Below are positions 1 to 40,134 of a stretch of DNA of 40,134 nucleotides, piece by piece. A program made the position numbers and the translations under genes. The notes beneath the pieces were generated by a model. That model was not told the DNA's origin. It was given only the letters and a program-made list of their open reading frames with translations, and did no database searches. Source of the DNA: Chrysochromulina tobinii (taxonomy: Eukaryota); the NCBI GenBank assembly GCA_001275005.1, contig JWZX01003149.1, forward strand, positions 1-40,134, given 5' to 3'. How positions within the stretch are numbered: the first letter of the stretch is position 1; every line of letters starts with the position of its first letter.

Positions 1-268
1 GCCCGCGCCGCCCGCGCCCGCCGGAAGGCGCGGTACGACCGGCGCGCCGGGTCGACGCGCGCGGTCCGTCTACGCGCGGTCCGCGGCCGCGGGCCCCGAG
101 CCGGGGCGCGGGAACGATCCGCGGACGCGGGCGACCGCCTTTACCGGGTTCCTTTCGGCTTTTGTCGTTTCCCCGCCGCCCGACGTTCCGGCGGGGTTCG
201 AACCGTTACGGCCGCGTTATATCTTATAAACGAAACGTATTAACCTAATTATAACTAAGTCAGTAAGT

Positions 269-1465
269 CTAAGAAGCGGGATGTTTCGGTCGCGAGCGGG
301 GAAGTGGGGCCGCCGCCGCAACCGCACCAGCCCCAGCTGCATGAGCCCGAATCATCCCCGGGCGCATCGGCATCCAAGGCTGGAGCGCACGAAACCACAA
401 CGCACCCATCCGCTGCGCACCGCCCAGCGCCGGGTGTATGCCGTCCTTGACGAGGTGCTCGCAGGTGACGGCTGCGCTCATGTTGACGCATGCGATGCGC
501 GCGGTGGCGCTGCACGAGAGCGTGCTCCACTGCGCGCAGATCGCATACAACTGATGGGCAAGCTCGGCCTCATGGGCGCGGCGTGCACTACGCTGTCTAG
601 CTGCGGCGTCCTCCCCGTCTTTCGTCTTGCGGACGCGGCAGTAAGGAATGGGCGTGGCCAGCACGATGCGCACCTTTGGGCTGGCTGTGCACAGCCACTG
701 CACGATGGTGCTCACGCGCCGTGCGATGGCACCGATGTGCTCTGGCGGCGGTTTGCCGCCGCGGGGGCTCACCAAGCGCTTCGTGAGGTCATTCGTGCCC
801 AAATGCACGAGAGCGACATCAGGCAGCTCACGGGCCGAGGTGAGCCGACGGAGCCATTCGTCAAGGGCACCACGCTGCGGCTGACGCTCATGACCGCGCA
901 GCACCTGCCGCGACGTCCAGCCCCAGTGACCTTCGTGCCGCTGCGCCGCCACGGGCCAGTCGGGAGCATCACGGACGAGCACGCCAGCCGTCGCGTTGCG
1001 CTGCAGCTGCTTATCATAGACGCCGTGCATGGATCCGACCCAGCGCACGCGATGCCCATTTTCCTCAAACAATTGGTGCAAGTGGAAGCGGTACGATCGC
1101 TGCTTCATGCCACCATCGGTGATCGAGTCGCCGAGCGGAAGTAGTGTCACCGCGTTTGGCTTAGCCACATTACCGGCGGCGATTCCCGCCGCCTGTGTTC
1201 GCGCCTTGGAGTGCGATCGCCACACTTGAGCACGTAGCTCGTCAAGAAAAAGACCTGCATACCTGGCCGCCGCCTCTGGCATGCAGTCCGTCAATGTAGT
1301 GGCGTCCGAGATCTCGCAAAGCCACGCTGAGAGCTGCGCGACGGATGCTTGACCAGACGCAAGTCGCTGTGATATCAACGGCAAACTGTTGGCGACAAAC
1401 CTGCCACGTTCAGAGCTGACCTTTCCGCAGCTCAGCGGCAGCGCGTGCACCGTGGGGCTGTGCAT
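269..1465 (-). CDS. SGNH/GDSL-like hydrolase (Lipase_GDSL_2-type esterase)
   Basis: 398-aa ORF with all SGNH blocks: LPLGDSITDG (block I Ser), RHEGHWGW (block II Gly), VHLGTND (block III Asn), DGIHP (block V Asp/His). The true start is uncertain because the 5' end lies in a local duplication. Confidence 0.88.
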   Translation of the reverse strand: MHSPTVHALPLSCGKVSSERGRFVANSLPLISQRLASGQASVAQLSAWLCEISDATTLTDCMPEAAARYAGLFLDELRAQVWRSHSKARTQAAGIAAGNVAKPNAVTLLPLGDSITDGGMKQRSYRFHLHQLFEENGHRVRWVGSMHGVYDKQLQRNATAGVLVRDAPDWPVAAQRHEGHWGWTSRQVLRGHERQPQRGALDEWLRRLTSARELPDVALVHLGTNDLTKRLVSPRGGKPPPEHIGAIARRVSTIVQWLCTASPKVRIVLATPIPYCRVRKTKDGEDAAARQRSARRAHEAELAHQLYAICAQWSTLSCSATARIACVNMSAAVTCEHLVKDGIHPALGGAQRMGALWFRALQPWMPMRPGMIRAHAAGAGAVAAAAPLPRSRPKHPAS

Positions 1466-1517
1466 CGCGCTTCTCGCAGCTCAGCCGCGCGCACCGTGGG
1501 GCTGTGCATCGCGCTTC
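1426..1517. repeat. Imperfect tandem duplication (~45-49 bp x2) spanning the SGNH start codon
   Basis: GCACCGTGGGGCTGTGCATCGCGCTTC is identical at 1447-1473 and 1491-1517, and each copy is preceded by CGCAGCTCAGC (1426, 1475). Confidence 0.85.
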
Positions 1518-1954
1518 CTTGATGCGGCCTTCGCGCCGTTTTGGGCACCTGCGCGAAGAAAAGACTTATGAGTCATGTTTGTTTTCCTATCCCCGAGCAT
1601 ATTACGTGTGTCCGAATTTCGTGCCGGCGCATGGGCACACCAAGTATCGCCCTGTGTGTGCCTTTGCCCCGGCTTCTTGAGCTCTCGAGCTCGTCCGCTG
1701 CTCCGCTCAGACACAAATATGCTGCTGCTCGTACTGCGTTGCTTCTCAGCAGCAGAGAGAGGTGCCGAACGCTCGGCTCGGCGGCGGCCCAGCACGTAGG
1801 CAAGCACAAGAGCACAGAACCTGTTTTGGTAGTCATCTTGTAGTCGTTCTAAGTCGTATGAGATTCCTGCTCGAGCCAGGCCCTTAGAGCCGACGTTGGA
1901 TTGGCGCACGCCGCTTTCGTACAACCGCAAGGCATCCTTCAGCGAACCTCCGCC

Positions 1955-2872
1955 TCAGCCGAGGAGCGAAGCTCCGGCCGCTCTGTCCGTCGGGAAGGGG
2001 GCGTCGGCGCCGCTGCCGCTCCTGCTCGTGCTGCTGCTGCTGCTGCTACTACTCCGCTGCATATCGGCACATGCGCTGAGGAGAAGGAGTGCGTCGACGC
2101 TCGTCGCTTCCGTCTCGACAGGGCCAGCAGCGGCAGCATGCGCTTGCGCTGGTGCTGCAGCCACGGGCACAGCAGCAGTGAAGAAGGGAGTGGGTAGGTG
2201 GTTGGCGGCGTTGGGCGGCATTTGCGAGGTCGCAGCCGCGTGCCACCAGTCAGGAGGTCCGCCCAAGTGGGACGGCAGCGGCTGGCGACGCGACGACGGT
2301 GACGGCAGCGGTGACGACGCCAGGCTGCCCGTTGGTACGAACGTCTGACTGTCGTCATTGCTAGAGGAGTTGCCTGCGTGACACGCCGCAGCGGCGGGCG
2401 CCCAGCCACCACCTACGATGGCGTTGACCTGCTGCTGGAGAGCCTGCATGAGCAGCGCAGCGGCGCCGGGGCCCAGCTGGCCCGCCGCGACCGCCTGCGG
2501 CAGCATAGCGAGGGCTTGCGAAATGGCCACCGCCGGGTCTCGATCTCTGTTGTTGGAGCCGCACATAGCCATCAGTCCGCCCAGGCGCGACATGAGGAGC
2601 GGCAGCGTCGAGACCGTGCCGACGCCGCCCCAACCAGCGGGCGCGTTCTGCCAATCGGACGAGTCCGCTCGATGCTGCGCAGCAGGGGCCAACGACGAGA
2701 CCGTATCGGGAAGCGACGGGTCCTCCGAGGGCATGCGCGCCGCGGCATTCATGCACTCTTGCCATGCAGCCTGCTGCTGCTGCTGCAGGCACTGCTGCGG
2801 CTGCATGTTCGAGGGCGCTGGCCGATGCGCCTGGCGCTGCTGCTCCTCAAATTGGCGCTGCTGCTGCTCCAG

Positions 2873-2921
<49 letters not shown>

Positions 2922-3742
2922 GCTCGGTGCTGCTCGGCACGCAGCAGCGGCGCGAACGCGTGCACCAGGTGCGCGGCGGTGACTGGGTACGCGTGCCCAT
3001 GGGCCGCCTCGGCGGCGGCGAACTGGCGAAGGCCCGGCGGCGGCATCGTCTGCGGGGGTAGCATCGGGCCGCTGTTCTGATGCTGCGCTTGGAAACAAGC
3101 CTGATTTTGCCACGCAGATGCAGGCGCTGACGGGAGCTGCGAGGGCAGGATGATGGGTGTGTCCACCTTCTTCGGCTTGATGAGCGGCTTTCCTAGCGGC
3201 ACACCCTCATTGGGTGGTTGCCGCGCGGTCGGCGATCGCTCTTCACTCTGCATCTGGACTATGAGCCTGCTGTCGCTGAAGTCAGATTCATCTCCTAGCA
3301 GCGACAGCTCGCCGCCCTCATTAGGCTTGAGCAGGCGCTGTCGCCGGTTCTGGAACCAGATTTGCACGGAGCGTGGCGTCATGCCAAGCTCGTTCGAGAG
3401 CGCCTGACGCTTTTCAAAGCTCGGTAGAGGATCGTCATCTGCGACAGAGGCGAGGGTGCAGCAGGCGGCGGTCAGAGCGCGCGCAAGCATGGGCCAGGGC
3501 ACGCGCAGACGGGGAACTCATGGACTGATGAGGTTGGAATGCGGGGCTGGGCAGGAGCGTCGCGCACCAAAGTTTGTGAGTAGCACGTAAAGCTGTTGGC
3601 GTGAGATTTTGCATCGCTTGAATTTGGGGACCTTAAGCTCGCGATCGAGGCGCGCAGTAGTCGCCGCGGCCGTCGTCATCAGCCGAACAAGGCCGTCCCT
3701 CCACTTTTCTTCTGTGATTGTCATCACGCTGAGAAAATGCAT
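1955..3742 (-). CDS. Homeodomain transcription factor (non-TALE, Q50) with poly-Q region; two exons, intron 3439-3567
   Basis: Removing a 129-bp GT..AG intron (TTTG|GTGCGC ... TGTCGCAG|ATGAC) joins KFKRCKISRQQLYVLLTNF to DDDPLPSFEKRQALSNELGMTPRSVQIWFQNRRQR, a complete homeodomain. The start could be the ATG at 3742, 3724 or 3679. Confidence 0.88.
2876..2917 (-). repeat. (CAG)14 trinucleotide repeat encoding poly-Gln in the homeobox gene
   Basis: Uninterrupted (CTG)14 on the + strand, in frame as Q14 on the - strand. Confidence 0.95.
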
Positions 3743-3901
3743 TCTGCGCTTGGAGAAAACAATCTCAAACAGCTCCTGACGGATTTCCCGCCAGAGAAGC
3801 TTCTTCAAGCGAGTTGCATTCGTGGGCTTGATGGGTTTTCGTTCGCTCTTGTTTAGGTACCAGTGAGTTTGCTTGCAAGCTTCTGTACGAGCCCCGCGCA
3901 A

Positions 3902-3938
3902 GCAAGCAAGCAAGCAAGCAGCTTGCTTGCTTGCTTGC
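3902..3938. repeat. Perfect inverted tetranucleotide microsatellite (GCAA)n-A-(GCTT)n
   Basis: 18-nt arm GCAAGCAAGCAAGCAAGC (3902-3919), 1-nt spacer, then its exact reverse complement (3921-3938), upstream of the homeobox start. Confidence 0.85.
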
Positions 3939-4046
3939 CCCGCGCCGCGCCGCGGCATCTCATCTGCACATGACATTTTCTTACGCAACCTGCCGCGCCG
4001 CCACGCACTTTTGTTGCCAGTTAGGTGTAGATTTGTGTAGATACCC

Positions 4047-4431
4047 AAAAGTCAAGTCAACAAGTCACTCTTGTACATAAAATCATAAATGACTTGAAAC
4101 ATGACTTGACTTTTAGTGACTTATTTCTCACCGACATGTGTACTTGTAACTTGAATGTTGTTTGCGTGTAGAATGTTGCTCATTGGTTCGCCCGGAACCC
4201 CATAAAACAGGCCGCAGGCGCCCAGTAGCGGAAACTACATGTACGCCCGCAAGGACCGCGCCACGAAGGACGGGGCGTGTTACGGCGTGCGTCGGCGTCA
4301 ATTGGTCGGCGTCGCAGGTGCGTCGAACATCGGAGCGCGGTGAAGCTGAAGGGGACCTCGAGACGGCCCCTACAAAGTACAAAGCACCACAAGCTACATG
4401 TAGACTTGACTAGCTACATGTAGACTTGACT
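4047..4431. promoter_or_regulatory. AT-richer divergent promoter region (homeobox / GST) with clustered AAGTCA/TGACTT motifs
   Basis: 13-bp inverted repeat AAAAGTCAAGTCA (4047-4059) / TGACTTGACTTTT (4102-4114), and a 20-bp direct tandem repeat AGCTACATGTAGACTTGACT x2 (4392-4431). The regulatory role is inferred from position only. Confidence 0.45.
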
Positions 4432-4514
4432 AAACTTGATAGCGGAACTCAGCGGTACCGGGTAAGTCTTCGTCGCAAACAAATGCGTCCCTGGCATCCA
4501 CTTCCCCGACGCGA

Positions 4515-5279
4515 ATGCGCTTGGCTCTGCTCGCAACCTGTTACAGCACAGTTTGGGCCGGCCTGGTCCCTACGCTTCGATTATGGACGTCGCGCACATG
4601 ACCATACGCGCAGCGCGTAGCCATCAGCCTGCGCGAACATCACCTTCCGCACGACACCGAGACCATCGACCTGCAGAACAAGCCGGAGCACTTCACGGCG
4701 ATGTACGCCATCGCGTGCGCTGACGAGACGATGCGAGCCAAGGTACCCTTGCTCGAGGTGGGCGGCAGCGCACTCATGATCGAGTCTGCAGTCATTTGTG
4801 AATTTCTCGAAGAGCTTGTTCCTGGCGATAACCCGCCAAGTGCTGCTGACAAAGCCACCGCTCGCCTCTTTGCGACGCTCGCCCAGCCGACACTTTCGTT
4901 TGTGCCGATCTTACAGGCTAATATAGGATCGGAGGAGGAGGCGAAGGAGGTGGCGTCGCTCGTCGAGAGGCTGCGTGCTCCTGATCAGTTCCTCATTCGG
5001 TACGCAACTGGCCAAGGTCCTTTTCTGCTCGGCGAGTCGTTCTCGCTCGCCGAGTGCTCCTTGGCGCCCTTCGTGCAGCGCCTCGTCGCCGTGCTACCTG
5101 GGCTGCGCCCACAAATCAACCCGCTGGCGCTTCTTGAAGAGGCGGGTCTTGCTCGCTTGGGCCGCTGGATGCAGGCAGTGACGCAGCGCGAGTCCTGCGT
5201 GGCCACGCTGCCTCCCACGCAAGAGCTGGTCGATTCATACGCGAAGCTCATCGAACGCATGAGGACGGCAGCGGCCTAA
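4515..5279 (+). CDS. Probable selenocysteine-containing glutathione S-transferase (omega/lambda/DHAR-like), 254 aa, Sec29 encoded by TGA 4599-4601
   Basis: Reading from ATG 4515 in the frame of the 4701-5279 ORF gives MRLALLATCYSTVWAGLVPTLRLWTSRT-[TGA]-PYAQRVAISLREHHLPHDTETIDLQNKPEHF, then KVPLLE..IESAVICEFLEE and GPFLLGESFSLAE. The TGA falls at the Cys of the CP[YF]AQR active-site motif. Terminal stop is TAA. The N-terminus looks like a signal peptide. Confidence 0.85.
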
Positions 5280-5432
5280 GCGCCGAGTCGCAGGCACGGC
5301 ATCGGCGCACTTGCCTTGACGCACGCATTGGGGCGCAAATGTCGGCAGCGCGCGTACACGTGCGCGGGCCGGGGGCGGCGCGGGGAGAGGGCCACGGTGT
5401 TCACATCGCTCATCGGATCCGATAACTCTGTC

Positions 5433-5480
5433 ATGATGGTGCAGCGCTCGAGCATCTTGAGCGGCGCTTCGCGCCGGAGA
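5433..5480 (+). promoter_or_regulatory. Candidate SECIS element in the GST 3' UTR
   Basis: A-UGAU (5433-5437) opposite GGAG (5476-5479) forms a tandem GA/AG core. Helix GGUGC/GCGCC plus AGCGCU/GGCGCU (11 bp, 2-nt bulge) closes a 14-nt apical region. It lies upstream of AATAAA at 5542-5547. The canonical apical AA is missing (CG/GA instead). Folded by eye. Confidence 0.55.
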
Positions 5481-5686
5481 AGTGGTGAGCATCCGAATGT
5501 GCGTGCACTGTGTTGCCATTCATGTTTGTGAATCGTGAGTGAATAAATAGCTAACGCTGAAAGACCCTGCACAGCACGATGCGAGAGAAACAAAATCCCC
5601 ATTGCCAAACCACATTTGGCTGTGACGCGCCGTACGTGTCGGAATGTGAAGTTCAACACGAGCCGCTGAGACTGCATCCTATCTGC

Positions 5687-5896
5687 CTAAGACTGCGACA
5701 CCTTGCTGTTCCTGCACAAAATCGCAACGGCCAGCGCAAACACGGCATAGAATGCCACGACGGCAGCGACGACGTGCTGCACCGGAGTGTCGTGGAAGAG
5801 CCAGGCAGCGAAGATGATCGTGCAGCAGATGACCACCAATGCGCCGAAGGGGTCGATGCTGCTCAGGCCCGGATGGGCTGGCCCGCGCTTTGGCAT
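5687..5896 (-). CDS. Small hypothetical membrane protein with two predicted TM helices
   Basis: From ATG 5896, 69 aa with two hydrophobic stretches (FGALVVICCTIIFAAWLF; VVAAVVAFYAVFALAVAILC). The frame stays open to 5962, so an upstream start or exon is possible. No family recognised. Confidence 0.5.
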   Translation of the reverse strand: MPKRGPAHPGLSSIDPFGALVVICCTIIFAAWLFHDTPVQHVVAAVVAFYAVFALAVAILCRNSKVSQS

Positions 5897-6057
5897 GGCG
5901 GCCTTGGTGTCGGGGATGTTCGCGACGATCTCGCGAGCGAGCACAAAGTTTGAGCGCGACACGAGACCACTCGACCGGTACTCTCTACTGTAGTGTGTAA
6001 CCCAAGTTTACATTGGACACTTTCACAAAGGTGTTGAAACCACCCTGGTTCTTCGTG

Positions 6058-7527
6058 TCACTTCTTCTTTCCAGACTTGACCTGACTTGTGGGCGGGCCG
6101 ATCTCCGGTCGCACCTCGGCTCGGATCGCGATGCCATTGGACTTGGACTCCTTGCTTGTCGGCCTGGACACTTTGCTTTTGTTCTCCTTGCCGGCGGCTG
6201 CAGCTGCCGCCGCGTACACGCCGGACTGCTGCAGGTCGTCGGAGGAGATCTCCTCCGCGTCGGCAGCGCGGCGCACTAGCCCGGCAAGAAACGTGTCGGG
6301 CCGCACGCAGCAGTCCTCCATGATCACGCGGCAGCGCTCGGCGCCGTACTGGGCACTGCCCCCACCCTTGCCGCCACTCGTCTTGACGCGGCTGTTCTGC
6401 TCCTGCTGCGCAAGGAGCAGCGTCGCCGCGCCGCCCGCGCCGATCGGGTTGCCTGACACGTCGAGCATTTCGAGGGTGCGGAGAGCGCGTGAGAGTGGTA
6501 GGGCGGCGAGCACTGTAGCTCGATTGTGGTGCAGGCGCAAGTCTACGAGGGTGGGCGGGCTGCTCGCGGGCGCCTTGGCCAGCGCGTCCGCGAGCACCGC
6601 AATGCCCTGATCGCCCAGGCCATTCCAGCCGAGGTTGAGTGCACGCAGGGTCCCGTGCATGGGCAGAACCCCGGCGAGTGTCTTGCCGCCCACAGGCCCA
6701 ATCGCGTTCCATTCGAGGGAGAGGGAGGTGAGCGAGTAGTTCTCGCCGAGTGCTGTGGCGAGCTGCTCCATCCCCTCATCCTCGAGCTCATTGCGCTCAA
6801 TGCAGAGCATACGGAGCTTGCACTTGGCGCCTGCGATCGCCTGTGCGAGCACGCCCAGGCCCTTATTGCCGATCGCATTCGCGGCAAAGTCGAGGCACTC
6901 GAGGGGATGCGAAGAGCGCAGCAGGGTCGCCACGGCCTCTGCGCCATCCACGCCCGCCTGGTTCTGACGCAGCGAGAGCGCGCGCAGCGCCGGCGCTGCC
7001 GTCTGGCGGCCCGTGCGACACAGCGCGGTAACGATGGCGCTGACGCCCTCAGCGCCCAGGCCGTTGTCGCTCAGGTCGAGCGAGCGCACATGAGCGTTGT
7101 CCGCGAGGCTCGGCGCGAGCATCTTGCCGCCACGTGGCCGCAGCCCGTAGTGCGATATCGAGACCTCGATCGCGTGTGAGAGGCATGCACGGTGCCATTG
7201 TGAGCATCGTTGGGCAAGGCCACCCTCGGCGGCGATGGCCGCAGCGTAGGCCACGCAGGACGGCTCGACGCTCTCCGCATTCGACGGGGGCACCGCATCC
7301 AGGTCGTAGTCGTCTTCAAAGTCCGAATCCTCGCCGTCCTTCTTTGGCAGGAGCAGCAACGCATTGAAGGCTTCGGCGTCTGGAGTCACGTAAGGCGTCG
7401 CCAACCGGCTGGCGTGAGCGGAGGCAGCCGAGGGGAAGGCGCTCGGAAACGCTAAATCACGTGTCGGCTCCGGTGCGGAGCGCGCAGAGTCAAGTGGCGG
7501 CGTGGCGGTGTGGCGCAGGTCCGGCAT
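6058..7527 (-). CDS. RNI-like leucine-rich repeat protein (LRRC74-like)
   Basis: About 8 repeats of LxxLxLxxNxLGxxG (e.g. VRSLDLSDNGLGAEG, LTSLSLEWNAIGPVGG, LRALNLGWNGLGDQG). The start of the array (SHYGLRPRGGKMLAPSL) recalls LRRC74. Confidence 0.88.
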   Translation of the reverse strand: MPDLRHTATPPLDSARSAPEPTRDLAFPSAFPSAASAHASRLATPYVTPDAEAFNALLLLPKKDGEDSDFEDDYDLDAVPPSNAESVEPSCVAYAAAIAAEGGLAQRCSQWHRACLSHAIEVSISHYGLRPRGGKMLAPSLADNAHVRSLDLSDNGLGAEGVSAIVTALCRTGRQTAAPALRALSLRQNQAGVDGAEAVATLLRSSHPLECLDFAANAIGNKGLGVLAQAIAGAKCKLRMLCIERNELEDEGMEQLATALGENYSLTSLSLEWNAIGPVGGKTLAGVLPMHGTLRALNLGWNGLGDQGIAVLADALAKAPASSPPTLVDLRLHHNRATVLAALPLSRALRTLEMLDVSGNPIGAGGAATLLLAQQEQNSRVKTSGGKGGGSAQYGAERCRVIMEDCCVRPDTFLAGLVRRAADAEEISSDDLQQSGVYAAAAAAAGKENKSKVSRPTSKESKSNGIAIRAEVRPEIGPPTSQVKSGKKK

Positions 7528-8105
7528 TGCTTGCCGTTATCCGCGGGCACGGACCTTTTCTACTGTGAGGAGGTGCATCTCGTGCATGCAAGTATACATG
7601 TATTGTACCGCAAGCTCCGGCTCACAGCCGTTTCACACAGAGCTGCGTCATGCGTGTGGTTGTTTCGTGTACGAGCTGCTTCAAGAGGTTCAAGTTCAAG
7701 TTCAAGAGGTTCACAAATATGAACACGACACCCAAGACCCCTGTTGCGGACTGGACTCTTGCGTGCATACGGATGCATCTCCACTACCAGCTTGATGGTA
7801 GCTCGATGACCCCTCGGCCCCCCGTACTACAAGGACCCAAATACTATCGAACCGATACGTCTATAATGATTTCTGCTCATTCTTCCGCGCATCGTACGAA
7901 ACTACACTCCCCAGATGCACATACACGCCCACACCTTCGCTTGCTCCTCGCCTGTCGCTGCGTTGCCATGGCCGATCGTGGGAGCAGTGACCTCCGAAAC
8001 TTGACATGAGTTGCCAAACAAAAAAACAAAGTACTGTATCCGGGAGCCCTTGATGAACGTAGACGCGTGCTTCACCGCCTTGACTGTATCCGGATACTCG
8101 TCCCG

Positions 8106-9266
8106 ATGCTGGGCCATGCCACACCTTACAACGCGCACCCTTTCCAAACGCGCATGGATGCTGACGGCGGCGCGCCGTCGCATGCCGCCTCCAGCTACTT
8201 CTCGCTTGTGCTCCGAATTGCCGTCGCCAGTGCAACCACCGTACTTGCCGCCTCATCAGTATTGGCGCTTGTGCGAAGCACAGGGTGGAGTGGTAGCACG
8301 CTCGTGCTCGACTCGCAGAGTGACATTGGGACATGCGCCATGACGACATCCAACCAGCCCAAGGACTGCGAGCGCATCGATTACGGCACGTGCGGTGCCT
8401 CGTGCTGCGGGGCTGAGATCGCAGTGCCCAACATAGACCCACTGGACGCTTACCAGGCGATTGTGAGATTGCTGAGCAGCGGCGGGCCCGATGGGCGGTT
8501 CTACAAGAAGGACAACATCGACGACGAGCAAGGCGAGCTGCCCTTTAGCTTCTCGCCGCCGCTGCCGTGGCGCTTCACTATCAGTGGCAGCCACTCGACA
8601 CCGGGCACTTGGATGAGTCAGGGCAACTGGCGATCAGGCTTCGACGACACGCTGCGCTTCTCTATCGGCGTGGCCGCCGATGGGCAGGCCACACGCATCC
8701 GCATGTTCTCCATGAGCGGCCCGGCCTCGGCCCTCGTCGATTACGGCCAGTCGTACAAGAATCTGGCGCTGCTGTGTTCGGATCTCGGTTGGCCGGCGCC
8801 GACTCCCTCATTTGGATGTGGGCTGGGGCAGGCCGTCGCATGGAAGCCGGAGAACACGATCACGGTCATGCTGCAGAACCGAGACGGCGTCTGCCTCGAT
8901 GCAAAAGAGCGCCACAAGAATGGCGGCGTCGTGCAGACCTGGGACTGCGACCCAACCAATCTCAACCAGCTGTGGAAGCTCGATTCGGATACGGGGCTGG
9001 TCAAGAACGAGGATGGCGTGTGCCTCTCGGACGCGAGCGCAGGCAACTCGCCCGGGCCCGGGCCAGTGGTCACCTGGGCGTGCGATCCCACCCTTAAGAA
9101 TCAGGCGTGGAACTACGATCCGGTGACAGGCCAGCTCAAGGCGCGCCATGGCACGCTTTGCATCGACGCGAGCGATCGGCACACAAATGGCGGCAAGGTG
9201 ATGGCGTGGCCGTGCGACGTGAACAACTCGAACCAGCAGTGGAATCTACGGAAGATTTCGACATGA
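8106..9266 (+). CDS. Membrane-anchored/secreted protein: Cys-containing unknown domain plus C-terminal ricin-B (beta-trefoil) lectin
   Basis: Three QxW repeats (CLD..V.TWDC..NQLW; CLS..VTWAC..NQAW; CID..V.AWPC..NQQW) and an N-terminal hydrophobic anchor (FSLVLRIAVASATTVLAASSVLALV). First in-frame ATG is 8106 (alternative 8154); the ORF track start is GTG. Confidence 0.85.
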   Translation: MLGHATPYNAHPFQTRMDADGGAPSHAASSYFSLVLRIAVASATTVLAASSVLALVRSTGWSGSTLVLDSQSDIGTCAMTTSNQPKDCERIDYGTCGASCCGAEIAVPNIDPLDAYQAIVRLLSSGGPDGRFYKKDNIDDEQGELPFSFSPPLPWRFTISGSHSTPGTWMSQGNWRSGFDDTLRFSIGVAADGQATRIRMFSMSGPASALVDYGQSYKNLALLCSDLGWPAPTPSFGCGLGQAVAWKPENTITVMLQNRDGVCLDAKERHKNGGVVQTWDCDPTNLNQLWKLDSDTGLVKNEDGVCLSDASAGNSPGPGPVVTWACDPTLKNQAWNYDPVTGQLKARHGTLCIDASDRHTNGGKVMAWPCDVNNSNQQWNLRKIST

Positions 9267-10192
9267 GGGGCGCGCATGAGGTGTTGGCGCCGTCAGGGGC
9301 GCCGCATATTGAGAGGGGCTCCACACCCTGGTGTTGTCCCATCGTTGTACGTTCACCCACATCCGCATCCGGGACGAGGGACGCACAGGTCAAGCGCGCG
9401 CGCGCGGCCGCCGGGGTGGGCGCCGCCGGAGCGAGTACGTGCCCGCGCCGACTCATTTGAGGGGTTCGTCTCTCATCCGCAAGTTTCGAAAGGCGCGAAA
9501 TCGTATCCAACGACACATCGTGGCTTCCTACGCACGCCGACCACACGAACGGACAAGCGCGCACGCTCGACAACGGTATGCCAACCTACCATGAATCAAC
9601 CATGTACGGTACGAAAAGTATAGCGCCGACGTATTCCGCCTTGTTTCGTTTCGAAATACTGTACACTGCTTACCTTAATTTCGACCTTAATACCTACGAT
9701 CTCGCGTGCGGTCCCGCGCACACCGACGGCCGCGCGCCGTGTTGAGTCAAAGCTGTCTCGCGCGGCCGCCAGCCGCACCTCCCCGCCCGCGGGACCCCGC
9801 TGCCCCGCGGCACGCGCCCGGAGCGCATGTGCGTCGCTGCGTCCCGTCGCCGCACGTACGCGCACCGTGGCCAGATCCTAAAAACCGTTAACCACTGTCC
9901 ACTCGTAAGTTTCCGTAGATTCGCGTTTCGCGGATGTGAAGTTGTTAAGTCGTCCGACCGAGGCGCCGACTTTCACTATGGCGGTAACCGGTATGGTTAC
10001 GGATCGTGGCGTCCAGGTTATGGTGAATGTATCGGAAGTTATAAATCGGTTTCATATGGCGTCGAATACGGGCGACGGGTCGCGATTGAATCACGATTGA
10101 TCATTGAATCTAAGACGAATGAGAGCTGTGCGCGAAAGCGCGAAACGTATAGGCACGCCCCGTGTAGGACGCTGCTCGCTGGACGGTGCATA

Positions 10193-12835
10193 TCACAAGG
10201 ACAAACCAAATGCACTTGCCATCGCTCGCGTGTGCACCGTCGGTTTGGCCCGCTTAGGCGGTGCCGAGCGATCCGAGGCTGTCGGCGTCGGCTTTGCCGC
10301 TGGCCGAGGTGGCGGCTTTGGCAAGATCGCAACCACGGTAAGCGCCGCCGTCAGCTCAGCCATGGCAGCCACGGCCGCGGCTGCATCAACCGCCTCTGCC
10401 GCGGCCTCATCGGCAGCGAGTCGCTCCCGCTCGAGCCGCTCAGCATCCTCCTCGGCCGCGAGTTGAGCAACGAGTCGCTCCTGCTCGAGCCGGTCAGCCT
10501 CCAGGCGCGCTGCTTCAGCGCCGAGCTCGGCCTCGAGACGCTCCCGCTCGAGCCGCTCCTCCTCCAGCCTTGCCGATTCAGCTGCGCGGAGCTCAGCGGC
10601 GAGTCGATCCCGCTCGAGCTGCCCCGCCTCCTTTCGGGCTGCTTTTTCGGCCGCAAGTCGCTCTCGCTCGCGCCTCTCTGCCTCCAGCCTTGCCTTCCGA
10701 TCTGCCTCCTTTCTCGCCCTCTCCTCCGCAGCGAGTCTTGCCTTCTCGGCGGCGAGTCGCTCTCGTTCGAGCTGCTCTGCCCCCAGACGCGCAGCTTCGG
10801 CTTCGAGTCGCTCCCGCTCGCGGCGCTCCGACTCCTGACGGGCTGCTTCGGCCGCGGCGGACTCGGCGGCAAGCCGCTCTGCTTCCAGACGTGCCGCTTC
10901 AGCCGCGGCCGCTTCTGCCGCGAGGCGCTCCCGCTCGTGTCCTTCCGCTTCCAGGCGGGCCATTTCGGCCGCGGCTGCCTCGGCTGCGCGCCGCTCTGCT
11001 TCCAGACGTGCCGCTTCAGCCGCAGCCGCTTCTGCCGCGAGACGCTCCTGCTCCCACTCGAGCCGCTCGGCCTCTGAGAGACGCGCCGCTTCAGCCGCGA
11101 GACGCTCCGCCTCGGCCGCGAGACGTGCCGCCTCCTCTGCCTGACGGCGCGCTGCCCCCGCAGCGACTGCCTTTGCCATTTGTGCCCTTGACCTCGCTAC
11201 AAATGCAGCCGCTGCAGCCGACGTCGCCATTGGCGTCCGCACCAATTCCACGGGCCCTATGATGTCATTGTCCAGCCCCTCCCACGTGTCCTCGAGCTTT
11301 ATGGGCGGTGGGCAGGGCTCAAAGAATGTGTCGCCCACCTTGATAAAGTCCCCGGGTACTAGATCCTCCACTCCCATTCGAGCAAGCTCAACATGGGAGA
11401 GCTCGAGATGTCGGCGCTGCATGGCTAAAAACAGGCCGCGGCTTTTTTGCCAGTTGCCTGACTTGGGCTTGAATGGCTTTGGCCTCGGTGGCGGCAGCGG
11501 TGGTGCCTCCGGCGAATCCGGCTCTGGCTCCAGCTCTGGTTCCGGCTCTAGCTCTAGCTCCTGCTCTAGCTCCGGCTCCAAATCAGGCTCTGACTGCCCC
11601 TCTCGCTCAGGCTCAAGCTCAGGCGCAGCCAGAACCACTGCCGCCTCGGCCGCACGTACGGGCTCCGGCTCTGCTGCGGGCTCCACTGCTGGCTCGGCCT
11701 CCGTCGCGGGCTGCGACTCTGCTGCAGGCTCTGCCTCCGCTTTGGGCTCTGCCTCCGGTTCTGACGCTAGCACTGGTTCTGGCACTGGCTCTAGAGGAAG
11801 TGGCGACTGCGGAGGCGGCAGCTCGACAGGCTTTGGCGTTGGGGGGGGCTTTGGCTTTGGAAGAGGCTTAGGCTTTGGAGGGTCCGGGATGTACGGAAGC
11901 TCCGGAATCTCGGGTTCCGGTGGCTTCGGAGGCTTCGGCGCCACAGTTCGGAAGGACGTCGCTTGCTCCCCTTCTTCACGAATCTCTTCAAAGATCTGGA
12001 CGTGTTGCTCCTTTGCTTCTTCCGCCTGGATCATGTCTTGCATTTGCTCAGCAAACGCTTCAGCTTTCGGGCCGAACATCGGTATAGGTTTCTCAGATGC
12101 ACTTTCCAAAATCTGAGAAAGTTTCTGTACCTCGGCTTTTGGTGCGAACAGCTTCATTGCGCGACTCAGTCTTTTAGATGCCCGGCGCAGAGAAATCTCC
12201 GCATCCGCCTTGACCTCGGACTCGAGGAATTCAAGCAGCTCCGCCTTCACCTCCTCTTCCGTAGGAATGGCTTCGACACGTGACGGAAGTACCTCCTGCC
12301 AATGCATCCCAAACGGTGGGGGTTCTCCTTCCTCAAGAGGTGGCGGCGCGATGGCGTCGACCAGCGGCGGAACTCGGCGTTTCAAACTGTACGACAGCGG
12401 CTTCGAATACAGTCCCAGGACGCCACCATTCCCTCGAACGACCTCAATGGGCCTCCTGATCAGTGGTTGGCGAACCTGCCACCGGATCTTGTTGCGCATT
12501 GCTAGCCGAAGCTGACGTGTGTCATCATCCACATCATCGTCATCTCCATCTTCCGCATAGACCCACCGCCGTGAATGTTCATCTTGCACATTGAGGCGAG
12601 TCTCTGCTCTCAACGAAACAAGCCGCGGAAATGCGCTACCTTTTCGTCGGTGCATCGGCAAGCTCGATTTCTTGCCTATGACTTCCACGCCGCTGGGCCC
12701 ACCTTGTCCATCTTCGGCCACACGCGCCAACGCAGAGCCGAGCCGCCGTGGCCGTGGTGCTGGCTCGAGAGGTGAGGCCGGCGGCACCGGCAGTTCGAGT
12801 AGCCAATTCCGTGCCTCTTCATGGAGAACCACCAT
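10193..12835 (-). CDS. Large low-complexity protein: Pro-rich and EP-repeat linker plus E/A/R-rich coiled-coil/single-alpha-helix tail
   Basis: Long open frame (880 aa from ATG 12835) with repeated [21 protein letters not shown] units. No catalytic motif recognised. The C-terminal exon structure is uncertain. Confidence 0.7.
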
Positions 12836-13908
12836 GTCGTGGGCGAGTTTTGCGAGGCGTTCACCGCGAGAAGAAGGAAACGAAACCACACGCGAAACGA
12901 CAACCGATCCATAACCGATCCATTTTGGGGAAACCAGAAATAGGCACAGCACCCCGTACAGTACTGGTCAAGGACCGCATCCGACATCGTAACGTAAGCC
13001 GTTGGGCGCGATCCTCGAACACGTTCTGGCATCTGTGGAACTGTGGGGCTGGGCGGGTCACTCTGGGCGCCCAGAACTTTTCTGACTCCTGCCCCCCCTT
13101 GAATGTTCTTGAATGTGTGGCGGCTTGGGCCTTGGCCCATTTTGGGCTTAGCGCCCCTTCGGGGCCACCCGAAACCCGCCGGTCCGACCCATTGACCGTG
13201 GGGACGGACCGGACAACCGAACCATTTCCATCGACGTTTCGCCGTACGTGTATCGAATCGTGGACACGGTCACGGACTTGAACGGTTAAGGGTTATCGAT
13301 AAATCGCGAATTCCGATCGTCACCGCCGGCCGCGCTGGCGCTGCGGCCGGCGGCGCGCGCGAACGTACCACGCTATTTTTATTTCCTGCACGCGGCCGTC
13401 GCCGAACATAATCCATTATTATAGCGTGCACACCGCGGACCGGCGCGCGGCGGTCGCCGCGCTAAGCGTCACGGTGCCTCGTCCGCGCCGGCTTCGCCGC
13501 CTCGGCATCCGCCGGCTCCACGGGTCCGACCGGACGTCGAACACATCAGACGCTCTCATATCACCGCAGACCGCACAGACTCTGCACTCAAGTCCGGTCC
13601 ATGTACCATGACCATGTTGCTCTCGAAGCAGACGGCTCAGCACTCACGCACAACCAACATCCAACCGCAGCGCCGCTCCGGGCCGTTGCTCCGGGCCGTG
13701 CCGGGGCGCCGAACATGTGGGCGATGAGCCCGCTCATCATCGACCGAATGAGATGCATGCCACATGTCATGAGTAGAAACGTACAGAGAACGCAGGCATG
13801 CAAACAGAACCGCCGACATGCTTCGCCCTTCCCTTGACCCGAGTGCTTTCCCTCCACAAGCGGACGAGGCTCCGATGGGCTCGTCCAACGCATCGGTCGC
13901 ATGCCTTG

Positions 13909-16900
13909 CTAAAGCTCTAAGCGCAGTTGAGGCTTTGAAGCCGCGGCGGTGCGGATGGCCGCCTTGCACTCCTCGTCGAGCGCTGGGTTGTACTGCAGGC
14001 GCAGCGCGGACAGCGTCTTTGAGGTGTCGACCACCTTCGCCAGCCAGTGCGCCTCGGCCGTCTCCAGGTCGGTGGCGGTGAGGTCGACCTCGGTGACCGT
14101 CTTGTTATGCTTGAGCAAACCCAGGAGCAACCGCACCGACCCAGGCTCTAGGGGAGTCTCCTTTAAGCTGAGCACCTTCTCCCCCTCGAGCACCTCGAAG
14201 GCGTCGCAGCGCATGTAGCCCAAGCGGCACATGGCGCCTTCCTGCAGCAGCGAGTCGCCCAGCGACTGATAGAGGTTGGCAAAGCCCGGGATCTGGCGTA
14301 CGTCGAGCGACGTGACGGACGTGTTGCCCTTGAAGGCCTGTAACAGCGGGAAGCCATCGATCTTGGTGCAGCTCAGGTCGAGCGATGTGATCGTGCACGT
14401 TTGGCTCATCAAAAGCTCCTGCAGCGCCAACGCGCCTTCCCGACCAAAGTCGGCAGAAGCGAGGTGCAACGACGTGACGAGCGAGTAGAGCGTGCCACCG
14501 CTGGCGCGCATGCGCTTGAGGAGCTCCTTACAGCTCTTCTCGCTCATCTCGACCTCGTTGAGATAGAGGCCGAGCGCGGCGAGCTTGCAGAAGGCGGCTT
14601 GCGCCTTGAACTCCTTGGGGCACAAGGAGAGAATGCTCTGCTCCTCGCCCGCGCAGACGACGATGAGGCGCAGCGAAAGCAGCTCCTCGAAGATGAGGGG
14701 ATTGGCCACGAGGACATGCAGGTCCGACTCCTTCTCAACGTCGACGATGCCCATGAGCGCGCGCATCTCGATGGCCTGCTTGAGCATGTCTGACGAGGCG
14801 AGATAGTCGAGCTCGAAGCACTTAATGATGATCTCGCGCGGCGGCTTCTTGGCCGTCGCCTCGTCCATCAGCAGCTCCTTGAGCTTCGTAAGGGAGAGGA
14901 CGAGCGGCACGAGGCGTACAGGGCCAAGGTCGGGGGAGCCGTCGCGCAGCTTGGCCGCTACAATATACGTCATCTGCTGGAGCAAGAGCTCGTGCTCCGC
15001 CTTGCCACCGCTCAGGACGAACGCGGGCGCGGGCAAGTGCGTCGGGCCTCCGCTCTGGTCGATGGTGTCGTCGACAAGCTTATGCGCCGACATGACCTTC
15101 GGCTTTTGAGTGTCTGGCTGGGCCTTTTTGGCGGCCGGCGGCAAAGCCACCGGCGGTGGCGTGCCGGGTCGCTCCTTTGAGGTACGGTTGTCTTTTGGCG
15201 GCGGGGCCGGCGGCGGGGCCGGAAGAGCACCGGCGGGGCCGGCGATCGGCTCGCCCACGCCGGGCACATGAATCGTATCAAGGAAGATGCGCTGCTCGCG
15301 CACAGGCAGGTCCCTGCCCAACGCCTCGTCGCGCATGGTCGCGCGCTGGAGCACGAGCTTGTCGAGGTACGCGTTGCGCGCGTCCTCGTACCGCGATGCA
15401 GTGGGGAAGAGAAGCTTCGTGTGGTTCACCTCGTTGAGATCGACCTCCTTGATGACTCGCTTACCGGTGGACCCACGGTTGCCCAGGCGCACGCGGTGGC
15501 GAGAGCCGCGGCGCACGCCCATCCATTCCTCAACGACCGCGTCGAGCATAGCATTCTCGTGCATCAGCAGCAGCTTCTGGCCAGACTTGTACGAGGCCGA
15601 CGCCGTCCTGGACACCGTATCAGGCCGCGGGTCGACCGAGAGTTCAACGCCCTCCTTGGTCTCATTGTCGACCTTGACGGCAACGGTGTCGTCAGGTCGG
15701 ATCTTGACGACGGTCACAAAGTTGTTGCCCGTCTTCATGCGCGCGCCCACGCCACACGCGTACGCGAGCCACGGGCTGACCAGGATCGTGAGGACCTGCT
15801 TGGCCTGGCCGGTCGGCTGCCAGCGCATGTGGATGGTGACTATGGGTGCCGCCGTGCCAGGCAGCGGCGGCTCGGCCGTGCGCCATGGGAACCAGCGATT
15901 GTGGAGCAGCACGCGCTCCAGCCACGGCTCACCGTGCTTCTGGCTAGGCCGGAGATTGCCTACAACCTGCAAGTTGAACGCGGAGACGAGCTCGACATCA
16001 CCGCCGTCGGGCAGCGAGCTCGGGTCTGAACCGCCGTCGACGACGGTAAAGGGGACGCCCGAGCAGTTGAAGAGCAGGATCATCCCGCCGGGAGGTGCCC
16101 AGTCGTGCCGGGACGGTGCGTTCTCCTCGCGCCCCTCGGGTCGAATGCGCTGGGTGACGCTCTCCTCATCCTCAATGACCCGCCCGGCAAACTCGCGATC
16201 CGGGTCGAGCACCGCCTCGAGATCACGCCCTTTACCGAAACCGAAGAAGCGGCGGATGGCGCCGACGCCCTGGCGTGCCTGCTCGATCGAGGGCTTCTCG
16301 AGCGGGTTGCGTCCAACGGAGAGCTGCAACGCCTCGTTGAGCTCGCAGATGGTCACCGGAAGCTCCTGGAGCCTGTTCTCGGACAAATCGAGCTTGTTGA
16401 GCGCGCGCAGGTTGCCGATGGTCGCGGGGAGCACCTTGATCGAGTTCTTGTGCAGGTCGAGCGCCTCGAGCGCGGTGAGCAGGAACATGGACGCGGGCAA
16501 CTCGATGATTTGATTCGAGTGAAGGGAGATCTTACGCAGCGACGTCATCGTGCCGATGAGCGACGGGATGCCCGTGAGCCGATTCCTATCGAGCGCGAGG
16601 GAGCGGACGTTGCGAAGCTTGCACAGCGGCGCGAGGGCGTCCGGTGGGCAGTCGATGTCATCCTCATCCATTCGCAGGTCGACGATCGCATTCAGGTTGC
16701 TGCAAATGGACATCGCGAGCTCCTCCATCGCCTTGGCGTCGCCGCCGAGCCCGTTGCGGGCCACGTCGAGCAGGCGCAGGGGTGCCTCCCCAAGGCCGCT
16801 GACGATGGCTGCGATGCCGCTCGCGCCGAGCTGGTTGTTCTTCACATTGAGCTCCTGCATCGTGCGGTTCTCACGCGCGATCGCGCCAATCGCGTGCCCC

Positions 16901-19900
16901 GAGAGCGGCCCGAGTCCCCAGTCGGCCACGTTGAGTGCCGTGTCGGTGCCTGTGGCACCGCGGAGCACGGGCACGGGCAGCCGCGCCCCGTCAATCTTGA
17001 TCGATTCGAGGCACGGATGCATGCGCGCGGCCCCCGCGATCAGCGCCACGCCCTCGGCGCCGATCGGATTGTTCGAGATGTCGAGCTGCTTGAGCGTCTT
17101 GTTATCCTGGAGCGCGAGCTGGAAGAAGGCGGCGGCCGCGTTGTCGAGGCCCGTCTCGGTGACGATGACGTCCTCGAGCGACGTGTTGAACCGGAGCACG
17201 CCCGCCAGGAGCATGAGCACCGGGTTCGACACTCCTACCGAGTCGGCCACATGATCAGGCTCCTTGATCTTGACGGAGCTGCCGCGTGCAGCCGCCGCCG
17301 CTGCGGCGGCCGCCGCCTCGATGGACGCCTTGCGATCCTTGGCCGACTGGAGCTTGAGCTCCTTTTGGCCGGCAGAGACCTGAAAGGCGTCGCACGCGAG
17401 GAAGCCGAGGCGGCAGTTGCACTGCTCCATCTGCAAAAACGAGCCGAGGAAGGAGTAGATTGCATCTGTGTTCGCCGACGGGATGTCGCGGATGTCCACC
17501 GAAGTGAGCGACTCGTTGCGCTTGATCGCGAGGGCGGTGTCGTACCCATCGAGGCCCACATTGCCGCGCAGGTCCAGGAACTTGAGGGGGCAGGGCGCCT
17601 TCTCCCCCCAGAGTACCTCTTTGAGCATCGCGCCTGTCTGCTTGCCAAGATCGTTATTGGCCAGCAGGAGAGACGTGATCTTCTCGTAGCCCATCGTCTT
17701 CTTGGACAGACCGGACGAGAAGGAGGAGAGCAACTTGGCGCCGGCCTTGTCGTTGAGCTGGATGTTGGTCAGATTGATCTCGCGCAGCGGGCACACCGCG
17801 GACTCGCAGAGCGGCTTGAGTAGAATGTGGCCGCCCTCGCCCTCGGCGCCGATGGCGTTTCCGAGGCCCGTGTTCGACAGGTTGAGGCACTCGAGCATCG
17901 TGTTGGCGGCGATGAGCGTGCCGATCATCTCGCACGCCACGCGACCGAGCTGGCCTTCGATGCAAGTCTGCGACAAGTCGACCACCCGACCGCCGTCGGC
18001 CGCGGCCTCGGCGATGGCCTCGGCTTCGGCCTTCTCAGCCGCGACCTTCTCGGCCGCGGCGCCCTTGCTCCCGGTCGCCGGGGCCTTGGTGGCCTTGGTC
18101 ACCTCCGGGGGTTTCTCCGCCGTGGGCGTACCCGTCCACTTGGAGCCGTTGAGCTCTGGCACGGGCAGCCTCACCACGGCCTGGCCACCGGTGCGCGAGA
18201 TATGGATGAGGTCGAGGCGCGAGAGCGTCGAGTTGCCACGGAGCGCGAGCGCGAGCGTCGGGATCTGGTCCGAGCGCAGCTGCTTGAGCGTCACGTGCGT
18301 GAGCGTGCGGTTGCCGAGCAGGCAGCCGGCGAGCAGTCGGAACGGCTCAACCTCCTTGAGCTCCGCACGGGAGAGGTCGAACTCGCAAGCAGTCACTTTC
18401 GGCTCCAGCCCGAAGTCGTTGCAGAAGGCGACGCGCGAGCCAGGGTTGTTCAGCAGCGCCTCGCCGATGGCCGATCGCGCCGAGTTGGCCAGCGACGCGC
18501 CGCTGCCGATGTTGAAGGTGGTGAGCACGGTGTTGGTCATCATCACACCCGCGAGCAGCACTGCATCGGATGTGGACGCATCCTTGGGCCAGGTGAGAGA
18601 CGTCGTCGTCTCGGAGAGCACAAAGGTATCGCAGCTCAAGTAGCCGAGCTTGCGGGCCTTGTTCTCGAGGCACGCGCGCCCGATGTCGTCCTTGGCGCGC
18701 GAGGGCAGATGCCGATCGAGGTGCTCGCGGAGGTCAATCGAGACGAGCGACGGGTGCACACGTACAAGCTCGGCAAGGGCGGGCTCGACGCCCGGCTCAT
18801 TGTACGCGAAGCCGAGCTTCGTCAGGGCGACACAGGAGCGCAGTGCCCTGGCGGCGATTCGCACGCCAACCTGGCCGAGCTTGTTTTCGTTCAGGTTGAG
18901 GTCCGTGAGCGTGACGTTCGTCGCGAACGAGTCGCACACACGAGACCAGTCGGCGGGGATGGCGGTGAGCCGATCGAGGCCGTTGTCGCTCAGGTCGAGC
19001 GCCTTGAGGCTCTTGCACGTATTGATCATCTTGGAGAGCCCCGGCACGTCGTCCATCGTGATCTCGTTGTGCGACACGGTAATGGACTCGACCATGTTGT
19101 TGTCGTCGGTGATAAACCACAGGGCCGAGCGGCCGTTGGGCGAGAGCGGGTGCGCGTGGAAGTCCCAGTTGAGCCGTTGCATGCCGAGCAGAGAACCGAG
19201 GTGGCCCGCGGCGATGCGGCAAGTGTTGTTCATGTACCGGTTATTGAGGAACTCGGAGGCCGCCTTGTCGTTCGACCAGCCGCCCCAGCCGGGGCCCTGC
19301 GGCGGTGCGAGGCTCGTCACCAGCAGGATGAGATGCTCCGCGTATAACCCCTCCTGGAAGGAGAGGTGCTTGAACTGGTACTGCGCGGGCGCCTTGTCCG
19401 ACTGCATCGCGAGCGTCGCCGTAAGCGCGACGCCATAGTCACGGTCCATATCGAGGCGCGTCCACAAGCCGAGCTCCTCGGGCGTCGCGCCGAGCGCGCA
19501 GGCCACGTGCTTCGAGGTGAACTCGCGCCGCCCGTTCTCCTGGTTCTCGACGGCGACACGCCGGAGCATCTTCTTGGCGGTCTCTTGCAGCTGCGTCTCG
19601 CTCTGGCTGTTGGGCGCGATGACGAACTCGACGAGCGCCGTCACGGGCAGGTGCATCGAGTGCGACTTGGGCACGACCGCCGTGATGGACGTACGCAGAT
19701 CCGAGCCCTTGCCGCCCGCGTACTTGTCGAGGACGCGCACGACGAGCGAGTAGCACTCTGCCACGTCATCCTCTCCCTGCACGACGCGAACCTTCTTGCC
19801 ACGGAGCACCGAGTTGAGATCGAGCACCGGATCGTTGCTCACCGTCGTCTTCTTGGTGACGGCGGTGGCCTCCTGCCCGCCCGCGGCGTCGCCGCCCGCG

Positions 19901-22900
19901 GCGGAGAAGGACGAGCCCGCGCCCATCGAGACATCGAGCGCACCCTTGCGCTTCTCGCGGCGCGGGCGGGCGTCGGTCGCCTGCTCTTCCTCCTTCTCGG
20001 TCACTTCGGCGACCGCCTCATTGGCCTGCTGCGTGTAGGCGAGCCGCTTCTTGATGCCCGAGAGGATTCCGAGCTTGTACAACTGAAGCCGGTCCTGCGG
20101 CAGCTCCTCGAGGCTGATGGCGCCCGAGCCGCCCGAGCCAAGCGAGTAGCAGAGCAGCAGCAGCGAGAGAAGCACAGGCACACCGATCGCTTCGACGAGG
20201 AAGACGAGCAACGTCTCGAACTTGGTGTCAAATTGCCCCTTTGGCATGTTGACACGATTCATGAAAAAGTTGTAGTGCGCCGAGTAGCCCATCTCGACGT
20301 AGTACTTGCGCAGGTCCTTGTGCTCAGCCTCGATGACGAAGCACACGGCGACACCCTTGTGCCGGAAGAGCATCTGCAGCCTTACGTTTCGCAGGTGCGT
20401 CGGGTGCATCGTGTCTGGGTTGAAGGTGTTGTTGATCTCCTGCTTCGTGAGCGTCGCCTCGTCACCGTCGAAGTCCACCTCCACGCCCTTGGCGAGCGTC
20501 TTGACGAGATTGACGAGCTGCTCGCCCGTGGAGCACGGTAGCGTGATCGTGCCCAGATAGGTTTCAGGCGGCTTCTCGGCCGGTTCGGTCGTGGTCGGGT
20601 ACGTGTCCTCGAGCCAGACTTCGACCGGGTCGCGGTACTTCATTGCCGGCATCGCGGTGGCACTGCCCACGATGAAGTCGCCTAGCCCTTCTTGCTCCCG
20701 TTTGAGGCCGTAGTCGGCCATGCCGACAGTGTTGCACACGCAGCCGAGCAGGTGCATGGCCGCGGGTAGCAACCGCTCGAGGAGCGCAAACTTGTCGCCC
20801 TCCTTGGCGGTCGCCTGCGACCAGAGGCCAAAGGCGGGCATCGGCGCCGCCTTGGCGCCACGCCGGCCGCCCACCTGCGGCTGCTTGCGTAGCACACCGA
20901 TCTGCGCAAGCGACTCGTACACATCCTCGGGGAAGGTCCTCTTGAGATCCTTCTGCATCTGGTCGATGACCTCGTCCGTCTGTGCGCGCGTGCACGGCGT
21001 GGGCAGCGGCTTGATCTCCGAGTCGAGATAGTCGAGCAGCGTCGGGTGGTGCACCGTGCCCACCTTGCACGGCTTGATGAGCGCCTTGTTGAGCTGCTCC
21101 AAGAAGTTGGAGCGCAGCGCGCGACCTTGGACCGTCTTCGCCTCATCGAGCCAAGTCTGCAGGTCCTGCATATTGTCGAGCGCCATGCGCCGGCGCGAGA
21201 GCGGCGTGCGCGGCACTGGCTTGACAGCGGACGGATTCAGGATAGCCACGGAACCGGCGGGGCGCTTGGACTTCCCGTCGTCTTTGTCGCCCTTTTTGCC
21301 GCCCTTCTTGGCTGTCTTCGCCTTGGAATCCTCGATCTCGTCATCCAGGTCGGCCAGGTCGGCCTCCGCGGCGCCCTTTTTGCCCTTCTCGTCTCCCTTG
21401 GCCGCTTCGCCGCCGGCGCCCTCGGAAATCTCCTTCGTGTTCTTGCGATCCTTGGCGCCCTCCTCCTCCTTCCCCTCCGCAGACTTCTCCTCCTTCTCAT
21501 CCCCAAGCTTCTCGACTTCATTCCGGAGCGCCTCCGATCGGAAGAGCTCGCGGTACTTGTCGTCGAGGTACTTGCGGCACTCGCCGATGTTGACCAGGTG
21601 CTCGAAGAAGAGGTTGCCCTGCAGCTGCATCTGGATCACGTTACGCTGCTGCTCCTGCGAGAGCTCGAGGAGGTTCATGATCACGAAGCGCGCCTTGTAG
21701 TCGTCAAGGTCGACGCCCTCTGGACGCGAGGTGATCACGACGCGGCAGCCGCTCGTGACGAGCTCGTAGTGAACGAACGCCTCGACGACCTCACGCAGGC
21801 CGGCGGCCTCGTCCACGCCGTCGACGAGGATGACGCAAGCGCGCATCTCATACGCGAGCAGCAGCAGCGACTTCTCCTCCTTCCTGTCGATGAACTCGTT
21901 GCCAATGTACCAGCGCAGGAGGCCCTCGGGGTCCTGGAGCAGGGAGGTCGGGTCATCGCCATGTTCGCGCAACAGACGCACGATGCGCTGCACGAAGACG
22001 ATCACGGGCACCAGCCGGATGCCTTCGCCCGCGTTCTCGCCTGCGAGTGCGTCGGCGAGCAAGAAGAGACACTGCTTGACCATCCACGTCTTACCGGTGC
22101 CCGGTCCGGCGCGGCAGAGCACAGGCTGCGCGATGTGGGAGCCGTGGGGCCGGCGTGGCGAAGGCTCGAGGAAGTTGGTCACGAGCTGGGGCACATCGTG
22201 CACGCTCATGTACTCGGGCGTGTTGCACCCGTCTAAGATGTTGGCCGCGGTCATAAAGATGAGCTGCTCGGCGATGAGCAGCTGATTGCCAGTGATCGCA
22301 TCCTCGACCTTATCCTCGGTCGTCGTGAGCCACTTGCAATAACGCATCCGCAGCTCCTCGTACACATCGGCGTTCATCGCCGGGTCTACGAGGACCGCGT
22401 GGTTGAATTGGTTGAGCGAGGGGCACGACTGGCACCCCGTGGTTGCGCCGATCGGCTTGACGTTGACCATGTGGCGCGGCCCTTCCGAAGCGTCAAGGGC
22501 CCCGAACCAACGGAGCACCGTCGCATCGACGAGCATCTGCTTCTTGTCCTGCTCGTGCAGTAGCAAGAGCCGCGTGTCTCGGGTGTAGCCTGCGTACGCG
22601 CACGGCAGGATGGTGGACGGCTGAATGTCGACCAGCTGCTCGCCCTTCACGCCATCAACCTTCGAGTAGCCGTCGACGCGGCAGACGACGCGATCGTCGG
22701 CCAGGATGCGCTGCACCGTCGCGCAGCCAAATATCTCCTTGCCCTTGCGCACGAGCATACGCGCGCCGATGGAGCAGCCGTACGCGAGCCAAGGATACAC
22801 TTTGACGGTGGCGACCTCTCGACCCCATGTGAGCTCGAGTTCAATCGCGCCCGAGCCCTGCCAGCCATCGTGCATCAGACCGTGCTCCTCCGCGAGCATC

Positions 22901-25900
22901 CAGTCGTCGGCGAATTCAACACGCTCGAGGAAGGGCATCCCTAGCTCCTTGGCGAGGCGCACGACGCCGATGCGCTTGCGGCTTGTCTTGGACACCAAGT
23001 CGAACTGTTGCTCGCCTGGGAGCTTCTCGAACGACTCGCTTCCCGTCCACTTGGTCACCTCGAAGGCGGCGTTGTGGGAGTTGAACATGAGCAACAGCGT
23101 CGCGGGCTTCTCGATGAGGCGGTGGCGCGAGGGCGTGCCTTCGTCGCTCCTGCTCAGCGGCCGGCGGCCCGCCACCATGAACGGCAGCGCGCTCGTGTGC
23201 TTCTTGGTGAGCACCTTCTCCACCTTCTTGCCGAGCGCGCGCGAGAGCGACTTGGCCGTGTGCACCCTCAGATCGAATTCGAGCTTGAGCGGCGTGATGC
23301 TATCGAGCATGGACACCTCGACGCCCTTATGTTCTTTGGAGACCTGGATCCAGCCAATCGGCTCCTTGACCTGCGAGTCGCCCTTGGCGAGCCAAGCCCA
23401 CATCTTACCGTCGGCCCCGACCTTCTCCTCGAGGACGCGCACCAGCGCGTCCTTTGGGATGTCGTCGAGCTTCTTAGAGGTGTTGTCGGGTCCGTCGCGG
23501 CAGTTGATCGTGCGAGAGGCCTTTTTCAGCTCGTACGTGGCGGAGGCGTACTTGAGGTTCTCTATGCCGTCCTTGGTGAGGCCCGTCACCCAGCCCAGCG
23601 CCTCAGTGTCGCCGTCGAGCGCGATGAACATGCGCTTGGTGCTGTCTAAGGTCTTCTCCTCGAGCACGCGCATGAGGCAGCCCACCCCGATTTTCTGGCC
23701 TACCGTCGGAGACGCGGGGTTCTCGTCCTTACGCGCGACGAGGGGCACCATCGAGATCATCATCGGCGCGGTGCTGAACGGGTTCACATCCTCCTTTTGC
23801 TCCTCCTCAACCTTCTTGCCCTTCTTCCTCTTGCCCCCGACGGGCTCGACCTCTTTAACGGCCTTCTTCTCCTCTTTCTTCTCGTCCACCGGCGCCGAGC
23901 GTGGCGACGCGGAGCCCTTCTTGACCACCTTCTTGGCCCCGGCGGCGGCCGCGCCTGCGCGCGGCGTCGCTGAGCCGCTCGGCTTGCCTCGCGGCGTTGT
24001 CTTGCCGTTGCCACCACGCGCCGAGTCTTTGCGCTCCGTGTCCCCGCCGCCTGTGCGCGACGAGTCCCCGCCGCTGTCGTCCTCCTTGGTGCTGTTCTTG
24101 CCTTTGGTCGCGTCCTTGTCCTTGTCCTTGGCCGCGAAGGGGTTCTTCTTCTTCCCATCGAGGAGTTTCTTCATGCCGGGCTTGCCACCAGCCTTCTTCT
24201 CTTCCACCGCCTTCTCTTCCGGCGTCTGCTCGACCTCGGCGTTGGCGAGCAGCGGCACAGGCTTACCTCCCGGAGAGCTTGCTTTCTCGTTGGCGTGCTC
24301 CCCCTCCTCGGCGCCCTCGTCCTTGCTGTCGGGGATGACGAGCACGGGCTCGGTGATCAGCTCGGCGCTCGAGATCGCCTGCCCCTCGACTGGCTCACCC
24401 TCCACGAACTCGCCCTCGGCCAGGTCGACCCCCTTCACCTGCTCGCCACCCTTATTGCTCGCAACGGTTTTGCTCAGGTCGAGGTTCACCGGCTTCGTCG
24501 GATTCTCCGCCTTCGCCTTCTCGAGCCGCCTCACCTCTTCCTTTCGCATGTGGTTGTCATCCGAGAGCCGCAGGCCGCCCAGGAAGCCGCGGAAGCCCGC
24601 GGCCGCGGGCAGGGGCGGCTTGAGCGGGAGCTGCTGCTGCTCGAGCATGTGCACGAGTGAGTCGATGGCCGCCGATGTGTACGTGCCACGAAGCACCTGC
24701 TCGCCAGAGATGCGGTCGGGCCACAGGCCGCAGGCCCCATTGCCATGCAGGAGCAGCTCGTTGATCGTCGCGCCGCCGAGCATCGCGTCCGAGAGGGCGG
24801 TGAACGCCGCGCCGCTCCACTCTTCGCGCTTCTCGCCGCTGCCAAAGACGGGCGTGATGCCGCACAGATTGTTGTGCGAGAGGTCGAGGTACTTGAGCGC
24901 GCTCGCGCCCTTGAGCGCGGCCGCGACGAGCACGCCGCCTTGCACCCCGAGCTGGTTGTACTGCAGGTGAAGCGTATGCAGCAGCGGGCAAACCGCAAAA
25001 AACTTGGGGAGTGTTTCGGCAAAGCCAACGCCGAGCTTGTTGCGGCTCAGGTCGAGGATCCCGAGCTGGCGCGGCAGATCGACCGCAGGCGCCATCGCGA
25101 CGACCACGGTCGCAACGTCGGATATCTTGTCGCTGGCCACCGTGCTCGCCTCGGCTTTGGCCGTCGCCATCCCCCAGTTGGAGCGCCGCGTCTTCTGGTT
25201 GACAATCTGCATCAGGAACTTGACGCCCGCGTCGTCATCCATACTCGTCTTGGCCAGCAAGACCCCTAGGATGATTGGGCAGGCCGCAATGAGAGAGGTC
25301 ATCAGAGGTCATCAGTGATCATCAGTAGCACTAACCTAGGATCATGGGGCAGGCCGCAATGAGAGAGGTCATCAGAGGTCATCAGTGGTCATCAGTAGCA
25401 CTAACCTAGGATCATGGGGCAGGCCGCAATGAGAGAGGTCATCAGAGGTCATCAGTGGTCATCAGTAGCACTCACCTAGGATCATGGGGCAGGCCGCAAT
25501 GAGAGAGGTCATCAGAGGTAATCAGTGGTCATCAGTAGCACTCACCTAGGATCATGGGGCAGACCGCAATGGCGCGCGCGATCTCGAGCAGGCCGTCGTA
25601 CGGCTTCGATTCGCCGTCCTTGGGCGCTTTGGGGTCGGGCAGGCACATCGGATTGCGCGAAAAGTCGATCTCGGTCACGGTACGAGCGCGCCTGGAAGAG
25701 GTTTCGAGAGCTCGCCCGATGGCGGCGGCACCCGAGCTCCGAATGCGATTGCCCGCCATGTTGAGCTTCGTGAGCTGCTCCGTGCGCGTGAACGCCTCCG
25801 CAACGAGAGCCGCCTCTTCATCGTTCAGGCGGTTGTCGCGCAGGTCGACGGCCACGACCGCGCGCAACAGCAGCCCGATGGCGGCGAACGAGGTGGGACG

Positions 25901-28900
25901 ATGGCCGCCGACGCGCGCGCGCAGATTGAGGGTCGTGCTGCCCGCCTCGGCCGACGCGCTGAGCAGCCCCGTCTCGAAGTCCTTCCCGATCTCGTTGCCG
26001 AGGCGCAGCGTGTTGCCCCACCACGGCGACCAGCACCATGGCTTTGCCGCCTCGGGAGGCAGCTTCATCCCATTGCAGATCGCCTGCGCGGCGAAGTACT
26101 CCTGGAACGACAGGTGCGACGACTGCATCTCGATGGGCATCATCGAGAGCAGGCTGAGCAGCGGCAGCCGGTCTTGACGCACGCGCTCGCACATGCTGTT
26201 GATCTCGTCCTGACGCGGCGCGGGCAGGTTGCGGCACGCGAGCGCCACCGCCTCGGCGCGCTCGTCACCGAACGCGGTTCGCAGCTGAATGGCTTTGAGC
26301 TCCTCCGGGTTGGCGAGGCCGAGCGCGGCCGTCTGCAGGTCGCCCAGCCGGATGATGCGCCGCTCGGCCGCGTGCGTCTGGAAAAAGGCGGCCTCGAGTA
26401 GCTTACGCAGCTGCGGGATGGGCACCATCGACTTGCTCTGCTGCTTGTCCGCGCGCTCCTTGCGCTCGAGACGGTCGAGCATCGTCGTCGAGGCGACGCG
26501 GTAGAGCTCGACAACGGAACGAGGCATCTCCACGTCCACCTCGTCCAACAAATCTTCCTTCGAGACGCCAGACTTCTTCTTCGGGTCCTTGGCGATCGTG
26601 GTGGACACGTCCAGAAGCGCTGCCTCGGCCGCGGCCGCTTGACGCAACTCAAAGATCGAGATGACCATCGAGAGCACGAGCGGGTTGCCCGTCACGCGGT
26701 CGCCCGTGTCCGCATCGATCGGCACCTTGGTGTTAATGTACCTCATGAGCGTGGCCGCGCGCTTCTGACCAGTCTTGTCACCAACGGCGCGGATCAGACG
26801 GCGCTCGACCACCTCGGTCTGCTGCCCCGGCGTAAGGGGGCGCAGCTCGAGGTGGTGGTAACCCTTGGTCGAGAAGAGCTCTTTGGAGACACCGTTGGGT
26901 CGCGAGGTCACGATGAGCACGTGGCCCTGCGGCGCGAGCACCTCAGCGACGTGGCGCTCGATCGCGTCGCGAGCGCGGCCCGCCTCGTCGATGCCGTCGA
27001 GCAGCAGCACCGCACGCCGCGCCGTGAGCGCCTGGCGCAGGAACCGGTAGATCTCCGAGTGCATGCCGTGCAACGCGCTCAGGTACGCATCGACCCAATT
27101 CCACGCGCGCGCAAAGCCCTCCTCGTCGGCCAGCAGCCGCTTCTGCAGGTCCTGGACCCGGACGAGCACGGGCACCAGGTCCGTGTGGGACGGCTTCCAA
27201 TCGGGTCCCTCAACCGCCCCAGTGCTGCGGAGCACTACGTGCATAACGAGCTGCGACATCAGGCACGACTTGCCGGCGGCAGGCCCCGCAGTCACAAGCA
27301 CGCACACGGGCGCATCGACATCGGAGCCGTCGAGCCGCTTGGCATGCTCGGTGTGCAGCCACTCGCACAGCGCCTTGACATTATCCACTGCCAGGTGGGC
27401 GCCTGAGGTGTCGCTCGCATCCGCAGGCTTGAGCTCGATGGGCACGCAGTGGCCGAGAGAGTCAAGCCGATGGCCGGAGAGGGCGTCGACGATTGATGCG
27501 TGGTGCGAGCGCATCGAGCGGCAGTGGCGCTTCCACAACAAGTGGAAGGAGCTCTGCGGCAGCTCACGCGGTGCGTGGTTGAAGGGGGTCAGGCTCAGAT
27601 TGAACTCGGCGCCGTTGGATTCGGCGCGAAGCCGGTGGACGCTCGGCTGTTCGGCATCCAGGCAGGTGACCACCTCGGCGTCGACCCACGCGTCGCCGTC
27701 GAGCCACTGCTCGCCGCCCACCTTGACGACCAGCTGCTGCCCGGGCGCATACCGGCGCAGCCCGACCACCCCGAGCTCCAGCAGGCTGTCAAAATAGAAT
27801 TTCTCAAGCCTGTCCCACACCGATGGGGCGGCGCCGTCGTCGGACGCAGCGGCGCCGCCGGCGGCCACGCTCTTGAACGAGCGGCTCTTCCTGAAGCTCG
27901 CGCCCGGCGTACCCTCATCGTCCTCGAGGGCGCCCAGACGCGAATTGACGCTCTTCGTTTTGGGAGTACTCTTGGCGCTCTGCTTCGCATTGGGTTGCGT
28001 GGGGGACGCCGAGATCAACGCCTCCTTCATCGCGATGGCGCTTGAAATGGAAAGGTCGAGGACGGCGCTCTGCCCAGCCTCGAGATTCTGCACCTCGATG
28101 TACAGGCTGCGCCCCGACTCGAGAGTCACCATCTCCTGCACCGTGAGTGCGAGCGCCTTCTCGAGCACCTTGAGATGGTTCTTGAGCGTAAGGTCCTTAA
28201 GCTCAAGGTAGCGCCACGCATCAGAACCGGGTTCGGCTTTGGCGGCCGCCAGACGCGCCTCGTCCTCCCGCGCGCCGAGCTGCCCCTTTGCGTCGAAGAG
28301 CTCGGCGCGCTCCGCGTCCAGCAGACGAAGCTCGTCGGTGGTGCCTTCGAGCACACCCTTGCGGTCGCCCGAGGGGCGGTTGGCAAAGGTGCCTGAGCCC
28401 TCCTTGAGAGTCGCGCTCGTGGGGGGCTCCGCGGCCCTCGCCGTGAGCAGCTCCAGCTCGTCGGCCATCGCGACGGTGCGCTGCCCCAGCCGCTGGAGCA
28501 GCTCCTCGGTCAACGCCCTGGGCGGCATCGAGTAGACTCGAGAGGGCAGCTCCTCGATCAGGCCCATCAACACGAGCCCGCTCGAAATCGCGATGAGCGC
28601 CGACGTGTAGTTCGAGGCGAGCAGCTGGATCTCCTTCTTTTTCTTCTCCTCGAACGCCTCGAAGCTACTTGAGCCTTGCTTGAAGGACTGCTTGAATGAC
28701 TCCTCGTTTCCGCCGGGGGTCGAGTCATCGTCCTCCATGGTGCGGCTCTCTACCTTCTGTTGCGCCTCGATAAGGGCACGCTGCCGCTCCTCGAGGTCGG
28801 CCTTGGATGCGCCGAGCTGCTCCTTCGCCGCCTCCACCTCGGCCACCTTGCAAGCCGTGAGCTCCTTGGCCACCTCGAGCCGCTGCTGCTTGAGCTCTGC

Positions 28901-31900
28901 CTGGCGTGTGGCTAGGGCCGGGTGTGCGATCACAATCGTGTGGTACGAATCCTCAACCTCAGCGCCCATGAGCTTCAGCTGCACACCCGCCACAATGATG
29001 CTCTGACACGCTCGGCGCGCGCGCATCATTTGGTCGATGACCATCGTCGAAGAGGGCGTGAGGCCCTCCAACTCGATCTGTAACGACTGCAACACCCCAA
29101 ACTCGACCGTCTTCCGTCGACCGCCGGCCGGGCCGTGGCTTGGAGAGACTCGCTGCGCGAGCTTGCGCATTGACGTGATCGTCAACACGTCGCAACGCAC
29201 GGCGTCGCAGAGCGCCGCATACGCCATGCTGGTGGGCTTGCGCCAGGGCAGGGCCACTTGGTTGCAGTCGTCGAATGCCACCAGCCGACGCACGGGCCCC
29301 TCCTCCTGCTCCTCGCGCTCCTCCTCGCGGCTGCTCGGGATCAGATGCTCCGCGGCGCAGTGCTCGCGCAACTCTCGGGAATCGCTCTCGGTCACGCCTG
29401 ACACGGCGAGGACGGAGCGTGCGACAGAGTAGGGCGTGATCACTGAGAATCGCGAGAGGCCGTTGCCGCCCTCGAGCCGGCTCTCAATCTCGGGGACCAT
29501 GAGCAGCAGCTGGCCGGGCGCGAGCTGCAGTGAGCTCGCGGCCGCTTGAACCTTGCCGATGGGCGAGGGCACGGGCGGGAACGGGAGCGCCGCGCTGAGC
29601 GCGAGGCTGCACTTGCATGCGAGGTGCATCGCGACGCGCTTCTGGCCGCTCGACAAGCGCGGACCGTGCAGGTGGCCGAGCGCCGTGCTGAGCAGGGGCA
29701 GCAGCAAGTTCACCGCATGCAGGTCAGCGTCGAGGCACGGTCGCTCACCCGGCAGGCCGCTCGAGCGCTGCTGCTCGAGCTGCGAGCACTGCGCCACCAC
29801 GTCGCACGAGCGCTCGATGGCCAGAGTCGCCAGCTGCAGCGCGAGCTTCGGACGTGACTCCATCCCTGCGGGCGTCTCCACGATCGCCATCTGCCAGAGC
29901 TGCGGCGGATCGCCCTCGCGCACGGCGAAGAGCGTGTCGATGACGGCACACACTTCGGCCTCCCGCTTACGAGCGACCTCGACGTCCACGAGCTGGGCCA
30001 CCGCCGCTCGGAGCGTCTCACGTGCCTGGATGTCGCGCTTCGACTGGTGCTCGGCGGTATGGTACTGCCGGGGCGGTGGCTCGAGAGCACGTGCCGCGAG
30101 CATGGCGACATCCTCGCAGCCGTCGGCCATCGTGATGATGTCGAGCGCCGTCTTCTCCGGGACGCCGAGCATGCTGCCCAGCTTGGCCGCGAGCGCTGTC
30201 GCGGGTAGCGCCGACCTTTGTATCTCGGCGAGCGAGATTGGGATCGGGTAGTGCTCGACGAGGATCGAGCCGAGCAGGCGCGCCGTGTCGGCGAACGCGG
30301 GCCCCGGATTGGAGGCCGCGAGGTCGGCCAGCCACACGTTGTCCTGCGCATCCACCAGGACTTGCGCCGGCCGCAAGTCGCCGTGCTGCTGGGTGTAGAG
30401 AGGCTGCCACTCCGCAAGCCACGCGACGGGCTCGCCCCCCCATCCCGAGCTGCTCTGCAGCAGCCGCACCGCGCTCAAGATCGGCTCGAGGGTCACCTCA
30501 TCGAATCGCTCTGCCGAACCCAACGAATCTCTCGTGGGTCGCCTCGTCGAGCCATGCTCGTGCTTCGAACGATGATCGTGCTCGAGGTTCACAGGCTCGA
30601 GTACGATCGAGTGCTCGAACTGGTGGCGCTCGAGAAGCTTCATCTGATCCTCATCCTCGAGCTCATCGAGCTCGGGCATTTCTTCGAGCAATTTCAAGAG
30701 CTCCATGGGCGGCTTGTAGTCCACCTTCTTGACCAGAGCGGCGTGCGCGGCCGACGGGCTGAAGGCGATGCACAGGCTCTCGAGCAGCTGCGCGAGCGTC
30801 GTGCTGATCATCCCCTCCGACGCCGTCGCCACGTGCTCAGCACGACGCGCCGTCTTGAGCGCGAGCCCGCTCAGCGGCCCTCCATGCCCCCAGAGCTCGT
30901 TCAAGACGGTGACGGGCGAGCACGAGACAAACGAGGACTCTGAGCGTGACTGGCCACTCAGATCCAGCAGCAGCAGGCCGCGCAACGTGGTGAGGAGCTC
31001 GACCTTGCCCAGCTTGCCATAGAAATCCGGCGTCACCCAGCAGGCTCCCGTCATCTCAAGCACCATGCCGCCGAAGTCCGCGTCGCCGGCGATGGGCGCC
31101 GCCGGCGCTGCCGCCGGCGTCGCGACCACGAGCTTCGAGAACGAGCCTTCGCCTGCCGAGATCGCGGGCGGGGCCTCGCGCTCAGCACCGTTGAAGGCGA
31201 CGTAGAGCGGCCCGCGCACCGCCCGAACGGTGTCGGCACCAAGGAGCGAGGTGACCTCAGTGAGGCGTTCCGCCTCGTGCATGATAGCTGGGGCCGCACT
31301 GAGTCGAAGCACCGTGGGCTCATTGGCGGTGCCGTCAGCGTCGGCCGAATCCACGAGAAGCGAGAGGGCGCCGGAGGGCTCCTTTTCGAGCACCTTGCAG
31401 ATGATGAGCGACGAGCCCACGTACAGGCGCGCGATCAGGCGAACGTACGCGACCTTGCGCACCGAAGGCGCGCCGAGATCACCGCGCAGCTGCAGCACTG
31501 TCTCGATGAAGGCAGGCGGGATGCGCCCATCCTTATCTCCAGGGCACACAATCGTTCCGTTGCCGAGCTCGTAGAACTCGAGCCCAGCTCGAATGGCTCT
31601 GTGCACGTTGACCCACACGTACGCCGTGCAGTCGGCGCGCATGCCAGAGACGATGTTCGCCTCGCCTCGAATCCCCTTGCCAAAGTGGACGAAGTTGCGA
31701 CTCATGGTGGAGAGCCCCCGCTTGAGGATGCCACTCTCGCCCTCGAGGACCTCGAGATACGTGCCGTGCAGAGCATACTCGACCGCGGCCAACGTCGAGT
31801 AACCGTCGGCCGGCTCGTCGACTACCAGCCGCACGCCGGGCTTCATGAGCGATGGGATCGTGGTGATCGTGTGTCCTTCATAGGCGCGGATCCGAGGGAT

Positions 31901-33271
31901 GGGCGTGGTGTAGCTGAGCTCGAAGCGGCACACCTCGCCAGTGTTGACGAGCTCTTTGAGGTGGTCCTCGGTGTACTTTAGGCGCTCGCCCACGGGCCCC
32001 TGCAGCGATTCCCAGCGCCCGTCATCGGCGACCCCCGGCCCATGGTTGACGTACTCGAGCGCAGCCTTGATCGTCACCCATCCATCCTTTTCCATCTGGA
32101 CGCCGACGCGCACCGCGTGGTGGCGCAGCAAGTTGGACAGAAGCTTCGAGAGACGGACAAGTGGCTTCGGGGGCTCGGACGTGGCCGTCGGCTCGACGCT
32201 GTCACCGACCAGGTAGAGCTTCGCGCGCTGCCAGCTGCGCTTGGCCTTCAGCGCAGCGAGCTGCTGACGCTTCTTGAACGACCTCTCGGGCGACTTCTCG
32301 AGGTCCCTGGTACGCTGGCGCGCCAGTGCACGGGCCGCTTTCTCGTTGGCCGCCCTCTCAGCTGCCCTCTCAGCGGCCGCTGTCGCCTCGGCCGTCTTGG
32401 CCGCCTCGGCGGCTGCAGTCTCCTCGGCAATCTCATCGGCAATCGGCGCAGCGGCGGCAGCGGCGGCGGCGGCGGCCTCCGCCGCCGCCTGTTCCTCAGC
32501 CTCAATCTGTGCCACGAGCGCCGCGGCCTGCGCCTGCGCCTCCACCTTTTGCGCCTCCCAAGCGGTCTCCTGCTCGGCCGCATCCGCCTCCTGCTCGGCC
32601 GCATCCGCCTCCTGCTCGGCCGCATCCGCCTCCTGCTCGGCCGCATCGGCCGTCGCGCGGGCCGCGTCCTCCTCGGCCATCTCCGAGGCGGCGGCGGCGG
32701 CGGCAATATCGAGCTCCATTTCGGAGGCAGCTTCTGTGGGCTGCGGCGAGAGCTGGGAGGCAGGCTCTGAGTCCAGCCTGGCAGAGACGGGTCGCAGCAG
32801 GTTCTGTGGATCCATACGGGGAGAGCCTAGCACCACGAGGGGACCGAGGACAGATTCGCTCGCTGCCCTGCCCCGTTCCGACTGTAGATCGTCCTCCTTT
32901 GCTGCCTCGTGATCGCGTGTGTACAGCAGCCGCGTCTGTTGGCGCGACATCGCCCCACGCTGGCGTGCCTGGATGACGGCAGCCGCGCGGTCCACATCGA
33001 GCTTCGGGATGACGACGCCGCCGACGGTATCGGCGGCGTCGGTGGGTGGGTCACGAGCGGTGACTGCGCGGCTGCTGCTGCTGCAATTGCTGCGGGCGCT
33101 CGTAGGCTCCTTGATGAACTCCGGGTCCGCCTCCGTGATGGGCTCCGGGTCCGCCTCGTGCGGCCGCGAAAAGAGCAACTGCGTCCGCTTCCGAGTCATG
33201 GCGCCACGGCCGCGTGCTTGTATGACCGTGGCGCACCGCTCCAGCTCCAAGGGCGGAACCTCAGGTGGCAT
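13909..33271 (-). CDS. Giant (~6,360 aa) multi-NACHT NLR-like protein: IQ x2 - Tpt1/KptA - kinase-like - NACHT1 - LRR - SH3-like x2 - NACHT2 - LRR - degenerate NACHT3 - LRR; exons 33271-25546 and 25265-13909
   Basis: The 2579-aa and 3797-aa ORFs join in frame (ATG ATC CTA G|GG GTC TTG = MILGVL) on removing GT..AG intron 25545-25266. NACHT1: TAGPAAGKS, VLLLDGIDE, IVTSRP, GNPLVL, HLSFQEYFAA. NACHT2: RAGPGTGKT, VILVDGVDE, VITSRP, GVPVLL, FKHLSFQEGL. Many RNI-like LRRs plus a block of typical LRRs (~16240-16630). Confidence 0.85.
23340..23760 (-). other. Two tandem SH3-like (SH3b-type) domains within the giant gene
   Basis: LVARKDENPASPTVGQKIGVGCLMRVLEEK..LGWVT and INCRDGPDNTSKKLDDIPKDALVRVLEEK..IGWIQ follow the lnvR.gP...s..i..l..G..v.vl....GWv pattern. 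Confidence 0.6.
25266..25545 (-). repeat. Spliceosomal intron composed of exactly four tandem 70-bp units
   Basis: Minus-strand unit GT(G/T)AGTGCTACTGATGACCACTGATGACCTCTGATGACCTCTCTCATTGCGGCCTGCCCCATGATCCTAG repeated 4 times (280 bp, few substitutions). Its last ~25 nt copy the end of the upstream exon (25546-25570). Confidence 0.9.
29640..31450 (-). other. Protein-kinase-like (APH/choline-kinase-type) domain, probably catalytically degenerate
   Basis: HGDLRPAQVLVDAQDNVWLADL matches HGDLxxxN...(W)xxDF, but with N->Q and DF->DL. The beta3 Lys appears replaced (EPTVLRL) and the Gly-loop is eroded. Boundaries are approximate. Confidence 0.6.
31500..32160 (-). other. Tpt1/KptA RNA 2'-phosphotransferase (PTS_2-RNA) domain within the giant NLR-like gene
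   Basis: LSKLLSNLLRHH..MEKDGWVTI, CRFE, RIRAYEGHT, LHGT, ILKRGLSTMSRNFVHF, SGMR, FYELGNGTIVCPG..GRIPPAF. The Arg-His-Arg-Arg catalytic tetrad appears intact. Confidence 0.9.
32567..32647 (-). repeat. 21-bp coding tandem repeat (~3.9 copies) encoding EQEADAA
   Basis: CTCCTGCTCGGCCGCATCCGC repeated on the + strand, in frame in the Ala/Glu-rich N-terminal region of the giant protein. Confidence 0.9.
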
Positions 33272-33627
33272 GGACCAAGGTGGACCGGTCCACTGGTGCG
33301 CCCCGTACCTACCGCCTTTGCGAGGAAGGCCTTCGCTTTGGGAGCAAGAAGTTGGGATGATTGCGTTTCATCGAGCTCCACTTCCTACATGTGAAAAAGG
33401 CTCCTAGATGTCCTTTAATTACTGTCAAATTTGCGAACGTCAGCCTCATGGGTCCTTCTCAGCGCAGAAATGGGCTGGACGCTGGAGGGGCATCTCAACC
33501 CGGCAGACATGCGGGCGTATCAATCCCAAGAATGACAACCGGAACGAAGCGAACTGCTTGCTTGCGTATATTCTTCCGTCGGGAGTCAGAGGTGCTGGCC
33601 AATTTATGAGGACCGCGTTTTCCCTAA
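33272..33627. promoter_or_regulatory. Short divergent (putative bidirectional) promoter between the giant NLR-like gene and the SAMHD1-like gene
   Basis: 356 bp of lower-GC sequence between two oppositely oriented ATGs (33271 on -, 33628 on +). Function inferred from geometry only. Confidence 0.55.
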
Positions 33628-35514
33628 ATGAAACGTTTTGCCCCTGTTGAAAAAGACTCCTCATCTGTGACCCTCTTGCCGCAAGCGCACGCGCCAGCCG
33701 ATATGTCATCCACATTGCCGACACCCCTCGTCTGCCGCAAACGCGCACGCCAGCCCGCGGGCTCGCCTACGGACGAGGTGCCACTTGAACGGATCCCGAC
33801 CGCATCCATGATCGAAATGAATCGGACCAAGAATATTGCCGACCGAGTGCACAGGGTAATCAAGATTGAGCCACTACTCCAGGCAGTCATCGACACCGCT
33901 CAGTTCCAGCGACTACGCGAGCTCAAGCAGCTTGGCAATGCAACACACGTGTGGCCGACAGCCACGCACAGCCGTTTCGAGCACTCGCTCGGCGTGGCGC
34001 ACCTTGCGGGGCGGGTGTGCGAGACCATCCTGGAGCAGGCACAGCGGGGCGAACTGCCTGATGATATCGAGCCGCCAAGCGACCGCGATGTACTGTGCGT
34101 CAGACTGGCCGGCCTCGTGCACGACCTCGGCCACGGCCCCTTCAGCCACGTGTTTGATGGCCACGTTGTCCCCGGTGCCAGGAAGCTGGCGGTGTGCACG
34201 TGCAAGAAGGAGCCAAGTACGTGCGTCAAGTGCGCCCTTGAAAGGCACTCGCACGAAAAGATGTCCATCCGGATGCTCGCGCACATGGTCGAGCAAAACC
34301 CGCACCTGCGTGGGCACTATGGGCTGCAGCTTGGGCCGGGAGAACCCGATTTCCGTTTCGTCGAGGAGCTCGTGCTCGGCGACGAGCTCGAGGGAGGCGT
34401 CGCGAGCCGGCGTGGCGTGCCGCTCGCGTCCAAGGGCTATCTGTACGAGATCGTGAACAACACCGAGAGCGGCCTCGACGTCGACAAGCTCGACTATCTG
34501 CTTCGCGACCCGCAGGCGTGCAACGACCACAAGCCGTCCTTTTACATCGACACGCTGCTCGAGGGGCTCAAAGTCTGCTGGGGCAAGTTTCCTGGCGTGC
34601 GCGCGCGCCGGCCTGTGATCGCGTACGCCTCCAAGGTCGCCTCGGAAGTGCACAAGGTGTTCCGTACGCGCTTCGACTTCCACAACGAGTACTACACGCA
34701 CAAGACGGTGCAAGGGCGCGACCTCGTGCTGACCGACCTGCTGCTCGCGTGCGATGAGGTTGGCGAGCCATTGAATGCTAACGGCCAGTCGTACCGCATC
34801 GGTGAGGCGGTGCGCGTGCTCGAAGTGTACGAGAAGCTCAACGACCATGTCGTCACCATGGTCGAGCAGTGGCTGTGCGTACAGGAGGACCAACTCGCCG
34901 ACGCCGAGCGGCCCGACTCGAAAATCGACGAGACTGAACGCGCCCGTTACCTGAAACTGGGCCCTCGCATCCGACGAATCCGCAAGCTACTTCGCTTCTG
35001 GAGCGCGCACGGACACTACAAGTGCCTGCACCAGCGGCTGTGCACCGATGAAGAGCTGAAGCTTCCGAAGGGCGCGCTGCGCGAGCGGCTGGCTGAGGAG
35101 CAGAGCCGTCTGAGAGTGCAAACGCGCGAGCCCTCGCTGCATGTTGAGCCGCTGCACTTGCACTACGGTCATCCAAGTGACAAGGGGCGCTACCCACTCA
35201 ACGAAATTTGCTTCTTCGACAAGAGCGACAGCAAGGACAACGAGGTGCAGCCTGGCCCGCCCACACACCTCGGGCGCTCTCGTACCAACGGCTCTTTTGA
35301 GGATAAGTATGTGCGCTACTACGCGCGTGACGTGGACCTGTGCCAGGACAAGGTGCGGCTGTGCCGGCTGCAGCAAATGGTTAAGCAGCAGCTTGACAAG
35401 GGCAAGGCCCCGTGTGGGCACGCGAGCCCGTGCGGGGGCAGCGGCAGTGACGACCGCCCCGACCAGACCGACGAGACGCAGCCCGGGGGCACCGGTATCG
35501 TCGACGCTGAATGA
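33628..35514 (+). CDS. SAMHD1: SAMHD1-like HD-domain dNTP triphosphohydrolase (no SAM domain)
   Basis: IDTAQFQRLRELKQLG (allosteric-site motif), HSRFEHSLGV, LVHDLGHGPFSHVFD, HEKMS, YEIVNN..LDVDKLDYLLRD, RFDFHNEYYTHK: the His-His-Asp-Asp metal ligands are all present. N-terminal RKRAR..SP resembles an NLS. Start is 33628 or 33703. Confidence 0.92.
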   Translation: MKRFAPVEKDSSSVTLLPQAHAPADMSSTLPTPLVCRKRARQPAGSPTDEVPLERIPTASMIEMNRTKNIADRVHRVIKIEPLLQAVIDTAQFQRLRELKQLGNATHVWPTATHSRFEHSLGVAHLAGRVCETILEQAQRGELPDDIEPPSDRDVLCVRLAGLVHDLGHGPFSHVFDGHVVPGARKLAVCTCKKEPSTCVKCALERHSHEKMSIRMLAHMVEQNPHLRGHYGLQLGPGEPDFRFVEELVLGDELEGGVASRRGVPLASKGYLYEIVNNTESGLDVDKLDYLLRDPQACNDHKPSFYIDTLLEGLKVCWGKFPGVRARRPVIAYASKVASEVHKVFRTRFDFHNEYYTHKTVQGRDLVLTDLLLACDEVGEPLNANGQSYRIGEAVRVLEVYEKLNDHVVTMVEQWLCVQEDQLADAERPDSKIDETERARYLKLGPRIRRIRKLLRFWSAHGHYKCLHQRLCTDEELKLPKGALRERLAEEQSRLRVQTREPSLHVEPLHLHYGHPSDKGRYPLNEICFFDKSDSKDNEVQPGPPTHLGRSRTNGSFEDKYVRYYARDVDLCQDKVRLCRLQQMVKQQLDKGKAPCGHASPCGGSGSDDRPDQTDETQPGGTGIVDAE

Positions 35515-35747
35515 CGGGTCTCAGATTCAATTTTCCTTGACGGTCAGTATGTGTTTTGAACACCGCGTGGTTCATTATCATAACTGTCCTGTCCCGAGCA
35601 TGCGCGCAATGCGACTCAGGAGCGCTCAACTTGACGCCTTTTCGATTTCGTTTGCTCTCGCGTGAACGCGGTCATAACGCGCGGATCCTGGACACGCAAG
35701 TCGCGCCGCGAGTCCCTACGTCCTCCTGCCTCTTCGGCCGCGGGGTA

Positions 35748-36762
35748 ATGTCCGCCTCCCTCCTGTGCCACCGCGACGCGCTCACGATCGCCGCACACAG
35801 CACGTGCCCAAGCAGCAACTGGCACACGCGCATCGCGCCGCTGATCTTGTCGCCGGAAATGGTGATGTTGAACGTTGGCGCGAACAAGGGCTTCAACTTG
35901 CTTGAGTTTGCGCAGCGCTATTCGGTCACGCCAAGCAATCTGACGCACCAAAAGTGGTACAACCTGCTGGTCGAAAACGGCTGCAAATCGCAGTGCTGTG
36001 GTGTCTGTCGCCTGTGCAAGGCTCGGCCCATCTCGCGGCAGGCAACGGCGAGCCTGAAACTGCACGCCTTTGAGCTACAACCTGCGAATGCAGCTTTGCT
36101 CCGACGCATGATGACCGCGACGGGTCTGCCGGTCATGATTCACAGCACAGCGGTGTCCAACTTCACGGGCACGGTCTACACGGCAGCTACCGTCGTCGCT
36201 GGATCCGAATCGTTCGGACTCAAGCACAAGCAAAGCAAGAACGACGTCGCCCAGCCCGTGACCACCATTGACGCATTCCTCAAAACAACTGGAATCGAGC
36301 GCGTTCATCTTGTCAGCATCGACACAGAGGGTACATACAACCGTCCACGCGTCCTTGCCCACCCTAATCGTGTGTTGTTCAGCACTGTCTTCCGGCCACG
36401 TTGCATCTCATCAATCACCCGCACTCGTCGCAGGTGAGGACCCACTCGTCATGATGGGCATGGTTCAGGCCCTTTCTGCGCATCGCGTCGAAGTGGTCGA
36501 GTTCGAATACAACCGAAAGTGGAAGGTAACTATGAAGGACCCTCGGCCTGTTGGCCCGTTCGTCGAGTGGATGCGGCAGCTGGGATACACGTGCTTCTGG
36601 CAAGGAAACCATGGTGCACTTGCTCAGATGTCGGCGCCTTGCTTCGTCGAGGAGACACGCACTCGGTTTGGGTTTGCGCGAAGCAATGGTGTCTGCGCCT
36701 ATCGCGAGGATGTCGTGGCTGCGTTCCGAGATTGCCAGCGCACCTCGTCGTGCTCTTCGTAA
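35748..36762 (+). CDS. FkbM-family SAM-dependent methyltransferase; two exons, intron 36331-36433
   Basis: LNVGANKG and LHAFE motifs. Splicing GAG G|GTAC..CGCAG|GT GAG restores SIDTEGEDPLV, followed by EFEY and LGYTCF. First in-frame ATG is 35748. Confidence 0.85.
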
Positions 36763-37055
36763 ATGGTCAGAAACGAGCATCGCAAAGCCTCACTTCCTGT
36801 GTGAGGACTCACGCCGAGCGTCGGTGCAAGTCGTGGGCTCGCGGCGATTCGACCCCCCCGACCGCCGACGTACAATCTTCTGTCAGCTGTACCGGTACGT
36901 ACTTCCTCCCCGGCGAGTCAGACATTAGCAAGCGGTGTGTCAGGGGTAGGTGCACTGATAGGTCACCCGACGTGCAACGCTAGGTTAGGCGGCCGATCGG
37001 GGCCCATTCACAGGAAAGTTACCGGTACAGTACAGTACGGTCCGTGCATCATGCG

Positions 37056-38387
37056 ATGGCGGCCCGAGAGCGAGCTCTCGGCCAGGACGAGGTGAGCAGC
37101 ATCGTGTCGTACCTCGATGTCATCGACGACCTGGCGGCGGCGGCGGCTGTGAGCGTCTTATGGCGCAGTGAAGTTCTACCCAAGCTCATCCATGCTCGCG
37201 GGCTCCGTCCAGCAGATGGAGCTAACGTGATTGCAAACGGAGGCCGGCTCAAGATCAAAGAGCCCACCTTCGTGACAATGCTGCCCGATGGCGACCTGGC
37301 CATCTCCGAATCGAGCCTCCACCGCGTGTTGATCTTTGCGCCCGACGGCCGACGACGGCGAGCCATTGGCAGCTTTGGGTACGCAAGCCGAGAGGAGGAC
37401 CTCGTGGGCAAACCTCTCGCGCTTAATTACCCAAAGGGACTAGTCGCCTCGTGCGACGGTCGATACCTGTACATCGCCGATCGTAGTAACCACCGAGTGC
37501 TCAAGACCTTGCTTAGTGATGGCACTGTTGTCGCCCAGGCTGGTGGGCGCGGCATGGGCATCCAACGTGGCCATTTCAGATACCCGCAGGGCTTGGCGCT
37601 CGCGACGTCGGCGGCGCACGGCGCGACGCTATTCGTGAGCGACTTTGGGAACGATCGCGTCGTCGTTCTCGATGCGGAGACCCTCGCTTGGCGGCACGAG
37701 CTCAAAGACGAGGTACGGCTCGCACTACCTGCCGGTCTCGCCGCCAGCCGCACGGAGCTCTTCGTCGTCGACGCGTCCAACTTCATGGTGCATGTGTTCG
37801 ACCTCGAGGCAGCGTGCGGCGTGGCGCAGGGCGTATCCTGCTTGCGCTCGCTCGGCTGCCGTGGTAACGATCCCGGCGAGCTTGAGTTTCCGTGGGGCGT
37901 TGCGGCCGACCCAAACTGCGATCGTATCCTGATCGGCGAGGGCGCCGCGTCGGGCGGCCGTTACGGGCGCGTGCAAGTGCTCTGCGCGCAGACAGGCGCG
38001 AGTCTGCAAGTGGTGACGCTCCCTGGCCAGTCGCGCGTGAGTGGCCTGTGGACAGACGGTCGGCACGTACTCGCCGTTGACCACGACTGCAGGGCCATCC
38101 GCATGATGACGACTGCGTGGCCGGCACGGGGTAGCACGACCGCAGCAACTCCCGTTCCAGCGGTGGCAGCAGCGACGGTCGAACACACCATCGTGGGCAT
38201 CTGCGCGACTAGCAGTGGCCTCGAGCCACGACTCGAGGCCAGTGCGGTGTTGAGGCAGCTAGGCGACGAGACCGGTGGAGAGGAGACACCGAGACGAGAG
38301 GGCAGCAGCAGCAGCGCGCGGCCACCGGACTGCAGTGACCGGTCGGGAGGTACGGAACTCGGCGAGGCGGGCTGTCGTGATACGTGA
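37056..38387 (+). CDS. F-box-like plus NHL-repeat beta-propeller protein
   Basis: N-terminal LGQDEVSSIVSYLDVIDDLAAAAAVSVLWR (F-box pattern). NHL blades LNYPKGL..LYIADRSNHRV, FRYPQGL..LFVSDFGNDRV, LALPAGL..LFVVD, LEFPWGVA. First ATG is 37056. Confidence 0.85.
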   Translation: MAARERALGQDEVSSIVSYLDVIDDLAAAAAVSVLWRSEVLPKLIHARGLRPADGANVIANGGRLKIKEPTFVTMLPDGDLAISESSLHRVLIFAPDGRRRRAIGSFGYASREEDLVGKPLALNYPKGLVASCDGRYLYIADRSNHRVLKTLLSDGTVVAQAGGRGMGIQRGHFRYPQGLALATSAAHGATLFVSDFGNDRVVVLDAETLAWRHELKDEVRLALPAGLAASRTELFVVDASNFMVHVFDLEAACGVAQGVSCLRSLGCRGNDPGELEFPWGVAADPNCDRILIGEGAASGGRYGRVQVLCAQTGASLQVVTLPGQSRVSGLWTDGRHVLAVDHDCRAIRMMTTAWPARGSTTAATPVPAVAAATVEHTIVGICATSSGLEPRLEASAVLRQLGDETGGEETPRREGSSSSARPPDCSDRSGGTELGEAGCRDT

Positions 38388-38943
38388 AATTTATTTGAAC
38401 GCACCTCCGCTCCCCGGCCGCGGCCCCGGCGCCCGGGCAGACGGCTTCGGCACCGGTACGGGAATACGGTATACAATACGACGTATACCAGCTCGGATCG
38501 TTCAGATATATGACTCAGCTCGGGGGATTTTCTTTTTTTATTTAAACGCAGTCACGCGATGGTCGTTACGGATAATGTTTGCCCACGACGGCGCTCGGGG
38601 GCCGTTGTGGGTATTTAAAAGTCTTTACAACGCCCGTTAAGTGTGGCGGGGTTGTTTTAGACCCGTAGAGGGGTCAGCCCAAAAAATCGACTTTTTGAAA
38701 CGTCACGATCTGACAGCATGCGACATACCCACGTGTAGAGCACACTCAGGGGATCACAATGCACCATGGTACACTGTCAGGGTCATCCTCTTTGAGGAAT
38801 TACATGCATGTAACATGCTAATTTTTTTAGGGCTCAGGCACATAGCAGACAGCACGTGCCTGACCGCGGCGGAGATGGCAGAGGCGGCAGCGATGGCGGC
38901 GGTGATGGCTGCGGCAGCGGTGCTATCGGCGGCGGAGGCGATG

Positions 38944-40134
38944 CTATCGATGGTGGCGATGGCGGCTGCAGTGGTGGAAGGAGCGGCGATAGCAACGGCA
39001 GCAGCAGCAGCAACGGCTGTCGGGTGGTGATGGTAGCGGCGGCGGCAAGGGCGGCAGCGGCGTGAGCGGCGGCAGCGAGGGCGGCAACAGCGAGATTGAT
39101 TGGCCGTTCACATCGAACCCCATAGAAGACCAAAAATGCACGACGATGGCATCGTAAGGACCGTTCCCAAAATCAATCACGCGATCCCCCGAAGAGCCTA
39201 TCCGCGTGCGGTAGACCCACGCGCAGAGCGTGAACCCAAGCCCCCCGCCGACGAGTCCGGTGCGCGACGTGGCCGTCAAGTAGGAGGTCGCCGCCCCGGT
39301 GAAGGTGTATGCGCCGCCGACGGCGCACGGAGAAGCCGGCGGCAGCGACGGCGGCGACGGCGGCGACGGCGGTGGCAGGAAGGGCGAGGGCGGCGGCGGC
39401 GGGCTCGGATCGGGCGATGGCGGTGGCGGCGGTGGCGGCGAGGGTGGTGGAGGCGGTGATGGTTCGGGCGGCTGGGGGGAAGGCGGCGGCGGCGGCGAAA
39501 ATGGAGGTCGAGGAGGAGATGACGGCGGCAGCAACGGCGGCGGCGGTGGAGAAGAAAACATGCGCACTTCGGCAAGGTTGAGGAGACGCCATGTCCCTGG
39601 CAGCACGATGGTCACATAGGTTCCACTGAGATCCCTCTGGCAGTCGAATGTGAACGGTCCGGCCTTTGCTGGGACTATCTGATTACCCACGACGCATGCT
39701 TGCGATGTAGCTGAGTTGTAGTCTCCTGGCGATGCACCGACCCATATTTGGAAGGGCGACAGGCGATCCTGGCAGCAGTCGCCGCGATTCATGATCCACA
39801 CAAGCCGTACAGCTTGTTGGCCTGAGATCTGAATCGACAACCACGGATTGGCCTCATCGTTGGTGTGGCACATATCTGAGGCCAGGTCATTGATGCAGAA
39901 CGAGGCCGGAGTATGGGTGGAGCTCATGCTGGCACTCAGACGTGGGATCGCTGGCATGCTGGCCAGGGGAGGGGCCGGCGGCAGCGAGGGTGGCGGCGAC
40001 GGCGGCGACGGGGGTGACGGAGGCGGCGGCAGCCACGGCGGCGGCGGCGGCGACGGCGGCGATGGCGGCGGCGCTGCCCCGCACCACGTGCGCATCATCG
40101 AGATGAGCGGCGCTGGCGTGCTCGGCAGGCCGCC
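38944..40134 (-). CDS. 5'-partial Pro-rich extracellular protein with F5/8-type-C (discoidin/fucolectin-like) domain and truncated LamG/concanavalin-like domain
   Basis: Frame open to the window edge. CHTNDEANPWLSI..V.IMNRGDCCQDRL..YVTIVLPG..LNLAEV (discoidin-like), SPPPP linkers, FTLCAWVYR..RVIDFGNG (LamG-like start). The 3' end is ragged, so an unresolved intron or decay is possible. Confidence 0.7.
   Translation of the reverse strand, partial: GGLPSTPAPLISMMRTWCGAAPPPSPPSPPPPPWLPPPPSPPSPPSPPPSLPPAPPLASMPAIPRLSASMSSTHTPASFCINDLASDMCHTNDEANPWLSIQISGQQAVRLVWIMNRGDCCQDRLSPFQIWVGASPGDYNSATSQACVVGNQIVPAKAGPFTFDCQRDLSGTYVTIVLPGTWRLLNLAEVRMFSSPPPPPLLPPSSPPRPPFSPPPPPSPQPPEPSPPPPPSPPPPPPPSPDPSPPPPPSPFLPPPSPPSPPSLPPASPCAVGGAYTFTGAATSYLTATSRTGLVGGGLGFTLCAWVYRTRIGSSGDRVIDFGNGPYDAIVVHFWSSMGFDVNGQSISLLPPSLPPLTPLPPLPPPLPSPPDSRCCCCCRCYRRSFHHCSRHRHHR

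What the first reader, a model, noticed from the sequence alone, without database searches (positions are those of the whole stretch)
13909..35514. Candidate algal innate-immunity locus: giant KptA-effector multi-NACHT NLR head-to-head with a SAMHD1-like dNTPase
Seen: a ~6,360-aa STAND/NACHT-LRR gene and an intact SAMHD1-like gene are transcribed divergently from a 356-bp spacer. Established: NACHT-LRR proteins are intracellular sensors that activate N-terminal effectors, and SAMHD1 and bacterial dGTPases restrict viruses by depleting dNTPs; haptophytes are hosts of large dsDNA viruses. Inference: the pair may be a co-regulated antiviral module coupling sensing and an NAD-using effector to dNTP starvation. 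Caveat: short divergent spacers are common in compact algal genomes, and the IQ motifs and Lys-rich linkers would also fit a cytoskeletal or flagellar role.
Basis: partly seen in the sequence, partly recalled or inferred. Interest (0 to 1): 0.85.

Follow-up and report, generated by a model that had tools for sequence, protein, structure and literature searches.

The report
Giant triple-NLR algal protein, Tpt1 head
A haptophyte alga transcribes and splices one gene for a 6,360-residue protein with three immune-receptor-like (NACHT-LRR) units behind a Tpt1-type domain predicted to use NAD; it likely acts as a stress or defence switch, while a partnership with the neighbouring SAMHD1-like gene is possible but untested.

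Summary
Observation confirmed. Two exons joined across a 280-nt GT-AG intron give 6,360 aa; the splice appears in 3 of 3 RNA runs laid, and a Chrysochromulina parva gene model differs by one residue. Architecture: IQ motifs, Tpt1/KptA with its four catalytic residues, a TCAD9/APH-fold kinase with altered motifs, then three Tudor-NACHT-LRR units. The third NACHT is degenerate; the second carries a weakly supported RelA/SpoT-like insert. A core of about 3,300 aa is conserved at about 50% in 16 relatives. Heads vary (KptA, EF-hand, ankyrin), and stand-alone head-TCAD9-NACHT-LRR receptors also exist. The SAMHD1-like gene is intact, 356 nt away, divergent. The co-regulated antiviral pair is unproven. 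For it: one true orthologue of each gene is recorded on a contig of identical length (6,822 nt; indirect, DNA not seen). Against it: a same-species paralogue has other neighbours and the spacer is ordinary here. No infection data were available. An earlier scan note describes another haptophyte NACHT-LRR with a different head on other DNA, not this gene. Verdict: new variant of NLR-like STAND proteins; function inferred.

The parts
25546..33271 (-). Giant gene exon 1 (aa 1-2575, plus first base of codon 2576)
   Evidence: RNA contigs cover it nearly throughout and reach 33259-33330 at the 5' end
25266..25545 (-). 280-nt GT-AG intron built of 70-nt tandem repeats that include a copy of the exon end
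   Evidence: spliced junction in 3 of 3 RNA runs laid
13909..25265 (-). Giant gene exon 2 (aa 2576-6360, stop)
   Evidence: C. parva 6,360-aa model
32207..33271 (-). N-terminal region: two IQ motifs (aa 17, 100) and Ala/Glu-rich linker
   Evidence: both IQ motifs kept in orthologue P0106
31487..32161 (-). Tpt1/KptA RNA 2'-phosphotransferase (ADP-ribosyltransferase fold), aa ~371-595; R383, H384, R449, R525 present
   Evidence: Pfam PF01885 E 2e-30; alignment; model vs mouse Tpt1 Z 21.5, rmsd 2.6 over 204
29582..31483 (-). TCAD9/APH-choline-kinase-fold domain, aa ~597-1230; Gly loop, Lys and Asn motifs altered (likely pseudokinase here)
   Evidence: PF19974 E 1.5e-4, below cut-off; VIA Z 15.4, rmsd 3.7 over 266; motif columns
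26072..27844 (-). Pre-NACHT module (homologous to those of units 2 and 3) and NACHT1 with intact Walker A/B, aa ~1810-2400
24502..25924 (-). LRR block 1 (aa ~2450-2830, crosses the intron)
23242..23784 (-). SH3b-like region, aa ~3070-3250
   Evidence: PF08239 E 8.6e-4, below cut-off
22372..23109 (-). Beta-rich domain plus tandem Tudor-like barrels, aa ~3295-3540
   Evidence: model; Tudor hits Z 6-6.9; Foldseek E about 0.01
19282..22134 (-). NACHT2, intact Walker A/B, about 70% identical in relatives at its ATPase core, aa ~3620-4570
   Evidence: best structural matches NOD2, NAIP5, NLRP3, NLRP9, Z 7.8-8.5
20272..20874 (-). Insert in NACHT2 with a RelA/SpoT-synthetase-like fold, apparently degenerate, aa ~4040-4240
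   Evidence: 11 of 50 listed VIA rows are RelA/SpoT-family enzymes, Z 6.6-7.8; no sequence-level confirmation
16252..19134 (-). LRR block 2, aa ~4620-5580
13912..16164 (-). Unit 3: beta+Tudor repeat, degenerate NACHT3 (no Walker A/B), terminal LRRs
   Evidence: internal repeat E 2e-24; motif columns
33272..33627 (.). 356-nt divergent spacer, 54% GC; includes the giant's 5' UTR to at least 33330
33628..35514 (+). SAMHD1-like HD-domain dNTP triphosphohydrolase, 628 aa, no SAM domain

Best explanation
The giant gene encodes three Tudor-NACHT-LRR units in one chain behind a Tpt1/KptA domain, and it likely works as an NLR-like nucleotide switch for stress or non-self signalling, with the SAMHD1-like neighbour probably a separate dNTP-control gene. 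Shown: the gene, its splice and transcription, intact Walker motifs in NACHT1 and NACHT2, their loss in NACHT3, the four catalytic Tpt1 residues, a conserved core with variable heads, and a sister family of stand-alone head-TCAD9-NACHT-LRR proteins. Inferred from STAND biology: ligand binding at LRR, Tudor or SH3 surfaces would allow ADP/ATP exchange and oligomerisation. NACHT2, the better conserved ATPase, would be the main switch, and unit 3 and the altered kinase would be non-catalytic sensor or scaffold parts. Clustering would license the KptA head to ADP-ribosylate or dephosphorylate RNA ends using NAD+, or the head would act as an integrated sensor of damaged RNA ends. The IQ motifs would add calmodulin control. 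The trigger and any virus link are untested.
For: Structural matches of NACHT2 to NOD2, NAIP5, NLRP3, NLRP9 and NLRC4. All rows shown by the Atlas features search are bacterial; six of the ten carry NACHT as their main family. Variable heads on the same TCAD9-NACHT module: KptA, NUDIX, RRM, C2. Four such proteins (P0329, P0041, P0043, P0052) end in a C-terminal cap like the giant's, so they are stand-alone receptors. Heads on the conserved core: ankyrin, EF-hand, low-complexity, KptA-TCAD9-NACHT1. Fungal NLRs show such combinatorial heads, including RelA_SpoT and C2 (PMC4986451, passages). A NACHT gene, LRR and TIR genes are highly transcribed in virus-recovered G. huxleyi (PMC12489294, passages).
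Against: The core is strongly conserved (up to 87% in 150-aa windows) and close variants differ little (1 of 6,360; 8 of 3,793; lowest listed 93% over 264 aa), unlike fast-evolving pathogen sensors; these clusters are limited to 90% identity and selection was not tested. The gene is transcribed in mixed-culture RNA runs whose listing names no infection. NACHT structural Z-scores (7.4-8.5) lie near the tool's stated background of 7-8, and the Pfam NACHT cut-off is not reached. PADLOC gave only two weak hits for the giant (E 8.5e-4 and 6.6e-3). The contig-length match hints that the SAMHD1 neighbourhood is old, which the 'separate gene' part does not explain.
Confidence: 0.5

Rival explanations
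1. The giant is a constitutive, Ca2+/calmodulin-regulated scaffold (haptonema, flagellar apparatus, cortex or RNP lattice) built from NLR-derived units, as some NACHT proteins are structural; heads are accessory.
For: High conservation of the core and low variation among close variants. IQ motifs here, EF-hand heads in P0008/L002 and P0021, SH3b region. Transcribed and spliced in all 3 RNA runs laid. VIA lists NLRP2-containing SCMC and cytoplasmic-lattice chains among matches, which are structural NLR assemblies (recalled knowledge).
Against: The head module belongs to an expanded family with shuffled enzyme heads related to NAD/ADP-ribose (KptA, NUDIX), typical of conflict systems. Two NACHT ATPase sites and the Tpt1 active site are intact.
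Confidence: 0.25
2. One reading: giant and SAMHD1-like gene are one co-regulated antiviral module from a bidirectional promoter, coupling sensing and NAD-dependent RNA modification to dNTP starvation.
For: P0106, a clear N-terminal orthologue of the giant, and P0395, a SAMHD1 orthologue at 49% identity in the same 100%-supported clade, are both recorded on a longest contig of 6,822 nt. Chance for that row is about 0.003; among 87 giant-family rows of 4.5 kb or more, 2 matched (one is the verified L001 contig) against 0.15 expected.
Against: The match is of lengths only; DNA, order and orientation were not seen, and it was noticed after the fact. One of 3 matches among 112 rows (2,166 nt) is evidently chance. 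Paralogue L002 has Band 7 and Hsp70 genes upstream and no SAMHD1 in 8 kb. Gaps between window ORFs run 221-2,540 nt, so 356 is ordinary. SAMHD1-like genes are widespread in eukaryotes, and 36 viral loci also encode them, none with a giant-like neighbour.
Confidence: 0.15
3. The KptA head does housekeeping RNA-end repair (tRNA 2'-phosphate removal) and is tethered to a large regulatory scaffold without any defence role.
For: All four residues essential for Tpt1 activity are present (PMC6097658 passages); the fold is closest to mammalian Tpt1.
Against: Several core relatives lack the KptA head. In P0009 one catalytic Arg is replaced. Neighbouring conserved positions differ in this copy.
Confidence: 0.1

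Closest known systems
Animal NACHT-LRR NLRs (NOD2, NAIP, NLRP3, NLRC4)
   Same: Head-NACHT-LRR order; Walker A/B and sensor motifs; best structural matches of NACHT2.
   Different: Three units in one chain, the last without ATPase motifs; tandem Tudor-like barrels before the NACHTs; an enzyme-fold insert inside NACHT2; enzymatic head instead of a death fold. PMC3879445 (passages) found NACHT-LRR only in animals among the genomes it sampled; the non-animal species named there include no haptophyte.
Fungal NLRs with combinatorial effector heads (Dyrka et al. 2014, PMC4986451)
   Same: Shuffled N-terminal enzyme or binding domains on a NACHT; RelA_SpoT and C2 occur there too.
   Different: Fungal NLRs use WD, ANK or TPR, not LRR, and show positively selected repeats. 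Here the repeats are LRR, the core is conserved, and the RelA/SpoT-like part is internal.
Tpt1/KptA tRNA 2'-phosphotransferase
   Same: Fold (Z 21.5) and R-H-R-R residues.
   Different: Fused as the head of a STAND protein; no such fusion was found in paper searches.
Pfam TCAD9 / APH-like small-molecule kinases listed as effectors of bacterial ternary conflict systems (PMC7159879, PMC8195603 passages)
   Same: APH/choline-kinase fold; relatives pass the TCAD9 cut-off.
   Different: Eukaryotic, fused between KptA and NACHT, with catalytic motifs altered in this copy. The word TCAD was not found in either paper's main text, so that link rests on the Pfam name.
SAMHD1 family dNTP triphosphohydrolases
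   Same: HD motifs and flanking conserved residues.
   Different: No SAM domain; sits in a separate clade of unnamed environmental sequences; antiviral role in algae not established.

Membership tests
NACHT-LRR NLR (STAND) | P-loop Walker A and Walker B in the NACHT domain | tested here: met
   NACHT1 (G1996..K2001, D2092/D2095) and NACHT2 (K3634, D3727) intact
NACHT-LRR NLR (STAND) | Walker motifs in the third NACHT-like unit | tested here: not met
   absent in the window protein and in the core relatives aligned at that place
NACHT-LRR NLR (STAND) | NACHT fold / profile membership | tested here: inconclusive
   top structural hits are NLRs but Z 7.4-8.5; Pfam NACHT 25.2 bits vs cut-off 26.7; relative P0011 passes at 35.8
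NACHT-LRR NLR (STAND) | C-terminal LRRs after the NACHT | tested here: met
   Pfam LRR families above cut-off in exon 2; three blocks
NACHT-LRR NLR (STAND) | Ligand-triggered oligomerisation and immune output | not testable with these tools
   needs biochemistry and infection data
NACHT-LRR NLR (STAND) | Diversifying selection in sensor repeats | tested here: inconclusive
   few differences among close variants; no dN/dS, clusters limited to 90% identity
Tpt1/KptA | Arg-His-Arg-Arg catalytic set and two-lobed fold | tested here: met
Tpt1/KptA | NAD-dependent 2'-phosphotransferase or RNA ADP-ribosylation activity | not testable with these tools
   assay needed
APH/TCAD9 kinase | APH/choline-kinase fold | tested here: met
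   Z 15.4, rmsd 3.7 over 266
APH/TCAD9 kinase | Gly-rich loop, catalytic Lys, metal-binding Asn and DF motif | tested here: not met
   catalytic Asp965 kept, but loop, Lys (Arg), Asn (Gln970) and Phe altered; orthologue P0023 keeps them
RelA/SpoT synthetase | Synthetase fold and motifs | tested here: inconclusive
   structural hits Z up to 7.8, Foldseek E 0.02; no Pfam, PDB-sequence or Atlas support
SAMHD1-like dNTPase | H...HD...D metal motifs and substrate Arg/His/Tyr | tested here: met
SAMHD1-like dNTPase | dNTPase activity and virus restriction | not testable with these tools
   assay needed
Co-regulated head-to-head defence pair | Linkage conserved across species | tested here: inconclusive
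   one indirect contig-length match; paralogue unlinked; no second orthologue locus retrieved as DNA
Co-regulated head-to-head defence pair | Co-induction on infection | not testable with these tools
   runs offered were Logan contigs of mixed cultures and freshwater, none raw reads

The most novel reading that the evidence does not exclude
Haptophytes have a self-contained sensor-helper-effector NLR: three NACHT-LRR units in one polypeptide that fire an RNA-modifying, NAD-consuming Tpt1 head, kept head-to-head with a SAMHD1 dNTPase across species diverged to about 50% protein identity as a two-gene anti-giant-virus module.
Probability: 0.15. Interest if true: 0.88.

Novelty: new variant of a known kind. 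Interest (0 to 1): 0.6.

Why it matters
Antiviral mechanisms of marine and freshwater microalgae are largely unknown (PMC12489294; bioRxiv 10.64898/2026.10.11.758280). This locus exposes a family of haptophyte NACHT-LRR proteins with swappable enzyme heads (KptA, NUDIX, RRM, C2, EF-hand, ankyrin) and a conserved triple-unit giant; I found no description of it in 9 paper searches. It gives concrete, testable candidates in a cultured alga. It suggests Tpt1 recruited as an NLR effector or integrated sensor, and NACHT-LRR architecture outside animals. If the SAMHD1 link held, it would be a defined two-gene algal defence module.

Tried and rejected
No whole genome was held and the metagenome loci could not be searched as records, so synteny could not be tested on genomes. 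The metagenome scan with the WH/LRR1 alignment confirmed 4 of 515 pattern matches. L001 is the same DNA as the window. L002 is a paralogue. L003 holds only about 390 nt upstream of its apparent start, so it is uninformative. L004 (weak, 25 residues) had no hit to the giant and was dropped. Viral scans with giant-derived alignments found 0 of 42 and 0 of 374 candidates. In one search RNA contigs cover the SAMHD1-like gene only in pieces of 196-245 nt; contigs cannot rank expression, so this is not used as evidence. RNA cover of exon 2 beyond the junction was not obtained. Independent fusion of heads: an AU test rejected one clade for the giants' NACHT1 (p 0.011), but P0025 is cut at its contig end and may itself be a giant; with it included the group is a weakly supported clade (57/53), so the claim was dropped. 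The core tree leaves the three KptA-headed members ungrouped, two of them in a basal polytomy; gain versus loss of the head is undecided. The 2,166-nt length match pairs two C-terminal fragments and is treated as chance. A HET/TIR-like insert in P0009 and P0329 is recalled from motif appearance only; Pfam did not list HET for P0329 and it was not tested further. Sequence searches did not confirm the RelA/SpoT-like insert, and the Atlas gave no usable hit. Complex prediction was not used: nothing beyond adjacency suggests binding. Relatives are gene calls that can stop at introns, so short heads may be incomplete, except where one ORF runs from the other head into the core (P0002, P0003, P0008, L002).
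Full report
Gene check. The minus strand holds two long frames, 33271..25546 and 25265..13909. Joining them across a GT..AG intron of 280 nt gives 6,360 codons and one stop. The intron lies in 4.4 copies of a 70-nt repeat. Of 21 runs listed, 19 hold the stretch and 6 are RNA. I laid 3 RNA runs and 1 DNA run on 25500-36600; all 3 RNA runs show a contig that leaves at 25545 and continues with exon 2. A Chrysochromulina parva model of 6,360 aa differs at one residue, and proteins named C. tobinii fall in related clusters, so the organism is a Chrysochromulina haptophyte. The plus-strand ORF 33628..35514 is a SAMHD1-like HD protein (E 4e-54 to human SAMHD1) with metal and substrate motifs intact and no SAM domain. 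The spacer is 356 nt.

Anatomy. Residues 371-595 are Tpt1/KptA (Pfam E 2e-30; Z 21.5 to mouse Tpt1), with R383, H384, R449 and R525 at the positions shown essential in PMC6097658 (passages; alignment). Residues 597-1230 fold as an APH/choline-kinase domain (model pLDDT 82; Z 15.4); relatives pass Pfam TCAD9. In this copy the Gly loop, Lys and Asn are altered, while orthologue P0023 keeps them, so it is likely a pseudokinase. Three homologous units follow (internal repeats): Tudor-like barrels, a NACHT domain and LRRs. NACHT1 and NACHT2 keep Walker A and B; NACHT3 does not. The model of residues 3270-4460 (pLDDT 66) matches NOD2, NAIP5, NLRP3 and NLRP9 best (Z 7.8-8.5), Tudor domains at its front (Z up to 6.9), and RelA/SpoT-family synthetases for an insert (11 of 50 rows, Z 6.6-7.8). 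These Z values are near the tool's background, Foldseek gave nothing under E 0.001, and sequence searches did not confirm the insert. Its motifs look better kept in paralogues P0020 and P0021 (motif reading recalled).

Family. The exon-2 search scored 2,055 candidates and returned 22 proteins: the gene itself, 16 core relatives at 43-57%, 4 distant paralogues near 30% (one with Roc, one with EF-hands) and 1 LRR-only hit. The shared core starts near residue 3070, with a remnant of unit 1 before it in several. Heads differ: ankyrin (P0002), EF-hand (P0008, L002), low-complexity (P0003), or KptA-TCAD9-NACHT1 (this gene; P0009; P0023 with P0011, whose clusters share 5 contig lengths). A search with the head (1,804 hits at E 0.001, best 150 listed, 30 scanned by Pfam) revealed stand-alone head-TCAD9-NACHT-LRR proteins of 2.2-2.5 kaa with KptA, NUDIX or C2, four of them ending in a C-terminal cap like the giant's. 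NACHT1 groups with these, apart from NACHT2. Whether heads were gained several times or lost several times is undecided.

The pair. The metagenome scan gave 4 loci. L001 is the same DNA as the window. L002 encodes an EF-hand-headed relative 97% identical to P0349, which is 99% identical to a named C. tobinii protein, so it is a paralogue; its upstream 8 kb hold Band 7 and Hsp70 genes and no SAMHD1. The only hint for conserved linkage is indirect. P0106 starts almost like the giant and is its closest non-self head. P0395 is a SAMHD1 orthologue at 49%. Both are recorded with a longest contig of 6,822 nt. Comparing 112 giant-family lengths with 153 SAMHD1 lengths gave 3 matches against 0.6 expected: the verified L001 contig, this one, and one short chance match. 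Among the 87 of 4.5 kb or more there were 2 against 0.15. The match was noticed after the fact and the DNA was not seen; I rate same-contig at roughly 75%, and even then old adjacency is not co-function. Gaps between window ORFs are 221-2,540 nt in a species described as gene-dense (PMC4580454, passages). SAMHD1 homologues are common in eukaryotes (PMC12042053, passages) and in 36 viral loci, none with a giant-like neighbour. A preprint reports viral and host SAMHD1 co-expressed in infected dinoflagellates, function unknown (10.64898/2026.10.11.758280, abstract and passages).

Mechanism. Most likely (0.5) the giant is an NLR-like ADP/ATP switch whose activation clusters or releases the NAD-using Tpt1 head, in stress or non-self signalling; the steps after the anatomy are inferred from STAND biology. 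Support comes from combinatorial heads as in fungal NLRs, where RelA_SpoT and C2 heads also occur (PMC4986451, passages), and from high NACHT, LRR and TIR transcript levels in virus-recovered G. huxleyi (PMC12489294, passages). Against it stand the strong conservation of the core, the low variation among close variants and transcription in cultures with no infection on record, which fit a structural or Ca2+-linked scaffold (0.25). The two-gene antiviral module gets 0.15 and pure RNA repair 0.1.

Novelty. Nine paper searches (listings only unless named above) found no description of haptophyte KptA-TCAD9-NACHT-LRR proteins or of a triple-NACHT giant; most subscription papers are not in that library and no supplements were read. 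The C. tobinii genome paper has no mention of NACHT or NLR in its main text. PMC7159879, PMC8195603, PMC9503650 and PMC3879445 were seen as passages. The parts are known domains; the combination is a new variant of NLR-like STAND proteins. Interest 0.6.

Noticed in passing
window 25265-25571: The intron is a 70-nt tandem repeat containing a copy of the exon end; summed depth in DNA run X1 is about 40-fold higher in that bin, and similar repeats fill introns of L003, suggesting a genome-wide repeat-built intron type.
   Followed up: partly
window 10193-12967 (-): 924-codon Ala/Glu/Pro-rich ORF downstream of the giant with no Pfam match.
   Followed up: no
window 269-9266: GDSL lipase (269-1480 -), homeodomain gene (1955-3517 -), an ORF that reads like a glutathione S-transferase (4602-5279 +; recalled, not scanned), LRR_6 protein (6058-7536 -) and a ricin-B-type lectin-domain protein (8010-9266 +); the last two form another divergent pair.
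   Followed up: partly
window 35748-40134: FkbM methyltransferase with a GT-AG intron of 103 nt near 36330-36432 seen spliced in X15, an NHL-repeat gene (36984-38387 +) and a proline-rich F5/8-type-C-like protein cut by the window end.
   Followed up: partly
P0020, P0021 (paralogues): Distant paralogues carry a Roc GTPase or EF-hands and keep the RelA/SpoT-like insert motifs better than the window protein; candidates for an active nucleotide synthetase inside an NLR.
   Followed up: partly
P0329 (named C. tobinii protein), P0041, P0043, P0052: Stand-alone head-TCAD9-NACHT-LRR receptors with NUDIX, C2 or KptA domains; P0329 is labelled only 'Protein nlrc3' or hypothetical.
   Followed up: partly
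L005-L040: 36 viral contigs, mostly AT-rich and many named as giant-virus MAGs, encode SAMHD1-like proteins at 24-38% identity.
   Followed up: partly
P0332, P0374: Database models truncate both genes: a 2,555-aa read of exon 1 into the intron and a 417-aa C-terminal SAMHD1 piece.
   Followed up: yes
window 31760: All four runs laid read T instead of C, at a third codon position of the KptA domain.
   Followed up: no

What the first reader, a model, noticed from the sequence alone, without database searches (positions are those of the whole stretch)
31500..32160. Apparently active Tpt1/KptA domain in the effector position of an NLR-like protein
Seen: a full Tpt1/KptA domain with the R-H-R-R tetrad (LLRHH, CRFE, MSRNFVHF) and HGT motif, N-terminal to the first NACHT. 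Established: Tpt1 is an ADP-ribosyltransferase-fold enzyme that uses NAD+ to remove RNA 2'-phosphates after tRNA ligation, and some homologues ADP-ribosylate 5'-phosphorylated DNA/RNA ends. It is normally a small stand-alone protein. Inference: here it could be a ligand-gated nucleic-acid ADP-ribosylating or RNA-repair effector. I do not know of this as a described NLR effector.
Basis: partly seen in the sequence, partly recalled or inferred. Interest (0 to 1): 0.82.

Follow-up and report, generated by a model that had tools for sequence, protein, structure and literature searches.

The report
RNA-repair enzyme fused to algal NLRs
A haptophyte alga transcribes a giant NACHT-LRR receptor-like gene whose front end carries a Tpt1/KptA RNA-repair enzyme domain joined to a kinase-like domain, a layout shared by a diversifying family of related genes, which likely lets these receptors tag nucleic-acid ends with ADP-ribose in defence (activity untested).

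Summary
The Tpt1/KptA domain is real: Pfam PF01885 E 1.8e-30, R-H-R-R tetrad and HGT intact, and a confident model matching mammalian TRPT1. It lies in a gene of about 6,360 codons from Chrysochromulina tobinii. One RNA contig spans Tpt1 to the first NACHT in 3 of 4 runs. (1) Tpt1 is not next to the NACHT. It is fused to an atypical kinase-like (TCAD9/APH) domain, and about 1,380 residues separate it from NACHT-LRR. (2) 'Active' needs care. This copy has lost two near-invariant phosphate-pocket residues (Lys to Val, Gln to Glu). They are dispensable in some Tpt1 enzymes but arrest an archaeal one at the ADP-ribosylated intermediate. Its kinase motifs are also broken. The Tpt1-kinase-NACHT(-LRR) layout recurs in diverged relatives with both enzymes intact. 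These include a transcribed paralogue in the same sequencing runs, alongside decayed and reshuffled copies. Best reading: an NLR-like haptophyte family with a nucleic-acid ADP-ribosylating cassette (0.45). A decoy, a non-immune scaffold and decay remain open. The paper searches found no description of it.

The parts
25546..33271 (-). Exon 1 coding sequence (first ATG at 33271, inferred start), 7,726 nt: IQ, Tpt1, kinase-like, coiled coil, SH3-like module, NACHT1, first LRRs
   Evidence: ORF; exon length and GT donor; listed RNA contigs stop at 33322-33331 in 3 of 4 runs
33185..33241 (-). IQ calmodulin-binding-like motif 1
   Evidence: Pfam IQ E 3.5e-4, 20.5 bits vs cut-off 20.3; coordinates
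32936..32992 (-). Second IQ-like motif
   Evidence: pattern match only; similar motifs in relative P0003
31472..32161 (-). Tpt1/KptA domain: tetrad R415 H416 R481 R557 and HGT kept; Lys to Val479 and Gln to Glu497 at the phosphate pocket
30188..31450 (-). Atypical protein-kinase-like domain (TCAD9/APH-like), predicted pseudokinase in this copy
   Evidence: Pfam TCAD9 E 1.6e-4, 21.4 bits, below cut-off 40; GGFSG to KEPSG, beta3 Lys to Arg, HGDLxxxN to Q, DF to DL, each invariant in all relatives with a residue there (15 or 17 of 17 rows)
28001..29299 (-). Predicted coiled-coil-rich linker
   Evidence: weak Pfam TPR_MLP1_2 hit E 5.8e-4; otherwise inferred from sequence
27350..27799 (-). Unnamed module (SH3-like by eye, with an FNH motif) that precedes each of the three NACHT-like units and is conserved in relatives
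   Evidence: alignment; tblastn; no Pfam hit; no useful Atlas hit
26000..27340 (-). NACHT1 with Walker A GPAAGKS, Walker B LLDGIDE, TSRP, GNPL and HLSFQEYF motifs
   Evidence: Pfam NACHT E 9.3e-7, 29.3 bits vs cut-off 26.7 on the segment; motifs
25266..25545 (-). 280-nt GT-AG intron made of four 70-nt tandem copies; its removal joins the two ORFs in frame
   Evidence: RNA contigs of X14 and X16 run 26 nt past the acceptor with the 3 mismatches expected from exon-1 letters
13909..25265 (-). Exon 2 coding sequence: LRRs, low-complexity and SH3-like stretch, NACHT2 (Walker A near nt 22100), LRRs, a degenerate third NACHT-like unit without a Walker A lysine, LRR
   Evidence: RNA contig cover

Best explanation
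This is a transcribed haptophyte gene for a NACHT-LRR receptor-like protein with a Tpt1 plus atypical-kinase cassette at its front, and the cassette is likely the output arm of an intracellular defence receptor that would transfer ADP-ribose from NAD+ onto phosphorylated nucleic-acid ends. Shown: the domains, their order, one transcript, the family, and the residue changes. Inferred from STAND biology: the LRRs sense a ligand, and the NACHT exchanges nucleotide and oligomerises, which clusters or releases the cassette. Inferred from Tpt1 chemistry: the acceptor is a 5'- or 2'-phosphate on DNA, RNA or NADP. In relatives with an intact kinase that phosphate may be written by the kinase itself, as ArkI does for KptA in archaea. 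In this copy the kinase is predicted dead, and the pocket changes would favour a lasting ADP-ribose cap over clean phosphate removal, or would weaken activity. It may therefore depend on an intact paralogue or on ends made by other enzymes.
For: Architecture. Tpt1 runs straight into the kinase N-lobe in 9 of the 150 listed representatives. Tpt1, kinase and NACHT lie in one ORF in P0033 and on one contig in L005 and L019. Of 16 kinase-domain hits, 9 carry NACHT and 6 carry Tpt1. Selection on catalysis. Kinase motifs are invariant in relatives at 35-40% identity to the window. The tetrad is whole in every clade member whose sequence covers it. Receptor-family behaviour. There is a cluster of kinase-NACHT proteins 70-96% identical to each other, half Tpt1 domains re-inserted between kinase and NACHT in P0185 and P0187, decayed copies L019 and L021, and swapped partners: ubiquitin-like in P0013, weak Nudix in P0188, and ART plus ankyrin in the neighbouring-branch protein P0047. 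Chemistry. TkoTpt1 K63A and Y77A make the ADP-ribosylated intermediate and no final product (PMC12678800, passages). These positions correspond to V479 and E497 through the Cth and Rsl alignments. Context. NACHT, LRR and TIR genes are up in virus-recovered Gephyrocapsa huxleyi (PMC12489294, passages), which is circumstantial and concerns another species.
Against: Tpt1 is about 1,380 residues from the NACHT, unlike typical NLR effectors. The protein has three NACHT-like units, IQ motifs and about 6,360 residues, which is unlike a simple receptor. The same Lys and Gln/Tyr are dispensable in RslTpt1 and in yeast complementation (PMC6333775 section 14 and passages; PMC10415124 passages), so step arrest is not a general rule, and the effect of a Glu there is unknown. 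This copy is the only kinase-dead row of 18 in the alignment. Its pN/pS against a 97% identical locus is 0.44 for Tpt1 (3 synonymous, 4 non-synonymous changes) and 0.63 for the kinase (6 and 11), too few to show constraint. The gene is present in all 4 RNA runs laid, with no infection on record. The family's LRRs match flagellar and ribonuclease-inhibitor-like LRR proteins better than NLR LRRs. No known defence profile matched convincingly.
Confidence: 0.45

Rival explanations
1. Integrated sensor or decoy. The Tpt1 and pseudokinase domains bind nucleic-acid ends, NAD+ metabolites or invader proteins that target RNA repair, and trigger the NACHT or a partner receptor without needing turnover.
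For: Kinase motifs are broken and the Tpt1 pocket is altered in this copy while the folds are kept. More decayed Tpt1 copies persist in L019 and L021. Half domains are inserted at another position in P0185 and P0187. An intact paralogue is in the same runs, as in sensor-helper pairs (recalled).
Against: All four catalytic residues and HGT are kept in this copy, and most relatives keep both active sites.
Confidence: 0.22
2. Non-immune signalling scaffold, for example calcium/calmodulin-regulated and flagellar or haptonemal, in which Tpt1 handles NADP or RNA-end phosphates locally.
For: IQ motifs also seen in relative P0003; giant size; top LRR matches are flagellar or ribonuclease-inhibitor-like proteins; transcribed in all 4 runs laid; archaeal Tpt1 accepts NADP(H) (PMC10622864, abstract and outline).
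Against: Paralogue expansion, domain shuffling and decay fit conflict genes better than structural ones. LRR similarity of this kind is generic. IQ motifs were not seen in the other full-length N-termini inspected (P0006, P0012, P0177, by eye).
Confidence: 0.18
3. Decaying passenger. The cassette worked in the ancestor of the family, but in this paralogue both enzymes are losing function and only the NACHT-LRR part matters.
For: Changes at all the invariant kinase motifs and at two Tpt1 pocket residues; the lowest identity to all relatives, 34-40%; pN/pS 0.44-0.63 on small counts.
Against: The open frame, tetrad, HGT and SGMR motifs are kept. P0004 shares the same kind of changes (Thr, Asp) and groups with this copy at SH-aLRT 97, so the changes are old rather than recent decay.
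Confidence: 0.15

Closest known systems
Tpt1/KptA/TRPT1 RNA 2'-phosphotransferases (PF01885; PDB 7yw2, 6e3a, 9lda)
   Same: Fold, R-H-R-R tetrad, HGT and SGMR motifs; closest solved relative is mouse TRPT1.
   Different: Embedded in a giant multidomain protein; Lys and Gln/Tyr of the phosphate pocket replaced; belongs to a clade of 18 rows holding all 10 kinase-fused rows tested (SH-aLRT 92, quick tree, not starred). KptA fusions are known, for example with Nudix in Bodo saltans virus and within RNA-virus polyproteins (PMC9503650, passages), and many appear, but none with NACHT was found in print.
NLR / NACHT-type STAND receptors with NAD+-using N-terminal enzymes (plant TIR-NLRs; TeTIR-NACHT, bioRxiv 10.64898/2026.09.21.753143, passages; bacterial NACHT proteins, search listing only)
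   Same: Enzyme, then NACHT, then repeat domain; NAD+ as the predicted substrate; family expansion and domain swapping.
   Different: The enzyme is an ART-fold nucleic-acid phosphotransferase rather than a TIR-type NADase; it is paired with a kinase-like domain and lies far from the NACHT; this gene has three NACHT-like units.
ArkI-KptA writer/eraser pair of archaeal tRNA 2'-phosphorylation (PMC9095486, passages)
   Same: An atypical protein-kinase-fold enzyme working with KptA; the modelled N-lobe of the L005 kinase aligns with TkArkI at Z 8.0, rmsd 3.1, 89 residues.
   Different: ArkI ranks no better than RIO and APH kinases (Z 8.2-9.8) and only the N-lobe was modelled well; here the two domains are fused and tied to NACHT-LRR; the substrate is unknown.
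TCAD9 / APH-like kinases of bacterial ternary conflict systems (PF19974; PMC7159879, passages)
   Same: Relatives pass the TCAD9 cut-off (47-63 bits vs 40). That paper reports rare APH-like kinases and sporadic NACHTs among the effectors.
   Different: Eukaryotic, intron-bearing genes; no vWA-MoxR context; KptA does not occur in that paper's main text.

Membership tests
Tpt1/KptA | Full-length PF01885 match above cut-off | tested here: met
   106.7 bits vs 26, profile 3-177 of 177
Tpt1/KptA | Arg-His-Arg-Arg catalytic tetrad and HGT motif | tested here: met
   R415, H416, R481, R557; H534-G535-T536
Tpt1/KptA | Two-lobed winged-helix plus ART fold | tested here: met
   model pLDDT mostly 86-98 over the domain; Foldseek E 1.1e-13 to 7yw2
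Tpt1/KptA | Ancillary phosphate-pocket Lys and Gln/Tyr (conserved, not essential in all enzymes) | tested here: not met
   V479 and E497; Lys in 140 of 143 and Gln in 137 of 144 homologues with a residue; roles
Tpt1/KptA | NAD+-dependent phosphate transfer or ADP-ribosylation | not testable with these tools
   needs an assay
NLR-like NACHT STAND receptor | NACHT domain with Walker A/B, sensor, GxP and winged-helix motifs | tested here: met
   Pfam NACHT 29.3 bits vs 26.7 on the segment, 25.1 on the whole ORF; motifs
NLR-like NACHT STAND receptor | C-terminal repeat (LRR) domain | tested here: met
   LRR hits after NACHT1 and NACHT2; relatives P0179 and P0187 end in LRRs
NLR-like NACHT STAND receptor | Effector domain directly N-terminal to the NACHT | tested here: not met
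   kinase-like domain, coiled coil and an unnamed module, about 1,380 aa, lie between
NLR-like NACHT STAND receptor | Ligand-induced oligomerisation and a defence output | not testable with these tools
   only circumstantial: family diversification and PMC12489294
Active TCAD9/APH-like kinase | Gly loop, beta3 Lys, HGDLxxxN, DF | tested here: not met
   window has KEPSG, Arg, Gln, DL; relatives keep all
ArkI RNA kinase | Specific relationship to ArkI and tRNA 2'-kinase activity | tested here: inconclusive
   N-lobe Z 8.0, no better than RIO and APH kinases; C-lobe poorly modelled

The most novel reading that the evidence does not exclude
Haptophyte algae have an NLR-like immune family whose output is nucleic-acid ADP-ribosylation: a fused atypical kinase writes a phosphate on RNA or DNA and the Tpt1 domain caps it with ADP-ribose, and some members, including this one, are natural step-arrest enzymes that leave the cap on.
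Probability: 0.25. Interest if true: 0.88.

Novelty: new variant of a known kind. Interest (0 to 1): 0.66.

Why it matters
Known enzymatic NLR outputs that use NAD+ mostly destroy it or make signals from it (recalled; TIR cases). A receptor that ADP-ribosylates nucleic-acid ends would be a new output chemistry for this receptor class. It would also give a role to a Tpt1 clade that is no longer a small housekeeping enzyme. Haptophytes form blooms ended by giant viruses, and their antiviral machinery is poorly known, so a defined family with intact, altered and decayed members is directly testable. The natural Lys and Gln substitutions also offer a test of Tpt1 step arrest.

Tried and rejected
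Separate gene: rejected. There is one open frame, and single RNA contigs span Tpt1 to Walker B in X14, X16 and X18; X15 is broken into pieces there. DNA carry-over as the source of the RNA contigs is unlikely: splice evidence at this intron, spliced contigs on L005, and zero RNA depth upstream of L005 where the DNA run has depth 41. Tpt1-region search among proteins of 1436-4570 aa found nothing among 751 candidates, although P0033 (2378 aa) exists, so that search is insensitive. The 'longer' search gave only P0002 and P0003. No relative of the kinase in prokaryote genomes or viral contigs, nor of this Tpt1 clade in viral contigs, with the patterns used; these patterns are clade-specific, so this is weak. 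PADLOC gave only a marginal hit for P0001 (E 8.6e-4, no passing stretch). The Atlas look-up of the pre-NACHT module gave scores under 0.8. An Atlas look-up of the domain after the kinase N-lobe in P0015, HET-like by eye only, did not complete. Foldseek on the kinase model gave no match at E 0.001 or better, and its C-lobe was poorly predicted. NACHT1 has no solved relative by phmmer. The careful tree did not finish; only the quick tree is reported, built from 144 rows, leaving out most domains under 165 aa and the near-identical P0002. A housekeeping TPT1 could not be checked. Earlier-finding look-ups returned nothing. A recalled review of RNA-repair domains in biological conflicts was not held and may list such fusions; no supplements were read.
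Full report
Observation. The finding lies on the minus strand in a 2,611-codon open frame, 33367..25532 (residue numbers follow P0001). Pfam PF01885 covers aa 403-610 along nearly its whole profile at E 1.8e-30. The closest solved relatives are mouse and human TRPT1 by sequence and by predicted fold.

Organism and gene. A window ORF cluster holds a protein annotated from Chrysochromulina tobinii on a contig of 40,134 bases, the window's length, and that protein begins as the window ORF at 35541-36437 does. The window is therefore from this haptophyte. No genome was available. A 280-nt GT-AG intron (25545..25266), built of four 70-nt copies, joins the first frame to a 3,799-codon frame, for about 6,360 residues. 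RNA contigs of X14 and X16 pass the acceptor by 26 nt with 3 mismatches, exactly the difference between the exon-1 end and the intron end. Single RNA contigs cover Tpt1 through NACHT Walker B in 3 of 4 runs laid. No contig spans the whole message.

Anatomy. The order is: IQ-like motifs, Ala/Glu-rich linker, Tpt1, a kinase-like domain starting within a few residues, a coiled-coil region, an unnamed module, NACHT1, LRRs, then a second module-NACHT-LRR unit and a degenerate third. NACHT1 passes the Pfam cut-off as a segment and has Walker A and B, TSRP, GNPL and HLSFQEYF motifs. About 1,380 residues separate Tpt1 from it, so Tpt1 is not in the usual effector slot.

Activity. Among 151 homologous domains aligned, the Lys two residues before the third Arg is kept in 140 of 143 rows with a residue, and the Gln of RAxQGH in 137 of 144. 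The window has Val and Glu. These are K62/Q78 of RslTpt1 and K66/Y80 of CthTpt1, which contact the transferred phosphate (PMC6333775, passages). Alanine at either position leaves RslTpt1 active and complementing (section 14). Mouse K79A keeps 60% and 21% ADP-ribosylation on ssDNA and ssRNA (PMC10415124, passages). In TkoTpt1, K63A and Y77A give intermediate and no product (PMC12678800, passages). Activity is therefore plausible but may be shifted or reduced. The kinase-like domain has lost the Gly loop, beta3 Lys, catalytic-loop Asn and DF Phe, all invariant in the 15-17 relatives covering each site. A model of the intact L005 kinase matches RIO, APH, FN3K and ArkI kinases over the N-lobe only (Z 8.0-9.8).

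Family. Of the 150 best Tpt1 representatives listed (1,971 hits in all), 9 continue into the kinase N-lobe. P0033 holds Tpt1, kinase, NACHT and LRR in one 2,378-aa ORF. A search with an intact kinase region gave 16 proteins, 9 with NACHT and 6 with Tpt1. Nine of them start within 24 residues of the Gly loop, where L013 has a GT-AG intron after a Tpt1 exon, so their Tpt1 exon may simply be uncalled; this was not shown for them. Of 22 loci, L005 and L019 carry Tpt1, kinase and NACHT on one intron-bearing contig. L005 keeps both active sites, is 36% identical over the query, and is present in a DNA run and three RNA runs that also hold the window. It is probably a paralogue, since it also shares the intron repeat. 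L019 and L021 have decayed Tpt1 and kinase N-lobes. P0185 and P0187 carry half Tpt1 domains between kinase and NACHT. One clade member, P0016, is labelled Phaeocystis antarctica by its source; most others are unnamed, so the haptophyte range is inferred. The 10 kinase-fused rows tested fall in one 18-row group (SH-aLRT 92, quick tree).

Mechanism. I commit to an NLR-like defence receptor whose cassette ADP-ribosylates phosphorylated nucleic-acid ends (0.45). Domains, transcript and family behaviour are shown. Sensing, oligomerisation, substrate and defence role are inferred. The kinase-writer idea borrows from ArkI and KptA (PMC9095486, passages) and is untested. Rivals are an integrated decoy (0.22), a non-immune scaffold (0.18) and a decaying passenger (0.15). 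Against my reading: the distance from the NACHT, the dead kinase in this copy, generic or flagellar-like LRR matches, uninformative pN/pS and no defence-profile match.

Novelty. Searches for Tpt1+NACHT (22 papers, 20 listed), KptA+NACHT (2), KptA+fused+ADP-ribosyltransferase+eukaryotes (4), haptophyte+NACHT (18, 17 listed), TCAD9 (26, 20 listed) and a six-term NLR-effector query (1) showed no description of this fusion; most were judged from listings. The C. tobin genome paper has no occurrence of NACHT, NLR or phosphotransferase in its main text (PMC4580454, term search). The library lacks most subscription papers and one relevant review, and supplements were not read. Verdict: a real and apparently undescribed variant of the NACHT-LRR receptor kind; interest 0.66.

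Noticed in passing
window 33628-35514 (+): SAMHD1-like dNTP triphosphohydrolase (phmmer E 3.6e-54 to human SAMHD1), head to head with the NACHT gene about 350 nt from its first ATG. SAMHD1 is an antiviral factor in animals (recalled); linkage in relatives was not checked.
   Followed up: partly
window 25266-25545: The intron is four tandem 70-nt copies that each include the exon end. Its repeat motif recurs in L003-L005 and L018-L020, and bins holding such introns reach very high contig depth, suggesting an abundant intron-forming repeat.
   Followed up: partly
P0047 (1424 aa): Tpt1 from a neighbouring branch fused to a weak NAD:arginine ART domain (E 0.0078) and ankyrin repeats, a second receptor-like Tpt1 fusion.
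   Followed up: no
P0015, P0022: Tpt1 plus only the kinase N-lobe, followed by a different domain that looks HET-like by eye and has no Pfam hit.
   Followed up: partly
P0188: The same kinase with a weak Nudix hit (E 0.029) in place of Tpt1.
   Followed up: no
proteins: Other Tpt1 fusions among the long homologues: NADAR, microbial PARG, RNase T exonuclease, Nudix, FHA, poly(A) polymerase-like, and tandem Tpt1 repeats.
   Followed up: no
L008:300-3000: Tandem partial duplication of the kinase C-lobe and an inserted Tpt1 NAD lobe, a snapshot of domain shuffling.
   Followed up: partly
window 14343 and 31760: All four RNA runs differ from the window at these two positions (A to T; C to T, the latter inside the Tpt1 coding region), probably strain differences or assembly errors.
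   Followed up: no
window 6058-7536 (-) and 36984-38387 (+): A separate LRR gene and an NHL-repeat gene lie in the window.
   Followed up: no
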